Under the pieces are notes generated by a model. It was not told the origin of the DNA. It made no database searches and saw only the letters and a list, made by a program, of their open reading frames with translations. DNA of 56,844 bases, taken from Bacteroidales bacterium. GTDB taxonomy: Bacteria > Bacteroidota > Bacteroidia > Bacteroidales > M50B96. Location of the stretch: the NCBI GenBank assembly GCA_041584015.1, contig JBFHES010000002.1:1-56844 (forward strand). The letters are read 5' to 3'. The position numbers were made by a program, and so were the translations under genes. Positions 1 to 56,844 of this stretch are shown piece by piece. Each line of letters begins with the position of its first letter. Positions within the stretch are counted from its first letter, which is position 1.

Positions 1-40
1 ACTTATAGATAAATCGTATTTTCACCCTAAACTTTGCACC

Positions 41-715
41 ATGAATCTACTTGAAAAATACGTTATCATCTGTCACAACAAAGAGAAAGCTGAATTTTAC
101 CCCTTCGACAATTATTTCTCTTATACCATCATTGGCGCGGTTCTGCTGGATCTAGCAAGTCAGGATTACATTAAATTAGAAAATGGTTCCCTGAAGTTAC
201 TCAAAACAAGCCGCACAAATCATCCTGTTTACGATTCCATCATCAACCTAATAAAGGCTTCGAAAAAAGACCGTAAGATCAAACATTGGATACAGCGTAT
301 TTATCAAAAGAACTGGCGCATTAAAAGAGACACGATTGAAGCTTGCGCTAAGAATGGGATCATGCGCATCGAACGCAAAAAATTCCTGAACATTATTCCG
401 TACAAGAGATACCATCTGAATAGCTCCAGCGAACGCAGGGAACTGATTCACCAACTCAGGGATGTTTGTTTGTACAAAAAGGAAGGAACGGCCGAGACAA
501 TTTCTTTACTTGGATTAATCCATGCTGCACAAGCTTACAAGGCACTGGCAAATGAAAAATCAGAGATTCGCACCATTAAAAAGAACCTGAAACAGCTGGT
601 TAAAAATGAATTGGTATCTGGCGTGATTAACTCCATTACGGATGAGATTAATACCGCTATTATAGCATCTATTGTTGCCACCACAGCCGCAACAACTGTG
701 GTCACAAGTTCTTAA
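41..715 (+). CDS. GPP34/GOLPH3-like family protein (tentative)
   Basis: 224-aa ORF. The N-terminal pattern LLEKYVII...FSYTIIGAVLLDLASQDYIKLENGSLKLL resembles GPP34-family proteins. The C-terminal tail is hydrophobic and rich in Ala/Thr/Val. Confidence 0.45.
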   Translation: MNLLEKYVIICHNKEKAEFYPFDNYFSYTIIGAVLLDLASQDYIKLENGSLKLLKTSRTNHPVYDSIINLIKASKKDRKIKHWIQRIYQKNWRIKRDTIEACAKNGIMRIERKKFLNIIPYKRYHLNSSSERRELIHQLRDVCLYKKEGTAETISLLGLIHAAQAYKALANEKSEIRTIKKNLKQLVKNELVSGVINSITDEINTAIIASIVATTAATTVVTSS

Positions 716-937
716 ATTCTTGAGGCGCAAAATTGGCTGCGATTACCCTGCCTGTGTTAATATCATAAAAGGCTTCAGTGCTTCATTTATGCTGAAAATT
801 GAACTATGATTTCTATTTCATGAAGGGATAGAAGAATTTAGCCCTGGCCTGATTAAGGCTATATTGCCCTTACTGGGCGTCAATGGATTTGCCTTCACCT
901 GGGTTTTTAGTAAAACAAGACGCAGCGCTGTGCGGTA

Positions 938-1085
938 GTCCTGGCAAGTAGTGCGCAAGTTTCAGCGCAAATCTTCAGTGTTTAGATTACTCTGCTTTCT
1001 GAAACGGCTTGCACTACGCGAAAAGCGATGGGTTGTAGTTGTACAAAAACGCAGGTGGCAGCAAGGACTTTTTTCTTTCTTTTTT
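938..1085 (+). ncRNA. Candidate structured RNA of unknown class
   Basis: Nested complementarity. GTCCTGGC (938-945) pairs with GCAAGGAC (1061-1068) at 7 of 8 positions. GTAGTGC..AAG/TTTCAG (948-965) pairs with CTGAAA/CTTGCACTAC (999-1017), giving about 16 bp with two bulges. An inner hairpin joins AATCT (970-974) to AGATT (984-988). A T-rich tract follows at 1069-1085. No ORF covers the region. Confidence 0.3.
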
Positions 1086-1254
1086 GGTCAATCAAAAATC
1101 AGTATGCTTTATTAAAAACTGAAAATCAACATAATGATAGTTTTTTTGGTTAACTTGGTGCAACAATAGTACAACAAGTCGTTCTTATGTGTTATTACCC
1201 TAAACTTTTCGTGACATAAATAGACTTTAGAAGAATATTTATGAAAGCATGACA

Positions 1255-4200
1255 CTAAATAATAATGCTTTTTAAACTAGTATATACTGCAAACTCTAAA
1301 CGACCTAATTTATCATCGACAAAGTTATACTGTTTATGAATAAGTTCATTTCTCTGCATGTGTTTGATAAAGACTTTAGTTAAACTGTAAAGAAGCATAC
1401 CAACATCCTGATTATCTGTTTTTCTACTTAAAAAGAATTCTGTTAGGGCTATATCGAAAATTCGACCTGCAACATCAACCGGGATTGAATCATCCCGGAT
1501 TATGCTTGCAAAAAAGTTCACCATAACTTTTATGGCATTATCTAATGATACGCCATAGTCTTCGGATAAAATTAATGGTAGGTTTAGGATACGAAGTTTC
1601 TCCGGCTGAATGACCTTGATCGATTTGTCCCCTTCTATAGTATTGATCATATCATCCGAGCTTAAACGTAGGAATCGAAATCTATATGATGCCAGATAAC
1701 CAAAATAATTAATGTAGTCCTCAAATTTTAAGATCCCTTCTGAATAGAGACGTTTAACTAAATAGAAAGAAGAACAATATTTTGGAACTTTTTTTCCCGT
1801 TTCCATTGAGTTGACTTGCATATTTATGTAATCATCAGTCAATATTAAAGCATTTTCCTTTTGTGCTAGAATACATGAATCTATTAGCTCTGGCATCAAG
1901 TTTTTTTCGCTCCAAACATTTGATTTTTGCGAAGGAGATAACGGTACTATTTTATTTGTATCAGATTCAATTAGATCTAATGCTTTTCTGATGTTAATTA
2001 GTATTAATTCAAAAGCATCAGACCTAGCTGGCCTAAAGATTGTTTCCCCTTTTACATAACTCAGATTTCCCATTGATTTCGATGAATCATTAAATTGTTC
2101 TATCAATTTATAGAGATAATTGATCAAAGAAACTGGCACTACTGCTCCTTTTAATCTAGAAAACACCTTTTCAAATAGACCCGATTCTGTTAAGAACAAG
2201 ACAGAGGTTGCATCCAGATAGACTTTTTCTCCTGAAAGCATTTGTTCCGCACTTTGTAATTGATTCTTCTCATCCAGCTCTGTTCCATCACAAAAATGGA
2301 TAAATCCTTTTTCCTCTCTCCCTATTTTGGCGATAGCTTCTTTTAGCCCGCCCAGTTTTGTAGCAAGCACAGATATTGGAAAGTATTTTGAACAAAAGAA
2401 ATCGAAGAATTCAGCTTCCGTTTTATATAAATCTTTAATAAAAGAATCTATTTTTTTCAGGTCAATTCCTTCAGATTTATCCGATGATGCATCTATAATA
2501 ATACCTTTTGACCATCCAGACTTTGATAAATTCATGAAGCTTTCCCAGATTTTCCAAATAACATATGGCGTTAATGGAAGGATGATTTCAATTTCTCGAT
2601 CTTTTTCTTCATTTGAGTACTTGTCATTGGGAAATATTACTTGCTGTCCAAGAGATTTCTGAATAAAACAATCGTATCGGTGGTCATCAGATCGAATCTT
2701 TTGAGCATCAAGTGGGATATCATTCCCAATATAATACCACCTTTCTTCATTTGCAACTTTGACATATGTATCTAGTGTTACTTGCTGAAGTGATTCTGTA
2801 GGATGCTTGTCTTTTATTTTGATCTCCATTAATAACCCATAAACAGAAGCATATTGTTCTGGGGTAGGGTTACCGCAATCTATTAAACCATCTATAATCG
2901 CATCTACAGCTTTTTCCTGATCATTAAATCTTGCATGTAAAGGAGCTTCAAATGATGTTTTAAACTGAAAGGAAAAAGGTGTATGTACATTTCTTTGAAG
3001 GATATCAAATGCTTTATCATATAACGACCTGTTAACGGCAGAAAAAAGAGTTTGTTCCAGTAGAACTTCTTTGTTTGCACGATCCATTTTCTCGACAATG
3101 TTGTTGTCCGAAAGCAAATCTTCACCGATTGTTAATGAATTTGAGTAATCCTGCAAATTGAAGTTTACGGTAAAAAGCTGAAGTTGTACCCTTGTTTTTT
3201 GTTCCGTACTAGCTGCAAGATTGAGTTGATGTTGAAGAATTTCTCTCTCCTTTTCCCACGAATTACATTTATTGGCGATCTCTACATATAGTTCACACTG
3301 ATAAAATGTCTTCATAGAATCAATCTGCTGCTTGTTTACATAAGATAATGCTTCATCATGGTATTCATTCTCGTGATAGTAACATATCCATAGAAAATCA
3401 ATGTTTTGGGTATCTCTTTCAGAGATTATATCCAGGAATCCTTTCCATATCTTAGGAAACTCTTTCAATGAGAGTGCAAAGCTTCGCATTATCATTAAAT
3501 CATTATCGATTAATTCTATAATGGAATCCATATCAGATTCTTCAAACGAACTAATTAATTGCAAAGCATGTGTTGCATGAATGCTTGTAAGGAATTCCTT
3601 TCCTTGTTTTAACAGTTGTTCGCGTATGGAGAACTGATAAACTAGTTTATTTTGAATATCAATATTTGGTTTTATTTGATTCTTCCTGAAATAATCAATT
3701 AGCTTAATAAATCCTTCAGGAGAAGTTGGTTTTATTAAAAGCATTTGGATTGCATGTTCAATGATGGAATCAAAGTTGGATTGAATGCATTTATCAATCA
3801 ATTCATCAGATAGTTGATGTAATTCATTAAAACGATTTAATATTGCAAGAGTGTCCAGTTTATTAGTTAATAATAGTATGATGTCTTTAGTGGAATCAGT
3901 ACCCCATATCCGCATATTATTAAAGACTGCTTCAATTTCATTGAGAATATCATCACCTTTTGCTTCAATCTTATTTTCAGGTAAGCCTCTTAGTTTTATG
4001 TTCTCAATAGAAAACTTAACATGGTAGTTCGCCAATTTATTACGGTTGAAATAGATCGCTTTTTCAACAAACGCAATTGCTTTTCTCTGATTACCTATGT
4101 TAAAAAAATTGATTGCATGTAGTTGGTAAAAGAGCGATTTCAACCGTCTATTTGTTGGTAATTTGCTAACATTTACTGTTGCACTGTCTATTTTCTCATT

Positions 4201-4920
4201 AAGTTTTACGCTCCTTACAAGTTGTTGGATTTTAAGATTCCAATCATCTCGGCAACTTTTTTCAACTTCCTCAAGTATTTCCTTATTTTTATCCAGTTGC
4301 TCAATATCAAGGTACAATTCAGCTAAGAACAGTTTTGGTCGTGGATCATTGAAATTGCATTTAATTAATGATTTATACATGTCTTCTGCTTCTGTCACAT
4401 TCTTTCTTCTTGCGATTTTGGCTTCGAGAAGTAATGCTTCTAAAAGCAGAGATTCATCATTAAGTGTTTCAACCGTTTCAATAATCCGTCCCAGGGAATT
4501 TGAGGCTAGATTAACGCAACCACGGTCTAGGTCAGTATTAATTAAATCCAAATAATGCTTGATTTTGGTTTTATGAACAACAAGATCTGGTACATGGTAA
4601 TGGTTTTCTAAATATTGAGATTCATGGTTATTCTTTAGTTCCTTTAGTTTTGCCACATCCCATTCCGAAACATTATTTGTTTCTATATGGTGATTGGCAC
4701 ACAATAGTATGAGATTTTCAAACGACCGTCTTTCATCAATGGTCTGATTAGGATTATATCTTTCCCCACCAGGTCGGTCAGCTTCGATATGACATATCTG
4801 TGCAAAAACGGTCCCTTTCTTGTCGACCAGGTTAGTTTTACAATCTGGGAAAGCGCACCTGTTCCCAGAAAGGGCAAAGAGCCGTTTTATTGTCTGATTT
4901 TTTATTCCCTTCCTATTCAT
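1255..4920 (-). CDS. Large HNH nuclease / helical-repeat / PIN-like domain protein (candidate defence or abortive-infection protein)
   Basis: 1221-aa ORF. The N-terminus has a CxxC...H-N-H signature (CAFPDC...ICHIEADRPGGERY...NLILLCANHHIETNN; about nt 4665-4863). The middle of about 800 aa is helical and TPR-like. At aa 900-1035 (nt about 1816-2223) there are PIN-like acidic motifs: KVYLDATSVLFL and ENALILTDDYINM. Confidence 0.6.
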   Translation of the reverse strand: MNRKGIKNQTIKRLFALSGNRCAFPDCKTNLVDKKGTVFAQICHIEADRPGGERYNPNQTIDERRSFENLILLCANHHIETNNVSEWDVAKLKELKNNHESQYLENHYHVPDLVVHKTKIKHYLDLINTDLDRGCVNLASNSLGRIIETVETLNDESLLLEALLLEAKIARRKNVTEAEDMYKSLIKCNFNDPRPKLFLAELYLDIEQLDKNKEILEEVEKSCRDDWNLKIQQLVRSVKLNEKIDSATVNVSKLPTNRRLKSLFYQLHAINFFNIGNQRKAIAFVEKAIYFNRNKLANYHVKFSIENIKLRGLPENKIEAKGDDILNEIEAVFNNMRIWGTDSTKDIILLLTNKLDTLAILNRFNELHQLSDELIDKCIQSNFDSIIEHAIQMLLIKPTSPEGFIKLIDYFRKNQIKPNIDIQNKLVYQFSIREQLLKQGKEFLTSIHATHALQLISSFEESDMDSIIELIDNDLMIMRSFALSLKEFPKIWKGFLDIISERDTQNIDFLWICYYHENEYHDEALSYVNKQQIDSMKTFYQCELYVEIANKCNSWEKEREILQHQLNLAASTEQKTRVQLQLFTVNFNLQDYSNSLTIGEDLLSDNNIVEKMDRANKEVLLEQTLFSAVNRSLYDKAFDILQRNVHTPFSFQFKTSFEAPLHARFNDQEKAVDAIIDGLIDCGNPTPEQYASVYGLLMEIKIKDKHPTESLQQVTLDTYVKVANEERWYYIGNDIPLDAQKIRSDDHRYDCFIQKSLGQQVIFPNDKYSNEEKDREIEIILPLTPYVIWKIWESFMNLSKSGWSKGIIIDASSDKSEGIDLKKIDSFIKDLYKTEAEFFDFFCSKYFPISVLATKLGGLKEAIAKIGREEKGFIHFCDGTELDEKNQLQSAEQMLSGEKVYLDATSVLFLTESGLFEKVFSRLKGAVVPVSLINYLYKLIEQFNDSSKSMGNLSYVKGETIFRPARSDAFELILINIRKALDLIESDTNKIVPLSPSQKSNVWSEKNLMPELIDSCILAQKENALILTDDYINMQVNSMETGKKVPKYCSSFYLVKRLYSEGILKFEDYINYFGYLASYRFRFLRLSSDDMINTIEGDKSIKVIQPEKLRILNLPLILSEDYGVSLDNAIKVMVNFFASIIRDDSIPVDVAGRIFDIALTEFFLSRKTDNQDVGMLLYSLTKVFIKHMQRNELIHKQYNFVDDKLGRLEFAVYTSLKSIII

Positions 4921-5238
4921 ATAAGAGCTATGAAAGTATGAAAAGTCATTTCACTATATAAATCTTTATCGAAACATAAAGTTAATTAATCCTATGTATT
5001 AGTTGCATTTCAATGTATGATATTACAATATCAATTCTTATTTAGTGGGCTCTATTGTTTACTAATACAAGCAAACGTTGATCTGTCTATGTATTATAAA
5101 AGTCTCATAATCTATCATGTGTGCTGATTAGATATACTAAACTATACCAAATCTCAGCATTTTCATTGCCATAGATGGACAATAATGGCCTATTATGGTA
5201 CATATTGGTTTAAATTGAAATAAAATGATACCACATTG

Positions 5239-5250
5239 GGTGATATCACC
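5239..5250. promoter_or_regulatory. Perfect 12-bp palindrome GGTGATATCACC, candidate operator
   Basis: Perfect dyad about 70 bp upstream of the ATG of the HTH/excisionase-like gene. It lies in the divergent intergenic region between the HNH-PIN gene and the mobile-element genes. Confidence 0.3.
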
Positions 5251-5316
5251 AAATCCATAATTTCAGTTACTGTATTATTGCAGCATAAATCATCTTAATT
5301 ACATTAAATTACAATT

Positions 5317-5583
5317 ATGGATTTAAAACTTGTAAAGACAAAAGACATCAATGAAATGAAACAGGATCTGCAAAAGATCAAAGAAAGCAACAAAGAAATT
5401 CAAGAAGTCTGGATGGACAGTTCTGAAGCTGCTAAGTTCCTTAAAGTATGCACTCGAACCTTAAAAAGATACAGGGACATGGGCAAAATTCCATTCGCAA
5501 AAGATGGCAGGATCGTCCGTTTTAGGAAATCAGATCTTATCAATTATTTAAACAAACATTATTTTACAATGCCATCAGCCTAA
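5317..5583 (+). CDS. Excisionase-family / MerR-type helix-turn-helix DNA-binding protein
   Basis: 88 aa. The segment WMDSSEAAKFLKVCTRTLKRYRDMGKIPFAKDGRIVRFRKSDLINYL is a typical excisionase-type HTH. It ends 7 bp before the primase gene. Confidence 0.65.
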   Translation: MDLKLVKTKDINEMKQDLQKIKESNKEIQEVWMDSSEAAKFLKVCTRTLKRYRDMGKIPFAKDGRIVRFRKSDLINYLNKHYFTMPSA

Positions 5584-5590
5584 AGCCAGC

Positions 5591-7585
5591 ATGAGTAAAA
5601 TCAGTATCTTCAGGTACTTCAACAAAGTAATTGCCAACCAAGAATTCAAGGTAATTACAGAAACAATCAAAGGGGATCGTTTCAAAAATGAAATCATTGA
5701 ATTAAGGAAAGTTTATGATAGTGGTGACGAGAATGCCTACAGTAAACAAAAGAAAAAACTTCTTGCTTTTACACCTTCAGGACTGTTTGAAGGTGGCCGG
5801 AAATCTAACTACTTGAAAACCTACTCTGGAATTATTGTCCTTGATATAGATAAGTCAGGAGACCAAACGGAAAAGTTCAGGACATTAATTAACAATTGCA
5901 AGTATACATATTGTTGTTTCCTAAGCCCAAGTGGACAAGGGTTGAAAGTGCTAGTCAGGGTTCAAACGAGTCCTGACCAGCACTTGAACCAATTCAATCA
6001 AATCAAGAAACATTACGAAAAGTTAATTGGTTTTAAAATTGATCCATCAGGGAAGGATTTGACACGACTGTGTTTCTTTTCCTATGATCCAGAAATCTTT
6101 TATAATGATAAATCAAAACCATTTTCATTCAAAGAGAAACTATCAGGTAAAAGCTATCACAAAGCAAAAAGCTTTGAAAATGTATCCAGAATTACCAATA
6201 AAAGCAGCAAATATGAAAATGGAAACCGGAACAACTACATTTATCAATTTGCGTGTAATTGCAATAGGACTGGGATTGAAAAAAGCGAAACCATTAAATA
6301 TGTAAAAGAGAAATTTGACCTAGATATCAATGAAGCTGCTAAAACAATAGATAGCGCCTATTCAAACAATGGGCATGAGTTTGCTAAAGAAAGGCTACGG
6401 AATGTCAATCAAACGTCAATCAAACAACAAGCAAGTTTCAAACCTACATCAAACAAGTTTGCAATAACAGAGAACTATCTCGATGAGCATTATACGATTA
6501 GATACAACGTTGTAGCATGTAAATTTGAATATAAAGCTAAAGATGCAAGAAAGTTCAAAGATTTGAATGAATACACCTTGTTCATTAAACTTCAAAAAGA
6601 CAATATTCAGATAAGTCTAAACCACTTGATAGCTTTACTAAAATCTGATTATGTAAAACACTACAACCCTTTTGTTGATTATTTTGAAAGCTTACCAAAG
6701 TGGGATGGGATTACTGATCATATAGGATTATTAAGTAAACATTTGATTACACCCGATCCAGAAAGACTCCAAAAGCAATTCAAGAAATGGTTGGTGAGGG
6801 TTGTAAAGTCGGCTGTTAATGATCGCTATTTTAACAAGCAAGCTTTTATCCTTGTTAGCAATACTCAGAATAATGGTAAATCTACATTTTGCAGGTATTT
6901 GTGTCCGCCTAAACTAAAAGATTACATCGTAGAAAATATTGGGACTGATAAGGATAGTTTAATCGCCTTAACAGAGAACCTCTTTATAAATCTTGATGAA
7001 TTATCTTCAGCTCAAAAGAATGATATTAATGCTTTTAAGAGTATGTTTTCAAAAGACAAGGTAAAAGCAAGATTAGCTTATGATAAAAGGGCTTCTGTGC
7101 ATGTAAGAAGAGCAAGCTTCTCTGGATCAACAGATCGTTGGGAGTTTCTAACAGATGAGAATGGAAGTGTCAGGTGGCTTTGCTTTGATATTACTAGAAT
7201 CGACTGGGCATATAATAAAACGGTAAATATGGACTTGGTATATGCTCAAGCCATTCAACTACTAAAAGATCCAAAGTTTAATTGTGAACTGTCCTATGAG
7301 GAAATGAAAGAGAATGAGAGGATCAATAAAAAATATCAGGTAAGTACAATTGAAAGAGATTTGATTCAAAAACACTTTATCCTTTCAATTAAAGAGGAAG
7401 GAGTTTTTATGACGGCTTCAGAGATTACAGAAGAGCTGCGTAGGATCACTTCTTATAAAATTGATGTATCATCTGTACAAATTGGCAAGGAACTAAAATT
7501 TTTGGGCTTTGAGCGAAAGAATGTATTTAAAGGAATGTATAGTAAGTATGGCTATTTTGTAAAAAAAGTAAAAATGAAATCTTGA
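5591..7585 (+). CDS. VirE/BT4734-like N-terminal primase domain fused to a VapE (virulence-associated E) P-loop helicase-like domain
   Basis: 664 aa. The N-terminus has VLDIDK, SPSGQGLKVLV and DPSGKDLTRLCFFSYD motifs, as in Bacteroidota mobile-element primases. The C-terminus has Walker A (NTQNNGKSTF) and Walker B (LFINLDEL). Confidence 0.8.
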   Translation: MSKISIFRYFNKVIANQEFKVITETIKGDRFKNEIIELRKVYDSGDENAYSKQKKKLLAFTPSGLFEGGRKSNYLKTYSGIIVLDIDKSGDQTEKFRTLINNCKYTYCCFLSPSGQGLKVLVRVQTSPDQHLNQFNQIKKHYEKLIGFKIDPSGKDLTRLCFFSYDPEIFYNDKSKPFSFKEKLSGKSYHKAKSFENVSRITNKSSKYENGNRNNYIYQFACNCNRTGIEKSETIKYVKEKFDLDINEAAKTIDSAYSNNGHEFAKERLRNVNQTSIKQQASFKPTSNKFAITENYLDEHYTIRYNVVACKFEYKAKDARKFKDLNEYTLFIKLQKDNIQISLNHLIALLKSDYVKHYNPFVDYFESLPKWDGITDHIGLLSKHLITPDPERLQKQFKKWLVRVVKSAVNDRYFNKQAFILVSNTQNNGKSTFCRYLCPPKLKDYIVENIGTDKDSLIALTENLFINLDELSSAQKNDINAFKSMFSKDKVKARLAYDKRASVHVRRASFSGSTDRWEFLTDENGSVRWLCFDITRIDWAYNKTVNMDLVYAQAIQLLKDPKFNCELSYEEMKENERINKKYQVSTIERDLIQKHFILSIKEEGVFMTASEITEELRRITSYKIDVSSVQIGKELKFLGFERKNVFKGMYSKYGYFVKKVKMKS

Positions 7586-7950
7586 TTGCTACAATTGTAT
7601 CTTATTTAGTATGAACTAGGATATAGTTTTTCGTTCTGCTATTTCAGATAGAATGAGGGTAACATTTATTTATGAATAAGCGTTGCCTTTTTTTTCATTT
7701 CTTTAAACCAACATCCGGCATTCTATATTCTAGGAAAATTATAGAAAGGCTATCTTTTTAGGTTTTCCCAAAAAAACCGTTAACTCCATTCTGTAAAATC
7801 ACCAAATATTGCAAAAAGAAGTTAACCTACCCTTGTAATTGTTGCTTTATCAAGTATGTCTAGACAGTAGTATTATGCATGTTATGAGAAGGTTGACTGC
7901 AGTGCTTCTTGTTGACTTTTGTGAGTTTATAGTGAAATAATGGATTAATA

Positions 7951-8280
7951 ACCGAGTAAGATTCAATTCCATGATTTCTCAATCAAGTTACTCGGTCATA
8001 ACAATTAATTGTCAATATGTTACAATGATTCGAGTAACTTAGTAACTTAAATTTGAAGAAATAAATGTTTTACATTTAAAAAAAAATTTGTCCCGGATCA
8101 AGACATCCCTCAAAAACTTGATATTTTTACAAAATCATCTTACTAACTTACTCGAACCCCTACTATCTTGTGATAATCAAGTATATATACCGAGTAACTT
8201 AAATGATTTTTAAGTTACTCGAAGTTACTCGGTTGATAGTCTAATAGCTAATAATAAGCGAATTATACTGAGTAAGATGA
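7951..8280. repeat. Iteron-like cluster of about 9 copies of (C)GAGTAAC(TT) / AAGTTACTCG(G) in both orientations
   Basis: Copies at 7952-7960, 7985-7996, 8031-8040, 8041-8048, 8144-8156, 8190-8200, 8212-8221, 8222-8233 and 8269-8277. It includes a perfect inverted repeat, CGAGTAACTTAAA (8191-8203) and TTTAAGTTACTCG (8209-8221). It sits inside an 870-bp stretch with no ORF of 60 aa or more. Confidence 0.6.
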
Positions 8281-8455
8281 TTCTGACGAATAAAATAGAT
8301 TAATTCTGTGGTTTATCTTTTAACTCCAAGGAGTTAAAGAGAAACTTCTAACTACACGAATTATTATCCTAAGACCAGTAACTTTAATACTCTAATATTT
8401 TTTAAAAAGTAAGATCATACATTTGATATTCCTGTGCTTATTAGATAGAATATAT

Positions 8456-9550
8456 CTAAAATATCGAAGTACTAACCTGGAACAACGGCAGGTACATTGA
8501 TACCAGAATTACAGCGACAATAACCCCAACAAAGATGATTAGCACTGGCTCCATAAAACTACCGAGCATTGTTAATCGTTGACCAAGAAAGCTGGAATAT
8601 TGTTCTTTTAGTTTTGAAAAGGAATTATCCAGTTTATTTACTTCTTCACCCATTCGCACCAGTGAAAGAAAACGTTGGTCGAACAATTTCCATTCCTTCA
8701 TACTTGCATAAAGGGATTCTCCTTGTTCAACATTTGTTTTAATTTCTTCGATAATATGTTCCAGATAAGTAAAGTAAATCATTCGCTTAACCAGATCAAG
8801 GGCATTAATGATTGATACTTTTGACGAAATCAGCAACTCCATTGACATACAGAACCGTTCTAAATAAATCGCTTTTACAATTCCTCCCACAAAAGGGATG
8901 CGCAATAAAAACTTATTTAAGGCAATTCTAACTTTCTTACTTTTTCGTGCAAAATAAAACGAGAGATAAACAACAAACGGAATAAGAATAAAAAAAAGTG
9001 AGTTTCGAACCATGAACTCAGACATGTCAATTACAAATTGGGTAACACCTGGCAATTCACCATTGAACCTGGCAAAAACATCCTTAAACATCGGTACAAT
9101 TACATTCAACATAAAGACAACAACCACTATGGCAGTGATCATTATAAATATTGGATAAGAGAGCGATCCTAAGATTTGTTTGGTATGCTTTCTCTTATTT
9201 ATATAAAAGTTCGAGAGTTCTTGTAACACTCTGTATAAACTTCCTCCTTCTTCACCAATACGAATGCTATTGAACTCATAAGCAGTAAACATTCCTGTGT
9301 TTTCGAAGGCTTCAGAAAGCGTACTGCCGCTAATTACATTTTCTAAAATTTGCTCAAGTATTTCTTTATGCTTTCCTTTTTTTTGTTCATGAATAATTAT
9401 ATCCAGCGTGGTTTTAAGATCAATACCTGATGATAATAAGAGATGAAATTCAGAATACAAACTTTCTTTAAATTTATCAGATAACCTTTTTCGTGACCCC
9501 GTAAGATCATAATCAAGAATCTTGCTTAGTCTGTCTTTCTTATTCTTCAT
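8456..9550 (-). CDS. GspF/PilC-family inner-membrane platform protein
   Basis: 364 aa. It has the duplicated cytoplasmic-domain plus three-TM layout, with segments such as LSEAFENTGMFTAYEFNSIRIGEEGGSL and SLYASMKEWKLFDQRFLSLVRMGEEVNKL that are typical of T2SS F-family proteins. Confidence 0.8.
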   Translation of the reverse strand: MKNKKDRLSKILDYDLTGSRKRLSDKFKESLYSEFHLLLSSGIDLKTTLDIIIHEQKKGKHKEILEQILENVISGSTLSEAFENTGMFTAYEFNSIRIGEEGGSLYRVLQELSNFYINKRKHTKQILGSLSYPIFIMITAIVVVVFMLNVIVPMFKDVFARFNGELPGVTQFVIDMSEFMVRNSLFFILIPFVVYLSFYFARKSKKVRIALNKFLLRIPFVGGIVKAIYLERFCMSMELLISSKVSIINALDLVKRMIYFTYLEHIIEEIKTNVEQGESLYASMKEWKLFDQRFLSLVRMGEEVNKLDNSFSKLKEQYSSFLGQRLTMLGSFMEPVLIIFVGVIVAVILVSMYLPLFQVSTSIF

Positions 9551-10022
9551 TGTGAAAGTTCATTGAAGTATTCATTAAAAGGCTATTTGAATAATTTTTA
9601 TATAGAAATGTATTTAATTTTCTTTCATTATTAACAATTTCAAACTGCACTGATTCTACAATATCGGATTTTGATGACAAGCATTCAATGTCCAAGCCTT
9701 CAAAATGAAACTGAAGTGTGTCAATAAGCTCTTCATCTATCCTAATAAAATTTGAGGATTTTACTTCATATTGGATGGATGAATTATTATAGAAATCCAT
9801 TATTAAAAGATCATCGTCAAAGTATATTGTTGCTGCCTCATCAAAATCTTTTATAAACCTGTTATAATCCAAAAGCATAAATGTGTTGTTGCTAACTCTC
9901 TGCTGAATCCGCATTGACACCTTCTGAAAGTTAAGATAAATAACAATGATCAACAAGATAGCAATACCTCCAACGAACATGGCTACAAGCAATTCATATA
10001 TGGTAAAAGCTTTTACTTTCAT
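9540..10022 (-). CDS. Minor pseudopilin (prepilin-type N-terminal domain)
   Basis: 160 aa. The N-terminus MKVKA|FTIYELLVAMFVGGIAILL is a class III signal with Glu at +5. Its end overlaps the platform gene by 11 nt. Confidence 0.65.
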   Translation of the reverse strand: MKVKAFTIYELLVAMFVGGIAILLIIVIYLNFQKVSMRIQQRVSNNTFMLLDYNRFIKDFDEAATIYFDDDLLIMDFYNNSSIQYEVKSSNFIRIDEELIDTLQFHFEGLDIECLSSKSDIVESVQFEIVNNERKLNTFLYKNYSNSLLMNTSMNFHNEE

Positions 10023-10360
10023 CTCCTTGTAATTAATTCTCTGTAAAAAGCCTGTTTTCCAGAATTGTAATTTACGGTGATGTTGTATTTCTTTAGGTCA
10101 TTTCTAATAAACTGTTGATTTTCCTCAAGCTCAATCTGACAAATTGTAAAGTCAGTATGTATTGGTTGTTTATTAGCCTTTATTTGATTCATCGCATTGT
10201 TCATATAAACATACGATTCTACCTTAGCATCCAATTTATAAGAGTTTTGAATATTCAATATAATTACCGTTACCATTCCGGACAGTATCATAATAATGAT
10301 TAATGATACAATTACCTCAATTAAGGTAGATCCTTTTATTTTCCTTGTTATTGTATGCAT
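10019..10360 (-). CDS. Minor pseudopilin (GspI-sized, prepilin-type N-terminal domain)
   Basis: 113 aa. It has RKIKG|STLIEVIVSLIIIMIL with Glu at +5. There is a 4-nt overlap with the next gene. Confidence 0.65.
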   Translation of the reverse strand: MHTITRKIKGSTLIEVIVSLIIIMILSGMVTVIILNIQNSYKLDAKVESYVYMNNAMNQIKANKQPIHTDFTICQIELEENQQFIRNDLKKYNITVNYNSGKQAFYRELITRR

Positions 10361-11610
10361 TTTACTAATTCAATTTTCTTAACATCACCAAAAACATACG
10401 ATGATACATAGGTATTAGGCAACACTGTAGCGTCAATAACAGCATTGAGCAAATGATTTTCGTAACGTGAAGATGCTGAAATAAGTTCAAATTCATTGCA
10501 TTGCATGTACCCATAAACAATACCCGAATGAGAAACCTTTCCCTCACAATAAACAGATCCTGTGATTCTTGAATTTTTCTGGATACTCAATTTTACAGAT
10601 TTGTCCTTTACCCTTTTTTTCTGAAGAAGGATAATATCTCCCCGTACTTCAGAATCTTCTTTAAGAATCAAATTAGCATCAGGGATTTTATCTGTATATA
10701 AAGAAAGGATGCTTGGAAAAAGCAGCCTGGAATCAGCCCCAACCAATAGCCTTTCCGTTGCATACAGCTGACAACTTCCTTCGAAACCCTCTTCAACCTC
10801 TATAGTGGGTGCATAAATGATTATATCCTTTAATACAGCCGTTCTACTAATGCTTACTTTTTTACTTGAAACAATGACGATATTACCAATAAAGGTTGAA
10901 TTAACACTAATCTCCTTATCGTGTGAAAGGAATATTGTTTTGTCCTTAAATGAATTAAAGATTGAATCAGGTGAGTTATAAAACGACCAGCTATTGTTTC
11001 TGTCAATTTGTCGAAATTGAATATAAAGTGAACTTAATGTTTTTACGTTAATCTTAGGTAATTCCGATGTGCTTTTATGCTCATTACCGTTGATCAATTC
11101 AGTACCAACAAACGGTTGCCCCTCAATGCTACCTCTTCGTACACTCATACCAGGAAGATAACATTCCCCAGTTAATCTGGATTTCCCGCTAAGAGTGAGT
11201 CCTGTATTATTGTCGGCCAGATAAAGGGCCTTATTTGTGTTTTGGTTTTCCAGTCCTGTTAGTAATACTTTCTTCTTTCTAATTTCTTTAAAAGATGCCG
11301 TTACAATGACAATTTTATATAAGCCCCATTCCTTTTCCTTGAATGCGATGGAAATTCCATCCAGCGCCATGTGTTTGTTCAAATACTCATTTGTACATTT
11401 ATCAGGAGTCTCCATGTATAATTCAATAGAATTGTCAAGATAAGTTGAGATTTTGCTCTCTAATGCTGTTTTTTCAAAAATCTGATTGTTAAGAAAATAG
11501 TAGGTGATGAATAGCAAAAGAAGTACAAATACAACCAAAGCAATTGTAATGGTATATGCTAAGGTTCCCCCTCTAACCTTCAGGTTCGATAATTTCATCT
11601 TCTTTTTCAA
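10348..11610 (-). CDS. Large GspK-like minor pseudopilin with a predicted beta-helix-like C-terminal region
   Basis: 420 aa. The N-terminus KVRGG|TLAYTITIALVVFVLLL is prepilin-like but lacks Glu at +5, as in GspK. The C-terminal half has repetitive short beta-strand motifs. The true start may be an internal Met, because the ORF overlaps the upstream gene by 38 nt. Confidence 0.45.
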   Translation of the reverse strand: MKKKMKLSNLKVRGGTLAYTITIALVVFVLLLLFITYYFLNNQIFEKTALESKISTYLDNSIELYMETPDKCTNEYLNKHMALDGISIAFKEKEWGLYKIVIVTASFKEIRKKKVLLTGLENQNTNKALYLADNNTGLTLSGKSRLTGECYLPGMSVRRGSIEGQPFVGTELINGNEHKSTSELPKINVKTLSSLYIQFRQIDRNNSWSFYNSPDSIFNSFKDKTIFLSHDKEISVNSTFIGNIVIVSSKKVSISRTAVLKDIIIYAPTIEVEEGFEGSCQLYATERLLVGADSRLLFPSILSLYTDKIPDANLILKEDSEVRGDIILLQKKRVKDKSVKLSIQKNSRITGSVYCEGKVSHSGIVYGYMQCNEFELISASSRYENHLLNAVIDATVLPNTYVSSYVFGDVKKIELVKCIQ

Positions 11611-12106
11611 ATAATTCCCTGATTTTTTGCTTAAGCGCTCCTTTCTTCCTTTTGCGAACCTTCTTCACTTTAAGATTTTCATCCTCAACTTCCACTTCTT
11701 CTTCAATTTCCTCAACCAATAAAACTCCATCTTCCCAAAACTCCGAGTTAACTAAAACACCATTTTCGTCCCAGTAATTCCACTCCCCATTTTTAACGCC
11801 ATACTTAAACTGCCCTTTTTCAAGTAAGTTGTAGTTTGTATTAAATGATTCGTACAATCCATGTAACAGAAACCCAGAACTTCCACCTTGGTTGTTTTTT
11901 ATTTGCTTTTGGCTATACCAGTAATAGTCTTTTGATGAGCTATGATTGACTTTCTTGTTATGAACCAGGATGTTAAACTTAAACAAGTTATTGTCTTGAG
12001 TAATGGTCACTTCCCTTGTAGCACTGTTTTTTTGATTGAATTGCCCCAGGATCTCAAGAGGATTATTTAATTGGGCTATTACAAATATGAATATGAAATA
12101 TTTCAT
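11573..12106 (-). CDS. Secreted MORN-repeat / YwqK-like protein with a charged C-terminal tail
   Basis: 177 aa. It has a signal peptide, the segment GLYESFNTNYNLLEKGQFKYGVKNGEWNYWDENGVL (MORN-type repeats), and an E/K-rich tail. Confidence 0.5.
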   Translation of the reverse strand: MKYFIFIFVIAQLNNPLEILGQFNQKNSATREVTITQDNNLFKFNILVHNKKVNHSSSKDYYWYSQKQIKNNQGGSSGFLLHGLYESFNTNYNLLEKGQFKYGVKNGEWNYWDENGVLVNSEFWEDGVLLVEEIEEEVEVEDENLKVKKVRKRKKGALKQKIRELFEKEDEIIEPEG

Positions 12107-12203
12107 GTGTTTACAATTTACTTTTATAGGTCACATGTAACTCTCATGAGAAAATAATCATCCTCTAGTGTGGAATAAGTCTATTATCTTCTTCATGCTC
12201 GTT

Positions 12204-12713
12204 TCATCTTTTTAACTTCTTTATTATTCTGGGTTTATCTTCGCATACAATGGAAATGGAGTCATTCCATATCTGTAAAATTCTTATTTCAAATTTCTCC
12301 AGCTCCTTTTCAACAATGTATGTTTTATCCTCAACTTGTAGCAGTACTTTCTGAACGTCCTGAGTTTCACTGTAAACAAAACCTTTGTACTTAATACTTA
12401 ACTCCTTTTTCTCCGTAGTCTTTGTGCCTCTCCTTTTGTTAAATGTACTTTGCTTTATATTTTTTGTTTGATCAGATTTGTTATGTGATACATTTTTTAT
12501 CCGACGTGCTTTTTTAAGAAAAGGATCTGGATAACTTAAGCTCAACTGAAAAGTATCTTTTGTGCTTTGTTTGAACGAATTATTCATTCCTTTATAATTC
12601 GAGGCCTCAATGACTGGATCTGTATTAACAAACGAAAAGATCTTATAAAAGATCAATCCCCAGATTATTACAGCTGCGGGTACTAATACGTATAGAAGCT
12701 TCTTATTCTTCAT
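12204..12713 (-). CDS. Bitopic membrane protein with a GspC/PilP-like HR-type beta domain (tentative)
   Basis: 169 aa. It has an N-terminal TM, a basic linker, and the C-terminal segment KYKGFVYSETQDVQKVLLQVEDKTYIVEKELEKFEIRILQIWNDSISI, which resembles the secretin-interacting HR/PilP fold. Confidence 0.4.
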   Translation of the reverse strand: MKNKKLLYVLVPAAVIIWGLIFYKIFSFVNTDPVIEASNYKGMNNSFKQSTKDTFQLSLSYPDPFLKKARRIKNVSHNKSDQTKNIKQSTFNKRRGTKTTEKKELSIKYKGFVYSETQDVQKVLLQVEDKTYIVEKELEKFEIRILQIWNDSISIVCEDKPRIIKKLKR

Positions 12714-13666
12714 TGAATATTTACCGTAAATTTATAGACCTCTGTTTCTGATCCTATATTACCAGCAGCATCGAATGGTTTTAAATACCAATAATAATCT
12801 TCAGAGTCTAGCGGCGTAAAGTAATAACTTGCATTACTAACTTTTTCCTCAATAATGAATGTTGAAAATGCACTATCGTTTGAAAGGAACAAACTGTCAA
12901 ATAAAGGAGAACCATCATCTAATGAATGTTGCCAACCCATAGGTATGCTATTCCCTGTTGTATTGATAACAGCATTATTACCGGGATAACTAATGTTTGG
13001 TGTTACTGGTCTGGTTGTGTCAACCTCTAAAAACCGATGAGAAAATATTGTCGATGAACCTTCATTTTGACCTTGTACACCCCAGGCGTATATTCCTTCT
13101 TGTAGCCTTTCCTCAATTGTATCATTAAATAAGATTTGTGGATTTTTATATGCATCTCCTTCCCAACTATTAACCCTTATATCAAACCTGTAGTTATCAA
13201 CATTAGCCATATCTGTCCAGGTAAACAACACATCTCGTTGATTTGAATAAAACCATTCTGATGGAGTTAATAATTCCACCATTAGTCCTGTTAATGAGCT
13301 ATCAGAATTTATAGTTAAAACTCCCTCCGTATAATCAGTAGCGCTTGAGTAATTCAAGGCTCTAATTTGCCATTCAAATGTATCAGGGTACAAACTCAGG
13401 TCAACTGAATTTACAGATACCACTGTATCATATATGGTAAGAAAATAACCACCAGGCACTTCGGAAAACACTTGTACTTGATAATCTATAGCGCCATCGA
13501 CATAATCCCATGAAAACTCATGATTGAGTTCTGAAGTGTTGTATAGCGCTGGAGGATAAACGACATACACATTTTTGCTACTTATATCTTCTTCAAAAAT
13601 GTCGCCGCATGATTGAATTGAAAACATCGCAAATATTAGAATAGCTATGTTAAATCTCATTTTCAT
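12710..13666 (-). CDS. Lipoprotein with repeated Ig/Fn3-like beta-sandwich modules
   Basis: 318 aa. The lipobox is FSIQSC. The pattern FEWQIRALN / YAWGVQGQN / YYWYLKPFD recurs in about three modules. Confidence 0.5.
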   Translation of the reverse strand: MKMRFNIAILIFAMFSIQSCGDIFEEDISSKNVYVVYPPALYNTSELNHEFSWDYVDGAIDYQVQVFSEVPGGYFLTIYDTVVSVNSVDLSLYPDTFEWQIRALNYSSATDYTEGVLTINSDSSLTGLMVELLTPSEWFYSNQRDVLFTWTDMANVDNYRFDIRVNSWEGDAYKNPQILFNDTIEERLQEGIYAWGVQGQNEGSSTIFSHRFLEVDTTRPVTPNISYPGNNAVINTTGNSIPMGWQHSLDDGSPLFDSLFLSNDSAFSTFIIEEKVSNASYYFTPLDSEDYYWYLKPFDAAGNIGSETEVYKFTVNIQ

Positions 13667-14189
13667 CTTTTTTATAGGATTGTATCACCAATTTAACAAT
13701 CAATCTTTCTTTCTTATTTTCCCTGTCATCGAAGGTGTGAAAATCTGCAGAAATAATCTTCATTGATTTGATTTCAGATTCAAAAGCATTAATAGCTTTC
13801 AACAATTTATTGAAGGTACCTTCTAACTCAATAATCTGGTTCATTACCAGATAATCTCCTTGCTCAACTTGATGGAGGTCATGCAATTTAAAAATAGAAA
13901 GGTTCTTCTTATCAATGTTCGAGAAATAGTCAATAATTAGTGATTGGAAAGCCTTCTCATCAAAGCTCCTTCCAATTAATGAATCTAAAATAAGAACGTC
14001 ATGTTGAATTTTTAGGATTCTGTTGGGGGCATTTTCCACCTTTTCAAGATTAGACTCAAGAACTTTCTTTTGATTCTTTAGTCCAATCGTTGGTTTTATT
14101 GATACCGAATAAGCGATAAGAGAAACTACAATCACTCCAATTATTGTTAGGTAAAACCGTTGTTGATATGTTAGTTTTATTTCTTTCAT
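13650..14189 (-). CDS. GspM/PilO-like bitopic assembly protein (tentative)
   Basis: 179 aa with a single N-terminal TM followed by coiled-coil and ferredoxin-like-sized periplasmic parts. The call rests on its position between the GspL-like gene and the lipoprotein gene. Confidence 0.4.
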   Translation of the reverse strand: MKEIKLTYQQRFYLTIIGVIVVSLIAYSVSIKPTIGLKNQKKVLESNLEKVENAPNRILKIQHDVLILDSLIGRSFDEKAFQSLIIDYFSNIDKKNLSIFKLHDLHQVEQGDYLVMNQIIELEGTFNKLLKAINAFESEIKSMKIISADFHTFDDRENKKERLIVKLVIQSYKKDENEI

Positions 14190-15391
14190 TCAGCTTTTGT
14201 AATTTCCACCTCAATATTGAATAAACTGACATCCTTGTTATTTATATAATTCTTCACCTGAACTTTATGAATCCATTCCTCCGAATCAAGTTGATTTAAA
14301 AAAGAATTGAATATCTGATCATTGCTTGTTTCACCCAACAAACTAATCTTACTACTTTCTGTCTCAATAGCTTTGTGCAATTTCACTTTCCCTGTTAAAG
14401 GAAATATCACCATTTGATCTAATTTAATTCGGGACGGTATTTTTGATGCAATAATATCTGAGTATCGTGAAACCTCAAAACTTTTCCTTAATCCATAATT
14501 ACGATAAAACTTATCCTTTTTTTGAAATTCATTTTCCTTGCTTTCTAATTTATCCAATTGACTAACCTGACTTTGATAAACTACTTCCAGGTTTCCAACT
14601 TCTTCTGATAAATCAGAGAAAATCAGAAAATTAATAAGCAGAACTACGAATAGAAGACCAAGTGAACCTAAAAAAACAATTCGTGAGAAGAATTTGAATT
14701 TAAGTTCAGATTTCCCCTTTTCGCAAAATGAAGGGTTTGAAAAATAATAACCATCGACATTTATACTTAATGAATTTGCATAAGCCACCTGTTGAGCCGG
14801 ATTATATGTATTCCCCTTAAAGGTTACTTCTTCTGCAATTAACTTATTTTCTTCGATTGAAATTAGATCATCTGTTTGATGTTTTATGCAGAATCTTCCG
14901 GTACTAATTTCTGTGAGTTCTCCAGTATTGTCTTTAAATAATTCTTTGAGCGGAGCAGGTCCAAAACTCAAACTAATTAAATGCAAGCCCTCTTCCTGAA
15001 TCTCTTTTACGATTTGTTGGAGTTGAGTCTTTTTAATAATCGAATATAAAATCTGATTTTTATTAAACTCAAAAACCTGATACTCATATTCCTCTTCCGA
15101 AGCATAAGGTAAAACAGAAGTAATCACTTTTTCGTGAGCAACAGGTTTATTATGAATTTTATGGATAATGCCTTTTCCATCGATATTTACACTTACTGGA
15201 ATGTTTGCAGGAATTTCTTTTAATACATCTTTTAAATTATCCCCACTAATTATTTCAATTTGAGGATCATCATTTTTTTCTTGACTAACAAGAACGCCTT
15301 CTATTTGGAAATCGCTTAACGAAATAAAGTTGACCTGCAACGACAGGTGTTTATTATTTCCTTTCTTTATGACCCAATCTCCAATTTTCAT
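14186..15391 (-). CDS. GspL / PilM-PilN-like assembly protein (tentative)
   Basis: 401 aa. It has a cytoplasmic domain of about 230 aa, one TM (IVFLGSLGLLFVVLLINFLIF), and a periplasmic domain of about 140 aa. This is the GspL-type topology. Confidence 0.4.
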   Translation of the reverse strand: MKIGDWVIKKGNNKHLSLQVNFISLSDFQIEGVLVSQEKNDDPQIEIISGDNLKDVLKEIPANIPVSVNIDGKGIIHKIHNKPVAHEKVITSVLPYASEEEYEYQVFEFNKNQILYSIIKKTQLQQIVKEIQEEGLHLISLSFGPAPLKELFKDNTGELTEISTGRFCIKHQTDDLISIEENKLIAEEVTFKGNTYNPAQQVAYANSLSINVDGYYFSNPSFCEKGKSELKFKFFSRIVFLGSLGLLFVVLLINFLIFSDLSEEVGNLEVVYQSQVSQLDKLESKENEFQKKDKFYRNYGLRKSFEVSRYSDIIASKIPSRIKLDQMVIFPLTGKVKLHKAIETESSKISLLGETSNDQIFNSFLNQLDSEEWIHKVQVKNYINNKDVSLFNIEVEITKAE

Positions 15392-15404
15392 CCTAACTGA
15401 CTGC

Positions 15405-17342
15405 TTAATTTATGATTGTAGGTTTTATGAATATATTCAGTTTATTCGATGCTTTTGATTTGCTTCTGCTGCTAAATATCCATTTAATAACAGGAACTCT
15501 TGATAAAAACGGAATGCCTGTTCCCGTATTACTTGATGATTTTTCTTCCAATCCGCCCAAGAGTACCATTTCCTGATTCTTCACTCGAATGTAAGATTTA
15601 AAATCTCTTGAAACTGCACCAGGAGGTGCATCAGGAGATATTCTGCTTGTAAAGTCTGATTGTTTGATTTCAATCTCAAGCGTAATATGTTCATCGCCTG
15701 CAACAAATGGTTTTATGGTTAGCGACATGTCTGCATTAATGGGCTTGTAAGTTCTGGTAGTTACATTCTGTGGATTTTCATTACCTATTACATCATGTCG
15801 CTCCTCAAGGTAGTATTCGGTATTTCCAATATTAATGGATGCCTCATGACCGTTTAAGGTGGAAAGCATCGGTGTAGATCGGAGCTTAACCACACCCTGA
15901 TCTTCCAGTGCTTTTAAGCTAAGGTAAAATCCAGGATTCACTTTTCCAATCTTAAACCATCCAAAGCCATTAAAACTGTTTATTAATTTATTGACCGATT
16001 CTGTATTTAACTGAAAATCTACTCCGGGTGATATAACTCCACCAGATTCCAACCCTTCATAAGCACTTCCTATACCCGCACTTATACCTGTTGAAATTGC
16101 ATGGTTGCTATTGTTATCAATTATAATTACTTCAATCAAAATCACTGGCACCAGCTTGTCTATCTCCTTGATGAATGACTCAAAATGATCAATTTGTTTC
16201 TTGTTACCGGAAACAACCAAAGCGTTCAGTTCTATAAACTCAACCACAGTTATACCATCGGTAATATCCTCAGGTATTACTTCCAAAAGTTTCTCAACCG
16301 TTCTAAAATTTAAATAAATCAACCTGTTTTCAATGAATTCGGTAATGGTTTTATCGCCAATTAGATGAATATTGCTTGGCTTTTGGTGAATAAGATCTGT
16401 CCCATTTAGCAAGTTATCCATAAATTCCTCAAACGTAACATTAACAAGATTCATTGAAACAGTCTGGGTCGCTTCTGATAATAACATGTAGTTATCACCT
16501 GTCATTGAAGCTACTTCCGACAGAATTTCATTGATGGAGGAATTAACTGATACAATATCAATATACCCCGTTCTCGGAATATTAATAGTTAGGACTGATT
16601 GTTCTTCTTTGTTGTTTTTATTGTTTCCCCTATTACCCGAATTTCTGTTATTTGATTTGTTGTTAGTAGAAACGGTGGTCTTAGGTTTAGTTTGAGACAA
16701 TCTATAAGAATTATCCTGAAGTCGTTTTAGTTCAAGTTCATTCGAGAAAGCTAAATGATCCAGTGCCTTATCCATTGGCAGACCTTTTACAAAGGAACTA
16801 ACCAATAACGAATTTAGTCCCGGTGCAATTGATACATTCGAACCACTTTTAATGGTTATAGCTTTTGTAACCTCATATAAATTGTCATTCGATAAATCGA
16901 AACTCAATAATTCGTTTTGCTTATCATAAACAATTACGGGGAGTTTTATTGGAGTTTCTTTGGAAACAATAACCTCCGGTGCTTTCTTTAGATGAATAAT
17001 GCTTCCGGTAATTATTAGTTCCAGATCAAAATTCTTACAGAGGTACAGAATCACATCGTAAACCGGAACTTCAGTAAATGTATAAGATACAATTTGGTGT
17101 ATTCCCGGGTCAACTGATAAATTTATTTTGCTGGTTGATGCAAGGGCATTGACAAATTCCTGAATTGAAACATCAAAAACGGTTAAGTCAACTGTAGTGT
17201 GAATAATGCTATCTGTTTGTGCATACCTGTCAAGCTGATTTTGAATGGTATCCATATTTATTTGACCATTCAAGTTCAAACATAGACCTGAAAGAAGTAT
17301 TATTGAAAAGATATATCGAATCATGTTAATTGGTCGGTTCAT
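15405..17342 (-). CDS. Secretin (GspD/PilQ family)
   Basis: 645 aa. It has a signal peptide, three repeated N-terminal small domains, and an Asn-rich linker. The C-terminal secretin domain ends in GIPFLSRVPVIKWIFSSRSKSK...LNIFIKPTII. Confidence 0.85.
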   Translation of the reverse strand: MNRPINMIRYIFSIILLSGLCLNLNGQINMDTIQNQLDRYAQTDSIIHTTVDLTVFDVSIQEFVNALASTSKINLSVDPGIHQIVSYTFTEVPVYDVILYLCKNFDLELIITGSIIHLKKAPEVIVSKETPIKLPVIVYDKQNELLSFDLSNDNLYEVTKAITIKSGSNVSIAPGLNSLLVSSFVKGLPMDKALDHLAFSNELELKRLQDNSYRLSQTKPKTTVSTNNKSNNRNSGNRGNNKNNKEEQSVLTINIPRTGYIDIVSVNSSINEILSEVASMTGDNYMLLSEATQTVSMNLVNVTFEEFMDNLLNGTDLIHQKPSNIHLIGDKTITEFIENRLIYLNFRTVEKLLEVIPEDITDGITVVEFIELNALVVSGNKKQIDHFESFIKEIDKLVPVILIEVIIIDNNSNHAISTGISAGIGSAYEGLESGGVISPGVDFQLNTESVNKLINSFNGFGWFKIGKVNPGFYLSLKALEDQGVVKLRSTPMLSTLNGHEASINIGNTEYYLEERHDVIGNENPQNVTTRTYKPINADMSLTIKPFVAGDEHITLEIEIKQSDFTSRISPDAPPGAVSRDFKSYIRVKNQEMVLLGGLEEKSSSNTGTGIPFLSRVPVIKWIFSSRSKSKASNKLNIFIKPTIIN

Positions 17343-17352
17343 GTTAATTGAC

Positions 17353-18753
17353 TTAAAAATATAAATATTTCAGCACCTCTTCTAAACTTGTTTTACCACT
17401 GTTAAATAAATCAATGGACGAATGAGCAAGACTATTGGTAAGATCTTCCCTGTTTTCACTCAATCGCTCATTAATAATATCCGACTTCAGCTTGTTATCA
17501 ATTGGGATTACTTCAAAAATACCAATCCGACCCGAATATCCAGTGAAGTGACATTTTTCGCACCCAACAGCAAGGTATTGAACTTTTGTATTGAAATAAT
17601 TCTTGAGTGATTCAGGCAATAGCTTTACATCCAATACTTCTTCTTTTTTACATTCAGGGCAAAGTAATCGAACCAATCGTTGAGCAATTGATAATTCCAG
17701 TGTATTTGCTATTAAAAATGGAGGAACTCCCATGTCCGTTAACCTGGAGATTGCTCCTATGGCTGAGTTTGTATGAATGGTTGACAATACCAAGTGTCCG
17801 GTTAATGCTGCACGGATTGCCATTTGTGCTGTTTCACTATCCCTGATCTCTCCCAGCATTATTATATCCGGATCCTGACGCAAAAAAGAACGAATGGCAT
17901 GTGGAAAACTTAATCCGATATCTTCTTTAAGCTGTACTTGGTTAATACCTTCCAATGTATATTCAACCGGGTCTTCAATGGTAACAATATTTGTGTCATC
18001 GTTATTGAGAATTTTTAAGGTGGCATAAAGAGTAGTCGTTTTCCCCGATCCCGTAGGTCCGCTTATCAAAACAATACCATGTGGTTTTTTTACCGTAGAA
18101 AGGTAAACATCAAGTTGGTTTTTGTTAAAACCAATTATAGCAATATCTATACTGCTGGCATCCTTACTCAATAATCTTAATACGGCCTTTTCACCAAAGA
18201 GGGTAGGGATAACAGATACCCTGATGTCAAACCGACTCTCATCTTGTTTGAAAAGTATTCGGCCATCTTGTGGTAGGCGTTTTTCAGCAATATCAATGTT
18301 GGCCAGAATTTTTATCTGGTTGATGACATATTTGTATTCGCTTTTCTTTAGTACATATCGTTCAATTAGTTTTCCATCAATACGGAACCTCACCCTGCAC
18401 TTATTATCAAATGATTCAAAGTGAATATCGCTGCAATCAGTTTGCTGTGCCTCGCTAACCATATTATGTAAAAAACGGTTCGATTTAAAATCAACTTTAG
18501 AGCCAGATCTGGATAAACTGTTTTTTCGGTAGTACCTCGAAAGCTTTTCTTTAAATAAGGATTCTTCTATAATCTCAAAAATTATTTCTTTGGAAAAAAG
18601 CAGCTCCAACTGTTCCTTATTGTTATCAACATTATTGCTAGCTATTGAATAAAAATGAATCGTCCCTCCTTCTTCAAGCTTTGGTATTATCATGTAATGC
18701 CAGGCTTGTTCAGCGCTAATTATTTGTAATAATTCTGTTGAAACTTCAATCAT
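17353..18753 (-). CDS. GspE/PilB-family secretion ATPase
   Basis: 466 aa. It has a GSPII_E N-terminal-type domain, Walker A GPTGSGKTTT, Walker B IIMLGEIRD, His box GHLVLSTIHTN, and a tetracysteine motif CPECKK...CEKCHFTGYSGRIGIFEV. Confidence 0.9.
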   Translation of the reverse strand: MIEVSTELLQIISAEQAWHYMIIPKLEEGGTIHFYSIASNNVDNNKEQLELLFSKEIIFEIIEESLFKEKLSRYYRKNSLSRSGSKVDFKSNRFLHNMVSEAQQTDCSDIHFESFDNKCRVRFRIDGKLIERYVLKKSEYKYVINQIKILANIDIAEKRLPQDGRILFKQDESRFDIRVSVIPTLFGEKAVLRLLSKDASSIDIAIIGFNKNQLDVYLSTVKKPHGIVLISGPTGSGKTTTLYATLKILNNDDTNIVTIEDPVEYTLEGINQVQLKEDIGLSFPHAIRSFLRQDPDIIMLGEIRDSETAQMAIRAALTGHLVLSTIHTNSAIGAISRLTDMGVPPFLIANTLELSIAQRLVRLLCPECKKEEVLDVKLLPESLKNYFNTKVQYLAVGCEKCHFTGYSGRIGIFEVIPIDNKLKSDIINERLSENREDLTNSLAHSSIDLFNSGKTSLEEVLKYLYF

Positions 18754-18756
18754 TGA

Positions 18757-19281
18757 TTACAGCCAAATGAGTTGGGAATAAAGATAGTTATTAATAAACA
18801 AATTGCTTTCAACAAAGTAGTTTAATAAGTGCAAAATGGCTAATAAAATGGCCATGATTCCTGCAAGAGGAATGAGCTGGTTTTTCGATTTTGAAAGTAG
18901 TCGGTTTAGAGCATAATAAATTAGTCCTGCAATAAACCCAAGCACATTGAAAACAATAAAATAAATAGGTGAGAATAATAAAGAGATGCAAAATATAAAT
19001 AACAAATCTCCCAGACCGAATGATTCTTTTAACTCAACTAAACTCGATCTCTTTATGAATTTGAAATAACTTAGTAGAACAAATGAAACAAAACCAATGA
19101 TTGCAAAATTTAATAGTGTATTTTCCAAGAACAATTCTATTTCAACGTTCATGATTGAATATATAGAAGAAAGTAAACCTAACCCAATCACTAAAACTAA
19201 AGAAATCAACTTCTCTTTGAAATCCTGATAAGCGATGATTAAAAGCACCAATATTATTAATCCGGCTATTAGTTCAGGCAT
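18757..19281 (-). CDS. Short (TadV/CpaA-sized) A24-family prepilin peptidase
   Basis: 174 aa and polytopic. The two candidate catalytic Asp contexts are IIAYQDFKEKLI and FGLGDLLF. There is no N-terminal methyltransferase region. Confidence 0.55.
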   Translation of the reverse strand: MPELIAGLIILVLLIIAYQDFKEKLISLVLVIGLGLLSSIYSIMNVEIELFLENTLLNFAIIGFVSFVLLSYFKFIKRSSLVELKESFGLGDLLFIFCISLLFSPIYFIVFNVLGFIAGLIYYALNRLLSKSKNQLIPLAGIMAILLAILHLLNYFVESNLFINNYLYSQLIWL

Positions 19282-19284
19282 GGT

Positions 19285-19692
19285 TTAGTCCTTCACTTTC
19301 TCACGTAATTTCTTTTCCTGATCCACTTCCCAGACATTGTAGACTCCATCGCCATCAAAATCAACTACGGCTGTGGCTCTGATTAAAAAAGAATGAACAT
19401 CCGCAGATACAACCTCAATTTGGTAGTTGGCCATTCCTTCTTCTGTAACCAACTTCTCCTGCTCAAATCCAATCTCATCCAAATCGGTGGAGTATCTTGA
19501 GTGAAGATAAAAGTGACTTTTCTCTAAAGTGTAAGCATGGTTAAGCTGTAGTTGTGCTTCTGTTGCTTTAGCTTTGCTAATAAGCGGCATTAGTACAGGC
19601 AAGGCCAACAACACGAGTACTCCAATAATGACAAGAACTACAAGTAACTCGGAGAGAGTGAAGCCTTTAAGTTTTCTATTTATAGTGAGCAT
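19285..19692 (-). CDS. Major pseudopilin / type IV pilin-like protein
   Basis: 135 aa. It has NRKLKG|FTLSELLVVLVIIGVLVLLALP, the canonical class III signal with Glu at +5. It is the first gene of the cluster. Confidence 0.8.
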   Translation of the reverse strand: MLTINRKLKGFTLSELLVVLVIIGVLVLLALPVLMPLISKAKATEAQLQLNHAYTLEKSHFYLHSRYSTDLDEIGFEQEKLVTEEGMANYQIEVVSADVHSFLIRATAVVDFDGDGVYNVWEVDQEKKLREKVKD

Positions 19693-19715
19693 TAATGTTT
19701 AGTTAGAGTTTAGTG

Positions 19716-19723
19716 CAAATATA
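19716..19723 (-). promoter_or_regulatory. Bacteroidota-type -7 promoter motif TAnnTTTG (TATATTTG on the minus strand)
   Basis: The motif lies about 24 nt upstream of the pilin ATG. This suggests the secretion cluster has its own promoter. Confidence 0.3.
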
Positions 19724-19781
19724 AAGAATACTTACAAAAGTATATCTGCCGCATAGCATTATCAGTAAAATACAATTCATA

Positions 19782-20348
19782 CTACAAACTATTGTAAGTT
19801 TCAATTATTGATCTCAGATCCACATATCTAATTTTATCTACATTAAAGTGATTAAACACCTCTGGTTTGTCAGATAAAAATAGTTTCATCTGTTCTCTAA
19901 ATTTCCTTTTTCCATGTTGTGCCTGAATTATATGCCCCTTATCCCCTTTCTGCAAAAAGAAGTATTCACGCTTTTCGTAAATTTGGCCATTGTTCGTGGT
20001 AATGGTGTATCCCAGCAAATTAATATCGCCAGTTACAATCTCCCTTGCAAAACCATCATCATAGTTGGTGGATAGCAAAGAATTCACACTTTTTGCTTCA
20101 AAGTTTCTAATTACTTTATAATTATCACCGTTAACACTAAAACCTTTAATCATATTAGGTTTTAACTTTATTCTCTTACTCTCTTTTTCTAGTTTAAACT
20201 TAATTTTTGATCCACTAACAATTTTAATATAGCCTTTAACTGTATCATTGCTTAATTCAATATAATATCCTTCTTGATAAAAACTTTGACTAAAAGCAAG
20301 ATTACAGCTAAGAACAAGTAACACCAGCATTAAACTCTTTATTTTCAT
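19782..20348 (-). CDS. Secreted protein of unknown function
   Basis: 188-aa ORF with an N-terminal signal peptide (LLVLSCNLAFSQ). No motif was recognised. Confidence 0.45.
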   Translation of the reverse strand: MKIKSLMLVLLVLSCNLAFSQSFYQEGYYIELSNDTVKGYIKIVSGSKIKFKLEKESKRIKLKPNMIKGFSVNGDNYKVIRNFEAKSVNSLLSTNYDDGFAREIVTGDINLLGYTITTNNGQIYEKREYFFLQKGDKGHIIQAQHGKRKFREQMKLFLSDKPEVFNHFNVDKIRYVDLRSIIETYNSL

Positions 20349-20456
20349 ATTTAGAGATTTACATATATATTGTAATTTACTTTCTCATGCCTCCAGGCGA
20401 TTGCATCACTTGGCCTTATTTAACGACAATGCATCATCTAAAATCAGTCTTTTGCT

Positions 20457-20489
20457 CAGCTGGCACGGATTACAAATCCGTACCAGCTG
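20457..20489. terminator. Strong hairpin (15-bp stem with one mismatch, 3-nt loop); possible operon boundary or REP-like element
   Basis: CAGCTGGCACGGATT-ACA-AATCCGTACCAGCTG lies between the immunity-like gene and the 188-aa gene. No clear U-tract follows on either strand. Confidence 0.35.
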
Positions 20490-20546
20490 GGAAGAAATCC
20501 GTTTGAAAGCAAATTACACTCTCAACCTGAAAATAAGCCGCTTAAA

Positions 20547-20984
20547 TCACTTCGTCAAAATTTTCACAACGGTTTTATTAAATATCTTTTGAGACCAAAG
20601 CTCTAAAGATTTATCTGAATGATTTCCACATGAATAGATTTTAATCTTATTCTCAGAATAACTTAAGTGATCATTTACAGAATGAAGATGTGGTTCGTAG
20701 ATTGCTATTGCGTGTGTTTCATCTAATACAGGGATACTAAATAATAATTCTCCATTAATTAGAAGATCAAATTCTCCTTCAGAAAGTTTAAATCTGGATA
20801 TTTTCTTCATAACAACCTCTTCAAACTCAAAAGACAATTCATTTGGACTAAATTCAATTAGATAATCTTTTGATAAGATCAGCTTCTCCTTATTATTTTT
20901 TAATATAAATGAAACATCATCAGAAACACATGACGTCAATGAAAATAAATAAATTACAATTATTAAACTAATTAATCTTTTCAT
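20547..20984 (-). CDS. Lipoprotein, candidate cognate immunity protein of the Rhs C-terminal toxin
   Basis: 145 aa with lipobox LTSC. Its start lies 1 nt after the Rhs stop codon, which is the typical toxin-immunity coupling. Confidence 0.5.
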   Translation of the reverse strand: MKRLISLIIVIYLFSLTSCVSDDVSFILKNNKEKLILSKDYLIEFSPNELSFEFEEVVMKKISRFKLSEGEFDLLINGELLFSIPVLDETHAIAIYEPHLHSVNDHLSYSENKIKIYSCGNHSDKSLELWSQKIFNKTVVKILTK

Positions 20985-20985
20985 G

Positions 20986-23900
20986 CTAATTTCGATTATA
21001 ATATGGAGTATTGGTTCCTAATCCTGTTGGTGACCCATACGATTTTAGTACATTACTAAGTTTAGTCACATAAGGTTTTCTAGTCCAACCATCCTTCGTG
21101 TATACATAAATTTCTCCTTTCCTATTACTACCATAATACGCCACTCCATGCAAAGCTCCACCAACCGCTGCCGGATCTCTTGACAAAACTCCAGTTTTTT
21201 CCGCGGCATCATACTTTGCATTACTATATGGAGTATTAGATGTGAATCTTATAACTGATTCCCCAAATTTCATATCACTTCCTGATACATTTGTAAAATC
21301 TGAGATTAACAGCTCGTCAAAAGTTTTAGGAATATCAATACCTGAACCCTTTTTAAGTTCTTTACCATCTGTACCATTTATAGCACTTCCCCAACAATTG
21401 TATTTTGTGTCTGTACTTTGAATTGACCTTGTAAATACATTATCTAAAAACAAAGTTTGACCTTCCACAACCTCTGTTAAATAAGGTCCAACTGGACTAG
21501 TTGTTAATATATATGGCTGATTAATCATTTGAGATGCCTCAGTTTGGCTGATGTTAAGATATGCAGCTAAAGTAATAGCATTATCACCTTTTTCTGCAAT
21601 TAAGTTTCCATTAGCATCAGGAAACCAGGCAACCCCCCCATTCGGATCAATTCCATTTACTGGATTATTCCCCATACCAAGGTACGGACTATGGTACTGA
21701 CCAAATGGATCAATACTCATCCAACGTCCTACACGGCCATCCCAGAGCCTAAGCTCAAAGAAATCATATCCTGTTTCTTGATCTTTTTCTGCAAACTCTC
21801 CCTGGAAACCATGTCGGTATGCGGCCGTAGTTGACTCGCGCCCCGGCATTACCATTCCAAATGGATAATGATCGGCAAAATTATCAACATCAGCATCACC
21901 TGTGCTTAAGTTTCGCGACACAACTGCTCTTACTGTTCCAAGGTGATCTTTCATCTCATAATTATATTTACCAACAGAATAAACAAATCCTGGTTCATAA
22001 GAAATATTTGCTGTACCTAGTCTGCTTGCACCAAAAACACCTAGGTCTTTTTGAGTAATTGGGTCGTTACCTAGATAAGGTACAGTATAGGTGCTTATTA
22101 TATTTCCACTCATATTTCTGACGTAGTATTCGTAATAGTTTTCTACACCAAGAAGATTATAATATAATTTTCTATACCTATTACCCTTATCGTCGTAATC
22201 ATACTGAGCCAGATGATGAGTATGTGCATCATCTTTGTACACATTAATCACTTTACCATATGCATTGTATTCAAAATACATGTCCTCCTCATCATTTCCA
22301 ACTTGTTGGCCAATTGCATCATAGAAGTAATTTCCAACTAACTGTCCATGCTTTATATCTGAGTAATCGCTCGGCGTAGTATGAAGGTCATTAATTCTAT
22401 CTAAACGATTAGTTCCGTATATATAATCATAATCGAAATCATCCATTGCAAGCGTAAAGTTACCTTGAACAATACCGTATTCGCCTGCTGTGGCATTTCG
22501 TTTTAAGTATCTAAGATTACCATTCTTATCATACTTAATTCCCAAAACATGATATTCTTCTGACGGTGTAAATCCAGGATCATAATCTATAGGATCCCCT
22601 GGCAAAGGAATAGTATTACCATAGATATCACAAAGTTCAGCTTCCAGTTCCATACACTCAGTCGCAAATGCAGGCGGTATATAAGGATCAAAACGACTAA
22701 TCACTTCTTTAATCTTATCGATTGCCATCTCAACAACGCTTGCTTTCACAACAGGTTTGTCACCAATAGTTTCTTTTACATCTGCAAACATTTGTAACAA
22801 CTCAGGATCAAGATCTTCGCCAGCAAGCATTCCTTTATGCCAACTTTTCATAGATCCTTTAACCAATACTGTTTTACACAAACCATCATCTGCACTCAAA
22901 CCGCCACCAGGATCAACAATAACGTAAGAATTTCTATTTTTGCTTTCATCATGTGAAAGTGTACCAAATCGTGCCTCGCTCAACCAATTGTGCTTCTCAT
23001 AATCATAATGATAGCCCCAGTAGTCCTTACCGTTCGTCGCTAAAATATCTTCAAGTGCAGGGTCTTTGGTCTTCCAATTAACGGACTTAATATTACCATC
23101 GTATCTGTTTTTATCGGAAAAACCACTACTTATATATGAATTCTTTTTGTAATAATCATTTAGGTAATAATCAATGGTCATTCCAAAAACATCCGGTTTA
23201 CAATTGGTACCTACTCCATCGTCTTGTCCCGGATCATAAATCTTACCAGAAGGGAGCGCATCCGATGGACACGGTGCATCAAGCATTGGATGGTTTATAC
23301 TTTTCAATAAACCATTAATATTATACACATAATCAATCCCTTGAAGGTCCTCATTTAGTTCAACTCTTCGAAGTGGGCCGTGTGGGTAATAGTAATATTG
23401 AGCCTGTAGTTGCACGTCTGTTACCTCAGCAGGACCACCACCATTGTCCTGCACACTTGTTTTGTAAGTATAGACCTTCTCTAACCTATTATCTTTATCA
23501 TACTCATAATAATGTTTAAATTTCTCATCATAAACTGGTTTTTGATAAACTGTTGTTTCAACATTTCCATCAACATAATATGTATAATCCATCGTCTTAA
23601 ACCTTTCATCAAGGCTAGCCGTTGCCGGATTATCCATTCCTTCGATACGTTGAACACTCCATTCTATGCTTCCTTGCTCATCATAACTATACCAGGTTAT
23701 AACATCCGGTGAACCAGTAGGCGTACTGGCAGTCCATGTCTTGGAGATTTTCCCAATTACAAATCGTTGCTCATAACTTTCATAATCAGGCGATGGCAAA
23801 CTATATGTAGATACAAAATCATCAACTATGTCATACTGAGTCATGGTTACTTGTGAACAAAAAATATCATCCAATCCGTCATCTATTGTATTATCATACA

Positions 23901-26838
23901 CATTCTTGTATAAATCAATAACTCCATTCATGGCTGTTGCGCTTGATGTATAGGTGACAGACTGATTATCAATATGAAGAATTGCATCTCTGACAAATGC
24001 TGCTGCTAAATCTGCTTTTTCTTTCAAATTATCAGAATTAGCATTATTCAAAACATCAATCGCCAGATTTAAATCATCAATCGCATCGGAATTATTCGTA
24101 ATACTTGATATAATACTATTAAGAGTACCAACAGCAAGGGTTATTTTTGCCAAGTCGTATTTTAGACACCTAACTTCTGATACTGCATATTCCATATTGA
24201 TCAGAAGATCTTTATACCCTGCTTCATTAAAAAGAATAGGATTTTCAAATGCTATTGGCGATCCACTAATCCCATAATCATACTCCCCGATTTCGACAAC
24301 CCTGCCGAACTGATCGTAAGATGAATATGAGTATTTGTGCTCCAGTAATTGCTGTGCATTTTGTGAAAACCTAATCTGATTATCTTTTCTGTAAATAAAT
24401 TGACTTACACCAGCATCGGGTGTGCTGCTCCAAACAAGGTTTCCCTTTGCATCATAACGATACATTGAATAGCTTCCTTCAACAAGTCCTAATGGCGACA
24501 CCGTAAATTTTAATTGACCAATTTCATTATAAAAATTCAATGAATGATCTGAGTAATTAATGTCATAGGAAATAGAAACATTCTCTAAGAAATATGGGAA
24601 CTCACTGGATACCTCATTTAACATTACTCGGTAAAATCCTGGTGCTAAATTAATTGATTGTGAGTTCGCAGGAGCAATCTGTCCGCTAGAAGATACTAGG
24701 TCATCGTTTGACAAATCATAAATATCAAACTCCAGATTGTCATTATTAATAATGCTATTTGAAATTACTATGCTTGACTCACATCCTTCAACAATATGAA
24801 AATCAAGATATCCAATTTCTGGACTAATCGCTTGTTGAACTGTGATATTTGTACCCCCGCCAACAAGACAAGCAGCCACGACATTCCCTTGTAAATTGTT
24901 GTATATAACGGATTGCTTTCCATTTGGTTCAATGGTTATTGTTTTAGAAACGCCCCTCGTTTCTTGATGAAAAGTCTGGGCGTATATTGCTTCCAGTTCA
25001 TCCTCTGACGCTGGCATAGAAAAAGTCCAGGTTTCATGTCCTTTTCCCATTCGATGATGATCACCTGCCATCGACGAGCGTCTAACAACTCCTTTATTCA
25101 AGTTACTATATTCAACTCTGCTATACGGATAATTTGTAGCAGCTATATAATTTTCTCCATCAGTTCCAGTATTATTGTTACTATAATAGTAACCCAAAGT
25201 ATTCGGAATATTATATTGTACTTTCTTTGGATTGTTGACACTACCTGAAATATTGGTTGTATTATCAAAATCATCATAATCATAATCATCACCAAGATAA
25301 TTGGTAATAAACCCTTTTTTATACTCAAAATTACCTTGTTCAACAATAGCGGGTAAAGTAGAAAGTACTGCTCTTCCTAGTACATCATATAAGGTTTCAG
25401 TAACAAGATTCTTGTCTGTCAACGAAGAAAGGATCTTTGACTGGGTTTGCAATTGCTTACCGAATAAATCATAATATACTTTGGTATCGCCAACAATGCC
25501 ACCAGCTCCATATGAAATTGATCGTACCCAGTTCATGCCATAAGTATCTTCACCTGTAGCCACTGATTTAGGTGTCGGGTTCAAAATTCCAATTGCAATT
25601 ACATCAAAATCCCCTGATGCATCACACACCGTAACATCATACTCGCCATAAGGCATTTCATGGAGTTCAATTGAGGAAACCTGCTCATAACTATAATCTC
25701 CTGTACTCCATTCATAATTATATGGTGGTGTACCTCCTTCGACATTAACTGTTAAAATACTATTTCCTGATTCCTGATCAAGATCATAACTTCCACTAGC
25801 TTTAATCTGTGCCGGAAAGGAACAGTACGCTGGTGAAAGTGTAAAACCTTGTTGATATAGGCAAACATCAGTAAACAACTCAGGTTCTGTGTCAACTACC
25901 GTGGAATAAAGTTCTGAACCATTGATCTTGTATCGGATAGCACCATTGGAACGTTCGATTTCCATCCGGTCTCCATTTTGCAATGACCCAATAGAAGCCT
26001 TCATTTTGCCTAACTCAAAAACATAAGGAGTACCACCTAGTATACATATAGAATAGTCGCAATCGTAGAAACTAACTCCTACATTATCAATTGACAGTCC
26101 GATTGCAAAAGGATAACTAGTCGTCTCATAATCTAGGTATACAGAACCATAGCTGTCTGCCGGTATGGTATTTACCGATTTTGCTCCTCCGTTCTCCCAT
26201 CCGTTGACAGCTGTCTTTTCAAGCTGGTTATTGCCTGTTATAACTACACCTTCCATATTTCGCCACACTACTTTATGATCAGGGTAATGAAATGATGAAA
26301 GCATTATTCCTTCAACATCATCACCACTGGAATGAAGTGAAATGTCAACATATAGGTTAGGAAGATCTATCCCTTCTCTTGTTGAATATAGTGTATTATC
26401 TTCATTAATGATAAAATTAACATATTCCCCTTCACGAGAAATGGTTAAAAGATCATGTTTACGGCACATACCATAAGAAACGACAAGGTTTCCCCGTACA
26501 AATATTTCAATGTGCCCATCCCGTAACATATAACAATAATCGATGGTAGAGAATCCTTGATCACGATCGGTAAGTGACAAACCAAAAGCTACACTTGTTT
26601 CAAGATCAAGCACACGGTAATCAACCTGACCATCGTATTTATGTGGGATATAGTTTGCAGAAAATGCACCCGCATCCCAATCTCTGGATGAAGTGCTGGT
26701 TAACTTTTGATCCTCAACTTGAACATTTACAATATTGGTCCAGTAAATATCCGTAGATATTTGCCCAAACCCAAGACTGCTGAACAAAGTCAAAAGAAGT
26801 AAAAGAGATAACCTATGTGGTCTGAATATTAAATCCAT
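20986..26838 (-). CDS. Rhs/YD-repeat polymorphic toxin with a signal peptide and a variable C-terminal toxin domain
   Basis: 1950 aa. It has a Sec signal peptide, a tandemly duplicated module of about 150 aa, and a GGTPPYNYEWSTGD Ig-like repeat. Many YD repeats follow (YDVLGR, YRYDAKGN, YSSYDQFGR, YDYDDKGN and others). The Rhs core ends in LRLWDGRVGRWMSIDPFGQYHSPYLGMGNNPVNGIDPNGG. A 215-aa C-terminal domain follows (nt 20989-21633). Confidence 0.9.
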   Translation of the reverse strand: MDLIFRPHRLSLLLLLTLFSSLGFGQISTDIYWTNIVNVQVEDQKLTSTSSRDWDAGAFSANYIPHKYDGQVDYRVLDLETSVAFGLSLTDRDQGFSTIDYCYMLRDGHIEIFVRGNLVVSYGMCRKHDLLTISREGEYVNFIINEDNTLYSTREGIDLPNLYVDISLHSSGDDVEGIMLSSFHYPDHKVVWRNMEGVVITGNNQLEKTAVNGWENGGAKSVNTIPADSYGSVYLDYETTSYPFAIGLSIDNVGVSFYDCDYSICILGGTPYVFELGKMKASIGSLQNGDRMEIERSNGAIRYKINGSELYSTVVDTEPELFTDVCLYQQGFTLSPAYCSFPAQIKASGSYDLDQESGNSILTVNVEGGTPPYNYEWSTGDYSYEQVSSIELHEMPYGEYDVTVCDASGDFDVIAIGILNPTPKSVATGEDTYGMNWVRSISYGAGGIVGDTKVYYDLFGKQLQTQSKILSSLTDKNLVTETLYDVLGRAVLSTLPAIVEQGNFEYKKGFITNYLGDDYDYDDFDNTTNISGSVNNPKKVQYNIPNTLGYYYSNNNTGTDGENYIAATNYPYSRVEYSNLNKGVVRRSSMAGDHHRMGKGHETWTFSMPASEDELEAIYAQTFHQETRGVSKTITIEPNGKQSVIYNNLQGNVVAACLVGGGTNITVQQAISPEIGYLDFHIVEGCESSIVISNSIINNDNLEFDIYDLSNDDLVSSSGQIAPANSQSINLAPGFYRVMLNEVSSEFPYFLENVSISYDINYSDHSLNFYNEIGQLKFTVSPLGLVEGSYSMYRYDAKGNLVWSSTPDAGVSQFIYRKDNQIRFSQNAQQLLEHKYSYSSYDQFGRVVEIGEYDYGISGSPIAFENPILFNEAGYKDLLINMEYAVSEVRCLKYDLAKITLAVGTLNSIISSITNNSDAIDDLNLAIDVLNNANSDNLKEKADLAAAFVRDAILHIDNQSVTYTSSATAMNGVIDLYKNVYDNTIDDGLDDIFCSQVTMTQYDIVDDFVSTYSLPSPDYESYEQRFVIGKISKTWTASTPTGSPDVITWYSYDEQGSIEWSVQRIEGMDNPATASLDERFKTMDYTYYVDGNVETTVYQKPVYDEKFKHYYEYDKDNRLEKVYTYKTSVQDNGGGPAEVTDVQLQAQYYYYPHGPLRRVELNEDLQGIDYVYNINGLLKSINHPMLDAPCPSDALPSGKIYDPGQDDGVGTNCKPDVFGMTIDYYLNDYYKKNSYISSGFSDKNRYDGNIKSVNWKTKDPALEDILATNGKDYWGYHYDYEKHNWLSEARFGTLSHDESKNRNSYVIVDPGGGLSADDGLCKTVLVKGSMKSWHKGMLAGEDLDPELLQMFADVKETIGDKPVVKASVVEMAIDKIKEVISRFDPYIPPAFATECMELEAELCDIYGNTIPLPGDPIDYDPGFTPSEEYHVLGIKYDKNGNLRYLKRNATAGEYGIVQGNFTLAMDDFDYDYIYGTNRLDRINDLHTTPSDYSDIKHGQLVGNYFYDAIGQQVGNDEEDMYFEYNAYGKVINVYKDDAHTHHLAQYDYDDKGNRYRKLYYNLLGVENYYEYYVRNMSGNIISTYTVPYLGNDPITQKDLGVFGASRLGTANISYEPGFVYSVGKYNYEMKDHLGTVRAVVSRNLSTGDADVDNFADHYPFGMVMPGRESTTAAYRHGFQGEFAEKDQETGYDFFELRLWDGRVGRWMSIDPFGQYHSPYLGMGNNPVNGIDPNGGVAWFPDANGNLIAEKGDNAITLAAYLNISQTEASQMINQPYILTTSPVGPYLTEVVEGQTLFLDNVFTRSIQSTDTKYNCWGSAINGTDGKELKKGSGIDIPKTFDELLISDFTNVSGSDMKFGESVIRFTSNTPYSNAKYDAAEKTGVLSRDPAAVGGALHGVAYYGSNRKGEIYVYTKDGWTRKPYVTKLSNVLKSYGSPTGLGTNTPYYNRN

Positions 26839-26855
26839 AATTACAAAGTTTAATG

Positions 26856-27308
26856 TTAATTAGTTTGATAGAAGGATGTCACTGAATTAGTACCTTGAGA
26901 ATCCTCAAAGTACACCTCCAAATAGAAATCCTGCTTTGGATATATCCCTACCAAAACCTTAAGAAAATTACCGCTCTGAACGTAGGTAGATTGCGAAGGT
27001 AGATTCGTTCCATCAATCAGGAACGAAAGTGATAAGAGGTCTGAACTTCCCAATGTGGTTCCCAATTTCAAATGCACAGTTTCAACATTGGATGAATTGG
27101 GTATACTCATGGAAGCACTTAGTTTCAAACTATCTGCTGAAGTAAGCATGTCTAATGGGTTTACGATGCTATCCAGAGTGCTTTCTGTAATAGAAATCGG
27201 AGTGATTAACTCTTGTGTCAATTGTAAATTAGTTGGCCCTGAAACCTGACTATTAACACTAAAAGATACAACTATAAGACTTAATAAGATTATTACACTT
27301 TTTTTCAT
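26856..27308 (-). CDS. Small secreted protein between the two giant genes
   Basis: 150 aa with a signal peptide. The intergenic gaps are 17-18 nt on both sides, which suggests co-transcription. Confidence 0.45.
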   Translation of the reverse strand: MKKSVIILLSLIVVSFSVNSQVSGPTNLQLTQELITPISITESTLDSIVNPLDMLTSADSLKLSASMSIPNSSNVETVHLKLGTTLGSSDLLSLSFLIDGTNLPSQSTYVQSGNFLKVLVGIYPKQDFYLEVYFEDSQGTNSVTSFYQTN

Positions 27309-27326
27309 AATACAATATTTATTTAA

Positions 27327-30300
27327 TTAGTTTATTTCTTCCCAATAATCATTTATTGCCCCAGGCCCAGTGAAACTTTCGAGTTTAAATACTCGGCAAG
27401 TGCCTAGCAATACGAAAGTATCTCCTATTGTATATCCTGCACCAGCATTAACATAAATATCCATGGATGGTAAATATGTACCCGGTAATTCGTAACCAGC
27501 ATGATCACAAACTGCTGCAGTTGCCAATGGAGGAACCAATGGATTACAAACATGAACCGGAATTGTACCATTCCAGTCACCTTCTATGTTGATATGCCAA
27601 TTACCTTGCTCAAGATCATCTGGTATGGTAATAGGTACAACGAATGTATACGTACTTCCACTTGGGATATTTTCTGATTCAGCGGCAACTGAAGTTCCAT
27701 CAAGGAAATATTCAAGTTGAATTACCTGTGTAGCGGCATGATTTGTATAAATAATCTCTGTCAGCATGGTATGACCTGCTGCCACATCTGCATCACATTC
27801 TCCCAAATGGAACGCATCATACGCATAATTATATACATTCTTGGTTAACTGGGTTTTACCATATTTTGTTTCCTTGTAACTGTGCATTAACCGACCACCG
27901 TAGTCATACTCATATTGCGTATACAAGTTGTCATTATCAAGGATGTAAGTTAAAAACCCTGTTTCATCGTCATATACATAGGAAGTTACAGAAGAATGAA
28001 CAGGCTGAACACGGAAATCATCGAATTCATGAGTCTCGGTACTCGTCTCATTCATAACACTTATTACAATATTATCAATACCAGTTAAGTCAGGAATCTG
28101 GAATTCAAGAGTAATCAATTTCCACAGTTGTCCACAACTCAATGTCGAATTAGCACAACTAACTATGACCTTGTGATCTGAACTAGTTCCAGGTAGAAAT
28201 TGCGCCCATAGCTCACAATCTTCAGAATTCAGATCATCATTTTTGTCAATGAATTGCCAAACTGAGGCCCTGTAGTGTTGTCCTATTTTAAACTCATTTC
28301 CGATTTCTGCTTTATAGGCAATATTTTCCCCAGGCTGAAGCTGAAAAACATAACTTCCTGTATGAGCATCAAGATTTGTAATTGCAATCTCATTAATACG
28401 TGCCGCTCCATTTTCTAATTCTACTTCTCCTTCACAAAATCCGGTTTGCGGAAGGTATTCAGCACCACTGTGCGTAACTTCATCGTAGGTCGCGTTACTG
28501 GCTGTAAGCAATGTTGCACCATCTTTTTCATTATATCTGGTAACAGCTACAACATTATTATAGATATCGGCAACCTCCAACATATTGGAATAATGATCGT
28601 ACCTGTTAACTTCAGATGTTTTCTGCCATGAGTCATTTGATCCGCTGATTATACTTGACCAGTTAGCTTCCAAATCATAGCCATTACCGTAAGTAAACCC
28701 TTCGAGTACTCCATTGGTTTTTGCATCTCCCCAGATAAAGTTTTCATGTTTTCGCCAAACACCGTCCTCTGTTTCATCAATATACTGGGAATTTCCACTG
28801 TCCCAGTTACGGTATATCCAGGAATCATTCCAGGTCTGAACATTTACGCCAATTGGTTTCCAGGTACTTCCATCATCATTAGACCTATAACTGATTTGAG
28901 CAGCCTTCTGAGATAACATATTTTTATTTAAAACATTCTCGAACTTTGAGTTCATACCAGGTATAAAGGTTCCAGCATCATCATACCCTTGATAGACACC
29001 AACATCTTTGGCCGACAGGATACATGTCTTAATCTGACTGCCATCGGGATTAATATTTATCGTTTCAACAGGAATACCGGTAAACGGATCAAGGGTCTCA
29101 ATCAGGGTTTCGCTCTTATTACCCATATTGTCAACAGAACTAGTTGATAATAGAATATTTGGATACTTGATATTACTTGTTGAGTTCAGATACCAGGTTA
29201 TTCTATCAAATAACGGCCCGGGTAAATTTACAGGATTGAATCTTTTTGTGGATCTAAAGGTTTCCTTTACGATACCCTGATCTGTGGTTGAAGGTGTAAC
29301 CTCCAGATTCATATAAGTATAATCAGTCCTGGAAACAACTCTTCCATAGTCATCTTCTGTCGTTACAGAATTGACCCTTCCAATTTCAGATAGTTTATTT
29401 TCAATATTAGCTTTTCTGAAATATGCATGATGATGAGTTTGTGTTGTTGAATTAAAATAAGGGTTAGATGATGAACCTACATCGCCTGGGTCATCCGGGT
29501 CATCGGAATCGATCTCGTCGTTTGTAACTGTAAAATGACTACCCAGGTTAAAGTCTCTTGGACTTGCATCTGGGTCTGTGCTTGGTATGAAGCTTTCGAA
29601 CACTTCAAACTCGTAATTTGTAACCAACCCTTTAGATGTTCCTTCCCTGTCAAATTCCTCGATGGAAACATTATTATAAACAACCAGTGGTGCTGAAATT
29701 TCATTGATGTATGGCACGAACCTGGAATAGGTTGTTGGTGCATAACTAACAATTCCTCCATCATAGGTATATTCGGTCCTGTAACTATCAGTTCCTGCAG
29801 TTAACTCAATATTGTTTACCCGTAGGCCTCCTCCTTGTTTTGGACCTGATGGTTTTAAAGCTGAAACACTGAAATTTTTAATTGGGAATATCTTTTTTAA
29901 CTCATCAACATCATTACAATAAGCTTTTTGCAAATTATTGTCCCAAGTTCCTTCAAACACATATTTAAACCATTTCCACTCCTCTACATCTGGGCACTTG
30001 ATCTGCCCAGTAAGAGTCATTTCGTAATCATTAATGTTAGTAGTACCACAGAGTATAGGCATAGGACCTGTATAGAAAACTTCAAACTGTCCATAAGCGT
30101 TATACGTCCAATTTGCATTTTCGTGTTCAATATCCTTATTCAACCCAGAATTAGTTTTCCATTCGAGTTCCATGTCTACTATTTGACCTACTCTGTAACC
30201 AATTGAGGTTGGAGTGAATACCGTAGTCAACGGTACTCTTTCAGTAAATATATTATCACCAGGCCATCCTGCAAATTCCAAAAGGAAGTTCGGATCTGTC

Positions 30301-33242
30301 CCCACGAAACTGAGCCCATTTTGATTATAATTCTCATAGACCATATTAAAGTATAAGTCTACGCCAAAATCTTCGAAGCCCTTAATTGGTTCAACATCGT
30401 CATGGGCGCCAAACCCTTCGAGATGACCATCATATACAGCTTCTTTGTTGTACACGTCCGACTCATACCCAATGCTAATTTCGGTGCCTACAGGAGTTAA
30501 AATGGATTTAAGGGAAAATGTTTCCGGGTTATCCCTATCGTATCCCCAGGCATCAAAATCATAATCGCTATTAAAAACGCCTGAATGATAAGCAAAATCA
30601 TAACCAGGCATAAACTCTGAACCTCCTTTCCCCAGAAGGTCCACTCCATGCAATGTCAACTTACCATTCACATTTGAGTTCTCAATATCCTGACCTGCAT
30701 ACAATGTGTAATCATCGGTACCATCATCATTATTATCATAATTAAATTCTATGACTTTTATGGCACTCGACTCTAATTGTGCAAGGTTATCCCCATCATC
30801 ATACACATTTCCAAAATAATGACCTGATCTTTCTAATAATACATCCTGACCAAAGTTCCAATTAGAACAATAAGGCCAAGGATTCGGCCAAAGAGTATTA
30901 ACAGGGGCTCCCTGTAGATCGTATGGATCAAACTCAAATCGATTATGGAACGAACTTAAAATGTCTCCAGCCCCAGTCCCGATTGAAGCATAATTGTCAA
31001 AATCATCATTTTTTACCAATAATATTTTGTCAAGCTTCATGACCTGTGCTTGATTCGGCGTTGTCCAATTATGATAATAATAAGGTTTGTAATAGCCAGT
31101 AGCGTACTCTGAATTATTCCACGCTACACTTGAGTTGGTCATACATGTTATTGGATATCGTTCTCTACTATAAGGTGAAATAATATTACCCCAATTAGCA
31201 TCAATCATCTTACGATAAAAAGGATCATGAGCTAGTTCCTTGCCCAAACCATCTTCACGAACACTTTTAACAAAAACAGCAGTATGTGTGCGTGTCTGGA
31301 TTGTATTGAGATAATATATTTGCTTTGTCCCTCTTTGAACATTCACTTCAAAATCATCGTCCATATCTGGATTGTACGGTATCTGCCAAACATATCCATC
31401 ACTCCATTTACCATAATCGAACTGTACCCAGTAGCCATAATCTTTTTCATCAAACCCGTCATCTCCACGTTCTACATAATCGGGTCCGGTTATGGCTGTT
31501 AATAACCAAGTATATGCATACTTACCATATTTAATATTATTAAAGTAATCATCCTGGTCATTATCCTTTTTGAATGTCCCTTCCTCAAATTGGTATACCG
31601 GTAAAGAATAATGATACCTTTTACCGTCTTCAACTGTTATCGTAAAAGCACCAATGCCATCTTCATCGAAATACATCCAATTTAACCTTGGCTCATCACC
31701 GCCTGCTGGAGGTAGACTGGTGATACTGCTGGTCTCAATAAAACCTCTCTCAGCAAGATTAGATGTAGCTATCTCCTTGTTTGTAAAGTATTCAACATGG
31801 CGACTCTGTCCACGCCGCTCATTTTGTGTATCATAATAGTTCGAAGTAACTGCGGTTACATCGGTACTAAAATCATAGCTATCTAACGGATATCCGTTAG
31901 CCAATGGATCTCCAATAAAATCACCATCGTCTATTCGTAGAAAAGATGAAGGTGCCAGGTCAAAATCAAAATAAATTTCATGTTGCTCTTTATCTACGGA
32001 ATTACCTATGTTATCATCATAAAAATAGGTCATATCGCTATTTAGATCCGTGTTATAATTGTCTGTTTCTATAGGAAAACCATTTCCTGTGATCAAATAA
32101 TTTTGATAAAGTTTAGGACTTATTGCACCTGTAATCCCCTGACCACTTACCGAGTATGCATCATATCCTGGCAATAAAATACTATTTAAAACCTCAAATC
32201 TATCTAAATCGGAATCATTTGTTCCAACATATTCACCACCTGAAGCCTGATCGGTATAATACCAAAAATCTTTATCATAGTCTATTGAATAGCTATCCAC
32301 CTTACAACGCGGATGGGCGGCAGATGTTTCTTCCACCCAGTTTTCTGAATAAGTATTTGCGTTTTTTGAATATAGTAATCCATAGTTGACATGGTTTTCC
32401 AAATGGTATGCCCAATAGTTTGCTCTGTTATGTTGAAAACTAATATAAAATAATTTGAAAGGAAGAGTAAAACCTCTGCTAAGGGTATATCCTGAAACGT
32501 TTGATGTTCCACCTGATCCTTGAATAGAACCACTAATAGATGGTAAACCACTGTAACTAAGGCCTCCATTAGTAGAAAATGAAATGCCGATTGATTTATC
32601 GTTATAAGGAACCTTAAAATCAGAATTTAACGATGCTCCAAGACCTATTCCTCCTGCCGAGCTATACGAAATTGATGCTCCTCCATATTTTAATGTACCT
32701 CGTAAACCGGAAGCAGGGTGGTAACCTATACTTGCACCAAAAGGAGTATCCGTGATTCCAACACCTACACTCCCACCGAATCCCTGGACGTCACCCCACG
32801 TATAGGTCACACCAAGATTTAAAACATCATTAATTCCCACCCCGGCACCAACTGTATAAAACTCCTTGTCTATCAGTTCGTTATATGCAATACATAATGA
32901 TGTGGATTCATTCCAGTCATCCGCAACTCCTGAAATAGTTCGGTTTAAAGCCCCAGGGTTAAGGTTCCAACCAAGTCCGACCCATGATGCCTCAGCACCA
33001 TTGGCAACCCCTGCGTGATAGGACAATGCTATTGGATACCCACCCCCATTTGAAGGTACTTCAAGTATGGGTAGAACATAAGTGAAATTACCTGTGAGGT
33101 TATTCACCATATCCGTTGCATCAACCGGCTCAAAGCTCATGGCTTCAGGCGCAATGGGCCCTGTGTTCTGTCCATCTACTTGTATGACAATTGCAACAAG
33201 TAAAGCGATTAAGGTAAACCTTTTCTTTATTCTTTGAATCAT
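27327..33242 (-). CDS. Giant secreted SpvB/TcB-N-like protein with C-terminal YD repeats
   Basis: 1971 aa with a signal peptide. The segment FTYVLPILEVPSNGGGYPIALSYHAGVANGAEASWVGLGWNLNPGALNRTISG matches the SpvB/TcdB N-terminal signature (LP...G.GY.P.l.L.Y.sG..N...GLGW.l....I.R). YD repeats lie near the C-terminus (YVYDDETGFLTYILDNDNLYTQYEYDYGGRL). Confidence 0.65.
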   Translation of the reverse strand: MIQRIKKRFTLIALLVAIVIQVDGQNTGPIAPEAMSFEPVDATDMVNNLTGNFTYVLPILEVPSNGGGYPIALSYHAGVANGAEASWVGLGWNLNPGALNRTISGVADDWNESTSLCIAYNELIDKEFYTVGAGVGINDVLNLGVTYTWGDVQGFGGSVGVGITDTPFGASIGYHPASGLRGTLKYGGASISYSSAGGIGLGASLNSDFKVPYNDKSIGISFSTNGGLSYSGLPSISGSIQGSGGTSNVSGYTLSRGFTLPFKLFYISFQHNRANYWAYHLENHVNYGLLYSKNANTYSENWVEETSAAHPRCKVDSYSIDYDKDFWYYTDQASGGEYVGTNDSDLDRFEVLNSILLPGYDAYSVSGQGITGAISPKLYQNYLITGNGFPIETDNYNTDLNSDMTYFYDDNIGNSVDKEQHEIYFDFDLAPSSFLRIDDGDFIGDPLANGYPLDSYDFSTDVTAVTSNYYDTQNERRGQSRHVEYFTNKEIATSNLAERGFIETSSITSLPPAGGDEPRLNWMYFDEDGIGAFTITVEDGKRYHYSLPVYQFEEGTFKKDNDQDDYFNNIKYGKYAYTWLLTAITGPDYVERGDDGFDEKDYGYWVQFDYGKWSDGYVWQIPYNPDMDDDFEVNVQRGTKQIYYLNTIQTRTHTAVFVKSVREDGLGKELAHDPFYRKMIDANWGNIISPYSRERYPITCMTNSSVAWNNSEYATGYYKPYYYHNWTTPNQAQVMKLDKILLVKNDDFDNYASIGTGAGDILSSFHNRFEFDPYDLQGAPVNTLWPNPWPYCSNWNFGQDVLLERSGHYFGNVYDDGDNLAQLESSAIKVIEFNYDNNDDGTDDYTLYAGQDIENSNVNGKLTLHGVDLLGKGGSEFMPGYDFAYHSGVFNSDYDFDAWGYDRDNPETFSLKSILTPVGTEISIGYESDVYNKEAVYDGHLEGFGAHDDVEPIKGFEDFGVDLYFNMVYENYNQNGLSFVGTDPNFLLEFAGWPGDNIFTERVPLTTVFTPTSIGYRVGQIVDMELEWKTNSGLNKDIEHENANWTYNAYGQFEVFYTGPMPILCGTTNINDYEMTLTGQIKCPDVEEWKWFKYVFEGTWDNNLQKAYCNDVDELKKIFPIKNFSVSALKPSGPKQGGGLRVNNIELTAGTDSYRTEYTYDGGIVSYAPTTYSRFVPYINEISAPLVVYNNVSIEEFDREGTSKGLVTNYEFEVFESFIPSTDPDASPRDFNLGSHFTVTNDEIDSDDPDDPGDVGSSSNPYFNSTTQTHHHAYFRKANIENKLSEIGRVNSVTTEDDYGRVVSRTDYTYMNLEVTPSTTDQGIVKETFRSTKRFNPVNLPGPLFDRITWYLNSTSNIKYPNILLSTSSVDNMGNKSETLIETLDPFTGIPVETININPDGSQIKTCILSAKDVGVYQGYDDAGTFIPGMNSKFENVLNKNMLSQKAAQISYRSNDDGSTWKPIGVNVQTWNDSWIYRNWDSGNSQYIDETEDGVWRKHENFIWGDAKTNGVLEGFTYGNGYDLEANWSSIISGSNDSWQKTSEVNRYDHYSNMLEVADIYNNVVAVTRYNEKDGATLLTASNATYDEVTHSGAEYLPQTGFCEGEVELENGAARINEIAITNLDAHTGSYVFQLQPGENIAYKAEIGNEFKIGQHYRASVWQFIDKNDDLNSEDCELWAQFLPGTSSDHKVIVSCANSTLSCGQLWKLITLEFQIPDLTGIDNIVISVMNETSTETHEFDDFRVQPVHSSVTSYVYDDETGFLTYILDNDNLYTQYEYDYGGRLMHSYKETKYGKTQLTKNVYNYAYDAFHLGECDADVAAGHTMLTEIIYTNHAATQVIQLEYFLDGTSVAAESENIPSGSTYTFVVPITIPDDLEQGNWHINIEGDWNGTIPVHVCNPLVPPLATAAVCDHAGYELPGTYLPSMDIYVNAGAGYTIGDTFVLLGTCRVFKLESFTGPGAINDYWEEIN

Positions 33243-33260
33243 AGCTAGTAACTCTTTATG

Positions 33261-33875
33261 TTAATTATTTAGTTTATTAAAATCTATGTTGGGCGTGTTG
33301 ATAATATCGTTGGTCTCAAAACGGAAAATAATTCTTCCGGTTCTTAATCCAAAGTCTTCTATTGTAAATTTCAATTGGTCATTTTTATGAAATAAGCCTT
33401 TATCAAATACCAATAGCACATCGGAACTTCGTGCAGCTCCGTAGGTTCTTGCAAAATGTGCGTCCATCATTTGGAGTGTGTCGGCAGCAGAATTGGTAAG
33501 GGTTACAAGATCCTGCATTCCAAATGCAAGCTGGTCAACTAGTTGTCCGAATTTTTGTTTGTCGCCGCCAAACGCATTTAACACTTCTTTACCGCCAGCG
33601 GAAACAGATAGAGTGAAATAAAGATGGTCAAAATTGGTTCTTTGTTGTTGCAATTCCTGCTCTTCAATTTTTTCTTTTTGTCTGACAGTTTGCCATACAA
33701 GCAGATCTGATGGTTTATAGGTTAGCTTGTAAGTGATACCATTCAATAGCTTTTCCTGGATGAGACCGTTATCCGTATCAGCAACATAACCTAGCAGCTC
33801 CTCACGATTAACTTCTCCGGTACAAGAAATAAACAATACTACTATTGTCAGATAGTAAATTAGCTGTTTTTGCAT
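33261..33875 (-). CDS. Lipoprotein of unknown function
   Basis: 204 aa with lipobox LFISC. It ends 18 nt upstream of the giant gene. Confidence 0.45.
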   Translation of the reverse strand: MQKQLIYYLTIVVLFISCTGEVNREELLGYVADTDNGLIQEKLLNGITYKLTYKPSDLLVWQTVRQKEKIEEQELQQQRTNFDHLYFTLSVSAGGKEVLNAFGGDKQKFGQLVDQLAFGMQDLVTLTNSAADTLQMMDAHFARTYGAARSSDVLLVFDKGLFHKNDQLKFTIEDFGLRTGRIIFRFETNDIINTPNIDFNKLNN

Positions 33876-33935
33876 GTTTAAAAAAAATAATAGAACGATT
33901 GTTTCTTAGTTACAATCGTCCTTTAATAGTTATTC

Positions 33936-34499
33936 TTAATCTGTTTCAACCTTAATTCCTTTACCGCGGTTGTATTCTTTGTTCAATCCCTCTAGTATTG
34001 CATCAGTCAGGTTGTAGTCTTCATTGGCATAAAGCAGATTACCAGTACCATTAGCTCCAATTACAAATCCATAGCCAGACTTCTTGCCAAAATCCATTAC
34101 AAACTCGTTTATTTCGTTGAGTACATTCTGAGACGAAAGTTGCTCTTCTTCTTGAATCTTTTTCTCTGTTGCTTCGCTATAACCGTTAATTTGCTGTTGC
34201 TTGTTACGGAGTAACTCCTGCTTAAGTTCAATCTCCTTTTTACTCATCGATTTCCTTTCTTTTTCATAAGCCTTCAGTTCAGCTTCCCATTCTGCTACCA
34301 ATGTGTCAACATTGGCTCTCATTGTTTTTGATTTTGCTTCGAATTCAGATCGGGCATCAATCATCCCTTGATATTTTTCTATTACAGTATTTAATTCAAT
34401 GTAGGCTATTTCGTCCTTTGCATTTGTCTTGTCGTACCAAAAATAAATTACACTAACGGTTAAAAGAACTGCCAATACTGTTAGAAAAGTCTGTTTCAT
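33936..34499 (-). CDS. OmpH/Skp-family periplasmic chaperone
   Basis: 187 aa. It has a signal/anchor followed by a long coiled-coil. The segments NTVIEKYQGMIDARSEFEAK and GYGFVIGANGTGNLLYANEDYNLTDAILEGLNKEY are typical of OmpH-like proteins. Confidence 0.65.
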   Translation of the reverse strand: MKQTFLTVLAVLLTVSVIYFWYDKTNAKDEIAYIELNTVIEKYQGMIDARSEFEAKSKTMRANVDTLVAEWEAELKAYEKERKSMSKKEIELKQELLRNKQQQINGYSEATEKKIQEEEQLSSQNVLNEINEFVMDFGKKSGYGFVIGANGTGNLLYANEDYNLTDAILEGLNKEYNRGKGIKVETD

Positions 34500-34752
34500 A
34501 TTAAAAATATTTGAATTATTGTTGTCTCAATAGTTATTGTTAAATGGCTTAGATTCAATTTAAAATAATATGAACAATGATACTATCTTTTTTAAAAAAA
34601 AAAAAAGATCGATATCATAGTCTCGGTAATGTTATTAAGATTAGTTAAAAACAACCAACAATTCACTTTAATTAATCACTGATTTTGTGACACTTACAGA
34701 GTTGTTGGTTTTGTTTTAATGTTATAAACGCCAAATACTTTAATTCTTTATT

Positions 34753-34760
34753 TACTTTTG
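34753..34760 (+). promoter_or_regulatory. Bacteroidota-type -7 promoter motif (TACTTTTG)
   Basis: It matches TAnnTTTG and lies 64 nt upstream of the ATG at 34824. Confidence 0.3.
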
Positions 34761-34823
34761 GATAGTAATAAACTAAATACAACTGCATATAACTCTTTTA
34801 ATAAAAACTAAAAACTAAAAGTC

Positions 34824-35894
34824 ATGTTTCTGATTAGGTTCATATTGCTTCCGATGATCACAATATACCTTAGCATTAATTGTCACAGCCAAATTAAAAT
34901 TGGGGGAATAGATATCTCATCTGCTAATTCACGGATAAATAGCCAATTTAATGATGCTTCCTGCGACACCTTATTCTCTTTTGAATGCAATGGACCATTT
35001 CTTTCAGGAATTGCCTGGGACGGAGAAAACTTATGGCTAAATGACGGATCAAGTTACCTTCGTAAATATTCAATCAACGGTGATCTATTAGGTGAGATAT
35101 CTTCACCTATACCTAGTAATCAATGGGGTAGGTTCGGCGGGATGACATACGATGATAGTACATTATGGGTTGTAGGAGAACAGGCAGCTAAATTATATCA
35201 AATATCAATGAATGGCTATGTTATAAATTCCTTTAACTTACCTTCATTCGGACTAAGCGATCCCAATGGACATGGAATAGCATTTGACGGGATCAATCTA
35301 TGGCATAGTGAGTACGATTCATGTATGATATACAAAATAAGTCCAATAAATGGGACTGTAATTGATTCTATTATCCCACCTATCCCTATTACATCACTTG
35401 ATTTTATTGATGGAATCCTTTATGGTGTGACAACTTCAATAGGAAATGAAATCCCACGACTAGTAGGAATTGACACCGCTTCAGGCCAATTTATTGATAC
35501 CGTGGAATGGTGCATACCACTCCCAATTGGGCTAGTTTGGGATGGGGAATACATATGGGGAACTAGTGGTCCTGAAGAATTTCTTGGGTTTCCAACTGGT
35601 GGAACCAGTAGAGTGTATATGACAAATACAGAATTATCTCCTACTTTCAATAATATTTCAACTGAATCATCAGATGAGAATATTATTGTGTATCCAAATC
35701 CATTTACATCTCATATTAATATTGAATCTTCTTGCGAAATAAATGGTTCCATTTACATTACTAATTTATTGGGTGAAATTGTTTATCATGGTGTCTTCCA
35801 TAAATCTACTTTGAATCTAGATTTAGATTTTCTTCCATCAGGGATGTATATCGTTCGAACAGCTAAAAGCAGTAAGGTAATTATTAAAAAATAG
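34824..35894 (+). CDS. Secreted beta-propeller-like protein with a T9SS (Por) C-terminal sorting domain
   Basis: 356 aa with a signal peptide. It has about five repeats of the type WDGENLWLND / YDDSTLWVVG / FDGINLWHSE / WDGEYIWGTS. The C-terminal IIVYPNPFTSHINIES...LPSGMYIVRTAKSSKVIIKK is a typical T9SS CTD (about nt 35676-35891). Confidence 0.75.
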   Translation: MFLIRFILLPMITIYLSINCHSQIKIGGIDISSANSRINSQFNDASCDTLFSFECNGPFLSGIAWDGENLWLNDGSSYLRKYSINGDLLGEISSPIPSNQWGRFGGMTYDDSTLWVVGEQAAKLYQISMNGYVINSFNLPSFGLSDPNGHGIAFDGINLWHSEYDSCMIYKISPINGTVIDSIIPPIPITSLDFIDGILYGVTTSIGNEIPRLVGIDTASGQFIDTVEWCIPLPIGLVWDGEYIWGTSGPEEFLGFPTGGTSRVYMTNTELSPTFNNISTESSDENIIVYPNPFTSHINIESSCEINGSIYITNLLGEIVYHGVFHKSTLNLDLDFLPSGMYIVRTAKSSKVIIKK

Positions 35895-36151
35895 TTTAAA
35901 GCCTGAATCGAGGCGTATAAAAAGTGGTTGATCATTCGTATTCTAAGTGCAAAAAAAAAATATTGAAATAACGATTTAAATTTGAGTCTTTAGATAATTC
36001 ACTACTCTTGTTTCATGTATCTACGTTATATGAATTTCGAGGTTGAAATTTATAAATAGTATTAGATCTTACACAATGATGACATAACTATTATTGTGTC
36101 AGAAAAAGTCATTTTTTTTTATAAAGATAGAGAAGGATATATGTAATCTTC

Positions 36152-37819
36152 TTAAAACACCTCTAGCTCCCCACCAGCTCCAAACCTTCCTTTACCTCTC
36201 GCTACACCGTCTTTAACTTCGATAATACAATCTACATCATGTGCATTCTCCTGTCCACCACGGAAATCACCTTCCTTGGTAGCATGAAAGATAAAGATAA
36301 AAGCGGTTTTAGGATTTACCTGGATCAGCTGATTGAGTTTTTCATTATCCACTTTTCCTTTAGAAACGGAGTCAATAAATACAAACTGAAACTCCTCAAG
36401 TTTTTCAGGTATAACCTCACTCATAAAAAGATTTGGATGTACTGCATTCAGACGTTCCAGCTTTTCTTTCATGGTATAACCATAACCTTCTTCAAGGGCA
36501 GCATAAAGCACCTTTCCATGGTTTTCTGCAAGGTGCTTGGCAAAATCGATACACATGGTACTCTTGCCTGATTTGGGCTTTCCATACACCATACACGAAA
36601 ACCCAATGGATGGATCACCGATCAAATCTTTATATTTTCCATTCAAGCCAATGGTTTCAAATTGCATTTCAGAAAGTTGAACGGAGGAGATTACATCGGG
36701 CAATCCCTTTAAACCTGATTCTGTTTTATCTTTTTTTTTTGAGACTAAATCATTGCTCTCAACCATTCCCGTCAAACCATTCAATTCGGCTGTTGTGATT
36801 TCAGGAGTTTTGGTGCTTCCATTCACATAGTGCATCAATGAATTATAAACTGCATCAATTTTCTTCTTGTATGGATCATCCTTTGTTAATTTCATTTTCT
36901 CGGCAGCAGTTTTCATCTGATCAGCCAGACGTTTCGCTTTAACCTTTACATCCGTTTTACCATGTAATGAAATAAACCGTTTGATATAAGAAATAGATAG
37001 CATTGGTTTCTCACTGTCAGCAATTATGCTGTATTTATCCAGCGTTTTGGAATCAATATCTACTTTGATTTGCTCCGGCTTTTTATTATAGAGCTTTACC
37101 AGTTGTTCTTGAATATGAATGATTTCTTTGGCATATTTGGAGCTTTTACGAATACGTTTCTCGGTAATCGCTCTTTGCAAAGCATTAAGGAATAATAAGA
37201 TTTGATGCTTGGTTTTAATCTTCCCATTGAGAAGTACAAATCGTTTAATAAAACGGATCTCATCTGAGGTGCGTTCCACTTGATTAGCTTTTAATGGTTC
37301 TTTCTTAGGACTTGCCTTTCTTACCGGTTGTTTGGGATTTGCATTGGTTTTCTTTTTTACTGGCTTTGATTCAAGCATATCCATTGAAAGGTCAAAATGT
37401 TTGAGCACTTCAAATACTTTTTTCTCAGGAACACGACTACCATGAATTATAACCAATTCATTTAAAGCATCCTTTGCATCCAATACATTCTCAGCTGCTT
37501 TATTGGCAAGCTGGATTACCTTTATATCTGTAAAGAATCTCTGCGCCTGCCTGGAGGCATTAGATTTTGTAGTCTTCTTTTTTTTGCTTGTTGCTTTTGG
37601 TTTTACTTTATCCTTTGCCGGCACTTTTTTTTGTATTAGGAACTGATTCAGTTTTTTGAAATAAATATCCAGGAATTCCTTGTCATCATCCAAGTATTCC
37701 CAGGTTGTGTAATCCTTGCTCCCAAATTCAATGGTGTCAAAACCTTCTTTAAGTGCCTCCGGTAGTGATTTGTAATCAATATTTTTTACCTCCTTGAAAT
37801 AATTGCTCTTTGTAATCAT
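36152..37819 (-). CDS. Lys-rich N-terminal region fused to a RecA/RadA(Sms)/KaiC-like ATPase domain (Sak4-like recombinase or other phage ATPase)
   Basis: 555 aa. It has Walker A GKPKSGKST and Walker B FVFIDSV. The segment FHATKEGDFRGGQENAHDVDCIIEV resembles the RadA H-T-K-(D/E)-G...H..D motif. There are internal repeats, IRFIKRFVLLNGK and ISYIKRFISLHGK. Confidence 0.55.
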   Translation of the reverse strand: MITKSNYFKEVKNIDYKSLPEALKEGFDTIEFGSKDYTTWEYLDDDKEFLDIYFKKLNQFLIQKKVPAKDKVKPKATSKKKKTTKSNASRQAQRFFTDIKVIQLANKAAENVLDAKDALNELVIIHGSRVPEKKVFEVLKHFDLSMDMLESKPVKKKTNANPKQPVRKASPKKEPLKANQVERTSDEIRFIKRFVLLNGKIKTKHQILLFLNALQRAITEKRIRKSSKYAKEIIHIQEQLVKLYNKKPEQIKVDIDSKTLDKYSIIADSEKPMLSISYIKRFISLHGKTDVKVKAKRLADQMKTAAEKMKLTKDDPYKKKIDAVYNSLMHYVNGSTKTPEITTAELNGLTGMVESNDLVSKKKDKTESGLKGLPDVISSVQLSEMQFETIGLNGKYKDLIGDPSIGFSCMVYGKPKSGKSTMCIDFAKHLAENHGKVLYAALEEGYGYTMKEKLERLNAVHPNLFMSEVIPEKLEEFQFVFIDSVSKGKVDNEKLNQLIQVNPKTAFIFIFHATKEGDFRGGQENAHDVDCIIEVKDGVARGKGRFGAGGELEVF

Positions 37820-37838
37820 AGTATGAATGGTCTTTTGC

Positions 37839-40800
37839 TTAGTTTAGTAATAGAAGTTTTGCCTTTGCTCTTTTTCGTTGGAGTTTTAACCGGAATTCAA
37901 AGTCACCTTGTTTTTTGGCAGGCAGGCTTTTTGTTTTTTTTGGCTTCAGTCCAGTTTCCGGAATCTCGCAGATCTGTGGATCAACATCAGTAAATTTGTA
38001 ATCAAGCAGGTAATTTAGGTTCTCAAATTCCTTCACCCGGTCGGCAATGGATTTACCTTGTACAGCCATCTTATTTTTCTTCTCTTTGATTTCCGCAATT
38101 ACCTCCTGACGGTATTCTGTAGACTTAATCCTGATCGATTCTTCCTGTGCTTTTTCCATGTCTTTTTTAAAGTTGGCAATGATCTCATAAATATTATCAT
38201 GGATGGAATAACCATTCGCACCTAAAACGGATTTCTCCGCTTTTTTAATCTTGGCCAGATACTCTTTGAAATATTCCATGCGCCAATGATCAAAGTAATC
38301 CTTTCGTCCGGCAATTTTTCTAGCTGTCTGAAGAATAAACTTATCTTCCAACGGAACAGTTTCGAAGAACTTCTTCAGCTCTTCATAAAGTTCCAAATCT
38401 TTCTGGGTTTCTTTTCGAGCTTTCTCATTCAGTTCTTTTAGTTTTACTTTGGAATAAGGTGTTTTTACATAATCGTAATCTCCGATTATTTGCAACCACC
38501 GCTTGATATGATCGATTAAATCTTGTCGGTATTTTTGATAGCTGGCATAATCTCTATTGAATTCCTGAAGCACTTTGATGTTGTGCTCAACACCTTCTAC
38601 TTTTCGGGTTTGCATTTTAACCTGCTTCGAGATTTCCACTTTCGCTAATTCCTCCAGGTTGGTGATGAGTGCAAATTTCACTTCTTCCGGATCCAGGCTT
38701 TCCAAATCAAGTACATTGCCCCGGTCGCCTCTAAACCAAATGTCATTAATACGATTTGATTTTTCTTCCAGTTTTTGAAACACAAACACATCCATGGAGT
38801 CCTGTACTAGTGGCATCACTACTCTCACATAACCATATTCATTACCTTGTCTCCAAACTCTACCTTCTAGCTGTCTTAAGTCTGTTGGATTCCAATCGGG
38901 ATATGCATTGTAAACAACCGTTCCTTTCTTCTGAAGGTCAATCCCCTCTCGTATGGTTGCCGTTCCTATGATCACCTTACAAGTACCATCTAGAAATGCT
39001 TCTTTGATCTTTTCCTTCTTAATTGCAGAAATGGAACTATCAACTATTTCTACTTCATCTACTTTGAAGTTCTTACCTCCTGATCTAAAATCTACCTTTT
39101 GCTTATAGCCAACTTTTTTCTCAAGGTATTCCTTTAAGAAGTGGAAATACTGTTTTCCACGATTCATATAAATCACCTGTCCGGAAACAGTTTCATTTCG
39201 TTTTTCATGATAAGCTTTCACCGAAGCCACACATCCCATGATATAATTAATCTTTGGGCTCTCGTTTACATATTCCAGATAGTCTTCAGGTTGTTCCTCT
39301 TTTTCATACAGGAATGGACTCAATGCATTGTCCAGGGAATAGTTTAAGGAACGAAGCAAGTTGGCCATATCCAACTTTCCGGATGTAGATGACTTAGCCA
39401 TGTTTACAATTGCCTTTTGATTGATGGCTTGTCGGGCGGTTGGCTCCAGGTAAGTCAGAATCTGCTTGTTTGGTGGTAATCTTTTAACCTGTCCTTCCTT
39501 GGTTGTATTAACCTTTGGGAGGTTTACTTTGCAAGGGCGTTTTACCCCAGCTTCTTCTCCAGTTTTATAGTTGATGTTGTTATAAATAAGCTTCTGAAGG
39601 ATCAGTCGATTATTGAAAGATTTAACCACTTCCTTTTCTTCAATCTCATTTTTGTAATTGGCCACATACTCATAAGTGGGTAGTACAAACGTTTCAAAGA
39701 ACTCATTGATGTTGTATATGTTCATCTTCCGAAGATTATCATAGGCAACCAGTGAGAGCATGGAGTAGATTTCCAGAGCTGAGTTTGTAAAAGGAGTTGC
39801 AGTCAATAAACAGACGTTTTTGCCAACTTTTCTTTGAATGTAATTACAGAGGAAAAACGCTTTGATCCCAGTTTCTGAAACTTGTCCCTGGATGTTGAAA
39901 CGTTTGGTGTCTTTCTTTTCCTTCAGCTTCACTGAATCAAATACATTTTTACATCGATGCGCTTCATCGATCACGATGTAATCAAATCCCAGAGTCTCAA
40001 TATCGGCAATGGTGTTTTTGATCCCAACACCAATTTTCTCCCGATACTTTTGATATTGAATCTCCATATCACGAGCTGATTTGTTGCTACCGCTGTGCTC
40101 TTTGGAGAATTCACTTTGTCCAAGGATGTTTGCCAGCTCCACAAATAGTTCATCACTTACATCGTCACCAAAACCGATCTTCTTAAAACCTTCATAAGTC
40201 AGCATGGTAATTGACTTCGCCGGAACTGGTTTTTCAAAATCGATTTTTTCCTTTATCCCAGTTCCCAGGTTGTACCAATCATTAATTGTAATATCCGTTC
40301 CTGTAAGGATACCCTCTTTGATAATGTTCCCGTCTTTATCCTGTTTGCCTATGATTTCTTCTATCCACTTTGCGTAAGTCGGATTTGGAACGACAATAAT
40401 TGGACGGGCACATTTTCCAGAATACATGGAATTTGCCAGCTCAACAATTGCCGTCAATGTTTTACCAACACCTACATCGTAAGCGATGATTCCGCTTCCG
40501 GCCAGTTCCATAAAAGCAACGCCTTCCCGTTGTGCCGGACGTATCTCCAGATCAAATCCTTTGAACTTGGATGACACATCAAAACCAATGGGTATTTTAT
40601 GATGCTGTACATTGCTTTGTCCATTGAAAAGCCTGTTCCATTTGAAGTCAAGTTTCTGTTGATCCTCAAATGTCAGAGCTTCATGTAAGAATCGTTCAAA
40701 AAGCCGTTCCCCTTCATCACGGGCATTGCCTTTCAATTCAGCTTTTTGTGCTTTGGAAGATCCTCTTGGAGCATTTGCCCCCATCAAATAATAACGGATA

Positions 40801-41486
40801 ATATTCCATGCTGATGAATCGTTAAATTCATTTCGTTCCAAGGTGTACAACCAATCCTTAAATGCATCCTGAAGGTGTTTTTGCCTATCTAAGGTAATTC
40901 CTGTTTCTTCTTTCAGGTCTTCCACTTTGAAGTCTGTTGCGAAGCTTGAGATAGCTAATATTTTTGGTCGCTCTTTTGGATCAGGATTGGTAATGCTAAG
41001 TAATCTTGGTTTACTTTCTGTAATTACTTCCAAGTGTTTTTCATATACTTTTTCTCCATAGGTACTACCTAGGTACTCCCTATCTGACTCAAGTTGTAAT
41101 TCCCGGTCATACATATTCCCAAATGCATAAACAGGCAAAGGCAATAGTTGCCCGTCTAGGTAAAATAATACACCTGCTTTTACCAAACGTTTGAGTTCCT
41201 TTTCCTGATTTCCTTTGATGTAATAAACATCCCAACCGGACATAGGAATATGGTTCTGCCTGCGATACCATACCCAGGCCAAGATTTCATCCCTGCTGAT
41301 TCCAGCATTGTATTGCCTGACCACCTGCGAAAACGGAATGACATTACTGGCATACCCAAGTCCTTTCAAATTGCTTCTTTGAAGTAGGTTCTCCAGGGAT
41401 TGATTATTTGACTTGATTTGCTTTTTGAGGCAACTTGGTAACTGGCCAAGTCCTTCAATATTTTGGATGCCGTTTAAATAGCTCAT
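37839..41486 (-). CDS. SNF2-family helicase (large, with an N-terminal domain of about 300 aa of unknown function)
   Basis: 1215 aa. Motif I is AYDVGVGKTL and motif II is IVIDEAHRCKN. It also has LLTATPFTNS and a helicase-C motif WNPTDLRQLEGRVWRQGN. Confidence 0.9.
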   Translation of the reverse strand: MSYLNGIQNIEGLGQLPSCLKKQIKSNNQSLENLLQRSNLKGLGYASNVIPFSQVVRQYNAGISRDEILAWVWYRRQNHIPMSGWDVYYIKGNQEKELKRLVKAGVLFYLDGQLLPLPVYAFGNMYDRELQLESDREYLGSTYGEKVYEKHLEVITESKPRLLSITNPDPKERPKILAISSFATDFKVEDLKEETGITLDRQKHLQDAFKDWLYTLERNEFNDSSAWNIIRYYLMGANAPRGSSKAQKAELKGNARDEGERLFERFLHEALTFEDQQKLDFKWNRLFNGQSNVQHHKIPIGFDVSSKFKGFDLEIRPAQREGVAFMELAGSGIIAYDVGVGKTLTAIVELANSMYSGKCARPIIVVPNPTYAKWIEEIIGKQDKDGNIIKEGILTGTDITINDWYNLGTGIKEKIDFEKPVPAKSITMLTYEGFKKIGFGDDVSDELFVELANILGQSEFSKEHSGSNKSARDMEIQYQKYREKIGVGIKNTIADIETLGFDYIVIDEAHRCKNVFDSVKLKEKKDTKRFNIQGQVSETGIKAFFLCNYIQRKVGKNVCLLTATPFTNSALEIYSMLSLVAYDNLRKMNIYNINEFFETFVLPTYEYVANYKNEIEEKEVVKSFNNRLILQKLIYNNINYKTGEEAGVKRPCKVNLPKVNTTKEGQVKRLPPNKQILTYLEPTARQAINQKAIVNMAKSSTSGKLDMANLLRSLNYSLDNALSPFLYEKEEQPEDYLEYVNESPKINYIMGCVASVKAYHEKRNETVSGQVIYMNRGKQYFHFLKEYLEKKVGYKQKVDFRSGGKNFKVDEVEIVDSSISAIKKEKIKEAFLDGTCKVIIGTATIREGIDLQKKGTVVYNAYPDWNPTDLRQLEGRVWRQGNEYGYVRVVMPLVQDSMDVFVFQKLEEKSNRINDIWFRGDRGNVLDLESLDPEEVKFALITNLEELAKVEISKQVKMQTRKVEGVEHNIKVLQEFNRDYASYQKYRQDLIDHIKRWLQIIGDYDYVKTPYSKVKLKELNEKARKETQKDLELYEELKKFFETVPLEDKFILQTARKIAGRKDYFDHWRMEYFKEYLAKIKKAEKSVLGANGYSIHDNIYEIIANFKKDMEKAQEESIRIKSTEYRQEVIAEIKEKKNKMAVQGKSIADRVKEFENLNYLLDYKFTDVDPQICEIPETGLKPKKTKSLPAKKQGDFEFRLKLQRKRAKAKLLLLN

Positions 41487-41896
41487 AATTGCATGATTTT
41501 GAGTTTGGCTTTTGCTCTTTTTCTTTTTAGGGATAACTGAAACTGCATCCCTTTATCAATGCTGATTGCATTAATGATATCCTGCTTTGTCCCCTTGATG
41601 GTAATTGGAAACTCCCTTGATGTACTTACAATTTCTTTTCCTGCTACTTTCTCTAGATGCATGGCAAACCAGGTATTAAACCGGGTTTGTTCCTGAAAAC
41701 TCAAAGTCTCATTGGAAAAACTACGTTTTGATAGCATTTCTGTAATGAGTTTTTCTTCATCATATCCTTTAGGAAAAACACCATTGCGAAGTACTACCCG
41801 GGCATTGTTAATTCCATTACCATCAGCATCAACTTTTGTAATCAACTCTTCAATGACAGCAATCCGTGCACGGTAATATTTCGGTGTCTTTTGCAT
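41483..41896 (-). CDS. Hypothetical protein sharing a basic C-terminal tail with the SNF2 protein
   Basis: 137 aa. It is coupled to the SNF2 gene by a 4-nt overlap. It ends in FQLSLKRKRAKAKLKIMQL. Confidence 0.45.
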   Translation of the reverse strand: MQKTPKYYRARIAVIEELITKVDADGNGINNARVVLRNGVFPKGYDEEKLITEMLSKRSFSNETLSFQEQTRFNTWFAMHLEKVAGKEIVSTSREFPITIKGTKQDIINAISIDKGMQFQLSLKRKRAKAKLKIMQL

Positions 41897-42829
41897 TTAG
41901 AGTTCACTTTCAATCTGAGGAATGCTGGCTGAAGCTGTGATTCCATCAGAGATCATCATTTGGATGATCCTGTTTTCCATCCAGGAATATCCTTTATGGG
42001 ATTGAATGAGTTTATAGATTGCAGGGGTTAAATCTGAATTCTTATTCACTTTTTGGAGCTGCTGCAAAATTTCCTCACGAAGCCTTTTCTCCAGACTAAG
42101 CTTTTTATTTTGCTTTGTCGGGAGATTTCCAAGTCCTCCTTCATCTCCAAAGGAGTAATAGCCATTCTTTGCTGTCACAATGATATGATCCAGCATGTTC
42201 ACACCAACCGCCTTTGAGGCTTTCATAACCTGCTTGGTCAATCGTTTATCTGCTTCTGATGGTGTTTTACTACCACTAGGGTGATTGTGAGAAATAATGA
42301 ATGAGCGAGCCAGCGACTTTAATACAATACCCATTAACATTGGAATATCGGCTAGTGTACTGACTGGCGTTCCAACAGTATGTTTATAGTACCCAATGAT
42401 GTTTAGTTGGTTGTCAGTTAACAAGAGTACAAAGTGCTCCTGAAGACCAATGCTACGTCCATAAACTCGCTTTAGGAAATTGTAAACATCCTTACTCGTT
42501 TGCACCTTTTCAAAGGTTTTGCCCTTGTTATACCTGACTTTGATTTCAGGAATCTGTACTTCCTTTCTAAAATCCCCATAAAGCACAACCTCCGGTTTTG
42601 TTTGATAGCTTACAAGTCCAAGGTCTGTTCCCCAGTTGCTATTGGTCTTGGGATTACATGAAATTCGTTCAAGATAAGTTCTTGTATAAATCTTCAGGTT
42701 TGGAAAACTCAATTCATTTTTATGACTGTTCGCATCGGTTTTGTATTCCCATCCGGATAGTATCTTTTTGGTGTCCGTATTGAACACAAAGTATTTATAT
42801 GCTACTCGATCGTGTTTATTGTAAGCCAT
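41897..42829 (-). CDS. radC: RadC-like JAB/MPN-domain protein
   Basis: 310 aa. The C-terminal SFIISHNHPSGSKTPSEADKRLTKQ is the RadC/JAMM signature (HxHPSG...S..D). Confidence 0.75.
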   Translation of the reverse strand: MAYNKHDRVAYKYFVFNTDTKKILSGWEYKTDANSHKNELSFPNLKIYTRTYLERISCNPKTNSNWGTDLGLVSYQTKPEVVLYGDFRKEVQIPEIKVRYNKGKTFEKVQTSKDVYNFLKRVYGRSIGLQEHFVLLLTDNQLNIIGYYKHTVGTPVSTLADIPMLMGIVLKSLARSFIISHNHPSGSKTPSEADKRLTKQVMKASKAVGVNMLDHIIVTAKNGYYSFGDEGGLGNLPTKQNKKLSLEKRLREEILQQLQKVNKNSDLTPAIYKLIQSHKGYSWMENRIIQMMISDGITASASIPQIESEL

Positions 42830-43608
42830 TAGATTTTTCGTTTTAGTACAATGATGTCAGTTGGAACTGAAGAGAATCGAAATACGGGAGGCAATCGGTA
42901 GGCTTCAACCAGATCAGCTAGCTTTCCGATTTCGGCTTTCTCTCTGTTATAACTAAATCCGTTTCTCAGGAAATTACTGGAGGTGATAAAAACCAATAAT
43001 CCACCAGGTTTTAAAAGTCGCATTCCGTAATACATGAACATGAGTTCAATCTGCTGCATTTTGGGACTTTTGAAAAAGGAGCTGTACTTGTTTTTGTATT
43101 TGCCGTATGGTGGATTGCCAATCACAAGAGAGAAAGGATAGTCCTCCAACCAGGTTGGGATATTTATTACCCCTGGTTTAATCCTTTCCCTGAAGCGTGG
43201 TGGATTTAAAAATGCGGTTTCAAAGTAGCCTGTATGAATGGTAGCTTCAGGATAGGTAATCTCACAAATCCTTGCTGTTAAGGGATTGATCTCAAAACCC
43301 GTCACTTTTGATTTATCTGGAAATGGTTTGATTAGTCTTCCGGTGGCAATAGCTGGTTCCAGAATTGATCCTCTGTCATAACCATATTTCACCGCCAGGT
43401 CATACATAAGCTCACATATGTAATCCGGAGTGTAGAACTCATAAAGCACTCCTTCACCCGTTGCACCTTTCGAACCTTGTCCTCCAGCTCCTTCATACTG
43501 TTGAATAAAATCAATATCAGCTTTTGAATAGACTTCTTGTTTTGAATCCTTATCCCGGATAAAGGTTTCTATTTCTTTGTTGAGCTGATACTGATTTTTC
43601 TTCATCAC
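42829..43608 (-). CDS. N6-adenine DNA methyltransferase (orphan; no adjacent restriction gene seen)
   Basis: 259 aa. Motif I is ILEPAIATGRL and motif IV is VIGNPPYGK. The track start is GTG at 43608; an ATG follows at 43605. Confidence 0.75.
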   Translation of the reverse strand: MMKKNQYQLNKEIETFIRDKDSKQEVYSKADIDFIQQYEGAGGQGSKGATGEGVLYEFYTPDYICELMYDLAVKYGYDRGSILEPAIATGRLIKPFPDKSKVTGFEINPLTARICEITYPEATIHTGYFETAFLNPPRFRERIKPGVINIPTWLEDYPFSLVIGNPPYGKYKNKYSSFFKSPKMQQIELMFMYYGMRLLKPGGLLVFITSSNFLRNGFSYNREKAEIGKLADLVEAYRLPPVFRFSSVPTDIIVLKRKI

Positions 43609-43745
43609 TTATTTCTTCTTTTCCACTCTTTCCCTGCTTCCTTCACGCACTGTGTCCATTTTTTATTTGGACTTTTCCTACGGATTTGCTTTGCGATCTT
43701 CATGATCTCAGATCCTACTGTTCCTGCTTTTTTCTTTTTTGCCAT
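43605..43745 (-). CDS. Possible small Lys-rich protein (46 aa)
   Basis: An ATG-to-TGA ORF, MAKKKKAGTVGSEIMKIAKQIRRKSPNKKWTQCVKEAGKEWKRRNK. It was read by eye and is below the track cutoff. Its stop overlaps the methyltransferase start. Confidence 0.3.
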   Translation of the reverse strand: MAKKKKAGTVGSEIMKIAKQIRRKSPNKKWTQCVKEAGKEWKRRNK

Positions 43746-43799
43746 GATACTTATGTTTGGTGTTTGATGCCCGGTGTTGGGTGTTAGGAGTTTTCGTTT

Positions 43800-43841
43800 C
43801 TTGATACTTTGTACTTGATACTTTGTACTTGATACTAACTA
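43800..43841 (-). repeat. Six tandem heptamers (TANNNAG) immediately after the amidase stop codon
   Basis: The minus strand reads TAG|TAGTTAG TATCAAG TACAAAG TATCAAG TACAAAG TATCAAG. Confidence 0.8.
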
Positions 43842-44312
43842 CTAAAGCGCCAGCTTTCTTATGACGTCCATATCCACCAACTTTCCAGGGCACTCCGTTG
43901 CTGCTAGTTCTCTGTGTCCCCTGACAATTAAGTGACCTCCAAGTTTCTGTTTCAATTCCTTGATAAGCCTGATCAATGCATCCATTTGTTCCTTGCTTGG
44001 AGCATGGTTTGAAAGGTTACCGGACACGGAAATACCAATACTCGTTGTATTATGACCTTTGGTGTGATAACTGATCGTATCCAGCTCATTGGTCTGGTTT
44101 ACATTTCCGTCCTTTTCAATGACATAGTGATAACCGATCCCCGGCCAGCCCTGACCAATGTGCCATTTTGCGTAGTCAAAAGCTGTGAAACCATCCATTG
44201 CTGAATGATGAACTACAATCTGTTTGATTAGCTTGAGGTCACGTTTTCCATATTTCTTTCTATCACTCTTTGGTAAGAGATCGATGATATTTTTGATTTT
44301 AAGTGCTGTCAT
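43842..44312 (-). CDS. N-acetylmuramoyl-L-alanine amidase (PGRP/Amidase_2-type endolysin)
   Basis: 156 aa. It has IVVHHSAM, GWPGIGYHYVIEKDGNV, HTKGHNTTSIGISVSGN and HRELAATECPG, which are typical of the zinc amidase family. Confidence 0.85.
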   Translation of the reverse strand: MTALKIKNIIDLLPKSDRKKYGKRDLKLIKQIVVHHSAMDGFTAFDYAKWHIGQGWPGIGYHYVIEKDGNVNQTNELDTISYHTKGHNTTSIGISVSGNLSNHAPSKEQMDALIRLIKELKQKLGGHLIVRGHRELAATECPGKLVDMDVIRKLAL

Positions 44313-44389
44313 AGTTCCTCCAATTGCTGCCAGTGATATTCCTGTTATGATCCACCAGAGCTTTTTATTTTGATTTGACTTTCGTTTGA

Positions 44390-44983
44390 TTACTTTGTGA
44401 TTTGAATGCTTTTAGAATACTGTATCGTAGAATTGGGGTTTTTACACTGGATCACCTGTTCGAGTTGTCTGGGTGAAAGAATCCACAGCCAGGGTTTTCG
44501 TCGCTTTCCACGATAGACAATCTGGATGATGCTATCTCTTGATGTAATATTCATTCGTATAGAATCATCCCTGATGTCTCCAACAACATCATAGAACATG
44601 TCATGATAGTTAAAGCTCTTCATCTGGATGGTATCTAAAACAATGCTATCCCTAAGTATGGTTTGGATTTCTTTTTCCTGATGAACGACTGTTTCAGAAT
44701 AATGATTGACCTGCTTTGGTGAGACTTTCAATGCTTTGATCTCAGATAGTATTTCTGGAAAAATGTGTTTGAGTTCTGAACTCTTCAATTCCATCACTTC
44801 CAGCTTTGCAACCAACTTATTATTCTCTCCTTTGTAGTATGACAATTCTTGTCCTGATGCTTTAAAAGCTTGCTCAATTCGGTTCTTTTCTTTTTTCAGG
44901 TTGAACAGTCTTTTCCCAAGGAAACTCGTAGAAATGGTCAACCCTATCAATACAATTGCGACAATATTTTGAATAGTCCTCAT
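44390..44983 (-). CDS. N-terminally anchored coiled-coil protein (spanin-like lysis accessory, tentative)
   Basis: 197 aa with one N-terminal TM followed by a coiled coil. It sits between the holin-like and endolysin genes and overlaps the holin-like gene by 4 nt. Confidence 0.4.
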   Translation of the reverse strand: MRTIQNIVAIVLIGLTISTSFLGKRLFNLKKEKNRIEQAFKASGQELSYYKGENNKLVAKLEVMELKSSELKHIFPEILSEIKALKVSPKQVNHYSETVVHQEKEIQTILRDSIVLDTIQMKSFNYHDMFYDVVGDIRDDSIRMNITSRDSIIQIVYRGKRRKPWLWILSPRQLEQVIQCKNPNSTIQYSKSIQITK

Positions 44984-45165
44984 GATTGCTGCTTATTACT
45001 AGGTCGTTTGGTTTCTCCCCAGATGTAGGTGGTAAGGATGGTCATCATTCCGGCAATGGCACTAATTCCAAGTGTTTCTAATCCTTTAAAAGTGGATGTG
45101 ATAGCAATAAATGCCAGTATGATCCCAGATGCTATGCTTAATTTCAATCTTGTCCTGTTATTCAT
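44980..45165 (-). CDS. Holin-like small membrane protein
   Basis: 61 aa with two predicted TM helices and a charged C-terminus (ETKRPSNKQQS). It lies immediately upstream of the lysis genes. Confidence 0.5.
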   Translation of the reverse strand: MNNRTRLKLSIASGIILAFIAITSTFKGLETLGISAIAGMMTILTTYIWGETKRPSNKQQS

Positions 45166-45216
45166 GTTTGTATTGGTTTATTGTTTGTAGTACATGGTGA
45201 TAGTTTGGTTACATCT

Positions 45217-45251
45217 CAACTGACAACCTATAACCGATAACTCACAACTGT
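45217..45251 (-). repeat. Five tandem heptamers (TNRGTTR) immediately after a stop codon
   Basis: The minus strand reads TAA|ACAGTTG TGAGTTA TCGGTTA TAGGTTG TCAGTTG. Confidence 0.7.
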
Positions 45252-45512
45252 TTAGATATCGTTCCATCTTCCATCAGAATAGGCTTGTTGAACAAAAAGC
45301 CCTCGATCAACACCCATCCTGAAGTTGCCATCTTCATCCCGGTTATTGATGTCCTGTGCCCAGTAGATCATCCCTCCTGATATCACAATGGAATGGCTAT
45401 TTCCCATACTATCAAAAACGGTGGGTGACATAAAGGTCTTCATGCCATCAACATTCTGATCTGACCGGGTATCAACTGCCCCTTGAACTTGCTTTGCTTG
45501 TATCTGTTCCAT
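45252..45512 (-). CDS. Hypothetical virion-associated protein
   Basis: 86-aa ORF in the co-directional block. No motif was recognised. Confidence 0.4.
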   Translation of the reverse strand: MEQIQAKQVQGAVDTRSDQNVDGMKTFMSPTVFDSMGNSHSIVISGGMIYWAQDINNRDEDGNFRMGVDRGLFVQQAYSDGRWNDI

Positions 45513-45625
45513 TGCCCTGAGTTGGAAAAGAAGCCGGGTGACCAGCTTAAATTAAACCACTAACTATGAATGAGAATCTCTACTTTCTCGTATCGTGGCC
45601 AGTCACCCTTAGCTTCAGTTATTGT

Positions 45626-46462
45626 TTAGTACTTGTAAATCACAAAGATTTCATCTGATGCCTCAGTCTCGTAAGGAACATTGATCAATACACCCGTTGT
45701 ACCTGCAGCCCAGTTCACTCTGTCAACTCGAATTGGTCCGAAGAATACCAGCACTTCAAATCCATCCTTGATATTCTGTGAAACATTCACAGTAAAATCC
45801 TGGTTTGCCGGAGAAACAATGCCACTGAAAGTCTCTTTTGTTTCTGTGAATTGATCTTCCTTAGAGTTTGCCGCCGCTTGTGCAGCATTCGCAGCATTCA
45901 GCGCATTGGTAGCAGTTGTCTGGGCATTACTGATATTGGTAACATTGTTGTTGACCGTTGACTCAAGGTCATCCAAATCAACTGGCTGTGTTACCGAGAT
46001 AAAACCAAGCTTGGCTTTCTCAGCATCGGTGAACGCATTGGTATCAGCATTGCTTTCATAAGCTGTTTTGATTGCCGATGCGGTCATGGCATTGTCGAAG
46101 AGATCTTGATCTGCCACCTTCTGGAAAGTACTAGTGGATCCCTGACCATTAGTAACCGCTGTTACAAGGTAAAGTGCCCACTTACCATCGCCATCATCTT
46201 CAACAAACACACGGTCTGATACTAACAGTCCACTCAATGCATCACGTGCCGGGATGTCTGCTACGTTAAAACCATTCTGTGCGCCAGAAATCATGGCATC
46301 AACTTCCGCCTTGTTGTATACATCAAGGTTCGTTCGAGCCTGTCCTGTGTTAGTTAGATCACTAAGGTTATTCGCCTTTAGTAACACCTCGTTTAGGTTC
46401 GCCTTTGCAGCTAAATCCGAAACCAGGTTTAAAATTTGTTTTTGTTTGATGAAATCACTCAT
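45626..46462 (-). CDS. Fibre/spike-like receptor-binding protein candidate
   Basis: 278 aa. The N-terminal NLSDLTNTGQARTNLDVYNKAEVD motif is common at phage fibre N-termini. It also has an Ala/Asn-rich coiled segment and a beta-rich C-terminus. Confidence 0.5.
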   Translation of the reverse strand: MSDFIKQKQILNLVSDLAAKANLNEVLLKANNLSDLTNTGQARTNLDVYNKAEVDAMISGAQNGFNVADIPARDALSGLLVSDRVFVEDDGDGKWALYLVTAVTNGQGSTSTFQKVADQDLFDNAMTASAIKTAYESNADTNAFTDAEKAKLGFISVTQPVDLDDLESTVNNNVTNISNAQTTATNALNAANAAQAAANSKEDQFTETKETFSGIVSPANQDFTVNVSQNIKDGFEVLVFFGPIRVDRVNWAAGTTGVLINVPYETEASDEIFVIYKY

Positions 46463-46491
46463 GTTTGATTCTGTTTATTGGTTAATAAAAA

Positions 46492-46920
46492 CTACTGTGT
46501 TATTTGATATCTTAATCGTACTGTATCTGAGGGTTCCAACTCGAAGCTGCCATGCCAGTAAAGGGTGCTTCCAATGATGTGATAGCTAAGCTGAGGGTGT
46601 GATTCATAATAAACCCCATTGACCGTAAGTAGCAGGTTAGCCCCTTCTGGAATCGCTGTTTCCAATTCAATCTCTGTTTGTCCAGCCACGTTAACAGTAA
46701 GCAAGTAATCCTGCCAGGTAAAAACGGTTCCTGTTGACGAGCCACTACCTGCACTACCACCACCAGCGTTAACCACTGCCGTATCGAATGAACTGATCCG
46801 GTATGCTTCTCCTTCAAAGTCGATCTCATCGTTTGTAGGATCACCCAGAATTTCAAGAATATCCTGTAGGGTAAAGTCTTTACTTTCTCCATCGATTACT
46901 TTTTTTAATGTAAATGTCAT
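46492..46920 (-). CDS. Hypothetical beta-rich protein with a Gly/Ser linker
   Basis: 142-aa ORF. The overlapping 126-aa ORF in another frame is judged to be a shadow. Confidence 0.4.
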   Translation of the reverse strand: MTFTLKKVIDGESKDFTLQDILEILGDPTNDEIDFEGEAYRISSFDTAVVNAGGGSAGSGSSTGTVFTWQDYLLTVNVAGQTEIELETAIPEGANLLLTVNGVYYESHPQLSYHIIGSTLYWHGSFELEPSDTVRLRYQITQ

Positions 46921-46926
46921 ATCCTA

Positions 46927-54859: not shown

Positions 54860-55897
54860 ATGTACGGATTAGCAAAACTCTTGACTCAGGAAAGAGAAAA
54901 ACTTGAAAGAATAATAACACTAATTGTAAAGTTGTTGATTACAATGTACATTATCAATGTTTTATTTAATGATGAAATAAAGCTTTTTGAATTGATATCT
55001 AACAAGAGTCTTGCTGAATTTAAAATTTCAGGATTAATAACTTCCATCTTTTATCTTGTAGTCACATGGTTTGTAGTATGGAATATCCTTGTTGAATTGA
55101 TTCTTTTCCAAATTGTGATTGGAGCGATTGCAAAGATAGGAAAGGATGAAGATTCATTTAGATATGTACTATTATTATTAGGAGTGATGAATAAGAATTC
55201 GAAACCTAGTAAAAATGTCCATAGTTTTAGTCATACATTGAATAAGTTTGATGGTACTCATGAAATAGATATAACCGAAGAAGTTGGAAGAATTAAGGAT
55301 ATTACATCGATCCTTATAATTTATTTTATACTCTCCATGTTAGTCCCTGAGTTGGTTATGCCTGTTTGGTTGAGCTGGATTATTGGAATTGTCATACTAA
55401 ATATGATTTTTACGGATATCATAATTCAGAAGGGACAAAAGTTTTTTAATGAAAACTATTTTAAAATAAGAAATCAGATTAATGCAATGTCATATTATAA
55501 GACAGTTTTTGATGGAATTAATGACTGCTTTTCGGTAAATAAATATTATTCCGTTACTGACATTCTTTCTACAATTCAACTTTTTAGGATGTTTGATAAA
55601 TTTGAAGTTCCAAAATCAATCAAAGTAATCCCATTGTATTTTGAAAATAAAGAACAGTTGGAATGGCATTTTACAATGAAAAAAATGACTGGTCAAGGAA
55701 ATACTTCAATTGATAAGAATTCTAAGATTACTGTTTTTGTGAGTAATCTTGAATCAAATACCTCAATCAAGAAAAAAATTAAAGCAAATTCTAATTTTGC
55801 ATTCCTTCTTTGCAAAAATCAAAATGATGTCAAAACAAATATTGAGATATTATTAAGCCAGTTAGAACTATCTAATCAAGTAGAAACTAAGTCATGA
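54860..55897 (+). CDS. Polytopic membrane protein with a soluble C-terminal domain, unknown function
   Basis: 345 aa with about 4-5 TM segments in the first 190 aa. It starts 11 nt after the previous gene and is very AT-rich. Confidence 0.45.
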   Translation: MYGLAKLLTQEREKLERIITLIVKLLITMYIINVLFNDEIKLFELISNKSLAEFKISGLITSIFYLVVTWFVVWNILVELILFQIVIGAIAKIGKDEDSFRYVLLLLGVMNKNSKPSKNVHSFSHTLNKFDGTHEIDITEEVGRIKDITSILIIYFILSMLVPELVMPVWLSWIIGIVILNMIFTDIIIQKGQKFFNENYFKIRNQINAMSYYKTVFDGINDCFSVNKYYSVTDILSTIQLFRMFDKFEVPKSIKVIPLYFENKEQLEWHFTMKKMTGQGNTSIDKNSKITVFVSNLESNTSIKKKIKANSNFAFLLCKNQNDVKTNIEILLSQLELSNQVETKS

Positions 55898-56173
55898 GAT
55901 TTATAGGAAAACATATTGGGGAATTATTATTACTTGGGAATATATTTACAGTTCTGAGTACATGATATTGAATTAGATTCTCCCAATTTTAGGAATCACA
56001 AATACATCTATATATTCATTTAAACTTGCTTAAGAACTAGATATCCCTTTCCTTTCAAATATTCAATACAATTAGATTCATTCATTTCTGGTCTATAATT
56101 ACACGCTACTATTTTTGTCAAATCAAAGTCGGGATGGTGCTCATGAATCTTTGTCATTAGCAATCTAATTGCA

Positions 56174-56844
56174 TGCGCCGGACAATTTTGACCCCCTTCG
56201 CCGACCTTAACTGACCCCCCTCTCGCCGCTTTTAACTGACCCCACCTTGGAGCGTGATTTTTATGACAAGATCACCGTTTTAAGTAGGACTTTCATTCTT
56301 ATGGTTAAGCAGTTGAATCTGACTTACTTAGAGTTATTATTGAAATAATTCTAAAAATGTCAAAAAACTTAATCATTATGAGTAAAGTACGTAAAATCAT
56401 TGAACTCTATCAGAGTAGAAGAGGAAAGAAAACCATTTCAAAAAGATTAAACATTCCATTATCCACGGTGCGCCGATATACCAGGTATTTTCTGGCATCA
56501 GGTAAAAGCCATGACGATATCCGTGCAATGAGTGATACCGACCTTGAAAACATGTTTATCAGGATGGGTAACCGAAGTAAGCTAGAAGACAATCCAAAGT
56601 ATCAAAAGGCCATGGATTTTTTTCCAAAGATGGAACGGGAACTGAAGAAAGTTGGAATGACCAAAGAAATGCAGTGGCGTAAATACCTGGAATCTAATCC
56701 AGATGGATATCAACGAAGTCAGTTCAATAATTATTACTTAAGTTGGTACAGATCCAAGCACCCTATTGGTATTATTGAGCACAAAGCAGGAGACAAGATG
56801 TATGTGGATTATACTGGAAAGAAGCTGCATATTGTCCATCCTGA
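56174..56844 (+). mobile_element. IS21-family insertion sequence, left end (continues beyond the window)
   Basis: There are three direct copies of a CTGACCCC-type terminal motif (56189-56196, 56211-56220, 56237-45), as in the multi-repeat ends of IS21. An istA-like ORF follows. The exact terminus is uncertain. Confidence 0.65.
56357..56844 (+). CDS. istA: IS21-family transposase IstA, N-terminal part (truncated by the window edge)
   Basis: The open frame from ATG 56357 (or 56378) to the window end reads MSKVRKIIELYQSRRGKKTISKRLNIPLSTVRRYTRYF...KAGDKMYVDYTGKKLHIVHP. The HTH followed by the start of the DDE region is typical of IstA. Confidence 0.75.
   Translation, partial: MSKNLIIMSKVRKIIELYQSRRGKKTISKRLNIPLSTVRRYTRYFLASGKSHDDIRAMSDTDLENMFIRMGNRSKLEDNPKYQKAMDFFPKMERELKKVGMTKEMQWRKYLESNPDGYQRSQFNNYYLSWYRSKHPIGIIEHKAGDKMYVDYTGKKLHIVHP

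Follow-up and report, generated by a model that had tools for sequence, protein, structure and literature searches.

The stretch of DNA analysed here (the window) comprises 56,844 nucleotides of a contig from a Bacteroidales bacterium and is flanked by mobile-element and defence genes. Between positions 34499 and 8456 all genes lie on the minus strand, as the earlier note had described, and in the ORF listing the only plus-strand interruptions are short nested ORFs. Two blocks follow one another in this region (Table 1): a toxin block of six genes, in the order OmpH/Skp, lipoprotein, 1971-aa giant protein, 150-aa secreted protein, 1950-aa Rhs toxin and lipoprotein, and then a complete 13-gene cluster encoding a secretin, ATPase, platform and pseudopilins. 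The 188-aa secreted protein encoded between them matched no Pfam or NCBIfam family. The hairpin previously proposed for this interval has a real stem, but it was not called by the terminator scan because it lacks a T-run. A -7 promoter motif belonging to the secretion cluster itself had also been proposed, and upstream of the pilin ATG we found a match, running from 19723 to 19716, to TAnnTTTG, which we take to be the Bacteroidetes -7 consensus.

Table 1. Features of the toxin block, the intergenic region and the secretion cluster, ordered along the minus strand
Feature	Position	Strand	Basis
OmpH/Skp-like periplasmic chaperone, gene 1 of the conserved four-gene module	33936..34499	-	Pfam OmpH, E 1e-22
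204-aa lipoprotein, module gene 2	33261..33875	-	lipobox FISC
Giant 1, 1971 aa	27327..33242	-	signal peptide MIQRIKKRFTLIALLVAIVIQVDG
150-aa secreted protein, essentially window-specific	26856..27308	-	signal peptide
Rhs polymorphic toxin, 1950 aa	20986..26838	-	signal peptide; TIGR03696, E 8e-11
145-aa lipoprotein, candidate immunity protein	20547..20984	-	lipobox LTSC; start overlaps Rhs stop
Hairpin between the toxin and secretion blocks	20457..20489	-	stem of ~14 bp read from sequence
188-aa secreted protein between the blocks	19782..20348	-	signal peptide in translation
Bacteroidetes-type -7 promoter motif TATATTTG	19716..19723	-	read from sequence; 24 nt upstream of pilin ATG
Major pseudopilin, 135 aa	19285..19692	-	N_methyl, E 1e-7
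Prepilin peptidase, A24 domain only	18757..19281	-	Peptidase_A24, E 6.5e-7
Assembly ATPase, GspE/PilB class	17353..18753	-	T2SSE, E 2e-127
Secretin, 645 aa	15405..17342	-	Secretin, E 1e-35; Secretin_N; STN/N0-type N-terminal domains
GspL-like protein, 401 aa: cytoplasmic domain, transmembrane segment, PilN-like periplasmic domain	14186..15391	-	architecture read from translation
GspM/PilO-like bitopic protein	13650..14189	-	position and N-terminal transmembrane segment; order conserved; no Pfam match
318-aa Ig/FN3-like lipoprotein, conserved, specific to this cluster type	12710..13666	-	weak Ig_J match
169-aa bitopic protein, candidate GspC/PilP analogue (putative role)	12204..12713	-	conserved position; no family match
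177-aa MORN-repeat secreted protein, conserved cluster component	11573..12106	-	weak MORN_2 match; conserved position
420-aa large minor pilin-like protein, resembling GspK in size and position (putative role)	10348..11610	-	conserved
Minor pseudopilin, 113 aa	10019..10360	-	N_methyl, E 6e-6
Minor pseudopilin-like protein, 160 aa	9540..10022	-	prepilin-type N-terminus KAF/TIYELLV; no Pfam match
Inner-membrane platform GspF/PilC	8456..9550	-	T2SSF, E 1e-44, two domains

Proteins of the toxin module

The 1950-aa protein combines a YD shell with an Rhs core that has a DPxG-type end, as expected of an Rhs polymorphic toxin. Its signal peptide is followed by N-terminal repeated domains, the YD shell, the Rhs-associated core (TIGR03696, residues 1658-1734), which ends in ...NNPVNGIDPNG, and a C-terminal domain of approximately 210 aa. 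The protein matched SGS1 among PDB sequences and, weakly, DUF6443 (E 1e-5, below the Pfam cut-off). Its tail had no Pfam or PDB match, and the overlapping 145-aa lipoprotein gene directly downstream likewise encodes a product that matched no family. An NCWG...H...D motif was read by eye alone. Toxin tails vary between genomes and include Phospholipase-like and Tox-MPTase2 domains.

The 1971-aa giant consists of a signal peptide, a conserved region of approximately 930 aa, a YD-repeat shell at approximately residues 1140-1800 that contains a CBM-like insert, and finally a variable tail. Its sequence matched nothing in Pfam, NCBIfam or the PDB, and over 1000 homologous proteins were found in Bacteroidota, the top-ranked one being 35% identical. 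When an AF2 model was searched with Foldseek, the C-terminal half matched Rhs, TcdB2-TccC3, YenB and teneurin structures (E ~1e-8, probability up to 1.0; probability 1.0 for 6sup, 6h6f, 6h6g and 4igl_A). The N-terminal half, which is glycine-rich and carries very long predicted beta-hairpins in a low-confidence segment of the model, had no significant fold match and none to TcB or a beta-propeller; its top hits, all non-significant, were the outer-membrane barrels Ail, LptD, FauA and Pla (best E 0.17, probability <=0.2). Of the earlier description of this protein as SpvB/TcB-like, the YD shell in the C-terminal half was thus borne out by the fold search, but neither Pfam nor NCBIfam detected an SpvB domain, and comparison of a family profile with PDB sequences returned YD repeats and the CBM only. 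A short N-terminal motif presumably resembles the start of SpvB.

The predicted YD shell of the giant and the adjacent TcC-like Rhs protein would make these two proteins a candidate pairing of the TcB type. As in the BC component of Tc toxins (TcdB2-TccC3, YenB-YenC2), two large YD proteins are adjacent, the first toxin-free and the second with an Rhs core and, in the window, a candidate variable toxin. Unlike Tc BC, however, the module lacks a detected SpvB domain or beta-propeller and there is no TcA-like gene in the window; its Rhs partner has the length needed to close a full shell by itself, each of the two proteins starts with a Sec signal peptide, and a Skp-like chaperone and a lipoprotein belong to the module. 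With T6SS Rhs effectors (7pq5, 7q97, Tse5) it shares the YD shell and the Rhs core with DPxG and, as candidates, a polymorphic C-terminal toxin and a downstream immunity gene, but a signal peptide takes the place of the PAAR/VgrG-binding N-terminus, and no PAAR, VgrG or other T6SS family occurred among the approximately 47 window ORFs scanned. The signal peptides noted earlier on both giants are present in the translations. Neither giant has a T9SS C-terminal sorting domain by Pfam, where Por_Secre_tail was found only in the gene at 34824-35894 (E 9e-11), which agrees with the earlier reading on this point and on the T6SS families; nor did the precomputed Pfam lists of the 120 giant homologues listed contain such a domain.

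Among 80 module loci, an OmpH/Skp gene lay upstream of the giant in 61, the family of the 204-aa lipoprotein was present in 67, and Rhs matches were found on the giant's strand in 58. Among the giants 73 of 76 had a signal-peptide-like N-terminus, and among the Rhs proteins 57 of 58. The lipoprotein, for which Pfam gave no match, has a lipobox-like Cys in 52 of 73 homologues, whereas the 150-aa protein had no Pfam match and a single weak tblastn match across the other module loci. Chaperone, lipoprotein, giant YD partner and Rhs protein thereby define a conserved four-gene module with more than 1000 members, of which we found no description in the searchable literature.

Class of the secretion machine

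The core T2SS set of Secretin, T2SSE, T2SSF and Peptidase_A24 was found by Pfam in this one locus, which besides the major pilin encodes two more pilins of the N_methyl type. As judged by sequence, the major pseudopilin is of the T2SS kind, with a DFDGDG-type predicted calcium loop and mostly without cysteine: the motif occurs in 89 of 89 homologues, 78 of the 89 are cysteine-free, and so is the protein in the window. A cysteine-free pseudopilin with a calcium-binding loop is a hallmark of GspG. The N-terminal helix of the pilin was closest to true type IV pilins in the PDB, and the assembly ATPase matched PilB (354 bits) and GspE (349 bits) of the PDB nearly equally. The secretin, in which Pfam detected no AMIN domain, had pIV, PulD and PilQ as its nearest PDB sequences, and its family includes Flavobacterium proteins annotated as GspD. 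The GspL-like protein gave only a weak PilN match (E 0.002, residues 342-396), and its position is conserved across loci. The 420-aa minor pilin-like protein has a prepilin-like N-terminus without Glu5, and the Ig/FN3-like lipoprotein is present in nearly all of the 80 secretin loci. A retraction ATPase PilT was absent from the window and from every cluster locus that we inspected, although the rest of the genome could still carry one. The features of a type IVa pilus were not seen here: the window has a single ATPase, an apparently fused PilM/N-like protein, a secretin with STN and Secretin_N but no AMIN, and a cysteine-free pilin.

The cluster matches the so-called T2SS of Bacteroidetes, a T4aP-derived system. 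In published trees this system always clusters with T4aP and apart from T2SS, and Denise et al. proposed that it evolved from T4aP into a secretion system independently (PMC6668835). The earlier designation of the machine as T2SS-class holds for its architecture only. Compared by component set, the window cluster equals the described system (Cytophaga hutchinsonii CHU_3191-3201; Fjoh_0614-0622), with which it shares a secretin, ATPase, platform, major pilin, A24 peptidase, PilM/N/O-like proteins and divergent minor pilins; in contrast to that system as described, it is tied to an OmpH-lipoprotein-giant-Rhs module, and neither a cargo nor a neighbouring toxin module is described for the "Bacteroidetes T2SS" in PMC5553014 and PMC6668835. 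In common with the canonical T2SS (Gsp/Pul/Eps) it has a single ATPase and a cysteine-free DxDxDG-type pseudopilin and, as putative features, the two-step logic of Sec and then secretin, a fusion protein of the GspL kind and a large minor pilin in the place of GspK. It differs from the canonical T2SS in its additional Ig-like lipoprotein and MORN protein, in gene order, and in that no GspC-type HR/PDZ domain was detected in the cluster.

Conservation of the neighbourhood

The survey of co-occurrence and synteny across Bacteroidota that had been proposed with the export idea gave a strongly positive result from both the secretin side and the toxin side. Genes of the giant/Rhs module lay within 10 kb in 22 of the 37 secretin-recovered loci of at least 20 kb (59%), the secretin side being positive in 26 of 80 loci overall, and the secretion cluster was present in 22 of the 44 giant-recovered loci whose upstream flank measured at least 2 kb (50%). 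The chance expectation of approximately 1-4% is a simple calculation and not an empirical control, and the binomial P, which was below 1e-14 even if five module copies per genome were assumed, refers to loci that are not phylogenetically independent. The families recurring most often near the giant were the four module genes and, next after these, exactly pilin, A24 peptidase, ATPase and secretin. The physical link in the window is thus one case of a conserved neighbourhood and no accident.

Four arrangements of the two blocks were seen: co-directional (in the window, in Kordia L002 and in L170, the nearest relative), divergent (e.g. F. hydatis L164, and L089), with the module downstream of GspF (L119), and with the module embedded between the halves of the cluster (L140, L147, L130 and Sediminicola L165). 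In L015, L019, L030, L058 and L119 the giant comes immediately after the minor pilins and GspF. The linkage spans Flavobacteriales, Bacteroidales and Marinilabiliales, with giants 27-36% identical, and its cultured carriers include Kordia sp. SMS9, Sediminicola sp. YIK13, Carboxylicivirga sediminis and five Flavobacterium genomes. The YD/Rhs pair adjoins a pilin gene in 5/5 Flavobacterium genomes examined, and short YD pairs that lack OmpH are also tied to a pilin gene in this genus; in Flavobacterium sp. N1736 a long module stands alone, and the machine lies unlinked elsewhere on that chromosome. OmpH, lipoprotein and giant, the module genes without a toxin, are conserved to the same degree as the linkage.

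Functional coupling of the toxin module and the secretion machine is well supported by these observations, and we found no published description of the link in the searchable literature. Where flanks were adequate, approximately 40-50% of clusters and modules were not adjacent to one another, so the machine probably serves other cargo too, and a module can lie apart from it. For this reason, and because the homologous cluster of C. hutchinsonii affects cellulose use (PMC5553014), it is doubtful that the export route is dedicated to these toxins, as the earlier note had suggested.

Proposed toxin export and its alternatives

The most likely form of this coupling is a relation of cargo and machine. 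We give an even chance to a two-part Bacteroidota system in which a toxin module with its candidate immunity gene is joined to a T4aP-derived, T2SS-like machine that exports the module's toxins; passage of the giants through the secretin is what we infer from the neighbourhood, the signal peptides and the lack of any other sorting signal. The T2SS-like traits of the machine (the DFDGDG pilins, mostly cysteine-free, the GspL-like fusion and a window without PilT), the origin proposed by Denise et al. (PMC6668835) and the secretion-related phenotypes reported for mutants in the C. hutchinsonii cluster (PMC5553014) also speak for this model. All module proteins would cross the inner membrane via Sec, as their conserved signal-peptide-like N-termini suggest, and the module's Skp-like chaperone may then keep proteins of this size and beta content competent while they are in the periplasm. 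From there a short, calcium-type pseudopilus, presumably driven by the single ATPase on a GspF/GspL/GspM-like platform, would move them out by way of the secretin, either onto the cell surface or into the medium, as judged from the conserved neighbourhood only. The C-terminal domain of the Rhs protein, inside the YD shell, would act on a competitor, and because the immunity candidate is a lipoprotein, a periplasmic target is suggested. Against this model counts the width of a folded YD cocoon, approximately 6-10 nm, which the lumen of a secretin may not pass. Also against it, Skp-type chaperones are classically tied to unfolded outer-membrane proteins, whereas the cargo of T2SS is folded.

The weak barrel matches of the giant could point instead to insertion by BAM. 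The Skp-like chaperone would then deliver the giant to BAM, which inserts its N-terminal region, and the YD shell and Rhs protein would be displayed or translocated in a type-V-like manner; adjacency to the machine would then come from joint regulation of two functions in competition or at the surface. The module's own OmpH/Skp gene at its head, the glycine-rich, hairpin-forming N-terminal half and the solitary module of strain N1736 are consistent with such self-export, but we consider it unlikely: the fold matches are non-significant and come from a low-confidence segment, and co-regulation alone explains neither the embedding of modules between cluster halves nor the tie of OmpH-less short YD pairs to a pilin gene. 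Somewhat less probable again is that the machine is no translocon and assembles a fibre on the cell surface, a true pilus or a complex displayed at the tip, the toxins being exported otherwise and delivered on contact. The fibre would contact target cells or bear the giant YD protein at its tip, as type IV pili bear PilY1. The published grouping of the system with T4aP (PMC6668835), the resemblance of the pilin helix to true type IV pilins and the five loci with the giant immediately behind the minor pilins and GspF argue for a fibre; the missing retraction ATPase in the window and inspected loci, a cysteine-free DxDxDG-type pilin typical of T2SS pseudopilins, the apparent fusion of PilM and PilN as in GspL, and a secretin without AMIN domains argue against it.

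A last reading is that the adjacency carries no functional meaning, either because recombination-prone Rhs islands settled beside the cluster in an ancestor or because the cluster is a hot spot of integration. Rhs genes are notoriously mobile and variable, and the mobile-element and defence genes around the window, as well as the differing toxin tails, fit this explanation. We regard it as very unlikely, since the adjacency recurs in three orders and four arrangements with giants so divergent in sequence, its observed frequency of 50-59% far exceeds the calculated expectation, and OmpH, lipoprotein and giant are as well conserved as the linkage itself.

Export of the toxins by the machine would join two questions, namely the cargo of the widespread "Bacteroidetes T2SS" and the exit route of Sec-signal Rhs/YD proteins that lack T6SS and T9SS markers. 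The Tad-like Kil system of Myxococcus xanthus kills prey on contact with a co-opted machine of the type IV filament superfamily. The window cluster would resemble it in that a machine of this superfamily is used for antagonism and not for classical piliation, but Kil belongs to another branch (Tad), and to our knowledge no YD or Rhs module is linked to it. Since the linkage occurs in cultured strains, the hypothesis is directly testable, and genetic tools exist for some Flavobacterium species. We tentatively propose, at a little under an even chance, that the T4aP-derived machine of Bacteroidota is the export route of the phylum's signal-peptide Rhs toxins, with the chaperone and giant readying a cocooned toxin that the pseudopilus expels via the secretin. 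If true, this would be a new pathway of Rhs/YD toxin delivery, distinct from the T6SS, Tc/T10SS and T7SS routes, and these toxins would be the first identified class of cargo for the "Bacteroidetes T2SS".

The toxin block and its two giant proteins

The ORF listing of the window bore out the claim of the earlier note that every gene from 34499 down to 8456 lies on the minus strand; the toxin genes lie upstream, and a block of 13 secretion genes downstream. The two regulatory features proposed there, a hairpin at 20457-20489 between the blocks and a promoter motif (TATATTTG, 24 nt 5' of the pilin ATG), were both found on reading the sequence; a terminator scan did not call the hairpin. A Pfam scan of the window ORFs likewise placed the T9SS C-terminal sorting domain only in the divergent neighbor of the module OmpH gene, a 356-aa protein at 34824-35894, from which it follows that the organism uses the T9SS for other cargo, and PAAR, VgrG and T6SS families were absent from the scanned ORFs, as had been stated. 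As gene layout, domains, hairpin and motif were all confirmed, the original observation was correct.

Features of the toxin and secretion blocks of the window, and of related loci (L numbers) recovered from other genomes
Feature	Location	Strand	Remarks
OmpH/Skp-like protein	33936-34499	minus	Pfam OmpH, E 1e-22
204-aa lipoprotein	upstream block	minus	lipobox FISC
1971-aa first giant	upstream block, 27327-33242	minus	signal peptide
150-aa secreted protein	upstream block	minus	
1950-aa Rhs protein (second giant)	upstream block, 20986-26838	minus	signal peptide; Rhs-associated core TIGR03696, E 8e-11
145-aa lipoprotein		minus	in the upstream block; start overlaps Rhs stop
Major pilin	downstream block	minus	
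A24 peptidase	downstream block	minus	
ATPase	downstream block	minus	T2SSE, E 2e-127
Secretin	downstream block	minus	STN, Secretin_N and Secretin domains
401-aa protein	downstream block	minus	cytoplasmic domain, transmembrane segment, weak PilN match
PilO-like protein	downstream block	minus	
Ig-like lipoprotein	downstream block	minus	
169-aa bitopic protein	downstream block	minus	
MORN protein	downstream block	minus	
420-aa pilin-like protein	downstream block	minus	
Two small pilins	downstream block	minus	
Platform T2SSF	downstream block	minus	
Short YD pairs, Flavobacterium	L166:524-7489; L167:365-7453; L168:579-7427; L169:199-7114		
Paralogue arrays	L106:553-8747; L146:83-8571; L154; L156; L165:2-8168; L094:1473-8503		

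The second giant represents a complete Rhs toxin: its core terminates in ...NNPVNGIDPNG, with a 210-aa tail behind it. Neither this tail nor the downstream lipoprotein (the immunity candidate) matched any Pfam or PDB entry, permissive thresholds included, and a papain/NlpC-like identity read from an NCWG...H...D motif in the tail was backed by no tool.

The first giant, which had no sequence matches in Pfam, NCBIfam or PDB, belongs to a family of more than 1000 members in Bacteroidota, its best match being just 35% identical. In a fold search, the AF2 model of residues 1001-1971 (pLDDT 67, core confident) resembled Rhs effectors, TcdB2-TccC3, YenB, teneurins and SGS1 (E about 1e-8). This model also contained the CBM-like insert, a confident CBM16/22/61-like jelly-roll placed within the YD shell at residues ~1600-1760. 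The model of residues 1-1000 (pLDDT 63, pTM 0.69) gave no significant matches in the fold search, its top matches being non-significant outer-membrane barrels that offer a weak lead only; the glycine-rich residues ~110-290 were predicted, at low confidence, to form very long beta-hairpins. The SpvB domain was dropped because the family profile, compared with PDB sequences, gave YD repeats and CBM only. Of the label "SpvB/TcB-like", the TcB-like YD shell was therefore retained, but neither the SpvB domain nor the propeller of TcB was detected, and from this combination we predict that the first giant is a YD-shell partner without a toxin, TcB-like in that sense.

Architecture and affinity of the secretion machine

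The component set of the machine, compared as such, agrees with that of a Cytophaga hutchinsonii cluster described as a putative T2SS (PMC5553014). Several features of its architecture are T2SS-like: a single protein appears to combine PilM- and PilN-like parts, in the manner of GspL, one of the minor pilins is large and GspK-like, and the window holds one ATPase and no PilT. A DFDGDG motif was present in 89/89 pilin homologues, 78 of which lacked cysteine, and a motif of this type in a cysteine-free protein is a hallmark of GspG pseudopilins. The classification as "T2SS-class" thus stands on architecture but not on phylogeny, as in the work of Denise et al. the Bacteroidetes system groups with T4aP in every marker tree; these authors proposed that it may be a secretion system that arose from T4aP, separately from the T2SS (PMC6668835). 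The PilB and GspE scores of the ATPase were nearly equal, the N-terminal helix of the pilin was closest to true pilins, and the secretin was closest to pIV, PulD and PilQ; judged from PDB sequences, these affinities fit the T4aP-derived picture of Denise et al. On the idea of a competence pilus, the Riemerella transformation papers were uninformative about this cluster, because the species they concern are stated there to lack pilus homologues (PMC8459023).

Linkage of module and machine across genomes

A secretin alignment, run against GTDB with a single genome for each species, gave 429 relatives, from which 80 loci were kept. The order of the 13 genes was conserved nearly everywhere among these loci, with the Ig-like lipoprotein, 169-aa protein and MORN protein as conserved additions. 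Profile and iterative searches, with Pfam applied to selected giants, were used to detect genes of the module type (giant, Rhs, or the OmpH or lipoprotein of the module), and adjacency was judged inside the 10-kb flanks of each locus. Such genes occurred at 26 of the 80 secretin loci, and at 22/37 (59%) of those of at least 20 kb. From the toxin side, a metagenome search with the giant-family alignment yielded 80 loci in which OmpH, lipoprotein, giant and Rhs formed a conserved module (OmpH in 61/80, lipoprotein in 67/80 and Rhs in 58/80, many contigs being truncated). The secretion cluster lay within 10 kb in 22/44 loci whose upstream flank measured at least 2 kb. As an independent check, unsupervised clustering of all ORFs surrounding the giants ranked pilin, A24 peptidase, ATPase and secretin as the most recurrent families next after the four module genes. 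The co-occurrence that the earlier note had suggested looking for was thus found from both sides, against a chance expectation of ~1-4% per locus that comes from a simple calculation and not from an empirical control locus (binomial P < 1e-14 even assuming five module copies per genome, although loci are not independent samples).

The linkage survives rearrangement, as module and cluster were found in four arrangements. They are co-directional in the window, its closest relative (a Bacteroidales MAG, secretin 61% identical), Kordia sp. SMS9, L108 and L139; in F. hydatis, L089 and many others they diverge, the pilin gene and OmpH lying back-to-back. The module lies directly 3' of GspF in L119 and L123, and is embedded between cluster halves in L140, L147 and L130, where PilO-PilMN-secretin-ATPase-A24-pilin is followed by OmpH-lipoprotein-giant-Rhs-...-Ig lipoprotein-p169-p420; in Sediminicola sp. 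YIK13, minor pilins and T2SSF come after the module. Four further Flavobacterium genomes carry a shorter YD pair without OmpH, divergent from the pilin gene. Its first gene encodes a partner of ~970-1160 aa sharing only the first ~100 residues of the giant, and its second a DUF6443-RHS toxin of ~1200 aa with differing toxin ends (Phospholipase-like, Tox-MPTase2). In Flavobacterium sp. N1736, the long module is unlinked to the machine, which sits on the same chromosome next to a short YD pair.

Other neighbors were also recorded. At many loci, the module OmpH is directly preceded by as many as nine secreted paralogues (~250-800 aa) in tandem; the window has none. These carry an N-terminal "NTFPxxGNVGIGTTxP" motif, which we take to be that of tail-fibre-like proteins, and could be exchangeable receptor-binding partners. 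In Polaribacter porphyrae (L001), ~1040-aa ORFs are open on both strands at 21406-25047, 3' of the module; beyond them, a pilin-like gene runs on the opposite strand, and neither an ATPase nor a secretin gene is found within 10 kb. Window positions 36152-54179 encode an AAA protein, a 1215-aa SNF2-type helicase, RadC, an N6 DNA methylase fragment, Amidase_2 (endolysin-like) and DUF6549, at a GC of 0.40-0.42 vs 0.31-0.38 elsewhere, and have the appearance of a prophage, or of another type of mobile element, bordering the locus. Immediately past the GspF end of the cluster, 1255-7585 holds a gene for a defence-like, 1221-aa PIN-TPR-GreABC-type protein, then HTH_17 excisionase-like and BT4734/VapE primase-helicase genes, and a protein of the GPP34 (Golgi phosphoprotein 3-like) family is encoded at the contig edge (41-715).

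Proposed export through the machine and its alternatives

That module and machine are functionally coupled is well supported, and a linkage without function seems very improbable. The simplest form of coupling, to which we give about an even chance, is that of cargo and exporter, in which module proteins would cross the inner membrane via Sec, be handled in the periplasm by the module's own chaperone, and be expelled through the secretin. By a simple heuristic of our own, signal-peptide-like N-termini were present in 73/76 giants, 57/58 Rhs proteins, 62/64 OmpH proteins and 63/73 lipoproteins. Against the cargo and exporter reading, a folded YD cocoon is probably large relative to the secretin lumen, Skp is classically tied to unfolded outer-membrane proteins, the blocks are non-adjacent in 40-50% of loci, and there is evidence of other roles for the machine (PMC5553014). 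Of the rivals, self-export by BAM, accompanied by co-regulation with the machine, is unlikely, and a real fibre with a contact or tip-display role is somewhat less likely still. Given these arguments and rivals, the "dedicated" export route of the earlier note is not established.

Module and machine are each of known kinds. Zhang et al. 2012 do not mention secretin, OmpH or Skp (PMC3482391), and a paper on bacterial teneurins does not mention Bacteroidota or the T2SS (PMC13018210). In the literature covered, which left out subscription-only journals, we found no paper tying the Bacteroidota machine to Rhs and no description of the conserved coupling or the four-gene module. The practical interest of the coupling is high, as one knock-out experiment in cultured strains would address two open questions.
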